DNA from: a virus
Taxonomy: Duplodnaviria > Caudoviricetes
IMG/VR virus record: IMGVR_UViG_3300027810_000010
Coordinates: 892-64,891 of that record
Length of the DNA stretch: 64,000 nt
Direction: 5' to 3' (one strand)
Part shown: positions 1 to 64,000 of the stretch, one piece after another
Position numbering within the stretch: the first letter of the stretch is position 1
How the letters are laid out: each line of letters starts with the position of its first letter
Notes under the pieces: model-generated
Told to the model about the DNA's origin: nothing
What the model saw: only the letters and a program-made list of their open reading frames with translations
Database searches by the model: none
Program-made: the position numbers and the translations under genes

Positions 1-172
1 ACTTCCATAATAGCCAATGTGCTATTTTATGCTGTCTTATATCGAGTTCGATTAAATTTTCAATATTATTAGATCCACCAAAATGTTTTGGAAGTATGTG
101 ATGAACTTCTGTATATTTAGATCTGATTTGATATTTACCTAAACATAGGTTTTCATAAATTATGGAATACAT
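1..172 (-). CDS. HNH homing endonuclease (T4 Mob-type), N-terminal part; runs off the window; absent from ORF track
   Basis: Manual translation from ATG at 172: MYSIIYENLCLGKYQIRSKYTEVHHILPKHFGGSNNIENLIELDIRQHKIAHWLLWK, matching the E-x-HH-I-x-P...GG-x-N...NL...H-xx-AH HNH motif. GATATATA motif upstream at 199-206. Confidence 0.85.
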   Translation of the reverse strand, partial: MYSIIYENLCLGKYQIRSKYTEVHHILPKHFGGSNNIENLIELDIRQHKIAHWLLWK

Positions 173-237
173 GTAACTTAGAGATATTTTTCTTTTATTA
201 TATATCCCTAAGTTATATGAAAATTTCAATAGTTTAA

Positions 238-705
238 TTAATATCCATCCTTTTGTCTTTGGACGTTAGCTTCAGCTTTTGCGAAGTAATAGTTATAAGC
301 TGTCTTTGCGTCTAATCCAATAGATGCGGCATAATTAATAAAGAAGTGTAGAATATCTACCCATTCCATATACAATTCCTTTTTGTCGCCTTCGGACATA
401 TCAGAAATCTTTAATTTATCGTATTTAGTAAAGTCTTTTTTCCAGTATTTCCATACTGCATTTCCACTTCCGTCTTTAATACCTCCTAGAGCATCAGTCA
501 TTTCATGAATTTCATCTACAACTGCATGTGTATTAACATGCCAGAAGTCCATGACTTCTCTGATAGTCATATCTTCAAAGTTAAACCCGTAGGTTTTTTC
601 TTGCATCTTCTTTTGATGAGACATGATGTCTTCAAGGTGTGTCGTTGATTTATCGTAAAAATCTTTAACTTCTAGATCTTTACATTCGTTGTCAATATTT
701 GCCAT
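238..705 (-). CDS. Dimeric all-alpha dUTPase / dCTP pyrophosphatase (T4 gp56-like)
   Basis: DE-xx-E motif, WKYWKK, E-W-VD-ILHF and C-terminal K-xxx-N-xx-RQ-xx-GY, typical of the dimeric dUTPase family. Confidence 0.85.
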   Translation of the reverse strand: MANIDNECKDLEVKDFYDKSTTHLEDIMSHQKKMQEKTYGFNFEDMTIREVMDFWHVNTHAVVDEIHEMTDALGGIKDGSGNAVWKYWKKDFTKYDKLKISDMSEGDKKELYMEWVDILHFFINYAASIGLDAKTAYNYYFAKAEANVQRQKDGY

Positions 706-743
706 ATTTTTCGCTACTTTTTAATGTTTGTTATTTATTCTAC

Positions 744-1967
744 TTAAAATAATGAATCTGTTTTTAATTCTAGTGGTTTTTCTACCGATCTTTTATTAAC
801 ATTGTTAATAGCTTCAAAGAGATCAGTGTTAACAACTTCCGGAGCATTGTGCAATTTAGCTAACCTTACGGAATTTTTTCTAAACTCTTCTCTTCTTTCA
901 CTATTGTTTGCTAACTCTAGTATTTCTGGAATAGATGCTGCAATATCTTCTTTATCTACGAAGATTGCAAAATCTTTAAGTTGTATAAAAGGAACTCCTT
1001 CTGTTCTATGAATAACGTGGGTTCCCCAGTGTTTGTCAAATAACGGTATAGTTCCCGCTGCAATAACTTCACACATTGCATATTCAATCATTGAACCATA
1101 TAATCTTTCAGGAAGATTAAAGAATTCAGCACCAAACATAGATTTTCCAAGTTCTGCCATACCTTCGGCTAAATTATAAGGTCCATACATATACATTTTA
1201 TCTTCAACCTGTGGATATGTAACTGGGTTTTTAATTGGATGAACTTCAAAGATATCTTCTCTTAAAGTTTTTCTATCTTCTTGTAAAAACATCGGAAGAG
1301 CACCTATAGATCTTTCAACTCCTCTACATTCTGTTACGAAATTATTACCCTTTAATAGTTCCATAATATCGAACATTCTAAAAGGATCTTTAAATCCAGC
1401 GAATCGGCCGAAGTATGTGGCTCTTCTTTCCTGTTCTTCTACAGGAACTACAGTATTAGACCATGCATCATAGTCATATGAATTAAGATTCATTTCAATC
1501 AAAGGAGTATCAGGTGCATGCTCTCTTAATTTATTTGCAAAATTAGATCTTGCAGAATAATTAAACATAGCATCCATGGATTTCATGATTTCCCAATACT
1601 TGTAATTCTTTGATAAGTTTGCAGTATTATGATCTAAGCAATTTCCAATTTTAATAGGACTTTCTAAACCATATATACAATGTTCAATAAAATCTTCATT
1701 GAATTCGTCTCCTACTGATTTGTGAGGATATGATGTATAATATACTACGTCGTTCTTTTCAAGTTCTTTAGCAATATTAGGGATATCCTTTCTCTTAAAT
1801 TCAGTGCAAACTATATCTGTTGTTTTATGGCGGGGCCATTTCTTTTCTACAGCTGCAAAGATAGTTGCCTCATGGCCTTCTTTAATCAACCAATTGTAAA
1901 ACTCAATAGTGTGTCTTGTAAGACCACATCCTTCAACTCCTTTTGCTAATACTAATGCTATTTTCAT
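744..1967 (-). CDS. agt: DNA alpha-glucosyltransferase homologue (GT-B); start probably MKIALV at 1967 rather than 1985
   Basis: Collinear with T4 Agt as recalled: LAKGVEGCGLT (T4 MARGLEGCGVT), DH, GRFAGFK (GRTTTWK), GVERS (GLERS), IEYAMCEVIAAGTIPLF (LEYTHLELGACGTIPVF). Upstream gene stops at 1972. Confidence 0.85.
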   Translation of the reverse strand: MKIALVLAKGVEGCGLTRHTIEFYNWLIKEGHEATIFAAVEKKWPRHKTTDIVCTEFKRKDIPNIAKELEKNDVVYYTSYPHKSVGDEFNEDFIEHCIYGLESPIKIGNCLDHNTANLSKNYKYWEIMKSMDAMFNYSARSNFANKLREHAPDTPLIEMNLNSYDYDAWSNTVVPVEEQERRATYFGRFAGFKDPFRMFDIMELLKGNNFVTECRGVERSIGALPMFLQEDRKTLREDIFEVHPIKNPVTYPQVEDKMYMYGPYNLAEGMAELGKSMFGAEFFNLPERLYGSMIEYAMCEVIAAGTIPLFDKHWGTHVIHRTEGVPFIQLKDFAIFVDKEDIAASIPEILELANNSERREEFRKNSVRLAKLHNAPEVVNTDLFEAINNVNKRSVEKPLELKTDSLF

Positions 1968-1971
1968 ATGA

Positions 1972-2241
1972 TTATTGTTTTTCATTTATGTAATTGTCTA
2001 GACCCTGTATATATGCTACTGCATCTAGTAAGTTATCTCTTTTATGATTGTAGCTTTCTCTAGAAAATTTAAGGGCTACTAATGCTTTAAACATATCTGC
2101 ACCTGTTACTTCATGGCCTGTCATACCTTGAAAGATCATCGCTGCTCTATCCATACCTTCTGAAAAAGGACCGTAATTACGATCTGCTTCTTCGCTTCTG
2201 TTGTTTACAATTGAATTTGCTTCTTCTAAAATACTTTTCAT
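1972..2241 (-). CDS. Small all-alpha protein (DUF6378 / MazG-like nucleotide pyrophosphohydrolase-associated)
   Basis: ILEEA..IV..R....YG....ALK.SR.....K.DNLLDAVAY pattern; lies in the nucleotide-modification cluster. Confidence 0.6.
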   Translation of the reverse strand: MKSILEEANSIVNNRSEEADRNYGPFSEGMDRAAMIFQGMTGHEVTGADMFKALVALKFSRESYNHKRDNLLDAVAYIQGLDNYINEKQ

Positions 2242-2257
2242 AAAATGTGTTTGGTTA

Positions 2258-2284
2258 TTATACTCTATATATGTGTTTTGTTTC
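2258..2284 (-). promoter_or_regulatory. Putative promoter GAAAC-N16-GTATAA
   Basis: Minus strand reads cGAAAC-aaaacacatatataga-GTATAA, 16 nt before the ATG at 2241. Same spacing at 5708, 20308 and 61900. Confidence 0.65.
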
Positions 2285-2285
2285 G

Positions 2286-2492
2286 TTATAGTTTCGTAAG
2301 TGGTGTTAATACTCCATTTACTAATTTGTGGGGAATTCCATTCTTAAAAATAAAGCCTGAAGTTGTGACCTTCTTTTCCTCATTTCCAAGAGCACGTTGC
2401 TTTGCATTTTCAAAATCGTCGGATGTTGTTCTACTTCTAACAATACTCCTATCTACTTTCTTTTTTCTACGAGGTCCGTTATAATATGCCAT
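2286..2492 (-). CDS. Hypothetical basic protein
   Basis: 68-aa ORF packed between neighbours on the coding strand. Confidence 0.6.
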   Translation of the reverse strand: MAYYNGPRRKKKVDRSIVRSRTTSDDFENAKQRALGNEEKKVTTSGFIFKNGIPHKLVNGVLTPLTKL

Positions 2493-2646
2493 CTTTCTTT
2501 TTATTGTTTTCTACTATTTGTTCTAATTCGATTGCAAGATCTTCGATTCCTTCGTTATAAGCCCATTGTGTTTCATCGCCTGGATTTCCGTATCTGATGT
2601 TTTCTGATGCACGTTCTAATAAGATTTGTAATTCTTTTAATGTCAT
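2479..2646 (-). CDS. Hypothetical 55-aa protein (not in ORF track)
   Basis: Manual translation MTLKELQILLERASENIRYGNPGDETQWAYNEGIEDLAIELEQIVENNKKKDGIL*; fills the gap between 2492 and 2652. Confidence 0.6.
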   Translation of the reverse strand: MTLKELQILLERASENIRYGNPGDETQWAYNEGIEDLAIELEQIVENNKKKDGIL

Positions 2647-2651
2647 GTCTT

Positions 2652-3593
2652 TTATTTTAATAAGTTTTCCATTCCAAGTTCTTCGGCGAAAGCAACTGTG
2701 ATATCTTTCAATAGCTTTATGTTTTCTTCTGAGAAATCGGTGTTGTCAAATTTAAATGAAATTGTTTTATCATTGGCACCTGAACTTTCTTTTACGAATT
2801 CAAAACCTGGAACTTTAGATTTTATACTATCAAGAATCTTTCCTGTTTCATCGATGATTCTATTAAGTCCATGATCTCTAACTAAATATCCAGATATTTT
2901 AATTCCAAGGTCATTGTTCTTTTGATTAATAACCCATTCGATACCTAATCTAGAACCAGTATATGCCTTTCCAATATAAAGGTATCTACTACGGTGTGGT
3001 AAGTCTTTTCTATTTTTGAATCCCATTTCAGATGAAGCAACTTTCATCCATTTTAAACCAAGTTCTTCAAGTGAAGCGAGTTTAACAGTAACCTTTTCCT
3101 TCTTTTCTTCTATTCCATACACATCTGCGAAATAACCTTGGTCGTTAAATCTTAAGTGAATTGCATAAGAATCTTCCATCTTAGAAAATTCATTAAGATA
3201 GGGTGCATCGAATTCTTTAAACGCGATAGCAAAGGAATATACTTGTTCGTAATCTTGTTTAAGTCTATTAGATTTAAGATAGAACTGTTCATGGTGATCA
3301 TTGTCCCATTTACCTTTTTGAGATTGACTCATCACTTCAAAGTAATACATTTGTCCTTCGTCTTCAAACGTAAGGTCGGCTCTTTTAGTTGCCATTCCGA
3401 TTGTTATCGGAGTTTCTAATTTTCTATCTATATCTTCAATGCTAGATAAACCACATGCTTCGATTACAGTGTTCATTTCTTCTTTGCCAAAAAAGGCTTC
3501 TACGAATTGAGTTTCTCTATTACATTCGTATGATGAGAATACTTCTGCTAAAGAGTGGTCGTTGGTTTTAATTCCTTTTGAATATCTTTTCAT
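2652..3593 (-). CDS. Putative PD-(D/E)xK (NucS-like) nuclease-fold protein
   Basis: E...KRADLTFEDEGQMYYFEV...DNDHHEQ resembles the (R)xD...(F/I)E-x-Q...D-xx-H-xx-Q pattern of NucS-like domains. Has its own upstream regulatory element. Confidence 0.5.
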   Translation of the reverse strand: MKRYSKGIKTNDHSLAEVFSSYECNRETQFVEAFFGKEEMNTVIEACGLSSIEDIDRKLETPITIGMATKRADLTFEDEGQMYYFEVMSQSQKGKWDNDHHEQFYLKSNRLKQDYEQVYSFAIAFKEFDAPYLNEFSKMEDSYAIHLRFNDQGYFADVYGIEEKKEKVTVKLASLEELGLKWMKVASSEMGFKNRKDLPHRSRYLYIGKAYTGSRLGIEWVINQKNNDLGIKISGYLVRDHGLNRIIDETGKILDSIKSKVPGFEFVKESSGANDKTISFKFDNTDFSEENIKLLKDITVAFAEELGMENLLK

Positions 3594-3630
3594 TTATTGC
3601 TTGTTTATTAATTACTATACTAATATAAGC

Positions 3631-3660
3631 AAAAAACCCGAGATAAAAAAATCTCGGGCT
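3631..3660 (-). terminator. Rho-independent terminator
   Basis: Inverted repeat CCCGAGAT-loop-ATCTCGGG (3637-3658) followed on the minus strand by TTTTTT. Confidence 0.75.
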
Positions 3661-3687
3661 GTTTATTTTCAAAAAAGTTTTAAATTA

Positions 3688-3912
3688 CTATAAGGCTTCT
3701 AATACGGAGCCATAATACTTATCAATTGCGTGTAGCCTATCATCGGCATCTACTAACATGATTAGTGCTTCTTCGGCGTTCTTATAAAAGTCACCCGTTG
3801 AATGATCTCCGATACCTGTTCCTTTATTTCCTAATAAATCTAACGATAATAGGGCTTTTGCTCTATCAGCTTCTGCTGATGCTTTTAACATTGTGATTAA
3901 TGCTGGATTCAT
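3688..3912 (-). CDS. Hypothetical small helical phage protein
   Basis: 74 aa with GIGDHS motif; overlaps the stop of the upstream gene. Confidence 0.65.
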   Translation of the reverse strand: MNPALITMLKASAEADRAKALLSLDLLGNKGTGIGDHSTGDFYKNAEEALIMLVDADDRLHAIDKYYGSVLEAL

Positions 3913-4841
3913 AATTGTTCTTGTTTTAAATTATATACTTGTTCTAATAAATATTCCTCGAATGATAGTGGTATTGTTTCTCCGAAAATAGAATTTAATT
4001 TACCATTGTTTAGTGCATATCGTTTATCATGTCCTAATCTATCTGCAACAAATTCATATTCTGGATTCTTATTCATCATAGTTCCAATCATGTCTATGAT
4101 CTCTAAATTAGTGTATCTTTCGCCAGATCCTATATTAAATGTTTCATTAACTCTGTCAGATAACATTATCTCATATATCAATTGAGTATTGTCCGTTACG
4201 TCTATCCACTCTCTGACATGTTGGCCATCGCCATATACTGGAATTTTCTTTCCTTCTTTAATTGATCTCATAATAGTCGGGATGAATTTTTCAGAATGTT
4301 GGTTTTCTCCGTAGTTATTACATGTTCTAGTAATGATGTATGGTAATCCAAATGTTCGGGCAGCTGAAAGAACTAACATATCCGAAGATGCTTTAGTCGC
4401 TGAGTAATAAGAGGATGCAACTAAGGGAAATTCCTCATCAGCTGTAACATCTATACTAATATCTGCCATATCTCCATAGACTTCATCTGTTGATATATGG
4501 ATGAACTTCTTAAGGCTCTTATTCTGTCTAGCACATTCTAATAAATTAAATGTTCCTTCGACATTAGTTCTAATAAATGGTTTTCCGTCTTTAATAGAGT
4601 TATCAACATGGCTTTCAGCTGCAAAGTGAACGATATAGTCATAAGAACCTAGGTCTTCGGCGGTTACATCACATATATCCTTTTCGAGGAAATCAATATT
4701 AGGTACATTAATTCTACGTGCATCTGCAGCATACGTTAAGTTATCAACTACCAATACTTCTGCATTTGGGTTTTTTCTTCCAATTGTGTTTACGAACTCA
4801 GATCCTATGAATCCAAATCCACCTGTTACTATTATTCTCAT
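3909..4841 (-). CDS. rfbB: dTDP-glucose 4,6-dehydratase
   Basis: GGFGFIGS, DNLTYA, HFAAESHVD, TNVEGT, STDEVYG, YSATKA, CNNYG, VYGDG, DRLGHDKRYA. Confidence 0.93.
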   Translation of the reverse strand: MRIIVTGGFGFIGSEFVNTIGRKNPNAEVLVVDNLTYAADARRINVPNIDFLEKDICDVTAEDLGSYDYIVHFAAESHVDNSIKDGKPFIRTNVEGTFNLLECARQNKSLKKFIHISTDEVYGDMADISIDVTADEEFPLVASSYYSATKASSDMLVLSAARTFGLPYIITRTCNNYGENQHSEKFIPTIMRSIKEGKKIPVYGDGQHVREWIDVTDNTQLIYEIMLSDRVNETFNIGSGERYTNLEIIDMIGTMMNKNPEYEFVADRLGHDKRYALNNGKLNSIFGETIPLSFEEYLLEQVYNLKQEQL

Positions 4842-5416
4842 GCGTCTTCTAATAATTCTTTAATTCCATTTTTATATTGCTCTTCTGTCAAGTTACCTTC
4901 AACATACTGTGCTATTTCATCTCTAATAGCTAACATTAAATGCTGCGCAGCTGTCGTGTCTACGTCATTCTTTGCTCTATCAATTAGTTCTGGGTTTTGT
5001 TTTACGGTTTGCATTGTAATTAAATCTTTTAGTTTAGTGGTTGACCATCCATGTGAACGAGTAGTATAAATTATCTCAATATCTAGATGATCTCCAGTAA
5101 ATCTTTTACCAATATAATCATCTCCTAATATTCTAACATCAGGCTTATAGAATTCCATTAACTCTATTAAGTCTTCTTCCGTTTGATACGTAACAACTTC
5201 GTCAACGCATTCTAATGCCATTAATGTTTTATAACGCTCGTATAGTGGTATGACTGGTTTGTATTTTGTGAATCTTGTTTCAGAAGGATCTCTTTGTAAA
5301 AAGACCATGAAATAATCACAATTTTCCTTTGCAGTTTCGAATGTATAAATATACCCAGGATGAAGTAAATCAAAATTACCTGCAGTGAATCCTATTTTAC
5401 CCTTAGTGTGATGCAT
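4838..5416 (-). CDS. Cytidylyltransferase (TagD/RfaE-like HxGH nucleotidyltransferase)
   Basis: GFTAGNFDLLHPGY (HxGH variant), KPV...ER...VDEV, LGDDY, R-x-HGWSTT. Confidence 0.85.
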   Translation of the reverse strand: MHHTKGKIGFTAGNFDLLHPGYIYTFETAKENCDYFMVFLQRDPSETRFTKYKPVIPLYERYKTLMALECVDEVVTYQTEEDLIELMEFYKPDVRILGDDYIGKRFTGDHLDIEIIYTTRSHGWSTTKLKDLITMQTVKQNPELIDRAKNDVDTTAAQHLMLAIRDEIAQYVEGNLTEEQYKNGIKELLEDA

Positions 5417-5648
5417 ATATTTTGCTTTTTTGTAATTTAATTCTTAGCCATAATTGATGTATGATAATGTCCATCGAAAATTCATCAGCATCTTCAAGTG
5501 CTGTAATTATTGTAAAATTATCCACCATGTTCTTTGCAGCCTCAAGGTGGGCTTCGTTCTTACAAGAATCAATTACCTTCTCTAATTTAGTAAGGGCCTC
5601 GATCGACCACTTTTTGAAATTGTCAGGTCTAAATATAATGTTTTCCAT
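5403..5648 (-). CDS. Hypothetical protein
   Basis: 81-aa ORF, first gene after the 5708 promoter; KVIDSC...HL..A..MV..F pattern. Confidence 0.65.
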   Translation of the reverse strand: MENIIFRPDNFKKWSIEALTKLEKVIDSCKNEAHLEAAKNMVDNFTIITALEDADEFSMDIIIHQLWLRIKLQKSKIYASH

Positions 5649-5707
5649 ATCTTTTTAATAAACTAATACAATGTGCAATCCTATACATACTAAGAATGCT
5701 CTGTAGT

Positions 5708-5735
5708 TTATACAGAGCATTCTTTAATTGTTTCA
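5708..5735 (-). promoter_or_regulatory. Putative promoter TGAAAC-N16-GTATAA heading the sugar/nucleotide genes
   Basis: Minus strand TGAAAC-aattaaagaatgctct-GTATAA in intergenic DNA. Confidence 0.7.
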
Positions 5736-5782
5736 ACATGTAGTTGAAGTGTATTTCGTTGATACGCGAAATTAGTTATATG

Positions 5783-7918
5783 TTAATATTCAAACGGAGG
5801 AGTTCCATAGTCTGCTATCTTAACAGCATACCATACTCCTTTGTATCTGAAATACCAAAATCTTTCTGATTCTAGAATCCATATTTCACCTTTAGGTGAA
5901 ACTGGCTTGTAACCTCCTCTTGTGAAGTACTTTGTAACCGGAACTCCATCTTCCCACGTTTTAGTTGTCGACTGAGCTTCCATTGAACTTCCATCGAATG
6001 TAGCTAAATGCACATTAGCGTCTTGTCCTTCATCTTGTTCATCATTCATGAATTTTAATAAAGAGTCTGGAGCCTCAGACTTAGCCTCTGTAACTACAGA
6101 TTCTTTAATTCCCATAAAGTCAGCTGCTGCTTTCTTTAATTCTTCATATGTATATTTGTCTGTTAGTGCATCTTTTAAAATAGTTCCACCTTTTTTACCA
6201 ATAGCATAAAGAGATACGTGATCAAATCCGAGCCAAGGTCCTACATATTCATCTGTAGCATTCAATCCTAAATCTATTGATAAAGTTCTAGCAAGAGAAT
6301 TCTTTCCTAAGAATTGATCATTATAACCTAATTTACCAGCCTTAATATAATCGCTTGCATTAAAACGAATAGCTTCAGTAACTACTGATTCATTCTTAGG
6401 GAAAGAAGATAATACTTCATCCTTTTGTTTATCATTAAGCCTTTTCCATGATTTTTTAAACATTTCCTCTGATTTATCATGAAGTTGTGAATTACCATAA
6501 TATGGAGGTAATACGTCTCTACCCTGATAATATGTTTCAGTACCTGGCCTTGCTTCATTAACTGTTGAATTATCTTCTCTTAAATTAAACCCAGCGTTTG
6601 TAAGATCAAATAATTTTTTATACAATGTAGAAATTTGCTTTTGTAAAACTCTGGCTTTTTTTGGATCCATTTCGATAATAGCACGCTCAATGTCTAATCC
6701 ACTGTCTTCGTCTAATAATAATGCAAGAAGATCGGCAAACTCTTTTATTGTTTGTCCATTAGATTCGTTAATTACTGATTCGGCAACGATAGTATCATAA
6801 TGAACATCTTGAACATCACCATTATAATCAGCGTAAACATCGATAGACCATTCTTTACCATCATCATCTTTACCTAACCAGAATTGATCTTGACCCTCAT
6901 TACCATGATCATCAATTATATCTTCGTAATCAAATTCAACTTTATGTTTTGTGCTACCTATTTTAAATTCAACGTAGGGCCATTCTTTCTTAGTAACCTT
7001 AATTGATTTAGCTTCAGTTATTACTGATTCCTTTACGAAATTCTTAAGATCATCTGGATCTATAGAGTATTCTACTTCATCAGCATCGCTCCAAAGAATA
7101 ACTTCATCTTTACCAATTTCGTAAATTTCGAATGATGAGTTTTTTAAGATTTCAGATCCATCAACGTCGTTAGTTTTATCATAAACATCTCCATCAAAAT
7201 CATCGCTATCGCTTTTGGCTTTAATATATTGTCCTTTTTTAAATTTAGCTTCGTTAATTACTGATTCAGCAACTTTGATATTTTCCATTTCATCACGAAC
7301 CCAGTTCTTTTCCTTTGAACCTAGTTTATCAAAATCCATACCAAATTCATCATTTGCTAATTCATCTTCTAAATCCATTTGTTCATTAGTTACAGATTCT
7401 TTTAAGTTTTTAATAGTCTTTATAATAGTTTTAATGTCATCATCCATATTACCATAAGTCGGTGATACGTTCGTTTTACGATTCCATGTTGCCATATTGA
7501 CTACTGAACCATCATCATTAATATTATATGAACCACCTGCATATTCATCACCGTCAACATCTAAATCAAATGAATCTTCTTCATAATCAGAACTAACAGT
7601 ATATTTCATACCGTCTAATTTTGTGAGAGCTGCTGCAAATTTCTGTGCAACTTTTAGAGTTTCCTTTTTAGAAAGACCAGCTCTTTTAGCTTCTAAAAGC
7701 ATAGCAGTCGTTTCAATCTCAACATCATTAGAATCATTTTCTTTTAGATGAGATACGTAATTTTCGAATGATTTAAACATTTTCTTTAATTTTTTATTTT
7801 TCTTCTTCTTTGAACCGGAAGGAACATCACCCGAGCCTGTTTCTGTTTCAGTCGGTAGGGAGATTTCTCCCATACCTCCAATATTTGCTGGAGTTATATT
7901 TTCTTCTAGTTCTTTCAT
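5783..7918 (-). CDS. Modular putative capsid-internal polyprotein; about 8 mini-domains separated by ESV(V/I)(T/N)E linkers
   Basis: KSFENYVSHLKE capsid-targeting-like segment. Linkers at 7382, 7250, 7013, 6764, 6552 (degenerate), 6374 and 6086. Confidence 0.75.
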   Translation of the reverse strand: MKELEENITPANIGGMGEISLPTETETGSGDVPSGSKKKKNKKLKKMFKSFENYVSHLKENDSNDVEIETTAMLLEAKRAGLSKKETLKVAQKFAAALTKLDGMKYTVSSDYEEDSFDLDVDGDEYAGGSYNINDDGSVVNMATWNRKTNVSPTYGNMDDDIKTIIKTIKNLKESVTNEQMDLEDELANDEFGMDFDKLGSKEKNWVRDEMENIKVAESVINEAKFKKGQYIKAKSDSDDFDGDVYDKTNDVDGSEILKNSSFEIYEIGKDEVILWSDADEVEYSIDPDDLKNFVKESVITEAKSIKVTKKEWPYVEFKIGSTKHKVEFDYEDIIDDHGNEGQDQFWLGKDDDGKEWSIDVYADYNGDVQDVHYDTIVAESVINESNGQTIKEFADLLALLLDEDSGLDIERAIIEMDPKKARVLQKQISTLYKKLFDLTNAGFNLREDNSTVNEARPGTETYYQGRDVLPPYYGNSQLHDKSEEMFKKSWKRLNDKQKDEVLSSFPKNESVVTEAIRFNASDYIKAGKLGYNDQFLGKNSLARTLSIDLGLNATDEYVGPWLGFDHVSLYAIGKKGGTILKDALTDKYTYEELKKAAADFMGIKESVVTEAKSEAPDSLLKFMNDEQDEGQDANVHLATFDGSSMEAQSTTKTWEDGVPVTKYFTRGGYKPVSPKGEIWILESERFWYFRYKGVWYAVKIADYGTPPFEY
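6086..7399 (-). repeat. Dispersed 18-bp repeat GAATCAGTARTTAMYGAA, cluster 1
   Basis: Copies at 6086-6103 (variant), 6374-6391, 6764-6781, 7013-7030, 7250-7267 and 7382-7399 (variant). Confidence 0.85.
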
Positions 7919-8289
7919 ATCTTAGAAGATTTAGAAGTATCAGATCCTGTTGACTCAAGTGCCTTATACTTTTTAAATTTACCTTTCTTTATATTCTTAA
8001 CAAGATCGTCAACAGAATCTGCTATGTTTCCATATATTTCTAAACCTGTTGCTGCGTTAACTATTTCACCAGAATCTCCGATGAAGTATGATCCTCCTTC
8101 GAATTCTTCTCCATCATAGTCAAGATCAAAACCACCTGCGTCTAAAGATCCTTTGGTAACATTAACTTTTACTCCTTCTATCTTAGAAATAGCTGCAGAT
8201 AACCTAGAGGCAATTGCTGCAGTATCTCTTTGCTTTACTTCATTTAAAGATTCATTAATAAATCTAGCGAAGGTTCTAAATATTTTCAT
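7915..8289 (-). CDS. Putative capsid-internal protein; paralogous to module 1 of 5783-7918
   Basis: N-terminal MKIFRTFARFINE (compare T4 IP targeting sequence MKTYQEFIAE); shared FDLD.DG.E..GGSY.I.D.G..VN.A motif; GATATATA at 8321-8328. Confidence 0.7.
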   Translation of the reverse strand: MKIFRTFARFINESLNEVKQRDTAAIASRLSAAISKIEGVKVNVTKGSLDAGGFDLDYDGEEFEGGSYFIGDSGEIVNAATGLEIYGNIADSVDDLVKNIKKGKFKKYKALESTGSDTSKSSKI

Positions 8290-8335
8290 ATTTCTTTCTT
8301 GTTTTTATAATTTTATACTGTATATATCTTTAAAA

Positions 8336-9454
8336 TTAATGAATTGAATCATGTGCTAATTCATGAACGAAATCCTGATATTCATCTTGTAATTCTGAAC
8401 ACTCTTCTTCTGAAAGAGCTTTTCCATTCGTGTATTCAGCATATTCAATATATGCATCCGAGAAGTCAGGATAATCTCTCATATCTACATCTCCTATTTC
8501 AATAGAACCGACATCTACTTTTTTACCTTTAAATTTAAGAGTGTTAGCTTCATTTATAAATGAATCAAATTCAGTAGATATCATGTTTTCATTAACTGTG
8601 ATTCCTTTAAGAATTCTTTTTCCTAATTTAGAAAGAGTTATTCCTTCTTCAGATACTAGAAAGAATCTTTTATTTGATGCCATCCATCTTTTAGAATTTG
8701 AAGAAAGTTCTTTTAAAATTCTATCAAATTCACCGGCTGCTACTTTACCATCTCTAATAGCTTCTAGCATTTTATTTCTGATTTTAGCTGTCATTCCAAC
8801 TGTTTGAGCTGGATGATTGTCTCCATATTTTCTTTTAGTAATTACTCTCTTCTCTTGAATAGCTTCTTCACTTACCATATCATCATACATCGATTCAGCC
8901 CACTTAATAGTTTCTTTAGTCTTTTCTATTTTACCTTCAAATTCTTTAAAAAATCTTTTGATAAAGTCTGAAAGGTTTCTAGCTTCTTTCGCTATCATAT
9001 CTATTTTTGACATTGTTCCTTCTAGAAGTTGAAATGATTCAGGAATTCCATCGTAGTTTTGACTCCTAAGAACTGTAATGATATTGTATACTACTGATTG
9101 TAATGGAATGTCATATTTCTTAGCCATTTTCTCGATAAATGAATTAACAGATCTGTGAACATCTCTGCTTACGTTTTCATGAAGTTCGAATTCTTCAGTA
9201 GATTCACTAATAACTAATTTTGCATCTTTGTTTTTGCCAGCTACTGCATCATCCAGTTCCTTTACAAGTGCTTTCTTTTTGATTGTTAAATCTATTAACT
9301 GCTGTCTAGATGCTGCTTTATCGTCGCTTCCATCTTCCGCAGAAGTGTATACTTTTACAATTTCTTTCATCTTTACAACTGTTTCTGTAAATTCTTTAGA
9401 GATCTTATTAATTGAACGGGCCTCGTTAATTGTGTTATGGTTATACTTGTTCAT
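8336..9454 (-). CDS. Putative multi-domain head protein with several (I/L/V)-x-E sites
   Basis: TINE-A, LHE-N, LLE-G, IQE-K, VNE-N and FDSFINE-A punctuate the protein; C-terminal D-x-RDYPDFSDAYI domain. Confidence 0.6.
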   Translation of the reverse strand: MNKYNHNTINEARSINKISKEFTETVVKMKEIVKVYTSAEDGSDDKAASRQQLIDLTIKKKALVKELDDAVAGKNKDAKLVISESTEEFELHENVSRDVHRSVNSFIEKMAKKYDIPLQSVVYNIITVLRSQNYDGIPESFQLLEGTMSKIDMIAKEARNLSDFIKRFFKEFEGKIEKTKETIKWAESMYDDMVSEEAIQEKRVITKRKYGDNHPAQTVGMTAKIRNKMLEAIRDGKVAAGEFDRILKELSSNSKRWMASNKRFFLVSEEGITLSKLGKRILKGITVNENMISTEFDSFINEANTLKFKGKKVDVGSIEIGDVDMRDYPDFSDAYIEYAEYTNGKALSEEECSELQDEYQDFVHELAHDSIH

Positions 9455-9476
9455 TTTTATTTATTTATATTTATAT

Positions 9477-10610
9477 TTATCTTAACTGTATTGCAAAACT
9501 AGCTCCTTGTGAACTTGCACGTTCTCCGAAACTAGGAGGACTCGCAACCTGTAGAATGTTCTTTTCAAATAAGGACATAATTGTTTTTGAATCTGAAGTT
9601 GATATTAAAAATTTATTTGTAATATATTTAGGTGTTTTTCCCTTAGGATACGACACTAAAACTATGTATTTAAATTTTTCTATTTGTAAGTAATATGCAT
9701 AATATATTTGTAATAGTATTTTGTTAAAAACTTCTACGTCAAAATCTCCATTCTCAGATATCGCTTTAACAAATGCTTGATTAGGTATTTTAGCACTTAA
9801 TAAATAGGTCTTATATACCTCACCGAGTTCTGCAGAGATCGCAGCTATTTCTCTTTTATCAAAGGGCTTTTCATTTGCCATTGCCTTTAAGCATTTTCCA
9901 AAGGATCCTGAACGCTCCTTTGTTATATTCCAGCTAAGATCTGATTTATTTGAATCGTCTAATATGTTTTGTGGGATTGTTCTTCCAATTGTTTTACATA
10001 TTTCATTTACTCCGGTTTTAAAATTATCTCTCATCTTTTTACCGTCGCCATATCCATGGGTTCCTTGTAATCTTGCACCGTTTCCCTTTACTTCAAATTC
10101 CTTGTTATCAATAATAGTATCTCCCTTTTCTTTAGAGTTTGGTCTTCTACCTTCCTTAAACATAAGAGATAGCCATACCTCTCCAATTCCTGTCGATGGA
10201 GTAGAATTCCATGTAAATTGAAATAATTGTTCAGCAGCTGCTGCATCTAAGCCTATTAAATCTTGTGCCAATTTAATTGGATCTGCTGCTTTTCCAAGTG
10301 CACTAGTATATTGAAGTGTTCTATTTTTAAAATACTCCATCATTTTAACGGGATCTTGACTTCTTTTAAGTATATTAAATCCGGTTTCTACATGCTGTTC
10401 ATGTGGTAGTCCAATTTCATCTCTTAGAAAGTTTTTTAATTCTACTTCAAACCCAGCACCTTGAACAGTTGCTTTCAGTTCAGCTATTGTTCTTTCATCG
10501 TCTGCACTTATAGCACCTATGACAGTGCTTCCTATTGATACTGGTAATGATTTAGCCTCGTTTAATTTATTTAAAAGATACTCGAAATTATTTCTTATTG
10601 AATTAGCCAT
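9477..10610 (-). CDS. Putative restriction-fold (PD-(D/E)xK) nuclease with head-targeting-like N-terminus
   Basis: GIGEVWLSL...KGDTIIDNKEFEVKG pattern (E...GD...EVK); N-terminal NFEYLLNKLNE-A. Confidence 0.55.
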   Translation of the reverse strand: MANSIRNNFEYLLNKLNEAKSLPVSIGSTVIGAISADDERTIAELKATVQGAGFEVELKNFLRDEIGLPHEQHVETGFNILKRSQDPVKMMEYFKNRTLQYTSALGKAADPIKLAQDLIGLDAAAAEQLFQFTWNSTPSTGIGEVWLSLMFKEGRRPNSKEKGDTIIDNKEFEVKGNGARLQGTHGYGDGKKMRDNFKTGVNEICKTIGRTIPQNILDDSNKSDLSWNITKERSGSFGKCLKAMANEKPFDKREIAAISAELGEVYKTYLLSAKIPNQAFVKAISENGDFDVEVFNKILLQIYYAYYLQIEKFKYIVLVSYPKGKTPKYITNKFLISTSDSKTIMSLFEKNILQVASPPSFGERASSQGASFAIQLR

Positions 10611-12474
10611 TGTTTTCTAAAAATTGTTTAAATGTTAATAATGATTCTGTAACTTCATTTGATTCTGAAGCGCCTACTGAATCTTCTAATTTTTTCTTAA
10701 GTTCACTATACATTTTGTGTAAAGCTTTTGGCGTTGTAGACTTGAATAGTTTTTCATCTCCGTCTAACATTGCATTTCTAACCTGAGTCGCTGAAATATT
10801 ATCATCTGTTCTTGGAATTTCAAATAATCCAAAATCACTTCTAACTCCAAGATCTTCTCTATAAGAATCTTTATTTACTTGGAATCCATATGTTTTCATT
10901 CTATCACTTCCTGTTCCCCATAATACAGGTTCATATTTAGGTCTCATTGCGTTAAACATAGTATCAATACCTCCAGTTGGAATTACAAAAATTTCTTTTA
11001 GGAATGGATATTGTTTTTGAACAGCTTTGAACATATCTAATTGTGTCTTCTCGTCATAAGGTCTCTTAAATGCATCTTCCTTTTTCTTGTTCTTAGCTTT
11101 TACTAATAGAACTACAACAGGATGGCCGTTTTCTTTATGAATTGTTTCTAATACCTTGGCATGTCCAAGTGTAAATGGCTGGAATCTTCCAACAAACATA
11201 TTCACTAATTCTTTACCCTGTTCAGGATATTTAACAGTAAGAGCTTCTGAAAGATTTACAGTTGCCTTTATTTGATTATGTAGCATGAAATTGCTATAAT
11301 CATATATAGAATTTTCATCTGTATTTTCAACAAAAATCTTTTTATTGATTTCAGAAATTACTGAGTTGACATGGTTTAACATATCCTTAGTGATAATATC
11401 ACTTTCTTTAGTTCTTTCTTTTCTAAATGATCCTAGCATTATTTTAAATAACTCTGCTAATATAGGGTTAGTAGTATTTGAAAGTGTAGTTTCGTTCTTA
11501 ATGTATTTTGTATTAAGCTTGAATGATTCTAAATCTGCAAAATCTGCACTTTCAAAATTAACACCAATAAATTTAGTTGCATTTTCTTTAACATATTCGT
11601 TAAAGATAACTGACATTAATTCAATGTATCTCCAATCTGCAGATTCTTCATTTAATTGAATATCTGACAGTTTATAAGTTGACATGTATTCTACTAAATT
11701 AGCGATAGTAATCTGATACATATGACTAGATTCTTTTTTCTCATTAAGATCTCTAGCAAAATCTTCTAATTTAAACGATCTAATTTTTTTATCACCAATA
11801 AAAGAAACTATTAATCCATCGATCTCAACTTCAAAATCTTCATTAAGAGTAGGTGATGAAATTGATTCATTAAATACCTTAATCATTGCTTGTGTAAATG
11901 GAAGCTTAGCATCAGTATTAGGATTGTAATCGAATTTATTTTTAAATTCATTATCAGATATTGAAAGTATTTCAATAATTCTATCCTTTTGTAATTGTGA
12001 AAGCATTCCATCAAAGATGATACTTGGCTCCTGTACTTCTAATACCCTAGACCATTTCCTAAGAAGGGAAGGGTCGCTTACGACTTTAGATATTTTACCA
12101 GATTCATTCATGACCTGGATATGTGTTAATATTAAATTGTTCTTAGGTAATTTCGTATACTTATATTGAGAAACTCCAGATTCAGGTAAATATTCAAAAC
12201 CGAATTTCCAGTCAAATGGCATATCTTCCTTAACACTAGGAGGTAAGCTCTGAATGTGCTTAATGGCAGTTTCATATAAACTAGTTATCGTTCTATCTAC
12301 CATTGTCATCTTCTTATCAGAAGATTTAAAATATTCAAACTTATCTTGATTTCTTCTAACGTGAAAAGATGCTCCTTGTATTTTTTCAGTGACAATCACC
12401 CTTTCTTTTAACATTTCGCCAAAGGCATTAATGTTAGTTTCTTGAAATACTTGTCTTAATTTTTTAAGTGCCAT
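10603..12474 (-). CDS. Fusion of an N-terminal ligase-fold domain and a C-terminal HxGH nucleotidyltransferase
   Basis: N-terminal TEKIQGASF, FEY, IDGLIV, FKL (ligase motifs I/III/IV/V); C-terminal GRFQPFTLGH, GSDR, PRT..ISATQVR; ends VTESLLTFKQFLE. Confidence 0.75.
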   Translation of the reverse strand: MALKKLRQVFQETNINAFGEMLKERVIVTEKIQGASFHVRRNQDKFEYFKSSDKKMTMVDRTITSLYETAIKHIQSLPPSVKEDMPFDWKFGFEYLPESGVSQYKYTKLPKNNLILTHIQVMNESGKISKVVSDPSLLRKWSRVLEVQEPSIIFDGMLSQLQKDRIIEILSISDNEFKNKFDYNPNTDAKLPFTQAMIKVFNESISSPTLNEDFEVEIDGLIVSFIGDKKIRSFKLEDFARDLNEKKESSHMYQITIANLVEYMSTYKLSDIQLNEESADWRYIELMSVIFNEYVKENATKFIGVNFESADFADLESFKLNTKYIKNETTLSNTTNPILAELFKIMLGSFRKERTKESDIITKDMLNHVNSVISEINKKIFVENTDENSIYDYSNFMLHNQIKATVNLSEALTVKYPEQGKELVNMFVGRFQPFTLGHAKVLETIHKENGHPVVVLLVKAKNKKKEDAFKRPYDEKTQLDMFKAVQKQYPFLKEIFVIPTGGIDTMFNAMRPKYEPVLWGTGSDRMKTYGFQVNKDSYREDLGVRSDFGLFEIPRTDDNISATQVRNAMLDGDEKLFKSTTPKALHKMYSELKKKLEDSVGASESNEVTESLLTFKQFLENNG

Positions 12475-12495
12475 ATTCTGTTGTATTGTTAATAA

Positions 12496-13869
12496 TTAAT
12501 TTCCGTATTTTATAATTCCCATTAGCTGATTAATCGCAGCAAAAGTACCGGTAAGCTTAAACGTCTTTCCGTTATATATGAATACTAAACCTTCGGTTGG
12601 AATTATTGATTCTATTCCTCCGATTGTTTCTAATCTATTTAACTCTCTTTCCACCTTAGCGATTTGAGTTAAATCTCCGTTCTTTTTAATTTTACCAGCC
12701 TCAGTTCTGATTTGAGTATGTAACCTCTGCTTTTCAGCTTCAGGGTTTGCAGCAACAAAGTTTGAAACATTTTTAAGAACATCAGATCCTAACTCTAAAA
12801 ATAAATTTTCAAAGGGAAGTATGTTTTCTTTATATTTCTTTAGTCTGTTTTTGTCAAATTCTTTAATAGCTTTAATCTGATCTTTATCTACTAATTTCTT
12901 AATATTAACCATGTTTAGAGTTTGCTTGTCACCGTATGCCCATCTTAGTAAAAGGCCATGCTTAACATCTGATAATAATTCAGAGAATTCATTTTCAATT
13001 TGATTTCTCCACCACATTTCATGATACATCTTAACTTCATCAGTATCAGAAAGCTTATAGGTGTCTCTTAGTTTATCAATTTTCTTGATATAGTAATCAA
13101 CCTTTGAATCAAATTCAATGTCCTTGTGCATCTTAAGTATCTGTGGAGGTATGATAGTGAATGTCTTCTGAATGTCAGCTTTTAATTCTTTTAATATTTT
13201 AGCAAGCTTTCCACCTACTTTAGAATCAGTTCCTGTAATATTACCGCTTCCATCCGTGTGTGTAATTCCGTGGAATTGAATAACATCTCTGTCATATCTT
13301 ATTACATTTGGATTTTTAGAATAAATAAGCTCCATATTCATGAAAGAAGTTCCATCCTTAAATTCTGAATAGTCTTTTAATTTTCCTAGTGCTTCTGATA
13401 AATCAGTAGCTGCAAAGATATATGTTTCTTCTACTAATTTAGAAGCATGCCCAGTGAACATTTTGATAACTCCATTTAAATCAAGTGGAGATATTAATTG
13501 TCCTTTATTTCTAGCGAATAATACAATACCGTCTTTTACTGTTACAAATAAGTTTTGTCCATCTGTTTTTTCGGTAGGTTGTTCCTCGAAATTAAGTTCT
13601 CCTTGAAGTGCGCTTGTTGCAATTCTTTTAAAATCTCCAAATGTTAAATCTTGATCATCAAAAGGGTGCATCATGTGTCCTGCTGCTCCGCCTTCGTTAA
13701 TTATCTCTAAGTTGCTCCAAGTTTTAAAGTTTTCCTTTATTAAATTAAATTGATCATACGGCATTATAATGTTTTCACTCAAATAGATAGCAGAGTATTC
13801 TTCTCTAGTCATACCTAATTCATCTGCGTGAAATTTAATAAAGTCCTGATAATTGGTCCATGTTTTCAT
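12496..13869 (-). CDS. RNA/DNA-ligase-fold protein (DUF6267-like family of T4-like phages)
   Basis: IINE-GGAAGHMMHPFD, TEKTDGQN (motif I KxDG), MEL, EGLVF (IV), FKLTGTFAAINQL (V). Confidence 0.7.
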   Translation of the reverse strand: MKTWTNYQDFIKFHADELGMTREEYSAIYLSENIIMPYDQFNLIKENFKTWSNLEIINEGGAAGHMMHPFDDQDLTFGDFKRIATSALQGELNFEEQPTEKTDGQNLFVTVKDGIVLFARNKGQLISPLDLNGVIKMFTGHASKLVEETYIFAATDLSEALGKLKDYSEFKDGTSFMNMELIYSKNPNVIRYDRDVIQFHGITHTDGSGNITGTDSKVGGKLAKILKELKADIQKTFTIIPPQILKMHKDIEFDSKVDYYIKKIDKLRDTYKLSDTDEVKMYHEMWWRNQIENEFSELLSDVKHGLLLRWAYGDKQTLNMVNIKKLVDKDQIKAIKEFDKNRLKKYKENILPFENLFLELGSDVLKNVSNFVAANPEAEKQRLHTQIRTEAGKIKKNGDLTQIAKVERELNRLETIGGIESIIPTEGLVFIYNGKTFKLTGTFAAINQLMGIIKYGN

Positions 13870-13900
13870 AATATCCTATGTTGTTATTGCTAATATAATA

Positions 13901-13930
13901 AAAAAGAATGACCCGGAAAAATCCAGGCCA
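13901..13930 (-). terminator. Rho-independent terminator followed by a TATATTAG element
   Basis: Minus strand TGGCCTGGA-TTTT-TCCGGGTCA stem (with G-U pairs), then TTCTTTTTT. Confidence 0.6.
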
Positions 13931-13948
13931 ACTTTTTTTAATAATTTT

Positions 13949-16039
13949 TTATGCTAATGAAGATTGTAATGCACCGATCATAGCTCCATAATCTTCTCCG
14001 TGTTTTGATATTAATCCGGAAATTACTTCTTCAGCTTTTGTTTCATCATAGTCTTCTTCAAATGCATTTTGTAAAACTGCAGTTGCATATTCTCTAAAAT
14101 CTTCAGCGGAAGATACTTCAGCTTCATTGACATTTGATTCTACTAACACTAACCCTATGTCTTTATAATCTATTTCATGTTCTTCTCCGTCTTGGTCTAC
14201 TGCAAATACTGAATTATCGTTCCACATTGCTGCATTATCATCGTTATTAGAATCAGGATTGTAGATTACATATTCTTTTCCATTTCCAGTTTGAATAGTT
14301 GCATCGTCTGCTTTACCTAATTTCTTTAATAGTGATTTTTTATTGTATTTAGCTTCAGTAATTACTGATTCTGAGAATTCTTCAAGATATTCAACGTCTA
14401 CTGCGTTATTACCTTCCATATCCTTTTGTATTTCCTTGGACTTTAATAACTTTTCTAGTTTTTTAATGTCGTATGGTCCGTCACCTAGCTCGTCTTGAGC
14501 CCAATCAGCTAATATATAATATTCGTTAGAAGAATATCCTTCACCATCTCTAAAATCTCCGATTTCTTCGATCGCAGCTTTAGTAATTTTCTTAGCTTCA
14601 GTAATTACTGATTCAAAGGCTGGAACTAATCCAGTTTTTTTGTAAGTATCTGCCATCATCCATTTTTTAGATTTTACATCCCATAAATAAACGAATTCTG
14701 CACCTTCCTCGTCGCGAGCATCTTGTAAATACTTATCGATTCTTTTAATAGATCCGTTACTTGCAACAGAACCATCTCCATAGAAGTTTATTTTACTTAT
14801 ATCACTATCTAATCCTGAATTTGCTCCTTTAGAAAGAATAGTATCTACATTTTTACCACCTTTAAAAGATTTCTTAATAATTGGTAACATATTGTCTGGG
14901 TAAGAATCATAATGAGTATATACTGATGTGATATTTCCTTTATTATCTATTTTACCAAATTGACCTCTTGTTCCTTCTAATATTAAAGACTCAGTTAATG
15001 TGTTTTCTTTAATAAGAACAGGATATTTCTTTCCGTTAAATTCGAATTCTTCTAAACCTTCATCTTTAGCTTTTTTAGCGGCAGCAGCAAATGCTCTACC
15101 TTCAATTACCTTTTGACCTAATTCTTCAGTTGATTCAAATGCAGAGTTAAACATATCTAACATATCTTGGGCTTCTTTAGTAGCTCCTATTGAATCTAAG
15201 TATATTGCTGTTCCTTCTGCGATTGCAATTCCACTCCAGTCACCTGCCGTAGATACTTTACTAGTAACTTGTTGTAATGCATCTTTGATTTTATTAACGC
15301 TCACCTTAACTGCTAAATTAGCTAATCCTGCAACTTTAATTTCTACAGGAGATATAGAACCTTTAATCTTGTTCATGCATGACATTTCTCTATGAAAATT
15401 TGCGTCTTCTAGAGCATACATACCTAAAACTTTAATACATCCTTTAATTAGATTATTGTTTTTAGATTGTGAAATTCCAGGCATTGAATCCATGATTCTT
15501 TTATATGCCGTAAAAACTTTTTTAGCATCTCTTTTACCAGTAACGTCAATAGCTTCTGTAACTGCTGATTCATATGTAGCATATGTTGCCTTTTCTAAAA
15601 GTTCTTGGGTTTTTAATGAGATAAATTCAATTGATTCTTCTTGCTCAAATTCTTCTTCTAGCATGTCATCTATTACCTCAATTAAAATTTCAGAAGCTTG
15701 ATCTACTTTCTTATATAAATAAAGTCCTTCCATTCTTTTAGCAACAGAACGATCTATTTTTTCAGTAATAACAGACTCCGTTACTTCTTCAACTTCAACT
15801 TCAATTTCTTTAATATCTTCTTCAGATACGTCTCCGAATATCTTAGATATGATTTGTTGCTTCTGATCTTCTTCTAATCCTTCAAAAGAAGTTAGTCCCA
15901 TTTCATCAAGAATAGTTGCTAATTTAGAAACTGATTCTTTTCTTTTTAATTCATTCTCTTCTCTAAGCTTCATTACAGTGTCTTGTGTTCTAACCTCTGT
16001 AAACGACTTAAAAGATGAAATCTTATTAACTTTTGCCAT
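13949..16039 (-). CDS. Modular putative capsid-internal polyprotein with ESVITE linkers
   Basis: N-terminal ISSFKSFTE; linkers at 15761, 15554, 14597, 14354 and 14123. Includes a GTRG...SVYTHYDSYP...EFVYLW domain and an AF..A.KKAK..G.EEFEFNGKKY motif. GATATATA at 16073-16080. Confidence 0.75.
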   Translation of the reverse strand: MAKVNKISSFKSFTEVRTQDTVMKLREENELKRKESVSKLATILDEMGLTSFEGLEEDQKQQIISKIFGDVSEEDIKEIEVEVEEVTESVITEKIDRSVAKRMEGLYLYKKVDQASEILIEVIDDMLEEEFEQEESIEFISLKTQELLEKATYATYESAVTEAIDVTGKRDAKKVFTAYKRIMDSMPGISQSKNNNLIKGCIKVLGMYALEDANFHREMSCMNKIKGSISPVEIKVAGLANLAVKVSVNKIKDALQQVTSKVSTAGDWSGIAIAEGTAIYLDSIGATKEAQDMLDMFNSAFESTEELGQKVIEGRAFAAAAKKAKDEGLEEFEFNGKKYPVLIKENTLTESLILEGTRGQFGKIDNKGNITSVYTHYDSYPDNMLPIIKKSFKGGKNVDTILSKGANSGLDSDISKINFYGDGSVASNGSIKRIDKYLQDARDEEGAEFVYLWDVKSKKWMMADTYKKTGLVPAFESVITEAKKITKAAIEEIGDFRDGEGYSSNEYYILADWAQDELGDGPYDIKKLEKLLKSKEIQKDMEGNNAVDVEYLEEFSESVITEAKYNKKSLLKKLGKADDATIQTGNGKEYVIYNPDSNNDDNAAMWNDNSVFAVDQDGEEHEIDYKDIGLVLVESNVNEAEVSSAEDFREYATAVLQNAFEEDYDETKAEEVISGLISKHGEDYGAMIGALQSSLA
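14354..14614 (-). repeat. 18-bp repeat cluster 2; two identical copies with a perfect 14-bp palindrome TCAGTAATTACTGA
   Basis: ttcagtaattactgattc at 14354-14371 and 14597-14614, both preceded by 'ttagc'. Confidence 0.9.
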
Positions 16040-16071
16040 TTTATTTGCTTTTTAATTTGTTTTATTATTAG

Positions 16072-17580
16072 TTATATATCTCCATCAAATTTGACTTTCT
16101 TAATACTATATTCAAATTTTTCTTGTTTATAAATTTTTTGCCTAGCAATACTATGCTTATATAGGTAATTGTCCCATTCGTCTGTTCTAATATCATCTAC
16201 AAAATCGACTATTAATACTGCATCTTTAGACTCATGCTGCCTTAGACCTCTACCAATTGACTGTCTGATGATTACCTCGGATTTGAATGACTCTGTAAAG
16301 AATATGTTGTGAATTTTCTTGATAGAGATACCTGTCGAGAACGTTCCATAAGAAGCTACGATAACCACCTCATCTCCGGCTTCCATCTTCTTCTTATATT
16401 CTTCTCTAATATCAGTTGCTGTTCCTCCGTCTACATAATATACCCTCTTATTTGTATTCTGTCTAAGATGCTCATATATTTTTTTACCATGCTCAATCCT
16501 ATGAAACAAGACAAGTGAGTTCCTAGGAACCTTGCCAATAACACTACATATAAAGTTTAGTCGTCCGAATGAGTTTATTATGTAGTTTTGTTCTAGTTGG
16601 AATACATCCTTCCTGTCGTATTTATTATGTGCTAATTCTTCGAATGCCTTCTTTGCTTTTTCCGGAGCATAGTCCATTTCTATAACTTTGACTTTACATT
16701 TTGCAATGTGACCTTGTTGTTGTAGAAAACTTGCCTTAACTTCACTAATAACAGGACCCGTCTGGCTCATTAATGTTAATTTATCTAAAGATCCGTCCTT
16801 CGGAATAGTACCTGATAAACCATATTTATAAATTGCACTTGTGCATTTTTGTAGTATAGTCTTGATTGAGTTAGATTTTGCTTTGTGAGTTTCATCAACA
16901 ATGACAGCGTCGAACTGCTCGAAATATTCCTTTGGCTTTTTAACCAGAGATTGATATGTACCTATAACTACATTTCTATCAGATTTGATTTTCTGACCAG
17001 CGTAGATTTGTTGGATTTTTAAATTAATCCTATTCTTGTTATTGTATTCGTGGAAATCTTCATGTGCTTGAACAACTAGAGATACGTTAGGAACTATGAA
17101 CAATATCTTTTTAGCATGTTCTTTTTCTAACATATAAGCTACTGTCAAGAATGATATTAGGGTTTTACCAGCAGATGTCGCTAGCTCAGCTAAACATCTT
17201 CTAAATTTAAGAATATTAAATGCTGTTTCTATTTGATAATCCCTTGGTGTAAATTTACTTCCTTCAAAGAACTCCAATGACCATGACTCAAAGGACTCTG
17301 CTCCTATGTTTCTATCAAATAGTCTTTCAATTCCATTAAGTTTAAGATCAAACTTGTATTCCTTACAAACGAGCATAACGTATCTCCAGAGACCAGCGGG
17401 AATCCACTTATCATCTTTGATATATGAGACATACCCGTCCCATATTCCTTTTTTCACTAAAGGATTAAATCTCCAACTATCAATTCTTTTAGTTAAAGAT
17501 ATTTTAATCTGCTCTAGCTCAAGTTCCTCTGCTTCATCAATTCTTAAAAATTGATCATCTTCGGTTAAAGTTAAAATCAA
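16072..17580 (-). CDS. uvsW: SF2 DNA helicase UvsW
   Basis: WDG, PRDYQ, LATSAGKT, DETH, GLSGT, YGTFSTGISIKKIHNI, QSIGRGLR. Confidence 0.93.
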   Translation of the reverse strand: MILTLTEDDQFLRIDEAEELELEQIKISLTKRIDSWRFNPLVKKGIWDGYVSYIKDDKWIPAGLWRYVMLVCKEYKFDLKLNGIERLFDRNIGAESFESWSLEFFEGSKFTPRDYQIETAFNILKFRRCLAELATSAGKTLISFLTVAYMLEKEHAKKILFIVPNVSLVVQAHEDFHEYNNKNRINLKIQQIYAGQKIKSDRNVVIGTYQSLVKKPKEYFEQFDAVIVDETHKAKSNSIKTILQKCTSAIYKYGLSGTIPKDGSLDKLTLMSQTGPVISEVKASFLQQQGHIAKCKVKVIEMDYAPEKAKKAFEELAHNKYDRKDVFQLEQNYIINSFGRLNFICSVIGKVPRNSLVLFHRIEHGKKIYEHLRQNTNKRVYYVDGGTATDIREEYKKKMEAGDEVVIVASYGTFSTGISIKKIHNIFFTESFKSEVIIRQSIGRGLRQHESKDAVLIVDFVDDIRTDEWDNYLYKHSIARQKIYKQEKFEYSIKKVKFDGDI

Positions 17581-17597
17581 ATTTCATTTGACTATTT

Positions 17598-18032
17598 TTA
17601 TAATCTTGAAATATCTAGGCGATTCTTTATTGCAAAGCCCATATTATCAAGAGTTTTTACTGAACCTTCTATGAAGGCTTTCTGGCTTTCAAGTAAATCC
17701 AGAATTTGTCTATCGTCAGAAAGATCTGCATCAATAAATCGCTCTCTCTGTTTGTCTGTTATTTTATAATCGAACTTATAATATTCGATCCATTTCTGTT
17801 TGTATAATTTGTCAATAGTTGCTTTTTGTCCTCTAATCTTAGATGCGATAGTGGCTAAACTTTCAACTAAGATTTGTCTATAGCTTAAAGTATATGCACT
17901 TACCTCTTCCAAAAGAACACCTGCTTTTAAATTTTCAGTAAGATCTTTGATTTTTACAGTCCATTCTGATCTTTGACTTGAAAGATATTCATCAAGTTGA
18001 ACTATTTTTGATTTACTAGATTGCTCTATCAT
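17598..18032 (-). CDS. uvsY: UvsY-like recombination mediator
   Basis: Helical 144-aa protein next to uvsW; KWIEYY...FIDAD...VKTLDNMGFAIKN C-terminus. Confidence 0.65.
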   Translation of the reverse strand: MIEQSSKSKIVQLDEYLSSQRSEWTVKIKDLTENLKAGVLLEEVSAYTLSYRQILVESLATIASKIRGQKATIDKLYKQKWIEYYKFDYKITDKQRERFIDADLSDDRQILDLLESQKAFIEGSVKTLDNMGFAIKNRLDISRL

Positions 18033-18043
18033 ATTATGTTGTA

Positions 18044-18253
18044 TTAAAATAATGAATTATTTTTATTATTACGTTTAACATATACTTCGCTCTTAAATTT
18101 CTTTTTAAATTTAGGAACTATTTTTATCTCTTTCTCAGAATGAGATAAATCAGAAGATTCAAAATCCATTAGCATTTTTAAATTCTTATGTCTTTTACCG
18201 TCTTCTTCAAATTGGTCTAATTCATCATTTACCATTTCTATAAAATCCATCAT
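18044..18253 (-). CDS. Hypothetical protein
   Basis: 69-aa ORF coupled to the primase stop. Confidence 0.55.
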   Translation of the reverse strand: MMDFIEMVNDELDQFEEDGKRHKNLKMLMDFESSDLSHSEKEIKIVPKFKKKFKSEVYVKRNNKNNSLF

Positions 18254-19329
18254 ATATAGTAAGCATCTAGACGTGAATCACTAAAATACTTATCTAACGT
18301 AGATAGGCAATTATTTTTTATTTTCCATGCAGCAAGAACTAAATCGTTTAAGTCCTTTATCTTATTAGGATATTTATCCATATTAGTTTCGGACAGAAAT
18401 TTATCCCAAGTAAATACTTGCTTTCCTTTTTTCAGTTTCTGCATCATTTTTGTTTTTCCGGCTTCGTCATTATCAAACATATATCTAATAGTAGGTATCT
18501 CGTCAAGCTCTTCAGTTGATCTACTAACAGAAGCAAGGGCGAGAGAGTTTGGCATAAATAATGCATCTAAGGGACCTTCGAATATAGTGCATGGCATCTG
18601 AAAATTAACATTCATAATACCGAATAATGTTGATAACTTCTTTGCTGATATTAATTCCTCGTCAATTAGATTTAATTCCTTACCCATCTCTTGATATATC
18701 TTCTCGATATCATATGTAAGGTATCGTGTATTCTTACTCTTGAATAGTGATCTACTTTGAAATCCAATTACTTTATTCTCGGGTGCTAGATTTAATACTA
18801 GAAGCCTCTTATCTTTAGGAGAATACATAAAGTTATTTGCCTTCTTATGTAAAAATCTATTCTTTAAATAAAACCATGCAGCATCTCCGGGTTCTATATC
18901 AATAAGCTTTAGACTCTTTTTAAGTTCTGTTCTAGTTGGAGCTACATCATATAGCCTCTTAAATACACCATGTTGTAAAGTATCTACTTCGTTGACAGCT
19001 ACTTTATGTTCCTTAATGTATTCGATTACATTAATAGAATCTTGAGTGTCCTGAAATTTAATATGATGATCTTTGAGAAATCTATATAAGTCTGAGTGTT
19101 GTCCGCAATTAAAACAATGAAATTGCAAAGTGGCCCAATACAAGTTTCCTCTCTTCTTATGAGATTCTCCATGTGAGTCACCACAATAAGGGCATGCCAG
19201 GTTTAAACGACCTGGCATTTCCTTAATCATGTGTTTTGAAGGGTCAGCATGTTCTTTTACACATACTTGTTTAACTAAACTTCTGACCTTCTGTTTTAAA
19301 TCTTCTGTTATCTTAGATTCCGATCTCAT
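18250..19329 (-). CDS. DNA primase (T4 gp61-like)
   Basis: CPYCGDS...KKRG...FHCFNCG zinc finger; FEGPLDALF and FDNDEAG TOPRIM motifs; KDLND. Confidence 0.92.
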   Translation of the reverse strand: MRSESKITEDLKQKVRSLVKQVCVKEHADPSKHMIKEMPGRLNLACPYCGDSHGESHKKRGNLYWATLQFHCFNCGQHSDLYRFLKDHHIKFQDTQDSINVIEYIKEHKVAVNEVDTLQHGVFKRLYDVAPTRTELKKSLKLIDIEPGDAAWFYLKNRFLHKKANNFMYSPKDKRLLVLNLAPENKVIGFQSRSLFKSKNTRYLTYDIEKIYQEMGKELNLIDEELISAKKLSTLFGIMNVNFQMPCTIFEGPLDALFMPNSLALASVSRSTEELDEIPTIRYMFDNDEAGKTKMMQKLKKGKQVFTWDKFLSETNMDKYPNKIKDLNDLVLAAWKIKNNCLSTLDKYFSDSRLDAYYI

Positions 19330-20248
19330 CCAAGAAAGAATCTAGATCATCACTATCAGTTGAAGAAGTTGTTGCTGGAGCATCTGGCGAAGTTGTCATT
19401 GTGTCCGGGAACTCAAAGTCACTACTTCCAGAGGAAACGGCTTCAGCTACTTTCTTTGCAACTGGCCTTGGTTTAGAGATAACTGAATCAATGGAATCTC
19501 CTGGGTTTAAGTATTGTCTTAAAATACCATTAACAAAATCCATTGTTTCTGAATCCCATTTCTTGTAACCGTAAGGTTCTAATGATGGAGCTGCATCTAA
19601 TTCTGTTTTAATAACGGACATTGCTTCTTTAGTTCTTTCAGCTGGTTTGCCTTCTATTGCAACCGCTGATCTCGTAGATGAGAACTTAGATTTGTCATAG
19701 TTGTTATATTCACCTTGTCTTGTGATAATTAATTCGAAGTTCTTTCCTTCAAATAAATCATATATTTGGGTAGGTTCACCGAAAGCTGGTTTAGTTTCTT
19801 CTTCAATTTTTTCTTTGATCTTATAACCAAATTTAAAAATCTTGTAAGTTCCTTCTAATTCAGGATTCTGTGGATCTTTAATTACTTTAATTAATGAGTA
19901 GTATTGTTCTCTACGCTTAAGCTTATCGCTCATCTTACGATCAACTGCTGAGTCGCTTTTACGTAATTTGAAGAATGCTTCTGCGATTGGACATTTGTCT
20001 CCTACTGTTGAAGGTGAGTCAACTAATCTTCCGTCGCCACTTGCATTTGTCAACCAGTGTACATACTTTTTAACTAGTGAATTTCTAGGGTTTGATGGAT
20101 TTGGTACAAAACGAATCATCGCTTTATAGGTTCCGTCTTTTCCATCGTCTGCTGATGGTTTGTAAATTTCGTTTGTAGAGTTAGAACTCTGTGTTTCGTG
20201 AGTGTCAACGTCTGCAACGCTCAAGTTAAAAATGTCAAAATCTGCCAT
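19313..20248 (-). CDS. Single-stranded DNA-binding protein (T4 gp32-like)
   Basis: IRFVP, CPI, VIKDPQNPELEG.YKIFKFG.KI, EGKNF, NYDKSKF; acidic tail DDLDSFLDEI. Confidence 0.92.
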   Translation of the reverse strand: MADFDIFNLSVADVDTHETQSSNSTNEIYKPSADDGKDGTYKAMIRFVPNPSNPRNSLVKKYVHWLTNASGDGRLVDSPSTVGDKCPIAEAFFKLRKSDSAVDRKMSDKLKRREQYYSLIKVIKDPQNPELEGTYKIFKFGYKIKEKIEEETKPAFGEPTQIYDLFEGKNFELIITRQGEYNNYDKSKFSSTRSAVAIEGKPAERTKEAMSVIKTELDAAPSLEPYGYKKWDSETMDFVNGILRQYLNPGDSIDSVISKPRPVAKKVAEAVSSGSSDFEFPDTMTTSPDAPATTSSTDSDDLDSFLDEIGI

Positions 20249-20295
20249 GTCTTTAATGTTTCTTTAATTTTCGTTAATGTCTTTAATTCTTTAAA
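20249..20295 (-). promoter_or_regulatory. Tandem (A)TTAA(A/C)GA repeats in the gp32 leader; candidate autogenous translational operator
   Basis: Leader reads TTTAAAGA-ATTAAAGA-C-ATTAACGA-AA-ATTAAAGA-AAC-ATTAAAGA-C-ATG. Confidence 0.6.
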
Positions 20296-20307
20296 AACTT
20301 ATAATAG

Positions 20308-20335
20308 TTATACATGTAAATCTAAAAAGGTTTCA
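20308..20335 (-). promoter_or_regulatory. Putative promoter TGAAAC-N16-GTATAA for the gp32/primase/uvsY/uvsW genes
   Basis: TGAAAC-ctttttagatttacat-GTATAA; a GATATATA motif lies just upstream at 20351-20358. Confidence 0.7.
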
Positions 20336-20387
20336 CAATTATAACTAATCTATATATCCGTATCGGGCCGGCAGGCTCTCTATATTA

Positions 20388-20576
20388 TTAAGCTGTAGTG
20401 TAGGTAGAACCCTGTTCATCGATCCATTCGGAAGAAGATTCAGGTGATCTCGATAATCCTGCTTTTCTTAAAACATCTAGCATTTCTGCTTCTGTTATTC
20501 TATTTTGTTGTAACATCTCTGTTAGAACTGTTTTTAGAGATAATAATCTGGCTGATGATATCACTTGGTTTTGCAT
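20388..20576 (-). CDS. Hypothetical protein
   Basis: 62-aa ORF on the coding strand. Confidence 0.55.
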   Translation of the reverse strand: MQNQVISSARLLSLKTVLTEMLQQNRITEAEMLDVLRKAGLSRSPESSSEWIDEQGSTYTTA

Positions 20577-20658
20577 AGTATTCTATCTTTTTTTATTATT
20601 ATGAAACTTTATGGGGCATATACAGTATAACTTAAGTCTTTAAGCCTCTGTGGTAAAT

Positions 20659-21324
20659 CTATTCCACAGTGCTATCTTTAAGGGTCCTTATATAGTCTGT
20701 TAGAAAGTAAGCGTCAACTAAGTCGTCAAACGGTTTAGGTATCTTTTTAGATGGGCCAATTTCGTTAACACAAAAATTATGTATAGGGTGTTTAGCTAAA
20801 ATAGGGTCTTCTAAAACATTATTTAAAAAGACATCCCATAGAGCAGACTTATTCATGTTACCCTTTCCGGCATGTTTCTTTAAAGAAGTAGGAGCTATCG
20901 TAAATATATTATGGACATCAAGGTCTGAAAGCATTCTTTCTTTAAGAATTGCTGCTCCTGCCGCCATGTCTATAATATTATTAGTTCCCATAGCAGAACC
21001 ATAAGAAGATCCTTCGAAAGAAATAATATAGTCTTGTTTAGTTTGAGTTATGCTTATTATAAGTTGAACCAGAATATCAGCTGTTGCTATATACCTTCTA
21101 ATCTTTAAAAGTTCTCCACTTGAGTATTCTGAAGATTTGGGCCAATCTGGTTGATGTAATAGGGTTACGCCTTTGAGGTGTGATATATCTTCTTGCCATG
21201 CACGTTCTTTCTTAGTGCCTTGTCCTTCCTTTATATAAGATATAAAATGATATTGGTTAGTGTCGTCCTGGTATATACAAATACCGGGTGAGTTTAATGA
21301 AAAGTCTACTGATACGTAATTCAA
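20659..21324 (-). CDS. RuvC-like (RNase H fold) nuclease; probable TTG start at 21324
   Basis: VDFSLNSPGIC, FEGSSYGS, APTSLKKHAGKGNMNK, DDLVDAYF. Confidence 0.8.
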   Translation of the reverse strand: MNYVSVDFSLNSPGICIYQDDTNQYHFISYIKEGQGTKKERAWQEDISHLKGVTLLHQPDWPKSSEYSSGELLKIRRYIATADILVQLIISITQTKQDYIISFEGSSYGSAMGTNNIIDMAAGAAILKERMLSDLDVHNIFTIAPTSLKKHAGKGNMNKSALWDVFLNNVLEDPILAKHPIHNFCVNEIGPSKKIPKPFDDLVDAYFLTDYIRTLKDSTVE

Positions 21325-21325
21325 A

Positions 21326-21694
21326 TTAAAATGATTTACCAATTGCAGCACCTAATCCGGCACCTACCAATCTTGAAGTTAATAAATTATAGAATATACC
21401 TTTTTCGATACCTAAAACCTTGGCAATAGTTTTACCAATAGTTTTACCTAATGCAAAACCAGTAAGTCCTCCCATGATAGAACCTAAGAAACCTTCATTA
21501 GTAACCTCTTCATTGAATCTATCAAAATCAAAAGTTCCGTCTTCTTTTCCATATTGTAAAACGAATTCTTCTAAAGCAGAGTCTACCTTTGATTCAAGCT
21601 CTTCATTCCATTCAGATTGTAAGGATTCTTGTAAAAGTATAATCTCTTCAGATGAGATATCTTGTTCGTTTATTAATTCTAAAAATGTTTTCAT
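21326..21694 (-). CDS. Putative head protein: acidic pro-region plus glycine-zipper C-terminal peptide
   Basis: MKTFLELINE; VTNE-GFLGSIMGGLTGFALGKTIG...GAGLGAAIG; GATATATA at 21716-21723. Confidence 0.7.
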   Translation of the reverse strand: MKTFLELINEQDISSEEIILLQESLQSEWNEELESKVDSALEEFVLQYGKEDGTFDFDRFNEEVTNEGFLGSIMGGLTGFALGKTIGKTIAKVLGIEKGIFYNLLTSRLVGAGLGAAIGKSF

Positions 21695-21724
21695 ATTGTA
21701 TGGTTGTATTCTAAGTATATATCT

Positions 21725-22276
21725 TTAATCTATTTCCGATATAATATTGAATTTGTTATAATAAAAATTAAGGGTAAATGTTGTAAATTCTGCAACGTTA
21801 CTTGACATATTCAATTCTAATTCTGAAATAGCATTCATAATAGGCTTTTCAAATACAGCGCTCATTACATGTATTCCCTCTGAATCCATTACTTGTAACT
21901 TAAGGTCATTTATGAAAGGTTCTTTAACACCCTTTGAATAATAATAAAGTAAAGTGTCTTGCATTATCCAATAATTAATATAACCGTCCAATAATTGTAA
22001 ATCAATAGAAAATTGTCTCTCTATTGTATTTTGAATAGGGGATGATCCTCTGTGATATGTTATAGTTCCATCATTTGGAGATTGTTGAACAGGTTCAAAG
22101 TTAATACCGGGAATTGATATACCTTGTATAGAATAATTAACATAGTCTATTGGCTCGCTAACTAAATTACCTGGCATTCTATCAAGATATTTCCTGTATT
22201 TATTAGCAACTTCTTCGGGTATAAAAGTCCTTGGAAATTTAAAATTAAATAAATTATTTCTACTATTTAATATCAT
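21725..22276 (-). CDS. Tail-tube-fold protein (T4 gp3 tail terminator-like)
   Basis: N.FNFKF..., YSIQGISIPGINF, NY......, F...I..ISELEL....F.L.FYY pattern. Confidence 0.55.
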   Translation of the reverse strand: MILNSRNNLFNFKFPRTFIPEEVANKYRKYLDRMPGNLVSEPIDYVNYSIQGISIPGINFEPVQQSPNDGTITYHRGSSPIQNTIERQFSIDLQLLDGYINYWIMQDTLLYYYSKGVKEPFINDLKLQVMDSEGIHVMSAVFEKPIMNAISELELNMSSNVAEFTTFTLNFYYNKFNIISEID

Positions 22277-24330
22277 TATACGATTGTTACTTTTCCGTGG
22301 TATAATAGAGATTGTGTTTCTCCATTCTTTATGTTTATATAAAACTTATTTAAAATACTCTTAGCACCTTGTTTGTCAAATCTAACAGCTGAATCTTTTG
22401 GTATTTTAAAGAATACTTCACCTTGTCCTAAATCTATATTAGGAAACGAAGGATCGTGTGAAATTCTCTGTTCCGTTTTACCGCTTTGTATGATTAATAT
22501 AAGATCTTCGGCACTTACAAGTGAAACGGCCTTTGTTCCATTACTTCCATCTGGTTGTGCTATTGTAAATTTAACAAAGTTATCAGATACTGTAGATAGT
22601 TGAATTGTTGCCTTTCCTTCTGGTTTTAATTTTTTAGTAATAGTTCTTCCAGCTGTAAGGTCCATTCCGACCGATGAAACAGATGCAAGAATTCCATAAG
22701 TATCTATTGCTACTGGCACATATTTAGTTTCTCCTACAGTTGGTCTTATCGAATTTACAAATTGATTCAATTCTCTATTAACAGCAGTATTAGGTAATTT
22801 ATTATAAATGACAGTAGGATCTACATTTCTAAGATTAATCTTTTCCATTCTTGTTCCATACTTCTTAGTATTAGAAGATGCCGTAGTTGAAACTTTAATT
22901 ATTTGTGTATTATCAGTTTCATTATAAATTCTCATAGTATGTCTAATCAAAAAAGAACTGGCTATATTTGCATTAAATATAATAGGTCTGAATGGAATAG
23001 GCTCTTCATAATTTGTAGTCTGTGTAAACGTCATTGAAGATGTATTCAAAAAGTCCAAACCGATTTGTTCACTCATCTCAATATCATGAAATATAATTAT
23101 ATCATCACTTGAAGTTTCGAGTCTATTATTTATATAATTTTCAAAGCCCTGTCTAGAACCGTCTTTAGTTCCAAACACGTGAAAATAATCCATATCTGCA
23201 ACTTCTTCTATATTAGCAGATATGTCTAAATATTCATCTTCTCTAGAAACAGTAACATCAAGAGTATCTTCGACGTTGATATATTGTTGATCGTTTAAAT
23301 CTGTTAATTCATTAATTAATTTATAGCTAACTTCGTAATTTGAAGTGTTAGATGGTGCCTCATTTCCTGTTCCGAAAAATTCATCACTAAACTCCTTATT
23401 TTTAGTAGAATCATCTAAGTAAATTAAAGAAGGAACTTTAATTTGAATATACTTAGAGTATGAAGTATCTCCTAACACAAATGAGTTTGGATTACTTATT
23501 TCAAAATTAGAATGATTCAGATATACTATAGACGTAAAGTAACTATAAACACCTGTTGCTTTCTTTACTTTTACCTGGAACAAGAAACCTTCTTTTCCTC
23601 TAGCTGCGAAAGAAAACCCAGTTCTAAGATGCAATCTTATAGTTTCATAGTGAACAGCATCTACTAAAGTGTCACTAACTACTGGAAGTGTATTGTCTCC
23701 GTTCCAATCTGAATTACTTAAATAGTCTAAGTTATTTTCTAATAAAGCCCATGTTCCTTTAAATTTAGAAGGGACTGCGTAATATCTACCAATTTCACCG
23801 GTTGCAGTTTTAATACTATTACCCGTTTCTTGTTCTGGTTCTGCAAATAATGGATTTGCTCTATTTCCTACGTTAATTTCTCCTACTTTAGATTTTACAC
23901 CAGCTAGATCTTCATAAGAATATTCATATTTTCCATTAATTCCAGGAGTATACACTAGGGTATTCCCTTGTAAATTAGTAGTAGCTCCGTTTATCGTAAA
24001 ACCACTAGGATTATCGATAGAAGAATCTGATAAATTAAATTTATAAGTTTTACCGTTCTTTAACACTAATTGTCTAGATGCAAAATCATTAATAAAAACA
24101 TATCCACCATCTATCCTTACTGTAAAATTAACAACATCTGCTCCTAATTCGTGAACTAGAAATTTAGACGTAGATTGATCTCCACTTACTGTGTTTAAAA
24201 ATTTTAATTGACTTCCATTGTCATCATTTTCTATCCTTGCATCATCAACATAATTTATGTTCTGATCATGATACATGAATTCCAATAAGATGTCTTCATC
24301 CAGTCTTAAAAATTTTGATGATTGTGCCAT
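22276..24330 (-). CDS. Putative virion structural protein
   Basis: 684 aa, beta-rich, in the structural operon; contains a VLKNGKTYKFNLSD segment. Confidence 0.55.
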   Translation of the reverse strand: MAQSSKFLRLDEDILLEFMYHDQNINYVDDARIENDDNGSQLKFLNTVSGDQSTSKFLVHELGADVVNFTVRIDGGYVFINDFASRQLVLKNGKTYKFNLSDSSIDNPSGFTINGATTNLQGNTLVYTPGINGKYEYSYEDLAGVKSKVGEINVGNRANPLFAEPEQETGNSIKTATGEIGRYYAVPSKFKGTWALLENNLDYLSNSDWNGDNTLPVVSDTLVDAVHYETIRLHLRTGFSFAARGKEGFLFQVKVKKATGVYSYFTSIVYLNHSNFEISNPNSFVLGDTSYSKYIQIKVPSLIYLDDSTKNKEFSDEFFGTGNEAPSNTSNYEVSYKLINELTDLNDQQYINVEDTLDVTVSREDEYLDISANIEEVADMDYFHVFGTKDGSRQGFENYINNRLETSSDDIIIFHDIEMSEQIGLDFLNTSSMTFTQTTNYEEPIPFRPIIFNANIASSFLIRHTMRIYNETDNTQIIKVSTTASSNTKKYGTRMEKINLRNVDPTVIYNKLPNTAVNRELNQFVNSIRPTVGETKYVPVAIDTYGILASVSSVGMDLTAGRTITKKLKPEGKATIQLSTVSDNFVKFTIAQPDGSNGTKAVSLVSAEDLILIIQSGKTEQRISHDPSFPNIDLGQGEVFFKIPKDSAVRFDKQGAKSILNKFYINIKNGETQSLLYHGKVTIV

Positions 24331-24346
24331 TATCTTTTTATTAATT

Positions 24347-25141
24347 TTAGAATCTTAGCCATGATGGAGAATAATATACACCTAAACCTATCGAAGGTCC
24401 TGTACTTATTACTTGATTATTGTTGAGGTTAATTCCATATCCGAAACCTACACCAACAGACCATCCTGCCTTTTTCTTTTGTTTTTTATTTAATCTAGTA
24501 TTTATTAGATTTATATTTTCTATATTAGATATATTAAGACCAGGATAACTTGTAGAAATCTTTATCTCATCATATCCTTTATTATCTTCGATCGCTGCCA
24601 TTAAATTAATAGTTTGTTGTAGTGTTATAGTAGGATTTCCATAACTATAAATACTATCGAATCTAGTAATCTTTAATTCTCCGAATAAAGTCCTAGTGTT
24701 TCCGTTTCCAAAATCGTCAGACCTGTTGAATGCTAATATACTGTTATTACTATCTATCTCTGTTAGATTAGAGCTTGCAATAATGCTATCTTTAATGTTT
24801 ACGTTTACAGCTAATAGAGTGTTTACCTTGTTCAGATCTTTATTTAAGTTTAAAGAAGTTTTGTATTTATCTAAAAGATCTGATTGTTCCTGTTTTAAAT
24901 CTGATAAATCAAATTTATAACTTCTTATTTCAGAAATTAAATTACCGTTATCTGCTATTAGAGTCTTTATAGAATCTTTAGAAGCTAGGTAATTGTTAAA
25001 ATTTCTGTTAGAATCTTCCTTAGCTAATTCAACTTCTCTCTTTAAACTCTGATTAGAATTACACTGTTGCATTAGCGCAAATATCATCACAGCTATTAAG
25101 CCATAAATTATAGTGTTCTTATATTTGTTAATTATATTCAT
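24347..25141 (-). CDS. Membrane-anchored coiled-coil protein with C-terminal beta-hairpin (spanin-like; DUF6808-like)
   Basis: N-terminal TM IIYGLIAVMIFALMQQC, coiled coil, then KKKAGWSVGVGFGYG...GPSIGLGVYY...RF. Confidence 0.55.
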   Translation of the reverse strand: MNIINKYKNTIIYGLIAVMIFALMQQCNSNQSLKREVELAKEDSNRNFNNYLASKDSIKTLIADNGNLISEIRSYKFDLSDLKQEQSDLLDKYKTSLNLNKDLNKVNTLLAVNVNIKDSIIASSNLTEIDSNNSILAFNRSDDFGNGNTRTLFGELKITRFDSIYSYGNPTITLQQTINLMAAIEDNKGYDEIKISTSYPGLNISNIENINLINTRLNKKQKKKAGWSVGVGFGYGINLNNNQVISTGPSIGLGVYYSPSWLRF

Positions 25142-25176
25142 ATTTAAAGTTATTTACGCCACATGGCACTATTAAT

Positions 25177-27630
25177 TTACGTTACTACTATTTCTACAGT
25201 AAACGTTTCAACGATAACACCATTAATTCTTATAAACATATCATACTGTGTATCATCACCGGAATAATTTCCGAAGAAATATACATGAAAAGTCTGAGCT
25301 GTTCCGCCATTTCCACTAGACCTACTGAATGATACACCATGATTGGCCGGCAGATTTGAGCTATCTAAGGTCCATGCACCTGATGCTGTTATCGATCCAA
25401 GCTGTGATGCGGGAGTCCCTTCATCAAAGTTAACAGATGTTGTACTAGCATTGTTACTATTATTGCCGGATGCAAATGTTATTGTCGCGGTGCCTGTTGG
25501 GATCAAGAACAGCTCATCCTGATTTTGAAAAACACGGATCCAATCTACATGAGCTCCGTTCTCGTCTTTTAATTTTAACCATAGATTTCTAGCCGGCAAG
25601 CTTGTATTGTTTCTCACCAGCCATGTGGAAGGTGTAATTCGGTAATAACCTGTACCGTTAATAGTGTTGATTGCCGAAGAAGTACTACCAATCCAATATA
25701 CTGAACTTGGTAATGCGTCTGGTGCAGTGTCATCACCATCATACGTTTCAATAGTATATTGCGCTATATTAGCGGAGGTAGAGGACCACGTAATGTCGAC
25801 GTTATCATTGCTATTCACAGGTGGAACTAATTGAGAAGTGTTATCCCATCCATGATTTACTGCAGGTATAAGTACAATATTACTTGCAATTTGACCAGGA
25901 ACTGTGATTTGAAAATCAGCAGTGGCTCCCAGGTTGGTAGTTACTGAAAATGTATATACTTTAGCGGAACTATTTTGTCCGTATGCTAGAGCTTGATTAG
26001 ATGGAAAACTTGGCCTAAAATCACTCAAGTGTCTAGGAAAAGAACCACCACCAACGATGCTTGAGCTTGAAAAGTAAGTACTAATATCGCCGGCAATAGA
26101 AGTACTGGGTGCACTTCCTCCGTTAAGTGTTATATTGACATCTGTCACATAATGATCTGCATAATTGCCTATGGCGTCAGGGTTTAAGCTTACCTGTATT
26201 TTATCTGCAGTTCCCGCTGTATAGTCAGGAAAAGTATACGATGAAGCGGGAGCTGCTTCAGACGAACCCGATGAATCAATGTATACTAGCTGTGCCGTCG
26301 CTGCAGGTACATTAAATGTTAAATCACTTAATCCTAAATATATCAATTGAGGAGTTCTTACTATTCTATATTCTGGAGAATATGCAGTATTAGTAGGATC
26401 AGTGTTGGTTGCACTTGAAAGTGGATATATTGTATCTGAACTCGTATCGATAAACATCGTATGAGTATTTGCCGAAGGGTTAAACACATTAACCTGTCCA
26501 CCTCCTAGTATATTCTCGACTCCATCTGAACTTATATTAGATGAAGTAGATCCATTTGAATTTACCGTAAATTGAAAAGAATTTAAATTAGGAACAGTAT
26601 AAGATGCTGTTCCGTTTTGCCATGTTCTCCCGTTACATAAATACCATCCTTCGTAAGCCGTACCTACTACACCTCTTCCGATTTCAATATCTAATTCCCA
26701 AGGATCAGTTGTAGTTAAACTACTAAAATCCTGAATTTTTATAAAATTGTTAGAGTCATAAAATATTTCTTCTAACATAGATGTTATTGTACCTATTGGA
26801 ACACCTGCTCCAATGTCAGTAGGATCCATCCATCCCACAGTTCCTGCTGAATCTAAAGCTACTGCTATCCTACCAACTGCCGGATTATTAATACCGGACG
26901 GGTCGATTGTACTTATTTTAAATACAGGAGAGTTAAATGTTGCATCTGCGTCGGCTGTAAAAGATCCTGTAAAGAAAGTACCTGCTGATGTAATCTTTAC
27001 CTTTTGTGAATTTGCTGCATCTACTATTCCAAACTCATCGGCCTGAAATACAAATCTATTGTTTGGATTTGTGGCTTGTTGGTTAAATCCTATGTAAAAC
27101 TTACTTTCACCAGGGGTGCTAAGATCTAAATTGAAATCAACAAAATTTTCAGCATCTTTTTCAGTTATTAATCTAATGTTAGACTCTAATAGACTAGAAT
27201 TTTTGTTAATAACTAGAGAAGATTTATAAAAGGATGGATTGTTAATACCTGGGTTGGCGTATTCGTCATCTGAATTAGATAAACCTAATATAACAATAGG
27301 TGGATGTACCTGTGCGACACCTTGAGAAGTATTATGTACTGGCGAAATATTAAGAATCTTTAATTGCCCTATTTGAAACGATGCAGCTGTTCGCCATTTA
27401 CTTTCCGTTAAGTCAGCAACTGGGCCTTGATTACCCTGATATCCCTGTGGACCGTCAATCCCTTGATTCCCTGTTAAACCGGAAGCACCGGTATCTCCAA
27501 TAAGTCCAGGAGTTCCCATAGGACCTCCTCCATTCGCGATTAACTGATCAAAATTATAATTTATTTTGTCTAGTCTCTCGGCTGAAGTATCAGATTGTAA
27601 TATCTGTTTTAGATTAATAGGTATTGCCAT
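25177..27630 (-). CDS. Tail fibre protein with collagen-like repeats and a collar domain
   Basis: DKINYNF anchor, G-x-y repeats, GVPIGTI...GWYLCNG...VPNL collar motif; GAATATATA at 27653-27661. Confidence 0.8.
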   Translation of the reverse strand: MAIPINLKQILQSDTSAERLDKINYNFDQLIANGGGPMGTPGLIGDTGASGLTGNQGIDGPQGYQGNQGPVADLTESKWRTAASFQIGQLKILNISPVHNTSQGVAQVHPPIVILGLSNSDDEYANPGINNPSFYKSSLVINKNSSLLESNIRLITEKDAENFVDFNLDLSTPGESKFYIGFNQQATNPNNRFVFQADEFGIVDAANSQKVKITSAGTFFTGSFTADADATFNSPVFKISTIDPSGINNPAVGRIAVALDSAGTVGWMDPTDIGAGVPIGTITSMLEEIFYDSNNFIKIQDFSSLTTTDPWELDIEIGRGVVGTAYEGWYLCNGRTWQNGTASYTVPNLNSFQFTVNSNGSTSSNISSDGVENILGGGQVNVFNPSANTHTMFIDTSSDTIYPLSSATNTDPTNTAYSPEYRIVRTPQLIYLGLSDLTFNVPAATAQLVYIDSSGSSEAAPASSYTFPDYTAGTADKIQVSLNPDAIGNYADHYVTDVNITLNGGSAPSTSIAGDISTYFSSSSIVGGGSFPRHLSDFRPSFPSNQALAYGQNSSAKVYTFSVTTNLGATADFQITVPGQIASNIVLIPAVNHGWDNTSQLVPPVNSNDNVDITWSSTSANIAQYTIETYDGDDTAPDALPSSVYWIGSTSSAINTINGTGYYRITPSTWLVRNNTSLPARNLWLKLKDENGAHVDWIRVFQNQDELFLIPTGTATITFASGNNSNNASTTSVNFDEGTPASQLGSITASGAWTLDSSNLPANHGVSFSRSSGNGGTAQTFHVYFFGNYSGDDTQYDMFIRINGVIVETFTVEIVVT

Positions 27631-27673
27631 TGTTAGAGTATTTCTATTTGTTTATATATTCAATTTATATTTG

Positions 27674-30600
27674 TTAAGTTGTAGGAATAAAATGCACTTT
27701 ATAGAGGGGATAAAAATAAGAATTATTACACGCAGTAAAATTACTGACGTCCTGCCATTCTGCATACACATCATACATAAAACCTCCTACGCTGACAGTA
27801 TGTCCCAATTCCCATAATACATTTGATCCTATTGCAGTTATCGTAACATTGTTGTTTGATGAATTAGTGTATGTGACAGAATTAGTATCATCGTTTCCGG
27901 CAGGATTAATATTTATTGTACACCCGCTTCCGAAAGTGAAGGTAGGATTATGTCGTTTAATATCTACATCTGCAATAGTAGACCACGATACGTTTGGTAT
28001 TGCATATATAGTTGTATACCTCCTACCACCAAACCAGCTATGGTTAGCTCCTCTTACGTTATCTCCAATTTCAACATATCCTGAGCCTACTGGTTCACTA
28101 TACATAGTTGAAAACTGGGAAGCTGATTGGGAAAAATAAGGTCCAACTGTAACCGGACATGAATTTAATTGATTTCCTAATATTTTTGAATTTGATGTAA
28201 TTTGATCATATTTTCCAACATCTAATCCTCCTGTTGCTGCTATAATAGGGTTATCATTAAATGTTGATATATCTCTAATCTTTTCAAGAGCATATGCACC
28301 TAAGGCAGTTCCTGTATTATATGAATTTGTAAATGTACCAAAGGTCTTATATGCGTAAATAGTTGCATCCATTTGTTGTGAGTCTAGTCCTTGGAATCTG
28401 GTAGAAATTGTATGATTGACTGCATTTCCCGAAGAACCGTCTGTTATATCTTGACCGTTATTTGAAAAGAAAAGAACACGCTTTGCATTAGTTCCACATG
28501 CATTAGAAATGGCATTAGTTCCTTCCTCAATAGACCATGTAGCATAGTTGACTAATATTTCGTCAGAATATATTGCCGTTCCTTCGAAGGCTGTTCCATT
28601 CCAATATTTACGTGCTGTATTTTCAAAAATACCAGTATTTGTGCCAAGCGGTCTAAGTATTCTGTACCATCCTGCATCAGGCTGAACGATATTACCACTA
28701 CTATCAATTGACCATATAGTTTGAGTTTGCTGTGCATATGAATATTCATGTGCACTTCTAGATGTAATTATCTGTGGAGATGATACATAAAGCTGCTTAT
28801 ATTTTTGAGTGAAGGAATCCATTATATATTGGAAAATTTGACCGGTTCCCACTGTATTTACACCATGTACCTGTGTGTCATAATTAAACCACGCTTGTTC
28901 GGATGGAATACATATATCTGTTCCTCCAACAAACCCAGTTCCTTTTAAATAATATCTAGTAATGTTAGTGCCATCCTCTGAAAAGAAGCCTGTCTCTACT
29001 TCGTCTCCATTTTGATATACCCTAACACCAGTCCCTGAGAAGTTAAGATCGTCATACCAGAATACTCCAAAGGCATTTGTTGTTGCAAAGGAAGGGCCTG
29101 TCCAAGAATATGTTTCAGTATCATTTGAACATATGTACGATGCGGCTGGATCTGTAAAGTCAGGTAGTGCGTTGACGCCTGTTGTCTGTTGCTCGTATCT
29201 TAAAGAAATAGAATTTAGTATTCCATTGCTATTTATATTAGACCATGTTAAATCAAAATCACCCAAATACACAATATATACCTGCTCTCCGAATACTTCA
29301 TTCTCAACAGCAGCATAACTACTATTATACGTTCCAATAAAAACCGGTTTTTCTTGTGCATCCATAGTGGATGTCATACTACCTGAATTTAATTCAATTG
29401 CATTAACAGTCCCTGCATGTAATATTTTTGTAGTGTTACCTGACGCGATATTAAGAACGGATGGGTAGTTGCTAAATAAAGGAATTCCTGTAGTTGATAC
29501 GTTGAATGACCATTCAAATGAGTTTAAATCAGGTGTATTATATATTTTAGCTCCCTGATCTGACCACTGTCTACTATTACATAAATACCATCCAGGATAA
29601 TTTCCTGATATTTTACCCGCTCCGAAATTACTATGGAATTTAGTGGCAGTAATTCCATCTATCGAAGTAACGGAAGAAGTTATATTAAAATTGTCTTCTG
29701 TGAAGAAAGTAGAAGGTATTCTAATAATAGAACCCAGGGGATATGTCGAAACTAAACTATTGATATGTGCCCATTCCACTTTACCCGATCCATCTGATTG
29801 TTTTAATACATTTCTAAATAGAGTGCCCGGTACGCTGTACTTGATTTTACCTACATAGAATTGTGAGACTCCTCCTGTTGAATCTACTGTAATAGGGTTG
29901 TTAAATTCGCTGTCAGATCCTAGATAATCCATTGCACCTGGGTTACCTCCAGTTGCGTCGAATTCTATACTGTCTCCTCTGAATATTATCTTTTCATCTT
30001 CGGTCGTAGAAGGTGTTCCGCTTGATATTAATTTACTAGAAAAAATTAAAGAATTAAGGGGCGTACTTCCTGATCCATCGTGGTTTAACCTTATATTAAA
30101 AGATCTTGTATGTTGACCGTCTTCTATGAATTCAATAGCTCCTAGCGGAGAATAAATCGGTGCATTCATGTTATTGGCCGGATCTACACGTCTAGTATGT
30201 GCCTCGGTAATTAAATTCAATACTCCCGATTTCCTATAAGTTCCAATTACTCCTGAATCCCAATTAGGTATTAAAGAACCTGTAATAATGTCAAACTTAA
30301 ATTCTTCTTCATCATAAAAATTACTTAAATAATAAGAAGAAGGGATATCCCTATGGGCAGAATTACCAATAATTGGAGCTACTATTCCGTTAAACTCGGT
30401 AGTAGGCCAAAGGTATGAATAACCTTCATTTTCTGCATAGTTCCATTGTGTTCCCTCTAGAGGACCTGCAATTCCCTGAAATCCTTGAGCTCCGATTGCT
30501 CCTTCTGGTCCTTGATTTCCTTTAATTCCATCCTGTCCATCCTGTCCATGTAAACCATCCGGACCTGACGGTCCGCCATTAGCGAATTGGCTAAAATTAT

Positions 30601-30691
30601 AATTAATCTTGTCTATTTTATCAGTAGACCACCAAGATACGCTGTTAGGATCTAGATCACTTTTAAAAAGTTCTTTAATGTTTATTTTCAT
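27674..30691 (-). CDS. Second, paralogous tail fibre protein
   Basis: DKINYNF.QF.NGG, G-x-y repeats, YPLGSI...GWYLCN...TPDL. Confidence 0.8.
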   Translation of the reverse strand: MKINIKELFKSDLDPNSVSWWSTDKIDKINYNFSQFANGGPSGPDGLHGQDGQDGIKGNQGPEGAIGAQGFQGIAGPLEGTQWNYAENEGYSYLWPTTEFNGIVAPIIGNSAHRDIPSSYYLSNFYDEEEFKFDIITGSLIPNWDSGVIGTYRKSGVLNLITEAHTRRVDPANNMNAPIYSPLGAIEFIEDGQHTRSFNIRLNHDGSGSTPLNSLIFSSKLISSGTPSTTEDEKIIFRGDSIEFDATGGNPGAMDYLGSDSEFNNPITVDSTGGVSQFYVGKIKYSVPGTLFRNVLKQSDGSGKVEWAHINSLVSTYPLGSIIRIPSTFFTEDNFNITSSVTSIDGITATKFHSNFGAGKISGNYPGWYLCNSRQWSDQGAKIYNTPDLNSFEWSFNVSTTGIPLFSNYPSVLNIASGNTTKILHAGTVNAIELNSGSMTSTMDAQEKPVFIGTYNSSYAAVENEVFGEQVYIVYLGDFDLTWSNINSNGILNSISLRYEQQTTGVNALPDFTDPAASYICSNDTETYSWTGPSFATTNAFGVFWYDDLNFSGTGVRVYQNGDEVETGFFSEDGTNITRYYLKGTGFVGGTDICIPSEQAWFNYDTQVHGVNTVGTGQIFQYIMDSFTQKYKQLYVSSPQIITSRSAHEYSYAQQTQTIWSIDSSGNIVQPDAGWYRILRPLGTNTGIFENTARKYWNGTAFEGTAIYSDEILVNYATWSIEEGTNAISNACGTNAKRVLFFSNNGQDITDGSSGNAVNHTISTRFQGLDSQQMDATIYAYKTFGTFTNSYNTGTALGAYALEKIRDISTFNDNPIIAATGGLDVGKYDQITSNSKILGNQLNSCPVTVGPYFSQSASQFSTMYSEPVGSGYVEIGDNVRGANHSWFGGRRYTTIYAIPNVSWSTIADVDIKRHNPTFTFGSGCTININPAGNDDTNSVTYTNSSNNNVTITAIGSNVLWELGHTVSVGGFMYDVYAEWQDVSNFTACNNSYFYPLYKVHFIPTT

Positions 30692-30693
30692 TT

Positions 30694-33600
30694 CTAGGCT
30701 TGTATTTTAGTATGAACCCTTAATTTATAATTATATCCAGGTTTTTTATTATATATTAACCTGAAATTTAAAGGCTTTTCGGCAAACCTTCTAATTTCAA
30801 AATTAGTAAGAGGTAAATATCCACCTTCCATTATGTTAACTGGATCTACTACACTATTTAACTCTGTTTCACTTTCATTTGTTGGTAATCCATATACTAA
30901 GATGTCATCGATTATAAATCTCGGAATTATATTTTCTTTAATGTATTCGTTAACATCATCTTCAATTGTTGTTTTATCTCCATATGAATTAGCAGCATTC
31001 ACATAATTAGAGTAATGTGCAGAAATATTATCTTCCTTTAGTTCATTTATAAAAGAATCTATTATATAAAAATCTATGTATATCTTTTGAGAATCTTCAT
31101 AAAGATATGCACTTTGTTTTGCTTTTTCAGAATATCGTATAGAATCTAAATCTCTTAGGCTATTCATACTTGTATTTGAGTAAGATGTAATGTTGTATAC
31201 GTCTTTTACTTTCATTATAGTAGATGCAAAGAATGACCTTTCCTCAATAGGACTAAGTGTACCATGGACATTCTCAGATACACCTCCTTCGAGAGATCTT
31301 ATATAATAATCCTTTGCATATTTACTTTTAAATAAATTCAAGTCTCTTTTTTCTATTGCTATTTCACCAATCAAAGGATATAGGGGTAATTTATCCGTTT
31401 CTTTACTTAACTTAAGAACGGAATTACCCTTTTCATTAATTTTATGATAAAAGAAGTTTTTTAATATGCCGTAATCACTCCCAGTTTTTAGGTAAGATGA
31501 AAAGACAGTGTTATATTCCGTAGTTCTTTTGTATTTTGCTTCTTCGATAATTTGTATACTATCTATATCTAACGCTGGATCCAACTGTCTAGTAGGATCT
31601 ATCATTTTATTATTTCTAAATAAATTAGTAAATGTAACTATTTCATTAAACATCGGATTGTATTTTCCGTTCATCCTTCTAAGGGTAGTAAAATATCCAC
31701 CGTCTTCCCTCGCTACAAGTTCTTTACCTATTTTATTATTGTTCAACTTAAATGCCTTTGGCCTAATTTCGTCTAATTCAACATCCAATATTGATGTTTT
31801 AATAAATTCCGTCCCATCCTCTATTTCAATTGTAAATTTATTATTATCTACATTTCCATCCTCTAGAATTGTAACGTATGAAACGTTTTCATTAGCATTA
31901 ATATCGTTAGCAAAACCAAAAGATGCAATACTCTCTAGTACATTTGACCATGAATTTTTACCACCTTGATAATATACAAGAGGTATATCATTAGGTATAG
32001 CCGATGCCGATGCTGATGTAATTGGGGTTTGCCCGGGAATTACCTTTCCGGTTGAGGTTTCCCACAATTGAGGAACACCCTTTACTATAATATTTTTTTC
32101 ATCAACGGCTGAAATAATTTCAAGAGCATATGTATTACCGGTGTGTTCGAATAATATATATGAATATTCTTCCTCTATTTTAAACATGTCTGTAAAGAAT
32201 CTAGGGGAATTATCTCCAACTGATTGTATTGAACTAGATAATAATATTCCAGAAGTACCTCCCCAGGCTGATCCTATTCCGAAATCTAAAAATCCTCTAA
32301 TTTTAGAGTTTTTAATTTCATTTTCTACAGTTACATCTTCTAGTGAATATACGTTATACCTATCTAAGAAATCTATATCATTAGCTACGATCTGTATGTG
32401 TATAAATATTGTTATTGTTTTAAATTTGTCGTTTTTTATTACTTCAATATTAGCTTTATTGTTAGGCATATTGTTTGAATAAAATAACACTGTTGCGAAT
32501 TTATAACCTTCAACAGACGAAGAAGATTTAAATGAAACAGGATTATCTAAATCAAATTCCTTTCTTTCTTTATAAACGTATCTTAAACCTCTAAATACTG
32601 TTGAAGTGAAATTAAATTCATTTCCACCTTCAAATGTAGTATACATTTTTCTAGTTTGGGCATTAACCCATTCTATATCTCCGTTTGTATTTTCTAGTTC
32701 TGCACCAGTATAATTCAAATAACTGCTAAAATAATCAAAGGAAGTATCTTTAAATAAACTTGAAACAGTATCATATGTTTGTTGCGTACCTATGCTAGGG
32801 TTTACATAATCTTTAATTTTTATGATGTTTTCTTTTTCCCTTAAATATGTAGGAATATTCCATATATGAAAATGTTCCATGTTTAATTTACTCGGATCTC
32901 TTTCAGAAAATATAGATATGTCTGGAGATAAGTTATTAGTTCCAAATGCTTCGTTTACATTTAAAATATATGGCAAATTTCTAGCGTTAGTTCCATTTTT
33001 CAATGCAAATTTACAAATAGTAGGTAATACTCTAGAATTTATAGATGTTTCTTTTAATTCATTCTCACTAAGCCTATCGTATTCTGAATATATTGAAGAG
33101 TCTGTAAGATCTTTATCTGAATCATCTTCCGATATGATAGGATATAATGTTGTAAAGAACTCCTCTTTTACATTTGATTTATATGAAAAGAAATCTTCCA
33201 GACCAGGCACTATTGTATTACCTACTCCAACGATAGGCTCATCGTTAGAATAAACAGAGGTGGTATTATAGGTTTCATTATATATTATTTTAGTAATTTT
33301 AATCCAATTATCAATACCGATACTATCCTCTCCTAATATATAATCTCCAACCTCTAGAAAATCTCTAACATCTAATCCATTAAACTCTGTTATATATGAT
33401 GTCGAGTTATCAATTGTTTTTATACTAGAAGCAGAAGATACTATGAAAGATTTCTTGTCATCTGCATGATTTTGAATTTCTCCATTTAAATGAGAAATAT
33501 CTGAATTCTTTGTGTCGTAAAAGTCAAAGTCAAAATCCTTGAAATCATATGCTGAAAATCTACCTAATCTAGTTCTATAAACATTATATGTAGGTAGTGT

Positions 33601-35481
33601 ATTATCTCCTGAGAAATTAATTGGTTTATCGAAAATAACTCTATAGTTTTCAGAATATGGATCTTTAACTATTTCTACTACTCTACAATATACGTCTTTG
33701 TTTTTAGATTTGATGTGGTCTCCGATTGAAATAAAACCCATAGAACCTGATGGAACTATTACGCTTTGTCCTATACTAGAACCACCTTTCATCGTGTATG
33801 TTTTATAATCTCCAATTGATAGATTACCTGTAATACCAGATCCATGTGGAAACTGAACATTTGTTAAAGAAGTATCTGCCACTAGGTTATATGCTTTTTC
33901 GAATGCATCATTAGCGGGCTTCGAATTAGAAACGTCTAAGAATACACGTGGATTACCAGTATGTATTCCGAAAATTGTCTTGTTTCTATTTCTTCCCTGT
34001 GCATAGTCATCAATAATAACAGATGTTTTAATAGATTTTGCACCGTATTGTATGATTTCTCCATTTCGTATAGCTGCTGCCAGTGCCGAGGCGATTTGTG
34101 ATAGATTACCTTTACATGAATATCTGTTTCCTGAAATAGTTCCTATTGGAAGAGTGTCGTCGGCTATTAATAGGAAATCTCCTAGGTTAAATCTCTCTAT
34201 TGATATTTCAGAAAGATTTCCAATAAATAACTTATCATTGTGTGTAGGTTTTTTAATGAATTCAAGAGATATGAATCCTACTAAAGGAACATCCTTTGAA
34301 ATTACATCAATGTTATATGGTGTTTTAACAAATTCTTTAAAAACCGAAGTATCTCCTGAGAAAGATGTTTTAATTTCATTCTCACTATAATTTATAGAAT
34401 TTTTAATGTGGTGAAAATCATCATTTCTATCTTTCACCCAAGATAACGAGGGTACAGAAAGATCACTCTTGCTAGGGATGTAATTATATATATTAGCAGA
34501 ATCTACGGATACACCGTATTCATCCTCTACACTTACAGGATCAATCGTTATAGTTCCCTTTGGATTTATTTCGTTTGCAATAAATGAACATTCTAAATGA
34601 GAATCAGCATATACTCCAAAGTATCGGTATATGTTATAATCGTCAGCTTCTTTATCATCAAATAAAAACTCTAGGTTTATTATGTTAGCTGAAATTATAC
34701 CGTTTCTTTCAAAACTAGTAGTTAGTGTATTATTAGCTAATATTTCCGGAAGATCTTCTTTAATGTAATCGTCATCTATATAATCTGATTTATTTACAAA
34801 GCCACCTGTCATGACGTCTATTCCATTAAAGTAAGTAGGTTCTTCTATTTCAAAATTAAAAGATAGATGGGAATCAGGCATTAGCGCATCATTAATATGG
34901 CTATTTAAATATGTGCCTATTCTAGAGTCTATAGACATGTCGAATGTTTTGACAATGGTAGCCTTTGAAAGCATTTCCATTATTCTATAATTCTGACCTT
35001 CGGCATTATCATCATAGATCTTTTCATAATCTACATCTTTAATTCTATAGATTACAAAGTTTTCAGGAATCTTCTTTTCTAACCATATTGGTGCAAATAT
35101 TCTATATTGTTCATCATATACTTTAGTAAAGTTAAATGACGCACCGTAATTGTACATGTTTTCGAACTGGTTTGCATAGTTGTCAGATACTATTAAATCT
35201 GAAACTTCTCTACCTACTCTATATCTCTCGTCTTTTGGTAATTTACCGTAAAATGAAGCAACATCCCTAGAGAATTCTCCGGAATCTGATATTGGATATT
35301 TTTGAAATTCAGCTTGCGTTAATGTTCTGCTAGCTTTAATAGAACTTAAATAAATATCTCCCTCAGATTCAACTACTAATTTTACATTAGAAGTTAATTT
35401 AGGGTTTGTTCTTAAAAGTGAAAATGATTTGGTTTCTTCAACTAAATCGTACTTCGCTTCAGTGTTTATTTGTTTCGCCAT
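30694..35481 (-). CDS. Very large putative baseplate/virion protein (1595 aa)
   Basis: Size and position among baseplate genes; GATATATA at 35509-35516. No specific family recognised. Confidence 0.6.
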   Translation of the reverse strand: MAKQINTEAKYDLVEETKSFSLLRTNPKLTSNVKLVVESEGDIYLSSIKASRTLTQAEFQKYPISDSGEFSRDVASFYGKLPKDERYRVGREVSDLIVSDNYANQFENMYNYGASFNFTKVYDEQYRIFAPIWLEKKIPENFVIYRIKDVDYEKIYDDNAEGQNYRIMEMLSKATIVKTFDMSIDSRIGTYLNSHINDALMPDSHLSFNFEIEEPTYFNGIDVMTGGFVNKSDYIDDDYIKEDLPEILANNTLTTSFERNGIISANIINLEFLFDDKEADDYNIYRYFGVYADSHLECSFIANEINPKGTITIDPVSVEDEYGVSVDSANIYNYIPSKSDLSVPSLSWVKDRNDDFHHIKNSINYSENEIKTSFSGDTSVFKEFVKTPYNIDVISKDVPLVGFISLEFIKKPTHNDKLFIGNLSEISIERFNLGDFLLIADDTLPIGTISGNRYSCKGNLSQIASALAAAIRNGEIIQYGAKSIKTSVIIDDYAQGRNRNKTIFGIHTGNPRVFLDVSNSKPANDAFEKAYNLVADTSLTNVQFPHGSGITGNLSIGDYKTYTMKGGSSIGQSVIVPSGSMGFISIGDHIKSKNKDVYCRVVEIVKDPYSENYRVIFDKPINFSGDNTLPTYNVYRTRLGRFSAYDFKDFDFDFYDTKNSDISHLNGEIQNHADDKKSFIVSSASSIKTIDNSTSYITEFNGLDVRDFLEVGDYILGEDSIGIDNWIKITKIIYNETYNTTSVYSNDEPIVGVGNTIVPGLEDFFSYKSNVKEEFFTTLYPIISEDDSDKDLTDSSIYSEYDRLSENELKETSINSRVLPTICKFALKNGTNARNLPYILNVNEAFGTNNLSPDISIFSERDPSKLNMEHFHIWNIPTYLREKENIIKIKDYVNPSIGTQQTYDTVSSLFKDTSFDYFSSYLNYTGAELENTNGDIEWVNAQTRKMYTTFEGGNEFNFTSTVFRGLRYVYKERKEFDLDNPVSFKSSSSVEGYKFATVLFYSNNMPNNKANIEVIKNDKFKTITIFIHIQIVANDIDFLDRYNVYSLEDVTVENEIKNSKIRGFLDFGIGSAWGGTSGILLSSSIQSVGDNSPRFFTDMFKIEEEYSYILFEHTGNTYALEIISAVDEKNIIVKGVPQLWETSTGKVIPGQTPITSASASAIPNDIPLVYYQGGKNSWSNVLESIASFGFANDINANENVSYVTILEDGNVDNNKFTIEIEDGTEFIKTSILDVELDEIRPKAFKLNNNKIGKELVAREDGGYFTTLRRMNGKYNPMFNEIVTFTNLFRNNKMIDPTRQLDPALDIDSIQIIEEAKYKRTTEYNTVFSSYLKTGSDYGILKNFFYHKINEKGNSVLKLSKETDKLPLYPLIGEIAIEKRDLNLFKSKYAKDYYIRSLEGGVSENVHGTLSPIEERSFFASTIMKVKDVYNITSYSNTSMNSLRDLDSIRYSEKAKQSAYLYEDSQKIYIDFYIIDSFINELKEDNISAHYSNYVNAANSYGDKTTIEDDVNEYIKENIIPRFIIDDILVYGLPTNESETELNSVVDPVNIMEGGYLPLTNFEIRRFAEKPLNFRLIYNKKPGYNYKLRVHTKIQA

Positions 35482-35537
35482 TATGAGTCGACTCTATTTT
35501 TGTTAGAGTATATATCTCACTCTGTCGAGGCAAGATA

Positions 35538-38500
35538 TTATCTGTAAGGACGTGCGTCGAAATCGTATAATCTAGAAGAATTGAAATCATTATAGTTTGT
35601 AAAGAACCTTCTTCTATTATTCCACCAAGATGACCCGGATCCAGAGTTATATTTGCTTAGCATTATCTTATTAATACTATTCTTATTAGTTCCAACAGCT
35701 CTATATTTAGCGTAAATTTCTATATCAAATTTAAATTCATTTCTATAAGAATCTATGATATCTAAACCTATCTTCTTAGAATATATTAAGTTAGAGAATT
35801 TGTTACCATAAATACCACCTATTCTACCTCTACCTGAATCTCCTTTTCCATAATAATCTGTCATTCTATATTGAAATACCATATCAACTGATACTGCATT
35901 CTGACTTCCACCTTCTATTAATTTCTTACCGAATTTACTAGGTGCATCGACTGAAAGTGTATTTTGATTAGTTGGAGATAAATATAAGAAAGATCCACAT
36001 GATTTACCACCTAATAAGTATTGATCATCTTCTGTAAATGAATTCTTAATAGCTTTTCTAGAGATCTGAACATTTTGGTTATTTTGAGGTCCTTCTGAAG
36101 TTCCATCAATATACTCAATAGTTAAAGGCTGATATGGCGTCTGTTTTTGTCCATCTTTATCTAAAGATCTTTTCACGGCATACTTAGGCATCGAAACTAT
36201 TCCATTAGAAATGATTTCATCAATACTTAAACTATTAGCTTCGTTTTGTATTAGAGGATGATTAATATGCATAAATAAACCTCTATCATATATGGCAGGT
36301 GTAATACTTCCAGTTCCAAAGTCTGCACGTAGAGGTGCATTTGATGTAGAATCATAGTTTCCATTCCACACGAAATTGATTTCGTTTTCAGCAATTGATC
36401 CAGTTCCATCTAACGTATCAAACTCTGCATTAGAAAAATTTCTTAAATGAGTTCTATTTCCGGAAATACTGCTAATTGTTTTACCACTCTTTAAAGAATA
36501 ACTTAAACCATATTCCATAGTAGTGACTCCAGTTGCATTAGATTCAATAGTTGAAAGTGTGTCAGGATTAATTATAGAATATAAATCACCGTTATCTGAT
36601 ATGTTTCTAAATCTTGAATATATGTATTGACCCTTTAATTGTGAAGATTGATCAGGCGCTTCATCGAAATGATTATACGAAGAAGCTCCTCCTGTTAAAT
36701 TTTGATAAATAACGGGAACTAAATCATATTTACCTTCTTTTGTATAATATGTATCAGATGATATATCTGTATGTGGTCCATAAGGGCCGGTATTCTTTTC
36801 ACCGGTTTCCGGGTCTATAATACCGAGTCCAAATGCATATGAATCAGTAGAAGTAAATACTGGTTGTTTTAAATCTCCAACTATTTTAGAAGTTAATTCT
36901 AAATCGGATGCCTTTGTGTTATGTAATTCTATTTTAAAATTCTTAGTAACAATATATCCTTTAGTTACTCCAGTTGGAACATCATCAACATAATATCCTG
37001 CAAATATTTTGGCAGACGTATTGTTTTTAACAAGTGTGACGTTACCGTCTTCGTCGATGATCTTAACTTGAAGTTCACCAACTGCACCATCTACCTTTGC
37101 TTGTAATCTTTCTAATTGATTTTGTAATTCTAGCAATTTACCATATATACTAATAGGTGATTGCTCCGTAGTTAAAAACCCGGACGCTAAATCATCTGCA
37201 CCGTGTGCAAAATATTGATCTCCTGAAGTAAATCCTGAATCTAAGTGCTGAAATAAACCTTGTGATTCTAGATCATCGTTTATTTCCACTTTAATATTAT
37301 CTAAATCATTCTGGTTAATTAAATCGTTTGCAGAATCTCCACCTATTTCTCCGTCAGGAAATTGAATGTTTATTATCTCAGACCATTCTGATTCGACAGG
37401 TGTTGATGGAAAACCAGCTTCAGATACTGACTTAATCATCATTTCAATAATCTCTCCTTTTTGTATAGAAAGATCGATTGAATTAAAGTTAACAGCATTT
37501 GCATCTTCTTCAGATTCTATAATCCATTTATATCCTCCGTTTTCTTGTTTCTGTCTTCTTCTTATAGGTCCTTTAACTTCTACCCAATTTGAAAAAGCGG
37601 CTGTTTTTTCAGAATTTTTATCTGTAAATTTAATTTGTTCAATTGTTGACGTTTTACCATTAGCAGAAACGTATCTATATCTAATAACAAATTGTACTAC
37701 TTCTTGTGAAACTTCTTCACCGATTTTCTTCGCGTCTGGAATTGACCAAAAACCTCTTACTCTGTATTTAGGAGCAACCTTAGGTAATTCGTTTGATTCA
37801 GCGATAGATTTAATTTCACTAACACTTGTAGAGAATACTTTAACTTCTGATTCCTTAGATCTAATTAAAGAAACTAATTCATTCTTTTCTCTGTTTCTCT
37901 CAATTTTAGACGAGAATTTTCTAGTAGCAATTAATTGCCTTTTCTTCTTAATAGTACCATCAATTTTCTTGATGTTTTCTTTAGCTGCAATCTTATCAGT
38001 CTTGATCTTCTTAACCTTTTCTACACTTGCGTTATCAGTTAAATGCTTATTCACCTGTATAACTTTAAAGTTATTAGATGAAATAATAGGAGAATCAGGT
38101 ATAATACCCTCAGATGCAGGTGGAATATAATCTACCTTTAATCCTTTGATAAACTGACCAAAATCAGAAACCTCTTCATTATAATATTTCGCTAAAGTAG
38201 TTACAACTCCATCTTCCTTTTCAATAGTCAACTCATTTGAGAAAAACGCAATTCCAGGAGAATATTCCGTAGAAGGAATTTTAGAGATAGGATCGATAGG
38301 TTTCATAAAGACAACCTGTCTTTCATTGAATCCTACTTTAATTTCAACCGATACAGCTGCATCGATATCTTTATAAATAGAGAGTGCGTTTGCTCCTATC
38401 TTTATAGGTGCATATCCTTCTAATAGTTTTAATTCTACTTGAGAAGTTGATGCATCAATAGATACCACTTCGTATCTTGTGTTATATTCTTTATTATTAA

Positions 38501-39302
38501 CAACTAATGAATCTCCGGTTTTTAAAGATTCGGTGTCATTCATTACTTTATTAGAATCTGAATACGTTAATTTATTTAAAGTAAAAACCTTTGTAGTTTT
38601 AATTTGACTAGCTCCATCGACCATTACGGTTTTTTGAACATTTTCAGATTTTAAAACATCTAGCTCTCCATTGTATTGAATAGATCTAATAGGCATATCA
38701 ACTACCTCTGAATCTATTCTATATTTTAATCCACGTTCTTTGATTGCTGAAACGAAATCAACATGATTTAATTCATTATCTCCCTTAAACACTTCATCAA
38801 ATTCTTCAGTAGAATTAAGATCTTCGTGATCGAAAATAAATCTTTCAGTATAAACTCTTTCAGTGTCTACTGGAATCTGTCCCTTAACATCTAAATTAAT
38901 AGTTAATAGTGGATTCAGAAAATCTTCGAAGAAATCGTTAAGTTTTGTATTAAATTCTCTAGGAGTTGCTAATGACGTAATAGGAGAAGAAGGGCCTTTA
39001 AGTTTAGAAGTATGTATTCTTCTATAAGAACCATCTTTAAGTCTAAGATTAGCGCTTGAAGTATCTAGACCGCTGATAGCAGTTACATTCTTATCAAGTC
39101 TTTCTATTTCTCTTTTCAAAAACCCGAACGCAGGTATTTGAATGGCAGTCATCTCACCAGTCCTGTTATCGAATAAATCGATTGTAACCGTTTCCTTATC
39201 TGTGGAAATGGCCTCATTAATACGCTCAAAAGTTTCAAGTGAATTAGTATTTAATTCAAGAAACTGTTCAAGTAGATGGGATATAGAATTGCTAGCGCTC
39301 AT
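35538..39302 (-). CDS. Large putative baseplate/virion protein (1254 aa)
   Basis: Structural operon context; central coiled coil and FN3-like F.IRYRY...SNW / KSVSEAGFP...SEWS segments. Confidence 0.6.
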   Translation of the reverse strand: MSASNSISHLLEQFLELNTNSLETFERINEAISTDKETVTIDLFDNRTGEMTAIQIPAFGFLKREIERLDKNVTAISGLDTSSANLRLKDGSYRRIHTSKLKGPSSPITSLATPREFNTKLNDFFEDFLNPLLTINLDVKGQIPVDTERVYTERFIFDHEDLNSTEEFDEVFKGDNELNHVDFVSAIKERGLKYRIDSEVVDMPIRSIQYNGELDVLKSENVQKTVMVDGASQIKTTKVFTLNKLTYSDSNKVMNDTESLKTGDSLVVNNKEYNTRYEVVSIDASTSQVELKLLEGYAPIKIGANALSIYKDIDAAVSVEIKVGFNERQVVFMKPIDPISKIPSTEYSPGIAFFSNELTIEKEDGVVTTLAKYYNEEVSDFGQFIKGLKVDYIPPASEGIIPDSPIISSNNFKVIQVNKHLTDNASVEKVKKIKTDKIAAKENIKKIDGTIKKKRQLIATRKFSSKIERNREKNELVSLIRSKESEVKVFSTSVSEIKSIAESNELPKVAPKYRVRGFWSIPDAKKIGEEVSQEVVQFVIRYRYVSANGKTSTIEQIKFTDKNSEKTAAFSNWVEVKGPIRRRQKQENGGYKWIIESEEDANAVNFNSIDLSIQKGEIIEMMIKSVSEAGFPSTPVESEWSEIINIQFPDGEIGGDSANDLINQNDLDNIKVEINDDLESQGLFQHLDSGFTSGDQYFAHGADDLASGFLTTEQSPISIYGKLLELQNQLERLQAKVDGAVGELQVKIIDEDGNVTLVKNNTSAKIFAGYYVDDVPTGVTKGYIVTKNFKIELHNTKASDLELTSKIVGDLKQPVFTSTDSYAFGLGIIDPETGEKNTGPYGPHTDISSDTYYTKEGKYDLVPVIYQNLTGGASSYNHFDEAPDQSSQLKGQYIYSRFRNISDNGDLYSIINPDTLSTIESNATGVTTMEYGLSYSLKSGKTISSISGNRTHLRNFSNAEFDTLDGTGSIAENEINFVWNGNYDSTSNAPLRADFGTGSITPAIYDRGLFMHINHPLIQNEANSLSIDEIISNGIVSMPKYAVKRSLDKDGQKQTPYQPLTIEYIDGTSEGPQNNQNVQISRKAIKNSFTEDDQYLLGGKSCGSFLYLSPTNQNTLSVDAPSKFGKKLIEGGSQNAVSVDMVFQYRMTDYYGKGDSGRGRIGGIYGNKFSNLIYSKKIGLDIIDSYRNEFKFDIEIYAKYRAVGTNKNSINKIMLSKYNSGSGSSWWNNRRRFFTNYNDFNSSRLYDFDARPYR

Positions 39303-39303
39303 A

Positions 39304-41292
39304 TTATCTTAAAATATCGTATTCAAACGTTTTGTTTACTTCATCTATACATACTATTTCTATATAAGGTTGGTTACTTAATAATATGGATGCAGGAATG
39401 TTGATTTTTTCAGACCAACCTCCTTTTTTATCAGTCCATACTGAAATAGAGTGCGTAGATAAATCTTTAATTTTATCTTTGAAAGATACTCTAACTACTT
39501 GGCCTTTTTTCCAAGAAGACACAGTATCGTCTAAGTATATATTTAGGTTAGAATCAAAGCTCTCGTTATAATCAGTGTAAATTCTAATTAAATTATCGAA
39601 CGGCTTAACTCGTTGCCATACTGCTTTAGTTCCAGATTCACTCGGCAAGAATGGAGCATTTTTAGAAATTACTCTTTCATTCATACTGCCAATTGTGTCA
39701 TACACATAAGATTGTCCTATGCTATAACCAAAGTTAGTATTATTAATTTTAACTTTACCGTTACTAGATTTGTCTATAGATACACCAGTGTTACCCGGTT
39801 GTAATACATCTGTATTATATTGTATCTCTGCTGGGATTGTTCCAGCGATGACCTGATTCAATCTAGAGTTGGTATTTGTTATAATATCTAATAGAGATCT
39901 TTCATCTTGAAAATTAAGTGTTGCATTTTCTAAGTCAGATTGCATTGAATCTAATCTTTTAGAAATTCCTTGTAAATTGTCAGAAGTTAAAAAGAAACTT
40001 TCTAACATTTCCACCTTTTCAGATATCTTATTATATCTCTTATTTGCATCTTTTAATAATTGCACTGCATTCTCCAAAGTACTTGTAGTATCTAGGAAAA
40101 TGTCCATGGAAAATGTAGAATAATCATTAATATTCTTTTCCACTCCAACATTATCTAAAGAAGAGTTGAATTTAAGATTTAACTTTAATGCGAATGCATT
40201 ACCATTAAGTCCCGTTATTTCATTAGGCTTATATTTTGTAAGCTCAGGAATATACCATCCATCATTCGATGTATCTTCTTTCCAGTTATCTAATATAATT
40301 ATACCGTATAAATTGGTAGCTTTATTACCCACTGTTGATTTAGAATATAAATCATAGTAAACTAATATAGCATTAAATCTAAAATCACCACCTCTTCTAG
40401 AATAATCTAAAAGTGTATTTAATTCCGGATCATCTATTATCTTAGCGTATGCTTCTGCATTCCAATCGATTCCAATAGCAGGGACCTCAACAGGATTGAC
40501 ATTGTATGTTCCGTCGTCTTGATCTGTGTAGCTTTCAACATTCATGAAAGGATCAGGATGCACATAATCTGGAGTTCTACCTTCAACGGATTCTCCAGGA
40601 ACGAACTTAGTATTGTTAGTATTGTAATTAGTAGCTTTAAGTAAAATTTCAGGAGTATACCCTACAGAAGAAGGAACGTTAACAAATATTTCATTGTATT
40701 GTTGTCCTTGATAATTCTTATCGTTAGTTACATCTATGTTTCCAACGTATTTTATAATTTTACTATATTCAGAACCAGACTGAAGTGAATCATCTAATTC
40801 TATCATTCTAGAATATCCGGTTGAAACTTCCTGTGAATTCGCACTTCTAACTCTCATTGCATTTATGTGATAAAGATATTTAAAGAATATCTTTTCTGCA
40901 TCTGATTGATATATTACATCATCAAAATCATCGTTAGTTTCTGGATTAAGTAACATGTTCTCTAAATTAAGAGCATATCCTTGAAGAGTTCTAGTAAAAT
41001 GAACATTACCATTTCCGTCATGTAAAGTGTCATTATATGAATCGGCTCCTGCACCACCTCCACCTTCGAATAATCGAGTGTAGTCTATATAGTTAGGTCC
41101 CGTATACGTGTCGTCATCGGGATCAGATTGTATCGAATCTGCATAAACCGGTAGGTCTATCAGAGCGAACTTTGAAAATTCAAAGTTCATGTCCGGATTA
41201 TAATATGCACGTGTCAAATCTCTTGCTGCACTAGCAAAAGCATACATCGTACCTCCCTGTTCCTGTGGAATCCTTATTAGTGGTGTAGCCAT
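39304..41292 (-). CDS. Putative virion structural protein
   Basis: MATPLIR...GGTMYAF.SA N-terminus, F.FNAILVYYD and NLYGI motifs, coiled coil. Confidence 0.6.
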   Translation of the reverse strand: MATPLIRIPQEQGGTMYAFASAARDLTRAYYNPDMNFEFSKFALIDLPVYADSIQSDPDDDTYTGPNYIDYTRLFEGGGGAGADSYNDTLHDGNGNVHFTRTLQGYALNLENMLLNPETNDDFDDVIYQSDAEKIFFKYLYHINAMRVRSANSQEVSTGYSRMIELDDSLQSGSEYSKIIKYVGNIDVTNDKNYQGQQYNEIFVNVPSSVGYTPEILLKATNYNTNNTKFVPGESVEGRTPDYVHPDPFMNVESYTDQDDGTYNVNPVEVPAIGIDWNAEAYAKIIDDPELNTLLDYSRRGGDFRFNAILVYYDLYSKSTVGNKATNLYGIIILDNWKEDTSNDGWYIPELTKYKPNEITGLNGNAFALKLNLKFNSSLDNVGVEKNINDYSTFSMDIFLDTTSTLENAVQLLKDANKRYNKISEKVEMLESFFLTSDNLQGISKRLDSMQSDLENATLNFQDERSLLDIITNTNSRLNQVIAGTIPAEIQYNTDVLQPGNTGVSIDKSSNGKVKINNTNFGYSIGQSYVYDTIGSMNERVISKNAPFLPSESGTKAVWQRVKPFDNLIRIYTDYNESFDSNLNIYLDDTVSSWKKGQVVRVSFKDKIKDLSTHSISVWTDKKGGWSEKINIPASILLSNQPYIEIVCIDEVNKTFEYDILR

Positions 41293-41315
41293 CTAATTAT
41301 TAGTTTTTATTTTAA

Positions 41316-41873
41316 TTACGATATCGTGGCCTTAAAAGAACCAACAATATACCATTTACCATTTCCTGAATCGTCTCCTAATAAAGAGATAGAACCGCTA
41401 GTGTCAACTGAAATTACAGTAGCTCCGTGAACCTCTCCTGTTAAAGAGATAGTAAAACCAGCTGCATTAGATGAAACTATAGTTAATAACTGTCCAGATG
41501 CACTTGCTCCTAATGTAATAGAACCTGTTCCCGTATAGTTATATGCACCTAGTGAAGGTGTACTTGTAGGGAATGTTAAGGTATCTCCAAACGAAGTTAA
41601 TAAAGTTTTCTCTAAGGTAACTACTTTTTGAAAAACTGCAGGAACTCCTGCGGTTAAAGTCGTAGATGTTACATTAAACGTACTTAATGAGCCATTCGTT
41701 AATGAAATACTTCCTGCACTAATTAATCCCGTTAATGATAGTGTAGAGTTTGTCGTGTCAAGGACATTCGCAATATAACCTAATTCTTCATTGACGTTAT
41801 CAAAGTTGTCGTTGATAGTAAGTCTAGATGATGAAAGGCTGTGCGTTCCTAAGATTGTTGTAATACTTGCCAT
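41316..41873 (-). CDS. Short fibre/baseplate-associated protein
   Basis: S/T/G-rich; N-terminal SRLTINDNF resembles the fibre anchor motif; C-terminal KWYIVG. Confidence 0.55.
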   Translation of the reverse strand: MASITTILGTHSLSSSRLTINDNFDNVNEELGYIANVLDTTNSTLSLTGLISAGSISLTNGSLSTFNVTSTTLTAGVPAVFQKVVTLEKTLLTSFGDTLTFPTSTPSLGAYNYTGTGSITLGASASGQLLTIVSSNAAGFTISLTGEVHGATVISVDTSGSISLLGDDSGNGKWYIVGSFKATIS

Positions 41874-44654
41874 TTATTTAATTGTTAAGATATTTTTCTT
41901 TGTTATGTTTCTATTTCCGTTAACATCAGTCAATTCAAGCTCAACCGTGTATTCTCCTTTTTCGTCGAATAAGTATGTTAGCCACTGATTATCATAATAT
42001 ATATCTTCTTTATTTATGCTATTATTTATCAACCTCCATTTCTGAGAGACAATACCTGGCATTTCACTTATATCATATGAAAATGTCATGTGATTAAGAA
42101 GACTAATTTTTTCGTGATCCTGTATAGTATATGCATCATTGTAGTTAGGATTATACACCTGGTACTTTACAAATGATGATGGATTTATTGTTCCTGTCGT
42201 AGATGTAACGTTATGGAAATCATAACTTTCGTTAGCTTGTTTTGAAACAACCAACATATAATTACATACATCTGCTCCATTAAAACCGTTCGTTATATTG
42301 TTGTCAGTATCGACATACACTGGATTCCAATTAAACTTAGTAAATATAGGCCATTGATTTGCATTAAGAGAATTTAATTCTAGTTTAATGTTTTCCCATG
42401 CAACAAAATCAGTATTCGTAGTCGGATACGTTGAAGTTGGGAAATATGTTTCAAATATTTCAAGCCCTGTGAAAGTGTCAATTTGTGAAATAGTAATAGA
42501 ACCATTCAAGGAACCTGCTAATTCAACTTTAAACGAGGAATTTAAATCAGGGCCTATTCTAGTTTGGTTCCAGCTAGTGCTGTCTCCGTCTTTCCATGTG
42601 TGTTTTCTTAATGATTTCCACTGATATGGTCCTGTGGTTTCATTGAAACCTGTTAAAGTATTAGAATCCGCAAATCTTCTTACAACTGAAAATTCTTTAC
42701 CTTCTTCATCATCATTTAAATAATTTGCTCTATCTGACGATAAATAGTATGTAGAAATTGAATCTTCAACCAGACTTAAGTTTTCTCTTCCGTATTCCCA
42801 TGAAGAACCTGCTTCATTCCATTTATATTTATAATCTGACCAATTTAATTCCGGCGTTAACTTTTGATATAATCCGTATATTTGAATGTTCTTAGATTCA
42901 ACTGTTATTTTTCTATTGAACGAAATACTCCTAACATTATATAGATCCCAAAATGCAGCATCTATTGAATATTCTCCGCTATACGGTAATATTAAAGGTA
43001 GGGTATACCATTCGTCAATAGGTCCTCTGATTGTTTTCTTAAATTTTCTAGGGCCAGTTATTATCCATTCAACTTCATATACGCTTCTTTTCCACCAATC
43101 GTCCCATGTCAAATATGGATCTTGTAGAGTAGACTGTCCATTTGAATGTAAAACATTCGCGTCGCTATCTGTGTCGTTTGCATCTATGAATGTGAATTCT
43201 GCGTCATCCCATGTATCTTTCAATGAAGTAGCTCTAAGAACAATAGGTGCTCCAACTGGAATACCTGCTATAGTGTTATGTGAAGACATATCTTCATCGT
43301 GGTATGACTTATAAAATTTAGTAATAGATTCTTCTATCTCGTTTCTATTTGTCTTATCAAACACTCTGATGTCTTGTTTGAATCCTTTCAATCTATGATC
43401 TACTTTTCTTAAATCTTCTAAATATATTGTTTTGATTTCGGGTAGAATATCATAGTGAACATCCTGACCTGCCGTTTGTGCATGTATTTGATGCTGATTA
43501 CTCCATGTTCTTTGGCTTACACTATCAAAATAATCACCTTCACCTGTAATGTCTACGATCTTAGCTTGTAACGGTAAATATTCTCTTTGTAGCTTTCTCT
43601 TAAGAGCATACAATTTTATTAGTATTTCATCGGGTGAAAAGTCAGATACTTCCTCAACTTCCGGTAAATCAAATTCGTTTAATTTTCCAGTGGGAGTATT
43701 TAACCTATATGCTAATGAAAACCTAGAAGTCTTCTTTTGATTTGAACTAGGCAGGTTTGTATTCCTACTTTTCTTAGCTAAAAAACCTACCTCAGTTTGA
43801 TTAGGAACTGCAACTGCAATTAATTTACCAAAGGACTCGGCCTTTTCATTTATATTTAACCAATATTCTCTAAGGGATACATTACTGTATCCGAAGAAAT
43901 CTATTACATTTAATAGTGCTTTATACGTTCCAATAAATGGCTTTATAGTAGATGCCTGTAATAACAGTTCTTTTCTTTTTTCATTTAATAGAATATAATC
44001 AACTCCAAGATCCTTAATGTCAGAATCTCTAAATATTAGATAATCGTTTTCATCTAAATTAAGAGCCATGTTCGTTAAAAGATCTTTAAGCCTGTCATCT
44101 TCTCCTACTGTTTCACCATATACTTTTATTTCAGCGACTTTAGTTTTAACTCCATCTTCTTCTACACTAACAATAAGAGTTCTAATGTGGAATTTCTCAT
44201 CACTTGAACTTAATGCAATATTTGCAATACAAGAAGATGGTTGCAAGGCTGCCATATTTAATGGAATAATCTTAAAACCATCACTGTCTATTGCACCACT
44301 ATATTTAGTCTTTGACTGCATTAAACTACTTTGAGTCTTATCTACTACCACTTCAAAGTCATTTTCAACGATCTTTCCACTGTAAAGAAATATATCATCA
44401 CTTGATGTATACTCACTTACAAATTCAAATGTTATTTTTGCAGAGTCAGTATTAGCTCCAATAGGCTGAACAAATCTGGGATTATTTAAATCATCCCTAA
44501 CTTCCTCTAAAACATATAAGTTTAAAGTTTCATAAAGGCCTACAGATACTTCAGGTAGAAATGAACTACCTGTTAAATATCCTAATGACGAATTATACGT
44601 TAAGTTTAATTCGTTAGATGTATTGTCAAAAAATCTAAGATTTTGATATGCCAT
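41874..44654 (-). CDS. Putative baseplate wedge protein (gp7/tail-I-like) with C-terminal PKD-like domain
   Basis: IGTYKALLNVIDFFGY and YLPLQAKIVDITGE motifs; TYLFDEKGEYTVELELTD.NGN; lies near the gp6-like gene. Confidence 0.6.
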   Translation of the reverse strand: MAYQNLRFFDNTSNELNLTYNSSLGYLTGSSFLPEVSVGLYETLNLYVLEEVRDDLNNPRFVQPIGANTDSAKITFEFVSEYTSSDDIFLYSGKIVENDFEVVVDKTQSSLMQSKTKYSGAIDSDGFKIIPLNMAALQPSSCIANIALSSSDEKFHIRTLIVSVEEDGVKTKVAEIKVYGETVGEDDRLKDLLTNMALNLDENDYLIFRDSDIKDLGVDYILLNEKRKELLLQASTIKPFIGTYKALLNVIDFFGYSNVSLREYWLNINEKAESFGKLIAVAVPNQTEVGFLAKKSRNTNLPSSNQKKTSRFSLAYRLNTPTGKLNEFDLPEVEEVSDFSPDEILIKLYALKRKLQREYLPLQAKIVDITGEGDYFDSVSQRTWSNQHQIHAQTAGQDVHYDILPEIKTIYLEDLRKVDHRLKGFKQDIRVFDKTNRNEIEESITKFYKSYHDEDMSSHNTIAGIPVGAPIVLRATSLKDTWDDAEFTFIDANDTDSDANVLHSNGQSTLQDPYLTWDDWWKRSVYEVEWIITGPRKFKKTIRGPIDEWYTLPLILPYSGEYSIDAAFWDLYNVRSISFNRKITVESKNIQIYGLYQKLTPELNWSDYKYKWNEAGSSWEYGRENLSLVEDSISTYYLSSDRANYLNDDEEGKEFSVVRRFADSNTLTGFNETTGPYQWKSLRKHTWKDGDSTSWNQTRIGPDLNSSFKVELAGSLNGSITISQIDTFTGLEIFETYFPTSTYPTTNTDFVAWENIKLELNSLNANQWPIFTKFNWNPVYVDTDNNITNGFNGADVCNYMLVVSKQANESYDFHNVTSTTGTINPSSFVKYQVYNPNYNDAYTIQDHEKISLLNHMTFSYDISEMPGIVSQKWRLINNSINKEDIYYDNQWLTYLFDEKGEYTVELELTDVNGNRNITKKNILTIK

Positions 44655-44656
44655 TA

Positions 44657-44926
44657 TTATCTAATTTTTTTATCATTCTTTTTCATAGTATACGACTTAT
44701 GAATTTTTAAATGATTAACTGCGTCTACAAGATCTGCTAAAACTTCTTGAGAAAATTTAATAAAATCACTCATTCTAGAATTTCTCCAAATATGAGGAGA
44801 TATTGAATTTTTAAGCATATTAGATCTATAGTCGTTACCTAAATTCTTTCTATCATCGAATGCTGTTTTCCTAGATTCGTATAGATTCTTTCTTCTACTT
44901 TTAAATAGATTATCAAATAAATTCAT
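44657..44926 (-). CDS. Hypothetical baseplate-associated protein
   Basis: 89-aa ORF tightly packed between baseplate genes. Confidence 0.6.
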   Translation of the reverse strand: MNLFDNLFKSRRKNLYESRKTAFDDRKNLGNDYRSNMLKNSISPHIWRNSRMSDFIKFSQEVLADLVDAVNHLKIHKSYTMKKNDKKIR

Positions 44927-46747
44927 TTAATATTGTTTTCTATTTTTAGCCTGTATTTTAGCAAATATTGTATTCTTTACGGCCGGTTCATCGAAATAAA
45001 CAGACATAGCTGCTTGTTCTCCTAGCTTTACAGAATCATCAACTCTTAATCCAAACCTATCTTCCCATCCACCTCGTATTAGTGCAATTTCTTCTTTTTC
45101 AAGAAGTATATCTCCGAAAGAATCTAAGTTTATTACATTCTCAGGAAGAGCTGCTCCTTCTTCAAATTTAACTTGTTTCTCAGTAACCGTTCTTTTAAAG
45201 TAAACCATTTTTTGTTTACCATTTGAAATTTCCTCTAACACAGGTGTCATTGGAGTTACAGTCACGGTCTTAGAAATATAATATCCGTTTTTTCTAGCAG
45301 TTTCTTCTTTTTCTGAAACAAATCTAATATTAACCGAATCTATTCCTTCAATTGATTCTATGATTGCTATAATGTCTGATTTTGGAAGACGATCTCTTCT
45401 TGTTATATTGATTAAGTATTCTGCGACTCTAGATCTTATCTCAGTAAATAGATTAGCTTTATGATATCCTTCAAAATATCTTACTTTAATATCCATTCTA
45501 AAATATTGTGCAACTGGATCTACTATTTTCACTTCAGTAGTTACCATCTGCCTTCCCGACTTTTCTAAAAGTCCAAGTATTCCTTCTTTTTCTATTTCAG
45601 TAAAAAGAAATTCAGAAGAATCTAAACTAAAATAATCTTTATTATTTTGTAACTTCTTTTTAGTATCTGGCAACATAAACAAATAGATAACATTATCATC
45701 ATCTAAATATCCGTCATCTGTTGTGTTATATGCATCTAAATATGAAAACATTCCATATCTTGATAAAAAATGTTCATAATTATCAGGTGTAGCTAATACA
45801 AAAGAGTGTGATTGTAGAGGAGCTATTAATTTTGTTAATTCAATCTGTTCAGGGTTTGCTCCCATCATCGGAGTAACTGTAAATTTACTTTCTAACAATG
45901 CATTAAGGTCGTGTGTATTTCCTAAAGAATCAGTTCCTTCTGTTTCGAATTTAAATGTAAGATCTGTTTTACCATTTAAATTACCCATGGCACCTTCATT
46001 TTTTAAATATTCTACGACGATAGATGCTCCATTCATTGGAATTTCACCAAATGAACCATTACCGAAATAAATATCTAAACCACCTGTAATTCCAGTCTTT
46101 ACCATATAACCCTGAGTTCCTCTTTTCATATCGTATAGAGAATCATATTTAGTCCATATACTAGAATTAATAGTAACTCTTACGAGTGAATGATCAGTTA
46201 TTCCTTTAGTTATTATATTAAAGGATTGAAATGATTCTCCAGTTGAAGTAACTGTCTGTGATTCAAATTCACCTTGAACTACAGGGATTGTTATAAACCC
46301 AGAATTAGATTTTTCTAATCTAAACTGGTCGTTATTTGTTCTTAGGGTGTAAACTAATGAATTATCATTTGATTTGATAGTAGCATTAGCAGGAATGTTT
46401 AAGGCATCTCCGGCTATATCATCTGTTCCCATCGTATTTAATCTAATCTCTATTTCACCAGAAGCGGCAGCTCCTCTAAATGAATCATGTCCAGCCAATC
46501 TCGCTAATCCGTAAATAGATTCAGGATTTTGTGCTGTCAGTATATTTTGCTCTACTGTTGCGTCTTCTATATAAAAGAATATTAATTTGGATATTTGAGA
46601 TAATACATCTAATACCTGTGAAAAGGGAGATGCTGTAGTAAATAAGGTACCTGCGTTACCATATATTCTACTAACATACGTTCTAATGTCCGATATCATT
46701 TCTCCAGTTTTTATTCTAGAAGCTGATAAAAATTTATTTTCTGCCAT
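44927..46747 (-). CDS. Baseplate wedge subunit (T4 gp6 / BaseplateJ-like)
   Basis: EQNILTAQNPESIYGLARLAGH, IPVVQG, IYFGNGSFGEIP..GA.IVVEYL, GANPE, ATPDNYE. Confidence 0.85.
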   Translation of the reverse strand: MAENKFLSASRIKTGEMISDIRTYVSRIYGNAGTLFTTASPFSQVLDVLSQISKLIFFYIEDATVEQNILTAQNPESIYGLARLAGHDSFRGAAASGEIEIRLNTMGTDDIAGDALNIPANATIKSNDNSLVYTLRTNNDQFRLEKSNSGFITIPVVQGEFESQTVTSTGESFQSFNIITKGITDHSLVRVTINSSIWTKYDSLYDMKRGTQGYMVKTGITGGLDIYFGNGSFGEIPMNGASIVVEYLKNEGAMGNLNGKTDLTFKFETEGTDSLGNTHDLNALLESKFTVTPMMGANPEQIELTKLIAPLQSHSFVLATPDNYEHFLSRYGMFSYLDAYNTTDDGYLDDDNVIYLFMLPDTKKKLQNNKDYFSLDSSEFLFTEIEKEGILGLLEKSGRQMVTTEVKIVDPVAQYFRMDIKVRYFEGYHKANLFTEIRSRVAEYLINITRRDRLPKSDIIAIIESIEGIDSVNIRFVSEKEETARKNGYYISKTVTVTPMTPVLEEISNGKQKMVYFKRTVTEKQVKFEEGAALPENVINLDSFGDILLEKEEIALIRGGWEDRFGLRVDDSVKLGEQAAMSVYFDEPAVKNTIFAKIQAKNRKQY

Positions 46748-46763
46748 TGTTATTTCTATTTCT

Positions 46764-47117
46764 TTATACGTAAACTCCTAATTGATATTTATTATCAATT
46801 ATTATGTTTATGAAAACCAGGTGCCTGTCTACTTCTTGTGTGAAATCTACATCAACTGATAGTTGATATTTTTGTGCAAGTGGAACATATTGATATATTT
46901 GTTCCATTACTACGTTTTTTAATAAGTAATCATTGTAACTTAGTGAATATACGTAATCATTCAAATTGGCTCCAAAGTCAGGATCTCCTAATACATCTCC
47001 TTTTCTTGTGAAAAGAACCGTTTCGATCTGCGCTAACATACCGGAAATTTCAGTTGAATTTTCCAATTTTAAGGGGTCGAAATTAGGATCACCTAATGTT
47101 TTAATATAAAATTCCAT
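46764..47117 (-). CDS. Baseplate sheath-initiator (gp25-like)
   Basis: VLFTRKGDVLGDPDFGANL.DY motif; GAATATATA at 47123-47131. Confidence 0.85.
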   Translation of the reverse strand: MEFYIKTLGDPNFDPLKLENSTEISGMLAQIETVLFTRKGDVLGDPDFGANLNDYVYSLSYNDYLLKNVVMEQIYQYVPLAQKYQLSVDVDFTQEVDRHLVFINIIIDNKYQLGVYV

Positions 47118-47133
47118 TAAACTATATATTCTT

Positions 47134-47964
47134 TTAAGAATGCATCATCCAATCAGTGCCTTCATCATTTTTAATTTCTTCTATAACTGCTTCTAATTCT
47201 CCTTCACCAAGACCTTGTATAGCATCTGCATTAACTTCTACATTTCCAGGAAGTGCAAATCCAAATATACTTAATTTCTGTCCTAGTGAAATTTTAATCT
47301 TAGCTGCACAGTATCTAAAAAAAGCTTCATCTTCAAATAATGCGCATTCAGGAATAGTTTCATATACTTCTAAAATTATATTCTTATTAGGAGTTTCACC
47401 CGTAAATCTTATTTCATGGGTTAATTGGTTATAGTGATACCCTATTGGGTTTTCTAAGATTTGCCTAGCAAGATCAAAAAAGCTTTCGTTTACGACATAA
47501 TATTGTAAATTTTCTGCAGCATCAACTACTCCATCTCCGGAGAACATTCCAGTATATAACATTCTGTCAATCGCAAAATCTCCTTGTGAGAAATTAGAAT
47601 CAGATCCAGCGTATTTTGATCCTGTTTCGAAACAACCATATACCGAATATACTTCACCTCCACCAGTAGCGGCATCCATTCCTGGAAGTGTAAATGATCT
47701 TTTAGTTTTAAAGTATTCTGATGAAAATAATTCAACAGGTAACACTACAAAGTTTTCTTTCATAGAATACTCATAGTTCTTATAAAACCATTTCTTCGCT
47801 CTTTTAACTATTCTCTGAACCTCTGCCTTAGGAAGGTTCATAGGGATCATACATGACCCTGTTACTTCAGATGCTAGTTCATCAACAAAATTATTAAAAC
47901 ATTCCGTATCCCAACTAGGAACACTTGTCATGTCATTTTCATTACCAATTATTATATCACTCAT
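47134..47964 (-). CDS. Neck/head-completion protein (gp13-like)
   Basis: RYCAAKIKISLGQKLS.F...LPGNVEVNAD.I...GE.EL C-terminus typical of gp13. Confidence 0.75.
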   Translation of the reverse strand: MSDIIIGNENDMTSVPSWDTECFNNFVDELASEVTGSCMIPMNLPKAEVQRIVKRAKKWFYKNYEYSMKENFVVLPVELFSSEYFKTKRSFTLPGMDAATGGGEVYSVYGCFETGSKYAGSDSNFSQGDFAIDRMLYTGMFSGDGVVDAAENLQYYVVNESFFDLARQILENPIGYHYNQLTHEIRFTGETPNKNIILEVYETIPECALFEDEAFFRYCAAKIKISLGQKLSIFGFALPGNVEVNADAIQGLGEGELEAVIEEIKNDEGTDWMMHS

Positions 47965-47979
47965 ATTGTTTTATTGTTT

Positions 47980-49275
47980 TTAAACTTCAGTGTAAAGTAT
48001 TTTTTCTGTCTTATCGAACTTTGCAGTTCTTTTATCGTATCTACCCATTCTAAATATACCGCCTGTCATAGAACCTTTCATAAGTCCGTTTCCGTATATA
48101 TAGCAATCGTTTAATTTACATGATTGATGAACGTATGAACTTTCTAATTTAGATGAATTTAATTGCGTGGATTGATAGAAATTACTAGAATGTATATCAG
48201 AGCCATTGACATCACATCCAAAGAAATCACACTCAGTGAATTCTCCTCTGACATAACATCTTACGAATTCATAACCTCTAAGATCTACACAATACGGCAA
48301 TCTACCACCCTCAATTTGAATCATACCATTATCTGAATCATAATTAATATGACCGGATTCTAATTCTCCATGTGAAAATAATCTTAAAACCCTCTCTTTT
48401 ATATTAGACCAATGCATGTCTATAATCTGTGGAGTGTCTTTAAGATCAACTGTTAATTTAACCTTACCTGACCATCCTTTTTCAATACTTTTCCAAGATG
48501 ATCTTGCATTAATGATCCTCTCATTACTTGCTAATATTTTTCTAAGTTCTATTGCATGTAATGGATCAAACGAAGTATTCTCAGTGCTTTTCCATAGTTG
48601 CATAAGAAACATATCAAGTAGATGTAATATTTTAGTAGTCTTTTTCTCCCAGTCTTTTCCACCAATATATCTAAATTCTAAATAATTGTTATGTCTTTTT
48701 TCAAAATTAACTCCATAATATTTAGAATCTGGAAATGTAAATGCAAGTGGAGTAATATTTAATCCATCAAAAAAGAAATTATCAGACTTAGGCAATACGA
48801 ACTTAATTGATTTTGCGTATGCAGAGTCTTTTCTTTCTGGAAAAAACTTAAAAACTTGAGCTTCTTTAAAATCTAAAATAAACTTAAGAACATTCATCTT
48901 AGAGATTCTGTATTTATTTTCTATAAGATTTTTATCAAATGAAATATTCAAGTGAATGGAAGATCTATCATTTGTATATCCATTTTCTTCAATCCACTTA
49001 CATACTTTAATAATCATCATCCTACTAGAATAATAGGGAACTGCGCCTGTTACGAGTTCCATTAGCTTCTCGCCACCGCTCATATCAGGTTCAATCTTAA
49101 ATTCATCAGCTGTTACTTCAAAATCACTATGTGCCTTTGCCTCTACTCTAATTTTCTTACCTAAAAGAATCGATATTTCTTTCGCAGTATCTTCAATACT
49201 TTTGTTAGAATAGAATTCAAATTCTACCCCGACAAGAGCTTTCTTTAATACTTCTGAATCGTTGAATGTGTTCAT
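47980..49275 (-). CDS. Amidoligase (COOH-NH2 ligase) with C-terminal beta-helix-like repeats
   Basis: GVEFEF, D-x-S, ELVT, SSIHLNIS, KYYGVNF, YLEFR; GATATATA at 49304-49311. Confidence 0.75.
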   Translation of the reverse strand: MNTFNDSEVLKKALVGVEFEFYSNKSIEDTAKEISILLGKKIRVEAKAHSDFEVTADEFKIEPDMSGGEKLMELVTGAVPYYSSRMMIIKVCKWIEENGYTNDRSSIHLNISFDKNLIENKYRISKMNVLKFILDFKEAQVFKFFPERKDSAYAKSIKFVLPKSDNFFFDGLNITPLAFTFPDSKYYGVNFEKRHNNYLEFRYIGGKDWEKKTTKILHLLDMFLMQLWKSTENTSFDPLHAIELRKILASNERIINARSSWKSIEKGWSGKVKLTVDLKDTPQIIDMHWSNIKERVLRLFSHGELESGHINYDSDNGMIQIEGGRLPYCVDLRGYEFVRCYVRGEFTECDFFGCDVNGSDIHSSNFYQSTQLNSSKLESSYVHQSCKLNDCYIYGNGLMKGSMTGGIFRMGRYDKRTAKFDKTEKILYTEV

Positions 49276-49332
49276 TTACGTGTTTATATAACTTAAGTTG
49301 GTTTATATATCTTTCTTAGATATTCTTCCAAA

Positions 49333-49358
49333 TAAAAAAAGCCCGGTCAAGACCGGGC
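49333..49358 (-). terminator. Rho-independent terminator after the S1 gene
   Basis: GCCCGGTC-TT-GACCGGGC stem followed by T7 on the minus strand. Confidence 0.8.
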
Positions 49359-49379
49359 TTATCTATAATTAATTCAATA

Positions 49380-50669
49380 TTACAGTTTCAAAAACACCTT
49401 TCGAGTATCTTCTTCAACTCTCACAACTTGAACTGTGATATTTGAACCTCTATCGATAGTTTTAATATCTATATTATCTGGAAATTCAGAAATATGTAAT
49501 AGTCCAACGACTCCTTCTTCTATTTCTATAAATAGACCATAGTCTTTTGTCGATTTTACAGTTCCTATAACCTCAGTTTTTTCCGTATATCTTGTAGAAA
49601 TACCTTCCCATGGATCAACTTTCTTTTCAGCCGGAGCACCCTGCACTAATGTGATCTTTCTTTCACTAATAACTTCTTTTACAAAGAATTTAATTTCAGT
49701 TCCAGGTTCTATACTTCTTTCTCTATGAGCTTTTCCAGTTTCCATATCTAGGTCGTTAACGTGAATCATTCCAGTTAAACAACCTTCAAACTCAACAAAT
49801 ACACCATACTTGGCAGAACCAGTAACATTACCTATTCTTTCAATGGAAATGTCTTCAGAAATTTCTTCTAATTTGTTAGGTATAAGTGCTCTAAGATATG
49901 CTCTATGAGAAACTACAACAGTTCCTTTTTCGGGAGAATAACTAACTGGCACTACATACATTTCTTCTCCGATAATTGATTCGAAGTCTACTAGTTTATT
50001 AATTCCTGCAAGAGATCCTGGCATAAAACATTCAACTCCTTGAATATCTAAAATATAACCTCCACCTGGGATCATTCTAAGGACCTTACTCGTATATGCA
50101 GTTGTTCCTGCCTCAATAGAACTAATGATATCCTTGATGATCTTAGTTTTTAATCCAGCTGAAACAGAACCTAACATATGTTTAGCACCACCTACACCGG
50201 ACTTAGATATTAACTGAACATCAACTTCTGCATTTTGTTTTAAAACTTCAAGTGTTTGTGCATTTTCTCTAGAAAGATTTACATAAATAAGTTCTCTATA
50301 TCCTACGTCAATAGAGGCCCATTCTGTATCGATACCGTATACTTTACCAGTATAACTTGCACCTTCTTCTATTGAATATACTAATGGATTAAGAATTTCA
50401 TTTTCTTCCATACTATTATATAACTCCTGTGCGTAGCTTTCTCTAGAGAATACTCTATCGCCATTTCTGGTTTTAATATGTGGATTGGGTTTTCTGAATC
50501 TGGTAGGGCATGTAGCTTCGTATGCTTCCCAGTCGAATTCTTCTGGCGGAACGTTTGCATTTTCAAGTGCTGTTGATTCCTTTGTGATAGTTGGAGAGTC
50601 TACTACTACTTCAACTTTTTCTTTTTTTGGTGAGAGATCTAATCTCTTTCTTTTTGTGTCTGTTGACAT
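49380..50669 (-). CDS. rpsA: Phage-encoded ribosomal protein S1 homologue (four S1 domains)
   Basis: YTGKV...IDVGY; GGYILDIQGVECFMPGS; GNVTGSAKYGVFVEF...GMIHVNDL; GTVKSTKDYGLFIEIEEGVVGLLHISEF. N-terminal EEFDWEAYE. GATATATA at 50710-50717. Confidence 0.88.
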   Translation of the reverse strand: MSTDTKRKRLDLSPKKEKVEVVVDSPTITKESTALENANVPPEEFDWEAYEATCPTRFRKPNPHIKTRNGDRVFSRESYAQELYNSMEENEILNPLVYSIEEGASYTGKVYGIDTEWASIDVGYRELIYVNLSRENAQTLEVLKQNAEVDVQLISKSGVGGAKHMLGSVSAGLKTKIIKDIISSIEAGTTAYTSKVLRMIPGGGYILDIQGVECFMPGSLAGINKLVDFESIIGEEMYVVPVSYSPEKGTVVVSHRAYLRALIPNKLEEISEDISIERIGNVTGSAKYGVFVEFEGCLTGMIHVNDLDMETGKAHRERSIEPGTEIKFFVKEVISERKITLVQGAPAEKKVDPWEGISTRYTEKTEVIGTVKSTKDYGLFIEIEEGVVGLLHISEFPDNIDIKTIDRGSNITVQVVRVEEDTRKVFLKL

Positions 50670-50715
50670 TTAGTTTATTTTAAAAGTGTTAATGTATAAA
50701 TTTACTAGTTATATA

Positions 50716-52377
50716 TCACATTACGGTGGCGTCAAATCCTATCATAGGAATGAAAGGAACTATAGGAACTGTAATTCCTCCAAGGTATATGAACTTCATT
50801 TGTGAAAGATGTGTAAAATAAGAATACGCTAATGCACTAGCGACTGCCGCTGCTGCGTCAGGTGCAGAATTCATATCTTTTCCAGAATTAAGTGCTCTTC
50901 TTAGATTATCTGCAAGCTTTTTTTGATTACCATAACTTACACCAACGTAAAGACCACCTAATGGTAAATTAATGGTGCATGGTGGAGTTGGTGACATTGG
51001 AGCAAATGGAGCTACTGCTGCTGCTTTCCAATATTCTAATGTGGCTTTTGCTAATTCTTTATAAGGATCGTCCTTACTTCCGCCTTCAGCTAACATCTCA
51101 TCTTCCAGTGCCTTTTCAGCTATCATCTTATTTCTTATTTGCTTGAAAAGTGTTCCACATTCTGAAAGATCTGCATTTAATATCTGCTGATCTCCATCAC
51201 CTGCACCTAGAGGACATCCTTGCCATTTTTTTCTTAATTCTGTCTTTTCATAATATTCTATCTTAGGGCCAGGATTACCGTAACTACGACTTCCTACATC
51301 CCTGTACGTCATGTCTATAATTACTTCCGTCATCAGAACCGGTGGCATCTTTGCATTTTCATCAAAAGATTCCTGTATTTTAAATCTATTTAATTCAAAC
51401 GGATATCTTACTAATAATTTATCAGCAGGTTCCATGTCATCATATCCCTCTGGAAGTTCTTTAGTAAAAGGCCACCATACTGTAGCGTCTACTTCTTTCA
51501 CAGCTGCCCTATCTATAGCTTTATTCCTTGCGCTTTCTTCTGTTATCGTTCGAGTATATTTCCTACCACTTACATAATATACTTCTTCCGTAGAAAAAGG
51601 ATGCGTCTGAAACATTTCATGTGTAACATATGCATAAACTTCATTATATATGTCATACTGTGAATTGGCTCCTGTTACAGACCTCGTAACTGCCTTTACT
51701 TTACTCCTGCAACTTTGAGTAGCACTGTAATTCGTTACAAGATTTGAGGTAGATTCCTTAAAAGCATTCATAAAATCCCAGAACCTTTTTCTTTCATCTG
51801 ATTTTTTTAATTCTTTGAATTGCATTAATAACCTTGTTGCAAATATTTTAGCAAGTTGCATTGGTGTTTCCTCTCCATCAAGTCTATGAAATTCAAAGTT
51901 TTCAAATTTAGATAAATTTTCTACATCATCATCCTTATAGTCTTCTATATACTTGTCAAGTTCCTCACTTGGTTCATATGAAATACCTCCACCTATGTCT
52001 TCTTCTAGTTTTTCATAATCTGGATCTTGATCCTTGCCTTCAACTGTAAGCCTAGTTTCCTGTCCTTCGGGAGTTGCTAGGAAATTTAGCATATTTTGCT
52101 TTTCGTTTACTATAGGTGCTTCATCATCGGGAGTCAACATAACGGGTTCACCCTTTTCAAAAAGATCTTGAAACCATTGTTCATAGCTTGAAATAAATGA
52201 AGGTTCTCCAGGAGATGACATGTGTTTCGCATTACCAGGAATACACACTGCTTTAGTTTTTACAGCTGAAAGATATTCTGCTGCAAGTTTATTTCCAAAG
52301 TCAGGAGCTGACTCTGGAGATTGACTTAATAGAATAGTAGTTACGTTACTTATAAAAGTTCCCCAATCTGCTGCCAT
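50716..52377 (-). CDS. Hypothetical protein downstream of gp5 (possible spike-associated protein)
   Basis: 553 aa; related A..LA..Y helical segments at both termini. Confidence 0.55.
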   Translation of the reverse strand: MAADWGTFISNVTTILLSQSPESAPDFGNKLAAEYLSAVKTKAVCIPGNAKHMSSPGEPSFISSYEQWFQDLFEKGEPVMLTPDDEAPIVNEKQNMLNFLATPEGQETRLTVEGKDQDPDYEKLEEDIGGGISYEPSEELDKYIEDYKDDDVENLSKFENFEFHRLDGEETPMQLAKIFATRLLMQFKELKKSDERKRFWDFMNAFKESTSNLVTNYSATQSCRSKVKAVTRSVTGANSQYDIYNEVYAYVTHEMFQTHPFSTEEVYYVSGRKYTRTITEESARNKAIDRAAVKEVDATVWWPFTKELPEGYDDMEPADKLLVRYPFELNRFKIQESFDENAKMPPVLMTEVIIDMTYRDVGSRSYGNPGPKIEYYEKTELRKKWQGCPLGAGDGDQQILNADLSECGTLFKQIRNKMIAEKALEDEMLAEGGSKDDPYKELAKATLEYWKAAAVAPFAPMSPTPPCTINLPLGGLYVGVSYGNQKKLADNLRRALNSGKDMNSAPDAAAAVASALAYSYFTHLSQMKFIYLGGITVPIVPFIPMIGFDATVM

Positions 52378-52384
52378 GTTTTTA

Positions 52385-53107
52385 TTATTTACCCTTTTGT
52401 TGATACGTTATGTGCTCAAGTTCCACAAAGGGAACCTGTAGAGTGCTAGATGGACCAACTCCAGTTGGATGAATATGCGCTTTATAATCTGCGATGAAAT
52501 GTTCTAAGAATGTTTGAAGAGATCCACCTCTGGTTACGGGTTCTAAATCATCAGAGCCAACATCATCTGATGTTTTACCATCTTTACCGTCGTTAGATAA
52601 AAATATATCTGATGCATCTAAGAATATCTCAGCATCTGTAGATATTTTAATAGTTCCAAATGTGTCAATTTGTATTACTGGTCTTTCTTTGAGACCTTTT
52701 CCTCTACATATTACTAGCCCATCGTCTACTGAATGATATATTCTAAGCATTCTTTCAGCATCATATACTAAACTAATAACGTTATGGGGCTCAGACTGTG
52801 CGTCTAATACTTCTGTTTTAAGATCTTTGTTTTGATTTATCTGAAACCAATATTCTGGATGGTACAGGTTACCGTTATCGAATCTAGCAGAAACAATATC
52901 ACCTATTCTTGGAATATGATGAGATCCTACTGCATCTCTATTCATAGCGGTTGCCCATGGAATAGCCTCATCTGGCAGATTATCGTATTTTCCTAAGACT
53001 TTAACTTTACACCTACCTAAGTTCAAGGGATCCTCATTATCTACGACTTCTCCTAGCCAGTGAGTATCTCTTAAGTTATCTCTTTCTAATTCCTTTTCAG
53101 TTGACAT
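52385..53107 (-). CDS. Baseplate central spike (gp5/gpV-like OB-fold), no lysozyme domain
   Basis: GEVVDNEDPLNLGRCKVKV, IPWA, IPRIGD.V...F; C-terminal HIHPTGVGPS metal-binding apex. Confidence 0.85.
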   Translation of the reverse strand: MSTEKELERDNLRDTHWLGEVVDNEDPLNLGRCKVKVLGKYDNLPDEAIPWATAMNRDAVGSHHIPRIGDIVSARFDNGNLYHPEYWFQINQNKDLKTEVLDAQSEPHNVISLVYDAERMLRIYHSVDDGLVICRGKGLKERPVIQIDTFGTIKISTDAEIFLDASDIFLSNDGKDGKTSDDVGSDDLEPVTRGGSLQTFLEHFIADYKAHIHPTGVGPSSTLQVPFVELEHITYQQKGK

Positions 53108-53111
53108 ATTA

Positions 53112-54368
53112 TTAATCGTTTACGTTACCTAAGGCTCCACCTGCTGCATTGTTAAGTGCATTTCCCACGCTTCCGGAAGTGTCTACATTAAATACATTCT
53201 CTGCGATATTTTTACCTACATTATCAACAGAGTCTCCTACTCCTTTTAATGCGCTTTGATAGATGTTCTCGAAATTTGGAGTATTTCTTCTTACCAAATC
53301 AGATGCACCTTGTATTAATTCATTTTTCTTTTCTTCGGCTAATCTCTTAAGATCAGCGACAGCCCTAGCTTTAAGTTGTTCTACTTTAGCTTTAATTTTA
53401 TCTTCTAGGAATCCACCTAATCCATCTGCTGCATAATCTTCAGAGTCAGATGCTGGTGAAAATCCATTAGGTAGAGTATCTTCAACAATTCCGTTTAAAA
53501 CTCTAGCATCCATTTTTTCAATAATCTCATATGAAATATCAATCTGTTGTCTTGCCTGTTCACTTGGATTTTTCGTAAGATCCGCAAATGGAGTTGAACC
53601 TGAATTTAAATCAAATGTACATTCTCCGAATTTGAAAAGGAAAAAGGGTCTGTTTGCAGAACCAGATATTCCTTCATTACTATTATCTACCCCTAATTTA
53701 GGTTTAAAATTACCTGGGAAACCTTTAATAGCTTCCATATTTAATTCTGTAGGAATTCCACCTACTTTGATATTAGACATGTTTTTAATCTTTCTAACTT
53801 CAGTTACATAAACTGTCATTGAAAATTTCCTAAGATTTTCAGGTAAGATCCAACTCCATTTCTGTTCATCGAATACTGCCTTTCTATATAGATACATTAA
53901 ACCTGATACTCTAAGGTTAAGAGATTCTAGGCAACTTATTGATATCTTAGCATCATCACCTCCTGAATACGGAGATAGAGGATCATATTGTGAAATTGCT
54001 CTATCCATACCTTGAATACCTTGGAAAAACCATGGTGTATTTTTATTAAGGTCTGTTAGAGCTGTTTTAAACTTTATTAAAGATTCTAATCTATCTTGAT
54101 AGAATAATGTTCTTGGATTTGTAGCTTGGCCCGCAGGAGGTGTTTCAGTTCCTGTAGCACCTTGCATTTTAGTTGCCGTCTTTTCAGTTCTAGGAGATAG
54201 GTTTAATTGTTTAGCATACCAGTCTGCTGCAGCACCTGAAAGTAAAGGCGAATCTGTATGACTATGCATATCGAATAGTATCACGAATGAAAGATACGTA
54301 GGATCCTGGTAAGGCGACTGTGCCATCTTTCCTTTCTGAAAATCTATTATGTTTTTAAAATCTGCCAT
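53112..54368 (-). CDS. Putative baseplate/tube-initiator protein (gp48/gp54-like)
   Basis: QDPTYLSF, PWFFQGIQG, CLESLNLR...YRK, LPENLRKFSMTVYV; GAATATATA at 54374-54382. Confidence 0.5.
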   Translation of the reverse strand: MADFKNIIDFQKGKMAQSPYQDPTYLSFVILFDMHSHTDSPLLSGAAADWYAKQLNLSPRTEKTATKMQGATGTETPPAGQATNPRTLFYQDRLESLIKFKTALTDLNKNTPWFFQGIQGMDRAISQYDPLSPYSGGDDAKISISCLESLNLRVSGLMYLYRKAVFDEQKWSWILPENLRKFSMTVYVTEVRKIKNMSNIKVGGIPTELNMEAIKGFPGNFKPKLGVDNSNEGISGSANRPFFLFKFGECTFDLNSGSTPFADLTKNPSEQARQQIDISYEIIEKMDARVLNGIVEDTLPNGFSPASDSEDYAADGLGGFLEDKIKAKVEQLKARAVADLKRLAEEKKNELIQGASDLVRRNTPNFENIYQSALKGVGDSVDNVGKNIAENVFNVDTSGSVGNALNNAAGGALGNVND

Positions 54369-54401
54369 TTTAATATATATTCTTGTTTTTTAAGATTAGA
54401 A

Positions 54402-56642
54402 TTATGGACGTTTCTCTGGGGCAGATTGCCATGCTTGTTTCCATTTAACTGCCAGACGATCTTTTACTTCCGTATATTCTTCGCCTTCTGCTCCTTGAAC
54501 TATTCCTCCCATTACAAAGTTTCCAGAACCTTTAGATGCTTCGTTATCGAATCCTTCTGAAGATAATGTATACTTACCGATGTATATTCCGGGTGTTTCA
54601 TCGTTAACCATCTGCTGAGTGAATAGCTGTTTATCTTTTTTCTTTTTACCCGTTGCAATGCTATTCGGCAACCATTCTTTGCCGTTTTCCCATGCCATAA
54701 ATTCGACAGTTAATTCTTCAGTTATTACGATATCATCATATGTTAATTCTAAGATAACATTTAATTTTTCATCTTCTCTTCCTTTCATAAGATCTGCCGC
54801 AACTTCAACCTCTGCGTTATATTCAATACGGTCCCATAGGTCTCCGCCGTTATCCTGCATTTCGGCATGTACTGTAGCGTCTAAAACTAATTCGTCAGGT
54901 CCATCTGCATCGAACATTATCTTAATAGTAGGATCTTTATCTATTAATTCTTTATCGTTAATAGTCCATTTAAAGAATCTAGTCTGTGCAAACCATCCTC
55001 CATATTTCTTTCTCCAGTTAACTGCCTTTATTGTAAATTCAGGATCCGCTGGAATCTCTGGCTCTGGCTCTGGCTCAGGTGCTGGAGCCGGTGGAGGTGG
55101 AGGTGGTGGAGTAGGAGCTGGTGGAGGTGGCGGTGGAGTTTCCTCTGCCATCACTTCAGTTGTAATATTAGCAAGTCTACTAGGCCATTCTCTTCTTAAT
55201 AATGTGAGTGTTTGAATAATACCAGTGCTTGCTTTGTATGTATATTTAATTCCTCCTATAACGTATGCCGCTGAAATAAACTCATCTGGAACCTGATCAA
55301 CATCCTGTGAATTCTCTTCATTTAGTTCAGATGGAGATTCAAATCCCTTGTCTTTTTTATCACTGTTGGCTAGCATATTACCCTGAATAGCTGTAAATCC
55401 TGCTTTTAAAATATTAACAGGAAGCTTTTGCCACATGTGAACTCCAGGATTGAACGTATCTAGGGTTAACTCTAATTGCATTTTCTTTAATTCATCTATA
55501 TTCTGCTGGTTGAACAGAGAAGACCATGAATAGTGTAAGTGACATGCAGGTGATTCGTCTGATTGGACGGGGAGCCTTCCTACATACTTTGACTTAACTT
55601 CTTTAGTATATCTGTCTTCACCTCTTCGTCCCTTCAGAGGTTCTTCGATGTCTTTTAAATTATCACTAGCCAGAGGTTCTACGTCGAACTTTAATATACC
55701 TTCCGCTGCTACATCAGTATCATTTTCAAAGTATATTGTAGTTCTCTTGTATCCGTTCTTCTTTGTAATATTACCACTATTATTAATTAACTTATAACTT
55801 CTCACAAACATATTAGTACCTCTCCATGCTTCTGCATTTGTTAATATATTTGGAACCTGTACTTTGTTGGATTCTGGAGATTCTTTATACTCGTCAAAAT
55901 CTAATTGCATATTAAGATACGTTTCATCCCATCCTTCATCTGAATTAATTAGAGCATTTAAATCTACGAAATTTATATTGTAATATGGATCTATAGAATA
56001 TGTTTGAAAACTGTTTTCTCCGACATATGAATGAGACACTAGATTTTCTAAAAATTCACTATTAGGCATAGATGCATTAAGGGCTTTCATCAAATCATCA
56101 GAAGCATCTATATTTGTCGCTAATCCTAGTTTTAAATCTTTTGCAAATTCCTCTATCTGTTCTCTTGAAGTTCCGTCATATACCTTGCCTTCACCTTCTG
56201 AATGAAAGGTAGGAATTTTCATAATTCCTTCAATCAAGTATTTAGCACCGTTCTTTGCTTTTTCTAAATTTCTAGCAGGAGGACCCGACACTTCAGTTAT
56301 ATCAAAATCTATTCGTATATCTTTAAAAGTATCTTGTTGCCTTGCTGCTATTCTAACAGATACCACATCACCGTCCCTTGGGATGCTATCTGCGTCGAAT
56401 TCACCCTTTATATCTTGTATAGTAACTATTAAAGTTGGAAGAGTATCGGTGCAATCTAGTTCAAATCTTTTAATGCTTTCATCTGAAAATGAATATCCGT
56501 TAATGACGACGAGCGGAACAGGACCTCCAAGTTCAGTGCTATGTGGAGCACCTCCTTCATCTTCACCCATTGCATCAAATGAAATTTTATCTAGAGCTTG
56601 CTCATGATCTATTACATTTAAAATATGATTATTTAATGGCAT
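54402..56642 (-). CDS. Putative baseplate hub (gp27-like) with proline-rich linker and C-terminal extension
   Basis: Located between the gp53-like and gp5 genes; YVIGGIKYTY...QTLTLLRREW hub-type end, then poly-Pro and about 200 extra aa. Confidence 0.55.
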   Translation of the reverse strand: MPLNNHILNVIDHEQALDKISFDAMGEDEGGAPHSTELGGPVPLVVINGYSFSDESIKRFELDCTDTLPTLIVTIQDIKGEFDADSIPRDGDVVSVRIAARQQDTFKDIRIDFDITEVSGPPARNLEKAKNGAKYLIEGIMKIPTFHSEGEGKVYDGTSREQIEEFAKDLKLGLATNIDASDDLMKALNASMPNSEFLENLVSHSYVGENSFQTYSIDPYYNINFVDLNALINSDEGWDETYLNMQLDFDEYKESPESNKVQVPNILTNAEAWRGTNMFVRSYKLINNSGNITKKNGYKRTTIYFENDTDVAAEGILKFDVEPLASDNLKDIEEPLKGRRGEDRYTKEVKSKYVGRLPVQSDESPACHLHYSWSSLFNQQNIDELKKMQLELTLDTFNPGVHMWQKLPVNILKAGFTAIQGNMLANSDKKDKGFESPSELNEENSQDVDQVPDEFISAAYVIGGIKYTYKASTGIIQTLTLLRREWPSRLANITTEVMAEETPPPPPPAPTPPPPPPPAPAPEPEPEPEIPADPEFTIKAVNWRKKYGGWFAQTRFFKWTINDKELIDKDPTIKIMFDADGPDELVLDATVHAEMQDNGGDLWDRIEYNAEVEVAADLMKGREDEKLNVILELTYDDIVITEELTVEFMAWENGKEWLPNSIATGKKKKDKQLFTQQMVNDETPGIYIGKYTLSSEGFDNEASKGSGNFVMGGIVQGAEGEEYTEVKDRLAVKWKQAWQSAPEKRP
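55058..55140 (-). repeat. Proline-rich low-complexity repeat
   Basis: Encodes TPPPPPPAPTPPPPPPPAPAPEPEPEPE; ggtgga and tctggc tandem units. Confidence 0.85.
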
Positions 56643-56648
56643 TGTTTA

Positions 56649-57122
56649 TTAGATTGTTATTTTACCGTTACTTATGGATATATTGTCTTCACCTTCCTGT
56701 AACATGTTAGGTGGTAACATTTTCTTATTATATTTTTTACTTAAATATTGTATTCTATTTGCATCTTTAACTGGTAATCTTTTCGTGTTTATAAATTGAT
56801 CACGTATAGGATTTTGACCAGGGCCTTCAGTTACTATTTTCCATTGTTTTTTACCTGAATCTAATGAAGGAATGTATAATATATCCCCTTCTGTTATCGA
56901 AAAAGGATTAGAGATTCCATTAAACTTTAGAATATAATCTACATGGTCATGAGAACCATATTCGCTCCTAGATACTATGTCTATTCTTCCAATTTCATTT
57001 GCAGTAACTATATGAATAGATGTTGCAGTTGATTTATCCATTTCCATGAATAATAAAGTAGGTGAACTAACACTTAATTTATCTTCATTTACTTTTTTCT
57101 TTTCTAATGTATAAATTTTCAC
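56649..57122 (-). CDS. Baseplate wedge protein gp53/LysM-like
   Basis: GRIDIVSRSEYG....DYILKFNGISNPFSITEGDILYIP. Confidence 0.8.
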   Translation of the reverse strand: MKIYTLEKKKVNEDKLSVSSPTLLFMEMDKSTATSIHIVTANEIGRIDIVSRSEYGSHDHVDYILKFNGISNPFSITEGDILYIPSLDSGKKQWKIVTEGPGQNPIRDQFINTKRLPVKDANRIQYLSKKYNKKMLPPNMLQEGEDNISISNGKITI

Positions 57123-58900
57123 TATTGGTTTGCTATTTTTCTAAATTCAGCATTAAGCTGTTTACGATTATCGTTTCCACCATACGCAGTTTCATCATAC
57201 GTCTTATTAACATCAACGCCTTCATTTGGTTGAAGATAAAATCTACCTCTACCCATATTAAACATAGATTCAATATCTAATTTATCTCTTGCTCTACCTG
57301 GCTTCAATGTTATTTCAACAACCATTCTCTCAGGAAAATCTTGTATACCAAGTCCTCCTTCAAATGTAACGGTAGTATCTCTACATGTTAAATTACCTAC
57401 CATCATCATTGGGTTTAGCGGGTTTCCAACAGTAAGATGCCATTGGCCAGTAGGATCACCTGTTAAAAGAGCGGCAGCTGCTTGTCCACCTGATGGAGAA
57501 TTAAACATTTTCATTAAAGTACCACCTAGTATGTTGTTTAGGAATTTTGAATCCTTTCCACTTGCTATATTCTTTATATCTTCCTTTGCCTTTCCGAACA
57601 TACTGCTAAGACCGGCGCCAACTCCTTTAATAAATTCACCATATTTACCTTGCTTGATAAGACTAATATCTCCTAGTGGCTTTCCAACACTACCATCTCC
57701 TACATATCTAACAGCTCCTCCCCAGAATGGAGCTTGACTTGAAGTAAGAACCATTATGTTCGCAAGTTGATCTAACATCATTACCTTGGGGTTAGCTCCG
57801 CTAAAGCTTCTCATTTCGTATTCGAATTTAAGTTTAAATTCCTGATTAAACGTAAGACCCTGGTCTCTAAAAGAAACATCTTTAATTACATTAGTAGGTC
57901 CAAATATATGATTAGGATATGTAGTAGACATGTGGTCAAAGCCACCTCCTCCGTTTTTCTTCGAAAGAGCGGTATGGCCGTCTACTCCAGCTGCGGCATT
58001 AGACATAGCAGATCCTATTACACTTGAATCAAGAAATTGACCAAATGCACCTCTTCTGTTTTTATTACTAGATTGTTTAGTTTCTACGGAGGCTGATTGA
58101 TCTTTCCAATTATATCCATGTGACCAATTTAATATACCGCTCATTGAGTTGCCTGTAACTTCACTCATCCATGTAACTGCTCTTGCAATGTCAGGCTGAT
58201 CTACTGCCCTAGGCACTCCATCTTTATCAACATCCATTGGTGTTATAATATCATCCATTACGGGATACGGAAACCTTCTAAGCGTTAATAGATAGTTGTT
58301 AGGTATTTTCCCATTATATCTTGCGAGTGCAAAATCAGCATAATTGTATCTATATCCGTATGATGCAGTACCCTTTGCTGCTGTAAATTCAATAATTTTG
58401 GAAACAGTAGGGTTCTCTAAAGTTTTAGGATCGATCAAGTTATATTCTGAAAGAGGTATTCCTTCTTTTTTAGCGGCATAACCTGGTGTAAAGAAACTAC
58501 CCCTGTGATTAACTAAACTATACTTATTAAATATAGAATACGGTTTCACACCATCATGAATAAAATCACTAGTGCTATCCTTTCCATCTTTCTCTCTTTT
58601 AGCATACTTTACAGATTGTGTATTTTGAGTATAATATATGTTTCCGGTAGTAGGGACGGCATTACTTATAGGTGATCCTGCTGCTATAGTTCTAGCAACT
58701 ACATTAGGATCTGTATAATCTCCCTGTATTGCATCTCGTACATTTACTGCCTTAGGTGGGACTCCGTTTCCATCTGCACTTTCAAAGTTTAGTAACTCTG
58801 CACCAGAATCTGCTAAATTAGAAGCTGTTTCTTTGGCGCTTTCAACACCAGATTTTAAAGCAGATCCGATAGAGGCTGCTGATATTCCGAATAATGGCAT
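57122..58900 (-). CDS. Putative baseplate tube-cap protein (gp48-like)
   Basis: LTFNQEFKLKFEY, WHLTVGNPLNP, DFPERMVVEITLK; GAATATATA at 58925-58933. Confidence 0.5.
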   Translation of the reverse strand: MPLFGISAASIGSALKSGVESAKETASNLADSGAELLNFESADGNGVPPKAVNVRDAIQGDYTDPNVVARTIAAGSPISNAVPTTGNIYYTQNTQSVKYAKREKDGKDSTSDFIHDGVKPYSIFNKYSLVNHRGSFFTPGYAAKKEGIPLSEYNLIDPKTLENPTVSKIIEFTAAKGTASYGYRYNYADFALARYNGKIPNNYLLTLRRFPYPVMDDIITPMDVDKDGVPRAVDQPDIARAVTWMSEVTGNSMSGILNWSHGYNWKDQSASVETKQSSNKNRRGAFGQFLDSSVIGSAMSNAAAGVDGHTALSKKNGGGGFDHMSTTYPNHIFGPTNVIKDVSFRDQGLTFNQEFKLKFEYEMRSFSGANPKVMMLDQLANIMVLTSSQAPFWGGAVRYVGDGSVGKPLGDISLIKQGKYGEFIKGVGAGLSSMFGKAKEDIKNIASGKDSKFLNNILGGTLMKMFNSPSGGQAAAALLTGDPTGQWHLTVGNPLNPMMMVGNLTCRDTTVTFEGGLGIQDFPERMVVEITLKPGRARDKLDIESMFNMGRGRFYLQPNEGVDVNKTYDETAYGGNDNRKQLNAEFRKIANQ

Positions 58901-58934
58901 ATAGTTAGATTTGTTTTTCTACTCTATATATTCA

Positions 58935-59522
58935 TCACTCGATGTTATCCAATTCATCTGACGATGGTCTATATAAGAGTTTATTATAGTATCTATCCAT
59001 ATTAGGATCTCTATCTCCTAGGAATTTCTTCAGGTGAGCCTCGAATATGCCCTTGGTTTGATAATAATATTTACCCTCAGAATACACCGTTCTATTAGAT
59101 AGTTCGAATATATCTTTAAAATTCTTTTCTATTAAAAAGTCTTGTATATTGTTAAATAGTTCTGTTATTTCCGATTTGGTCTTAACACACATAACAGAAT
59201 CAACAGTTACCATATAACTTTCCCATTTAGAGTTTATATGATTTTGTAGATCTGATAAACTTTTATAGTTTTTTCTACTAAGATTAAATGTAGTGGATTT
59301 TCCTTCAAAATCTTTCGGGAATTTCATACCGAATAGATATCTTTTTAGGAAATCTATATTATCGTGGAATTTAGTAATTCTTAATTGATACTTTGGCATG
59401 TCTTCATCGAACTTAACGTCATGAATAACAGCGTATACTGGAAATACTATGTGAGAATGTCTGGCGTTTGAGATTAATACATGAACTCTTTCGCCTTTTG
59501 AAAAGAGTTTATGTCTTATCAT
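58935..59522 (-). CDS. Hypothetical protein
   Basis: 195-aa ORF; FSKGERVHVL may be an SH3-like start. Confidence 0.65.
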   Translation of the reverse strand: MIRHKLFSKGERVHVLISNARHSHIVFPVYAVIHDVKFDEDMPKYQLRITKFHDNIDFLKRYLFGMKFPKDFEGKSTTFNLSRKNYKSLSDLQNHINSKWESYMVTVDSVMCVKTKSEITELFNNIQDFLIEKNFKDIFELSNRTVYSEGKYYYQTKGIFEAHLKKFLGDRDPNMDRYYNKLLYRPSSDELDNIE

Positions 59523-59914
59523 AGGTCTATGATCTTAACTATTTCGAACTTTTTTAATATTTCCTTAGGATAGTCATCCCTATTTATTACTACTAAGTTC
59601 AATGATGCAGTAGGTTCTATAGTATGTCCTAGAAACATTTTAAAATTATCAACAGTTTCATCATTTAACGTATTAAATAGATAGATGATTTTTTCTAGGT
59701 TTTCATGCTTGTTTAACATCGATACGAAAGTATCTCTAATTGCCAATCCTATGACAGAAGCATGAGGCTCCGTATCATAGGGATCAGATTTTACTAGTTT
59801 GTTTCGTATGCTATAGTGATCTATAACTATTTCACCTGGGTTGTTTCTACAATATTTATTGAACTCCTTCTTACTGTTGCACCAGATGCATTCTATTACG
59901 ATGTTATCGTTCAT
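59519..59914 (-). CDS. Hypothetical protein
   Basis: 131-aa ORF, translationally coupled to the next gene. Confidence 0.65.
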   Translation of the reverse strand: MNDNIVIECIWCNSKKEFNKYCRNNPGEIVIDHYSIRNKLVKSDPYDTEPHASVIGLAIRDTFVSMLNKHENLEKIIYLFNTLNDETVDNFKMFLGHTIEPTASLNLVVINRDDYPKEILKKFEIVKIIDL

Positions 59915-59916
59915 TT

Positions 59917-60225
59917 TTAATATTTCTCCAAATCCTGTATAAGTAACCTTAAGGATTGGACTTTGTTTTTTATTTCAATCGAAGACGGAACATAGTTCGG
60001 TCCCCAATCGGAGGTAATTTGAATCTGGTTAGATTGTTTGGAATTACCAAAATCTAAACCAATATCTATGCATATATCATGAATGAAATTAAGTTTATTT
60101 TCTAAACCTTTATCAAAATCATATACTACGACAGATTCATAATTCTCTCCTGCTGCATTGATGTTATCATCAGTCACTGTTTTAATAACTCCATTGTCTG
60201 CTAATTTTAAATTAACTTCCTGCAT
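59917..60225 (-). CDS. Hypothetical protein
   Basis: 102-aa ORF with LADNGVIK motif. Confidence 0.65.
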   Translation of the reverse strand: MQEVNLKLADNGVIKTVTDDNINAAGENYESVVVYDFDKGLENKLNFIHDICIDIGLDFGNSKQSNQIQITSDWGPNYVPSSIEIKNKVQSLRLLIQDLEKY

Positions 60226-60592
60226 TTAGTCTTGCTTTTCTAGAATTATTAGCTTGCTTATTTAATTTCTTTGCTCTCTTTCTATCTTCGGCTTTAGTTT
60301 CTTTAATAGTAACGTTGGATAAACCGAATGCTTCTTCCAATATGTCAATTTCTTCTTGATTATATCCTTGATCTTTCCATGTTATTTTCAAGGCTTCTAA
60401 TTTAACAGCCAATTGCTCTTCAAGTTGATCATTGATTCTATTTAGTTCCTTTTCGTGAAAGTCTCTACCTTCTTCTTGTTTTAAAGAAGCCCATGCAATT
60501 CCCTTTTCAGAGAATCTTCCCCATTGGTTCTTTGCCTTTAAGAGTCCTACTCTACCGTAAGTCTTTCTTCTGTTTTGTCTTGCGATTCCCAT
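60212..60592 (-). CDS. Hypothetical basic helical protein
   Basis: 126-aa ORF. Confidence 0.65.
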   Translation of the reverse strand: MGIARQNRRKTYGRVGLLKAKNQWGRFSEKGIAWASLKQEEGRDFHEKELNRINDQLEEQLAVKLEALKITWKDQGYNQEEIDILEEAFGLSNVTIKETKAEDRKRAKKLNKQANNSRKARLNAGS

Positions 60593-60593
60593 A

Positions 60594-61124
60594 TTATGAT
60601 TTGTAATAATTAGTAACGAATTCGTTGATTTGTTCTTTTAAAAAGTCTTGCAAGTTATTTATCTCAATTTGAGATGCTGCCGATTTTGATATCTCTTCAA
60701 GTATTTCACTAGATTCTTCTTCTGAGTTTTCAACTAACATGTTAAAAACTTCTTTCTTTGGTAGATTAATACCTACTGAAAGGTCGAATGATTCTACATT
60801 CTTAGAAGATAATGTTTTTATTAATTTAGAAAGAGGGCTTGCTTCGATAGGTTCGACTATATTAGATACTGTCGCTGGCTTTATCGGGTTTATAGGATCA
60901 ATTTGGGCTGTTGTCTTTTTAGTATCTATAGATTCTGCTCCTGGAAAAGGAAGTCCCTCTAGAGTCACTATTTCTAGAAACTCGCTAATCAATGATGTGT
61001 ATATTCTGCCACCTGATTCAAAGTTTGTGAATTCTCCTTCAATTCCTTCTACAGTTTCAACCTGTCCGAATTTATCTCCTTTTTTCCATTGATATTGTAT
61101 CGCTTCTTTCAAAGTATCTTGCAT
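60594..61124 (-). CDS. Hypothetical protein; start probably MQDTLKE at 61124
   Basis: The track's longer start overlaps 61156-61368; YQWKKGDKFGQVETV domain. Confidence 0.6.
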   Translation of the reverse strand: MQDTLKEAIQYQWKKGDKFGQVETVEGIEGEFTNFESGGRIYTSLISEFLEIVTLEGLPFPGAESIDTKKTTAQIDPINPIKPATVSNIVEPIEASPLSKLIKTLSSKNVESFDLSVGINLPKKEVFNMLVENSEEESSEILEEISKSAASQIEINNLQDFLKEQINEFVTNYYKS

Positions 61125-61155
61125 TTTAATGTGTTTAGGTATTATACCCTTTCTC

Positions 61156-61368
61156 TTAAAAAAGTTTAAGCTGAGGTATTTGATTAAATTCAATGTCTGT
61201 AGAATTATAAAATTTATAAAATTCTTCACAGAATGCATGTGAGTCATTAGGACCAATCACTGCATCCTTATTTCTAAGGTATCTGTTGTAAAACTCGTTG
61301 CTTCCGTTATCTTTTAAATAAGATTCTAATACCTCTAATTCGGGTAAATATATTTTGTTAATGCTCAT
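61156..61368 (-). CDS. Hypothetical protein
   Basis: 70-aa ORF overlapping the dCMP deaminase stop. Confidence 0.6.
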   Translation of the reverse strand: MSINKIYLPELEVLESYLKDNGSNEFYNRYLRNKDAVIGPNDSHAFCEEFYKFYNSTDIEFNQIPQLKLF

Positions 61369-61870
61369 TCCATACTATTTCTTGTTCAACAATAATTCCT
61401 GCTTTTTCTAATAATTCAATACCTGACATATCTCTGTAGTCTTCACAGTAGTATACTTTACTGACACCTGACTGGATGATTAATTTAGCACATTCGAAAC
61501 AAGGTGAAGTTGTAGTATAAAGAACTGATTCCTTTGACGTAAGTGTAGATTTAGCTATTTTCATTAGTGCATTTGATTCTGCATGTAGAACTTCGCGTTT
61601 TGTGATAGAGTTTGGTTTATGACAACATCCGTTATCACATGTAAATCCCTGTTCTATTAAATCTAAGGCAACATCTGGATTTTCGTAAAATCTATTATCG
61701 TCTTCTTCGCATGTATTATTAAATCCATGGGGAGTTCCGTTATATCCTACTGAAATAATCTGGTTATCTTTTACAATAACACATCCTACTTTTCTTCGTT
61801 CTGCATAACTAAGTTTCGAAACCTGGTATGCAATTTGCATGTAAATTTTATCTACTGATATTCTTGGCAT
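61358..61870 (-). CDS. cd: dCMP deaminase
   Basis: KVGCVIVK, GYNGTP, HAESNA, SPCFECAKLIIQSG. Confidence 0.93.
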   Translation of the reverse strand: MPRISVDKIYMQIAYQVSKLSYAERRKVGCVIVKDNQIISVGYNGTPHGFNNTCEEDDNRFYENPDVALDLIEQGFTCDNGCCHKPNSITKREVLHAESNALMKIAKSTLTSKESVLYTTTSPCFECAKLIIQSGVSKVYYCEDYRDMSGIELLEKAGIIVEQEIVWNEH

Positions 61871-61882
61871 ATTATATAAAAT

Positions 61883-61926
61883 AAAAAAGTCTGTGTAGAT
61901 TATACACAGACTTTAAAAATAGTTTA
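61883..61926 (-). promoter_or_regulatory. Terminator hairpin overlapping a TAAAC-N16-GTATAA promoter
   Basis: AAGTCTGTGTA-loop-TACACAGACTT followed by a T-run. The GTATAA -10 (61900-61905) lies in the hairpin, with TAAAC at 61922-61926. Confidence 0.65.
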
Positions 61927-61942
61927 AATAAGTAGCTTCTGG

Positions 61943-62512
61943 TTATTCAGCAGGAGCTTCTTCACTAGGAGATTCATTAACCTCTTTCATTTCATTTACT
62001 TTCTTAGTATATGCTTCAATCATTTCGTTACATGCAGCTTCAAAAGCTTCAACGGTATAATCTTCTTTCATATCTTTAAGAGATTTTGCAGATGTCGCAG
62101 CAACTAGTGCAGCGTTTTCTTTAAAGTATGTTTCAACAGTATGCTCGTCATGTGCATCATCTGCCCATACTTTAGCTTCGTTTTTACATGCTTCATACAA
62201 TTCATGCACCATATCAGATACAAGTTTTGCTTCTTCAGTCTCTTCAGTCTCTTCAACTTCTTTTTCCGTAGCTACAGGTTCGTCAGATTCTGTAACTTCT
62301 TCAGTTTCACAGATACATTCAGATTCTCCACATGCTTCGCATGATTCTTTAATCTCTACATCTTCTGCAATGGCTTCACCGTTTCCTTGAACTTCCTCAG
62401 ATTCTTCTTCAGGACGTTCTTCCGGCTCAGCTGTAGCTACAGTCTCCTGTTCTACTTCAGTAGCTCTATCCATTTCAGATAAAAACTGTTCAAATGATTT
62501 TAATTTTGCCAT
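61943..62512 (-). CDS. Highly acidic putative prohead core/internal protein
   Basis: MAKLKSFEQFLSE targeting-like start, Glu-rich, CxxCxxxxCxC; GATATATA at 62540-62547. Confidence 0.65.
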   Translation of the reverse strand: MAKLKSFEQFLSEMDRATEVEQETVATAEPEERPEEESEEVQGNGEAIAEDVEIKESCEACGESECICETEEVTESDEPVATEKEVEETEETEEAKLVSDMVHELYEACKNEAKVWADDAHDEHTVETYFKENAALVAATSAKSLKDMKEDYTVEAFEAACNEMIEAYTKKVNEMKEVNESPSEEAPAE

Positions 62513-62531
62513 AATTTTATATTTTATTTAT

Positions 62532-64000
62532 TTACTTACTATATATCTTCGATTCTATGATGAATGCATTGAAGTCTGTTATGATAAAGGGCTTAGATTC
62601 AGTAACTACTGATTCTGCAAATGCTTCAATATCCCATTGAATTCTCTGTAGTGGATCATCTCCTCTAAATTCTTTCTTAACCCAATCAATAAGTCCTGTT
62701 TCATTCTTAGCATTTTGTGCCATATCGAAAGCATTATCTGCTCCTCCATTTGCTGCCATATCTTCTAACCATTGATCGTATTTCTTTTGGTTCCATTTAA
62801 CAGCCTTAACTGCTTTCTTATGTGGTCCATCTCCTAATTTAGAAACAGATGCATCGTAAGAACCTGGAAGAAATACACCAACATCCTTACCATTACCATA
62901 TCCAATTTCTTTTCTAAATCTTCTTAAAGAATATTCACCACTTTCGATTTGCTTTCTTCTAGAAACTTCACCTTGTTTTTTACCAAGTTCAATTTTCATT
63001 AACTCAGCAGTTTTAGGATCTGTTTCAAAATGCAATTGTTCTATATTATCAGTTTTAAAAGTAAATACACTCTCAGTAACTACTGATTCAAAGTCACCTT
63101 TGTTTTTGTTATAATATTTTTGAGTAGCCATCGGAAGTTTAAATATAGAAGTACCGTCTTTAAGAGCTCTTTTAATCTGCTTGATCATTCTATCTTTAGA
63201 ATCTTCATTAACTACTGATTCACTAAATAATCTCTTACCTGTGTTATCTTCTAAATGTAATAATGCTTTAGGATATTTCTTTTGCATTACATTAAATGTA
63301 GCAGGAGCAATCTCCGGAGTACTTACAGGTTCTTGATGGATAACTTTACCATCTTGTACAACTACAATAACAGCAGGATAACTTCCTTGCTTTGCTGCTT
63401 TATGTACTTTACCTTTATTAGCCTCAGTAACTCCTCTTGAAGAATCTTTACATGAAGGACAAAATCCTTTGTTTTTTTCCCATGCTTTCCTAGTATTAAC
63501 TTCGTCACATTCTAAACAAGCTATTTTTTGTACCTTCTCAGTAACTACTGATTCGATTATTACTGATTCAAAATCATCAGGTAATCCTCCGTACCATCCT
63601 GAGTTTTTATCACTAGGAGTTCCTTCACCATAAATACTGTCTAGAACTTTAACGTCCATTTCAACATTCCATGATTTAGTTTTACTATCAAAACCAATAT
63701 TCTTTCTAATAGCTCCTCTAGGTTGTTCTGCAACAAACTCTTTAAAATCAAGATAATCTTGTTCTTCTTTAAATGCAAGACCAATAGTATTCTTAGCTTC
63801 AGTAACTACTGATTCGTTCTTTAATCTTTCGATATCATCTTGAATAGATGCCTTTCTACCTTGGTCTGCAGGTGTGTTTGATTTTATTGATTTAAGTAAA
63901 TCTTCAAGCTCTTTAATCTCTTTAGAGTTTTTTGCTTCAGTAACTACTGATTCATTTGCTGAACCATCGGCTGGAAACTTAGATAAATGAGAAACTACAT
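62532..64000 (-). CDS. Modular putative capsid-internal polyprotein; 5' end lies beyond the window
   Basis: The frame is open from 63659 to the window end: ...SAN-ESVVTEA-KNSKEI...RLKN-ESVVTEA-KNTIGL...NVE-MDVK. Seven linker repeats; C-terminal IITDFNAFIIE. Confidence 0.8.
   Translation of the reverse strand, partial: VVSHLSKFPADGSANESVVTEAKNSKEIKELEDLLKSIKSNTPADQGRKASIQDDIERLKNESVVTEAKNTIGLAFKEEQDYLDFKEFVAEQPRGAIRKNIGFDSKTKSWNVEMDVKVLDSIYGEGTPSDKNSGWYGGLPDDFESVIIESVVTEKVQKIACLECDEVNTRKAWEKNKGFCPSCKDSSRGVTEANKGKVHKAAKQGSYPAVIVVVQDGKVIHQEPVSTPEIAPATFNVMQKKYPKALLHLEDNTGKRLFSESVVNEDSKDRMIKQIKRALKDGTSIFKLPMATQKYYNKNKGDFESVVTESVFTFKTDNIEQLHFETDPKTAELMKIELGKKQGEVSRRKQIESGEYSLRRFRKEIGYGNGKDVGVFLPGSYDASVSKLGDGPHKKAVKAVKWNQKKYDQWLEDMAANGGADNAFDMAQNAKNETGLIDWVKKEFRGDDPLQRIQWDIEAFAESVVTESKPFIITDFNAFIIESKIYSK
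62598..63953 (-). repeat. 18-bp repeat cluster 3 (GAATCAGTAGTTACTGAR)
   Basis: Copies at 62598-62615, 63072-63089, 63204-63221, 63537-63554 (with a tandem partial at 63555-63569), 63798-63815 and 63936-63953. Confidence 0.9.

What the first reader, a model, noticed from the sequence alone, without database searches (positions are those of the whole stretch)
5783..64000. Repeat-delimited 'cassette polyproteins': arrays of mini-domains joined by a conserved DNA repeat encoding a putative head-protease site
Seen: three distant genes (5783-7918, 13949-16039, 62532->64000) consist of unrelated modules of about 35-150 aa, each bounded by E-S-V-(V/I)-(T/N)-E-(A). The linker is conserved as DNA as well as peptide. 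At least 13 copies share the exact 9-mer GAATCAGTA (6383, 6773, 7022, 7259, 14363, 14606, 62607, 63081, 63213, 63546, 63561, 63807, 63945), and several share the whole 18-mer, although Ser, Val and Thr codons are free to vary. Known: T4 gp21 cleaves after Glu in (I/L)-x-E, and T4 internal proteins carry an MKTYQEFIAE targeting peptide; similar segments occur here (KSFENY, SSFKSFTE, TDFNAFIIE). Inference: each gene is a repeat-spacer array whose spacers are protein domains. It would be packaged as one polyprotein, cut into many small effectors (e.g. anti-defence proteins) at head maturation, and diversified by recombination between repeats, like an integron or CRISPR array read in frame.
Basis: partly seen in the sequence, partly recalled or inferred. 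Interest (0 to 1): 0.92.

Follow-up and report, generated by a model that had tools for sequence, protein, structure and literature searches.

The report
Shuffled phage polyproteins with cut-site linkers
An uncultured marine giant relative of phage T4 builds long genes from small, unrelated, freely swapped protein modules joined by one short peptide that looks like a cutting site of the phage's head protease, so each gene probably loads many small proteins into the capsid, although no cutting or packaging has been measured.

Summary
All 13 listed GAATCAGTA copies exist, about 1 is expected by chance, and all 15 ESV(V/I)(T/N)E-type peptides of the contig lie in the three genes.

Shown: the linker is conserved as DNA. 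Ser is TCA in 13 of 15 copies against a background of 0.30-0.34. In IMG/VR the real 20-mer occurs in at least 114 stretches, a synonymous control in 7. Modules are exchanged at the linker. Syntenic relatives carry different module orders at the same locus. One module is identical over 251 nt, linker to linker, to a phage whose shared proteins are 30-94% identical. In four marine runs, 14 of 24 contig break-offs lie at linkers.

Inferred (about 0.6): the linker is a site for a T4 gp21-type prohead protease, and the N-terminal F-x-x-F-h-x-E leaders act as capsid-targeting tags. The closest relative encodes such a protease; the window contig, about 26% complete, does not.

Not supported: a dyad-symmetric DNA site maintained by compensatory changes. 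An anti-defence role is untested.

The scan has noted the same class on other DNA. I found no paper describing it.

The parts
5783..7918 (-). Array gene A (711 aa). It has a conserved N-terminal peptide, an internal leader MFKSFENYVSHLKE, then about 9 modules joined by 5 strict and about 4 degenerate linkers.
13949..16039 (-). Array gene B (696 aa). It has the leader MAKVNKISSFKSFTE and 7 modules with 4 strict linkers. It lies between the helicase gene and a 457-aa gene, as in G001 and G002.
62532..64000 (-). Array gene C (at least 488 aa). The 5' end runs off the contig. It has 6 strict linkers, including an abutting double linker.
7250..7267 (-). Linker ESVINE (GAATCAGTAATTAACGAA). It is the upstream edge of the 251-nt tract identical to G001 and a site of contig break-offs in 3 runs.
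7013..7030 (-). Linker ESVITE. It is the junction of modules m5 and m6. Homology to G001 and to L065 ends here, and at least 4 different alternative neighbours are seen in marine contigs.
6764..6781 (-). Linker ESVINE. It is the downstream edge of module m6 and a site of contig break-offs in 3 runs.
6374..6391 (-). Linker ESVVTE
6086..6103 (-). Linker ESVVTE. This variant copy uses TCT and ACA codons.
15761..15778 (-). Linker ESVITE (variant codons)
15554..15571 (-). Linker ESAVTE (variant)
14597..14614 (-). Linker ESVITE
14354..14371 (-). Linker ESVITE. It precedes the widespread module m6 of gene B (14102-14353).
63936..63953 (-). Linker ESVVTE
63798..63815 (-). Linker ESVVTE
63537..63569 (-). 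Abutting double linker ESVII-ESVVTE
63204..63221 (-). Linker ESVVNE
63072..63089 (-). Linker ESVVTE
62598..62615 (-). Linker ESVVTE
7915..8289 (-). Stand-alone leader-bearing gene (MKIFRTFARFINE...). Its body is homologous to module m3 of gene A (37% identity, E 7e-17).
8336..9454 (-). Modular gene with degenerate junctions (..INE|A, ..ISE|S, ..LLE|G, ..INE|A). Its modules are shared with the 1072-aa array of G002.
61943..62512 (-). Acidic leader-bearing gene (MAKLKSFEQFLSE...). Its G002 orthologue carries module m9 of gene A as an insert.
21326..21694 (-). Small gene with a T4-CTS-like start (MKTFLELINE...)
16073..16080 (-). GATATATA motif 33 nt upstream of gene B. The same motif precedes 7915-8289, 61943-62512 and tail or baseplate genes. 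It is a candidate shared (late?) promoter element.

Best explanation
The window is a fragment (about a quarter) of a giant marine myophage of the T4 superfamily. Three of its genes are in-frame arrays of small, unrelated, autonomously folding modules. Each array starts with a short leader of the T4 capsid-targeting type: aromatic residues three apart, then aliphatic-x-Glu. Its modules are joined by the hexapeptide E-S-V-(V/I)-(T/N)-E, usually followed by Ala.

Most likely mechanism, in four steps:
1. The whole array is made as one protein.
2. The leader takes it into the prohead core.
3. The phage's gp21-family prohead protease cuts it after the second Glu of every linker.
4. One gene therefore delivers many separate small proteins into the capsid, and probably into the host with the DNA.

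The same 18-24 nt of linker DNA serve as micro-homology for in-frame recombination. Modules are gained, lost, reordered and passed between loci and between diverged phages as cassettes. This also keeps the linker DNA uniform.

Shown here: the array anatomy, the DNA-level conservation, and cassette exchange with junctions in the linker.

Inferred: targeting, cleavage, delivery, and any role of the modules (for example against host defences).
For: Anatomy:
- All 15 linker peptides of the contig lie in the three genes.
- The module tested folds as a small domain (AlphaFold2 on a 27-sequence alignment, mean pLDDT 77.9; a helix plus five strands). Its linker tail is disordered, with pLDDT below 50.

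DNA-level conservation in the window:
- Ser TCA in 13 of 15 copies, background 0.30-0.34, P = 4.6e-5.
- P4 Val GTA in 13 of 14, P = 1.2e-4.
- P3 Val GTT in 9 of 9, P = 0.0068.
- Ala GCT in 8 of 9, P = 0.0052.

DNA-level conservation elsewhere:
- In relatives retrieved by protein similarity, Ser is TCA in 25 of 35 linkers.
A control with two synonymous codons changed occurs in 7.
- In the 79 new loci analysed, all 85 ORFs that hold the 20-mer are open in the frame that reads it as ESV, and their median length is 573 aa.

Cassette exchange:
- G002 and G001 are syntenic with the window. Shared proteins are 30.6-96% identical to G002 and 30-94% to G001.
- At the orthologous helicase-flanked locus the segment-family order differs: F5-F1-F7-F75 in the window, F5-F7-F8-F1 in G002, F1-F82-F16-F0 in G001.
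- Modules m5-m6 of gene A occur in the order m6-m5 in G001.
- Module m5 is identical to G001 over window 7270-7020, 251 nt with 0 mismatches, from linker to linker. The neighbouring m6 is only 89% identical to G001 but 97.3% identical to L065. Both alignments end inside linkers.
- 136 array ORFs split into 413 segments and 209 families. One family of 27 members has 15 different left-neighbour families.
- Internal BLAST alignment ends fall within 5 aa of a linker 1139 of 4954 times, against 321 expected. These ends are not independent of one another.
- In contigs of four marine runs, 14 of the 24 listed break-offs lie within 6 nt of a strict linker. The linkers with that margin cover about 6% of the stretch laid, so about 1.4 are expected.

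Protease-site reading:
- T4 gp21 cuts C-terminal to Glu after L/I-X-E, first seen at a Glu-Ala bond. CTS residues 4 and 7 govern targeting and residues 8 and 10 govern processing (PMC9026906, passages). The T4 CTS is MKTYQEFIAE (PMC8442874, passage).
- The linkers end (V/I)-(T/N)-E|A.
- The leaders read, for example, MKKVKLFESFIAE|A, MAKLKSFEQFLSE and MKTFLELINE.
- The same module is preceded by an N-terminal leader in one phage and by a linker in another, with the junction ...E|A at the same residue. Examples are the NKGKVHK... module (G001, window, L066) and the AK..GLSKKE... module.
- G002 encodes a head-maturation protease: PF03420 at 41.6 bits against a cut-off of 27, and phrog_207 at E 2e-41. 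It is fused to an acidic scaffold-like tail that itself carries RVNE|S and VESVNE|A. It lies beside the portal gene and a gp23-type capsid gene.
- In 2 of 3 T4-like marine contigs examined, the most widespread module (m6 of gene B) sits in a 738-817 aa protein zero or one gene upstream of the gp21 protease gene.
- GATATATA lies 12-45 nt upstream of gene B, of the operon leading into gene A, of 61943-62512, and of tail and baseplate genes. All 10 copies are on the coding strand.
Against: - No cleavage, packaging or injection has been observed for any member. No cultured or GenBank phage carries these proteins: tblastn with gene A and gene B found nothing in 50,697 phage records.
- The window contig has no protease or capsid gene. 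The protease evidence comes from a relative.
- 'Aliphatic-x-Glu' is a very short rule that many sequences meet by chance.
- Unlike the highly basic T4 internal proteins, most modules are acidic: 18 of 25 segments carry a net negative charge, and genes A and B have a pI of 4.6.
- The predicted cut site in the G002 capsid protein (GINE|A) is not conserved in its closest GenBank relative, so I could not anchor the site on a bona fide substrate.
- The array genes lie among replication genes, not in the head module.
- The HSP-end and break-off counts include non-independent observations.
Confidence: 0.6

Rival explanations
1. The arrays are ordinary, uncleaved multidomain proteins. ESVVTEA is a conserved inter-domain connector or a short docking motif repeated for multivalency. 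Shuffling happens at the linker only because that is the one place where recombination keeps both the frame and the folds.
For: No cut has been observed. The modules are mostly acidic, unlike T4 internal proteins. The genes lie among replication genes. The protease-plus-linker co-fold gave no verdict, so it counts for nothing either way.
Against: - Passive linkers are not normally conserved as a six-residue hydrophobic-polar peptide across 202 distinct contexts.
- N-terminal leaders and internal linkers are interchangeable in front of the same module, at the same ...E|A junction. This fits a processing site that yields the same mature N-terminus.
- The arrays begin with T4-CTS-like leaders.
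- The same modules also exist as stand-alone leader-bearing genes.
Confidence: 0.2
2. The arrays are cut by the prohead protease but are expendable core or scaffold material, an expanded counterpart of T4 gp67/gp68/gp22. They would be degraded and expelled at maturation, not delivered as cargo with functions in the host.
For: - The acidic composition resembles scaffold proteins.
- In T4-like marine contigs, a protein holding module m6 occupies the position just upstream of the gp21 gene, where T4 has its small core genes (the T4 gene order is recalled).
- T4 core proteins are cut into many fragments (PMC9958956 and PMC9026906, passages).
Against: - The modules are unrelated, individually conserved and predicted to fold.
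- They turn over as cassettes between diverged phages, at up to 100% DNA identity.
- They also occur as stand-alone genes. This pattern is expected of accessory cargo under diversifying selection, not of assembly scaffolds.
- 134 of 209 segment families are singletons.
Confidence: 0.12
3. The primary element is the DNA: a dyad-symmetric site (TCAGTA-RT-TACTGA) for a dimeric recombinase or nuclease. The peptide would be a by-product.
For: The commonest versions are symmetric. TCAGTAATTACTGA is a perfect 14-nt palindrome. Synonymous codons are strongly constrained.
Against: - Only 69 of 202 distinct linkers are 6+6 symmetric.
- ESVVNE, which breaks the symmetry, is as common as ESVVTE (80 against 75).
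- Ser TCT pairs with Thr ACT 16 times and with ACA once. The Val/Leu versus Thr/Asn changes trend against symmetry (Fisher P = 0.029). All of this is, whose set is enriched for the searched 20-mer.
- In the 79 loci analysed, every ORF holding the 20-mer is open in the frame that reads it as ESV.
- Variants that change the DNA keep the peptide class (ESL...).
- No recombinase was found among the 31 of 47 window ORFs scanned.
Confidence: 0.05

Closest known systems
Phage T4 internal proteins IPI, IPII, IPIII and Alt (capsid-targeting sequence removed by prohead protease gp21)
   Same: Both have an N-terminal leader of about 10-20 aa with aromatic residues three apart, ending aliphatic-x-Glu before Ala. 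The cleavage rule is 'after Glu'. Both are diverse, non-conserved cargo encoded outside the head module. A gp21-family protease is present in the lineage.
   Different: T4 IPs are single small basic proteins cut once (PMC8442874, passage). Here many unrelated, mostly acidic modules are chained in one gene with a longer, near-invariant internal site that is also fixed at the DNA level. Packaging and cleavage are unshown here.
Multiply cleaved head and inner-body proteins of giant phages phiKZ, 201phi2-1 and SPN3US
   Same: These are giant myophages whose gp21-related protease cuts many head proteins after Glu at short motifs, often at several sites per protein (PMC5694885 and PMC9026906, passages).
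   Different: Their motifs are S/A/G-X-E or A-X-E. Their substrates have long propeptides and paralogous families. They are not arrays of unrelated cassettes with a uniform linker and documented cassette exchange.
Polyvalent proteins of phages and conjugative elements (Iyer et al. 2017, PMC5512222)
   Same: Many functionally disparate domains are fused in one phage polypeptide. Those authors themselves compare such proteins to viral polyproteins released by peptidases (passages).
   Different: Polyvalent proteins are defined by recognisable conflict domains and embedded peptidases. None was detected here. Their joints are not a repeated conserved peptide.
[quoted passage not shown] 2010, PMC2839356)
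   Same: Short conserved DNA repeats flanking accessory genes act as recombination substrates that shuffle modules in T4-type phages (abstract).
   Different: PeSLs are intergenic promoter-plus-terminator units that move whole genes. Here the repeat is coding, is read in frame, and shuffles protein modules within a gene.
Integron gene-cassette arrays
   Same: Both are ordered arrays of unrelated cassettes bounded by a recurring site, with gain, loss and reordering.
   Different: No integrase was found. The repeat's symmetry is not maintained. The cassettes are translated as one protein. This is an analogy only.

Membership tests
T4-type capsid-targeted, gp21-processed internal proteins | N-terminal leader of about 10-20 aa with targeting residues three apart (T4 positions 4 and 7), ending aliphatic-x-Glu | tested here: met
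   Sequence pattern only. The regex [FYW]..[FYW]h(x)xE within the first 22 aa hits 2 of 48 (G000), 13 of 145 (G001) and 9 of 141 (G002) coding-strand ORFs of at least 100 aa. Examples are MKKVKLFESFIAE and MAKLKSFEQFLSE. Genes A and B carry looser versions. T4 rule: PMC9026906 and PMC8442874.
T4-type capsid-targeted, gp21-processed internal proteins | Same phage encodes a gp21-family (Peptidase_S77) prohead protease | tested here: inconclusive
   No match in the window contig, which CheckV rates 26% complete. Present in syntenic G002: PF03420 at 41.6 bits and phrog_207 at 2e-41. Absent from G001, which is 66% complete.
T4-type capsid-targeted, gp21-processed internal proteins | Processing site C-terminal to Glu after an aliphatic-X motif, typically Glu-Ala | tested here: met
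   As a sequence pattern, all 15 window linkers end (V/I)-(T/N)-E. The next residue is Ala in 9, Ser in 3 and Lys or Asp in 3. Actual cleavage could not be tested.
T4-type capsid-targeted, gp21-processed internal proteins | Protein is present in the capsid and ejected with the DNA | not testable with these tools
   The phage is uncultured and no proteomic data are available.
T4-type capsid-targeted, gp21-processed internal proteins | Small, highly basic proteins cleaved once | tested here: not met
   The arrays are 488-711 aa with 4-6 strict sites each. 18 of 25 segments carry a net negative charge.
Polyvalent proteins (Iyer et al. 2017) | Recognisable conflict-related domains and/or an embedded peptidase among the fused domains | tested here: not met
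   Pfam: no family above its cut-off in genes A, B or C. PHROGs: only two families of unknown function.
Integron-like cassette system | Adjacent site-specific recombinase | tested here: inconclusive
   None among the 31 of 47 window ORFs scanned with PHROGs. The other ORFs and the missing three quarters of the genome were not scanned.
Integron-like cassette system | Recombination site whose symmetry or structure is maintained by compensatory change | tested here: not met
   69 of 202 linkers are symmetric. TCT pairs with ACT 16 times and with ACA once. There is no positive covariation.

The most novel reading that the evidence does not exclude
The linker is a dual-use element selected at two levels. 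As a peptide it is the prohead-protease site that turns one capsid-targeted gene into many delivered proteins. As DNA it is a fixed about 20-nt micro-homology that lets a whole guild of marine T4-superfamily phages trade in-frame protein cassettes. This would be a translated cassette array without an integrase, generating combinatorial repertoires of injected host-takeover or counter-defence proteins.
Probability: 0.35. Interest if true: 0.85.

Novelty: new variant of a known kind. Interest (0 to 1): 0.72.

Why it matters
If the linkers are cut in the prohead, one leader and one gene would load a dozen different small proteins into a capsid. That extends the T4 internal-protein paradigm from single proteins to polyproteins.

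The cassette exchange documented here shows how phages could reshuffle such cargo very quickly. Evidence includes identical 251-nt modules in phages that are otherwise 30-94% identical at the protein level, and several alternative neighbours at one linker in seawater metagenomes.

The pool of modules is large: 209 segment families from 136 arrays, most of them singletons. It is entirely unannotated, which makes it a defined hunting ground for new host-takeover or anti-defence proteins.

The linker and leader together also suggest a natural design for multi-cargo packaging in engineered T4-type capsids.

Tried and rejected
**Searches of known collections**
- GenBank phages: megablast with window 5000-20000, and tblastn with genes A and B, found nothing.
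- Pfam on 9 proteins gave nothing above cut-off for the arrays.
- PHROGs gave only unknown-function families for genes A and B.
- ESM Atlas: for module m4 of gene B, only unnamed viral clusters below the 0.9 lead level. For m6, no usable hit.

**Structure and complex prediction**
- The Foldseek PDB search with the m6 model found no match at E <= 0.001. The best rows were Hfq/Sm-like at E about 0.02 and TM about 0.5. I treat this as a weak lead on fold only.
- The co-fold of the G002 protease domain (residues 1-170) with a 44-residue stretch of G002's own array around a linker gave 'no answer' (score 0.00). It is not used for or against binding.

**Capsid-protein anchor**
- I tried to anchor the cut site on the capsid protein. 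G002 has ...GINE|AEK near its N-terminus, but the closest GenBank relative (LR756500.1, 52% identical) has no Glu there, so I dropped this argument.
- LR756500.1 holds only one match to a relaxed linker DNA pattern in 462 kb, so that lineage does not use this linker.

**Palindrome and compensatory-change idea**
- Tested and rejected. That tally is enriched for the searched 20-mer, because 79 loci were retrieved with it. For codon frequencies I therefore rely on the window itself, on the protein-retrieved relatives and on the control scan.

**Other items**
- GATATATA is not over-represented overall (10 seen, 8.9 expected). Only its strand and position are unusual.
- RNA-library contigs cover 6770-8300, but DNA carry-over cannot be excluded, so I claim no transcription. 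Parts without cover in the laid runs are not interpreted. The two joints in run X9 (one with a 22-letter side) were not used.

**Literature**
- Five searches found no paper describing linker-joined cargo polyproteins.
- I saw only listings, abstracts and the passages cited.
Figure 3 of PMC5694885 and PMC9026906 (the T4 cleavage logo) was not visible.

Full report
**1. What is there**

The window is bases 892-64891 of a single 64,891-bp IMG/VR virus record. It has 32.7% G+C and no terminal overlap, and CheckV rates it 26% complete.

All large ORFs are on the minus strand. PHROGs identifies the following:
- a DnaB-type helicase, a primase and an SSB;
- a cytidylyltransferase-like protein;
- tail-fibre-like proteins;
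- a baseplate wedge, hub and lysozyme;
- a head-tail adaptor.

No capsid or protease gene lies in the contig.

They are 5783-7918 (711 aa), 13949-16039 (696 aa) and 62532 to the contig end (at least 488 aa).

GAATCAGTA occurs at all 13 listed places on the coding strand, against 1.0 expected. A six-frame scan for E[ST][VILA][VIL][TNS]E finds 15 sites in the whole contig, all in these three genes.

**2. The linker is conserved as DNA beyond what the peptide needs**

| Position in the 15 window copies | Codon | Count | Background share in this genome | Binomial P |
|---|---|---|---|---|
| Ser | TCA | 13 of 15 | 0.30-0.34 | 4.6e-5 |
| Val (P4) | GTA | 13 of 14 | 0.38-0.42 | 1.2e-4 |
| Val (P3) | GTT | 9 of 9 | 0.43-0.57 | 0.0068 |
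| Thr | ACT | 10 of 12 | 0.43-0.53 | 0.031 |
| Ala | GCT | 8 of 9 | 0.32-0.42 | 0.0052 |

The copies are not independent, and that is the point: they are kept alike.

In ten relatives retrieved by protein similarity, Ser is TCA in 25 of 35 linkers.

A control that differs only by two synonymous codons, TCT and GTT, both at least as common in these genomes, occurs in 7.

In the 79 new loci returned, all 85 ORFs that hold the 20-mer are open in the frame that reads it as ESV. Their median length is 573 aa.

**3. Modules move as cassettes, with junctions in the linker**

Two long IMG/VR contigs are syntenic with the window over its whole length.

| Contig | Length | CheckV completeness | Identity of shared proteins to the window |
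|---|---|---|---|
| G002 | 167.7 kb | 55% | 30.6-96% |
| G001 | 175.2 kb | 66% | 30-94% |

At the orthologous locus next to the helicase, the order of segment families differs:
- window: F5-F1-F7-F75
- G002: F5-F7-F8-F1
- G001: F1-F82-F16-F0

Modules also move between the three loci:
- Gene A's m9 sits in the G002 orthologue of 61943-62512.
- Gene C's large module sits in G002's locus-A gene.
- Gene A's m4 sits in the gene-B orthologue of L001.
- Gene A's m5-m6 are in the order m6-m5 in G001.

At the DNA level, window 7270-7020 has no mismatch to G001. This tract runs from the linker at 7250-7267 into the linker at 7013-7030, 251 nt in all. The adjacent module m6 is 89% identical to G001 but 97.3% identical to another contig, L065. 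Both alignments end inside linkers.

Pooling 136 non-identical array ORFs from all sources gives 413 segments in 209 families, 134 of them singletons. The 141 segments bounded by strict linkers on both sides have a median length of 87 aa. One family of 27 members has 15 different left-neighbour families.

Internal ends of BLAST alignments between arrays fall within 5 aa of a strict linker 1139 of 4954 times, against 321 expected. These ends are non-independent.

The stretch 5700-8300 is held by marine, seawater or estuary metagenomes: 14 runs from 8 studies hold at least half of its sampled words. Contigs of four runs were laid on it. Of the 24 listed places where a contig goes on with unlike sequence, 14 lie within 6 nt of a strict linker, against about 1.4 expected. 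At least four different continuations occur at the 7013-7030 linker alone. The shared linker identity (at most about 24 nt) is shorter than the 31-letter words's index of these contigs, and I assume the contigs were assembled with words of about that length. If so, assembly chimeras are an unlikely cause.

**4. Why the linker is probably a prohead-protease site**

The lineage belongs to the T4 superfamily. G002 has a head module made of four adjacent genes:
- a portal gene;
- a small leader-bearing gene;
- a 686-aa head-maturation protease (PF03420 at 41.6 bits against a cut-off of 27; phrog_207 at 2e-41) fused to an acidic scaffold-like tail;
- a gp23-type capsid gene (PF07068, 1.5e-46).

Its capsid protein is closest to a 462-kb uncultured phage (52% identity) and to Lak phages (about 38%).

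The published T4 rule has four parts:
- gp21 cuts after Glu following L/I-X-E, first seen at a Glu-Ala bond (PMC9026906).
- The 10-residue CTS MKTYQEFIAE targets internal proteins to the core (PMC8442874).
- Residues 4 and 7 of the CTS matter for targeting, and residues 8 and 10 for processing (PMC9026906).
- Related giant-phage proteases also cut after Glu (PMC5694885).

The features seen here fit that rule:
- The linkers end (V/I)-(T/N)-E, followed by Ala in 9 of 15.
- Many genes in the array loci of the window, G001 and G002 start with M-K-x-h-K-(L/S)-F-E-x-F-h-x-E, followed by A, G or S. Examples are MKKVKLFESFIAE|A, MKHLQLFEQFVNE|A and MAKLKSFEQFLSE.
- The same module is preceded in one phage by such a leader and in another by a linker, with the ...E|A junction at the same residue. 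This is the most telling point. It is what a processing site that releases the same mature protein would look like.
- The protease-scaffold fusion of G002 carries RVNE|S at the end of the protease domain. This is conserved as RVNE|A in LR756500.1. The fusion also carries VESVNE|A near its C-terminus.
- In 2 of 3 T4-like marine contigs examined (G003, G005), the most widespread module sits in a 738-817 aa protein that starts MKT(L/I)(T/Q)EKY... That protein lies zero or one gene upstream of the gp21 gene. In the third (G004) the module is in a 1339-aa protein about 12 kb away.
- A GATATATA motif lies 12-45 nt upstream of gene B, of the operon that runs into gene A, of 61943-62512, and of tail and baseplate genes. 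All 10 copies are on the coding strand. This suggests co-regulation with virion genes. The resemblance to the T4 late promoter is recalled, not tested.

**5. What argues against, and what failed**

- Nothing shows cleavage, packaging or delivery.
- The window has no protease gene of its own.
- The modules are mostly acidic (18 of 25 segments), whereas T4 IPs are basic (PMC8442874).
- The short aliphatic-x-Glu rule is easily met by chance.
- A capsid-protein anchor for the site did not hold up.
- No module has a named function. The one fold obtained is a small helix-plus-five-strand barrel with only weak Hfq/Sm-like matches.
  - 69 of 202 distinct linkers are symmetric.
  - The symmetry-breaking ESVVNE is as common as ESVVTE.
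  - TCT pairs with ACT 16 times and with ACA once.

**6. Comparison with what is known, and verdict**

The system works like T4's internal-protein pathway (leader, gp21-type site, diverse cargo). It differs in three respects:
- Cargo is chained as polyproteins.
- The internal site is long and near-invariant.
- The site's DNA doubles as a recombination substrate.

The recombination role recalls intergenic PeSL cassettes of T4-type phages (PMC2839356, abstract) but lies in frame. The arrays are not members of the polyvalent-protein class as defined, because no known conflict domains or embedded peptidases were found. They are integron-like by analogy only.

Five literature searches found no description of this arrangement. 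Within this scan the same class has been noted repeatedly on other DNA, with the same caveat that no cut has been measured.

I rate the array anatomy and cassette exchange as shown. I put the prohead-protease and capsid-cargo mechanism at about 0.6, and any anti-defence role is open.

Noticed in passing
window 7778-7918 (minus strand; N-terminus of gene A): Gene A starts with a conserved peptide of about 45 aa (ENITPANIGGMG..LP..GSGDVPSG), then a Lys run. Only after that comes a Met followed by a CTS-like leader (MFKSFENY...). The same three-part N-terminus is found in G001, G002, L065, L007 and L009. It could mean two alternative starts or a second signal.
   Followed up: partly
window 199, 8321, 16073, 20351, 21716, 35509, 41998, 49304, 50710, 62540: GATATATA occurs 10 times, all on the coding strand. 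Seven copies lie 12-45 nt upstream of start codons, of array or leader genes and of tail, baseplate and neck-cluster genes alike. The overall count equals chance (8.9). It is a candidate promoter element.
   Followed up: partly
window 62532-62597 (minus strand; C-terminus of gene C): After the last linker, gene C ends with a leader-like peptide (..ITDFNAFIIE SKIYSK stop). It looks as if the leader of a once separate downstream gene had been fused on.
   Followed up: no
L148 and L137 (IMG/VR loci), compared with window 13949-14098: The module that ends gene B and its orthologues (..SSLA or ..TSSLG, then stop) is followed in L148 and L137 by a linker and a further module instead of a stop. Arrays can therefore also grow at their 3' end.
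   Followed up: no
window 7022-7267: In estuary run X11 the m5 cassette lies on a 596-nt contig with depth 34.5, against about 8.4 for the flanks. That contig departs from the window on both sides at the linkers. The cassette is therefore carried by other, more abundant genomes in the same water.
   Followed up: partly
L029, L033, L046 and L053 (T4-like marine contigs): The 738-821 aa protein next to the gp21 gene shares a conserved C-terminal half that includes a DHDGDGDVDGDDY acidic loop. Its middle is variable and holds the m6 module.
   Followed up: no
window 63537-63569; also L066 and L001: Abutting or overlapping double linkers (ESVIIESVVTE here, ESVVIESVEINE in L001) travel with their module. 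They may be scars of out-of-register exchange between linkers.
   Followed up: no
window 6770-8300: Contigs from a marine metatranscriptome library (X15) cover this part of gene A and the upstream genes at 90% identity or more, and also break at the linkers. DNA carry-over cannot be excluded.
   Followed up: no
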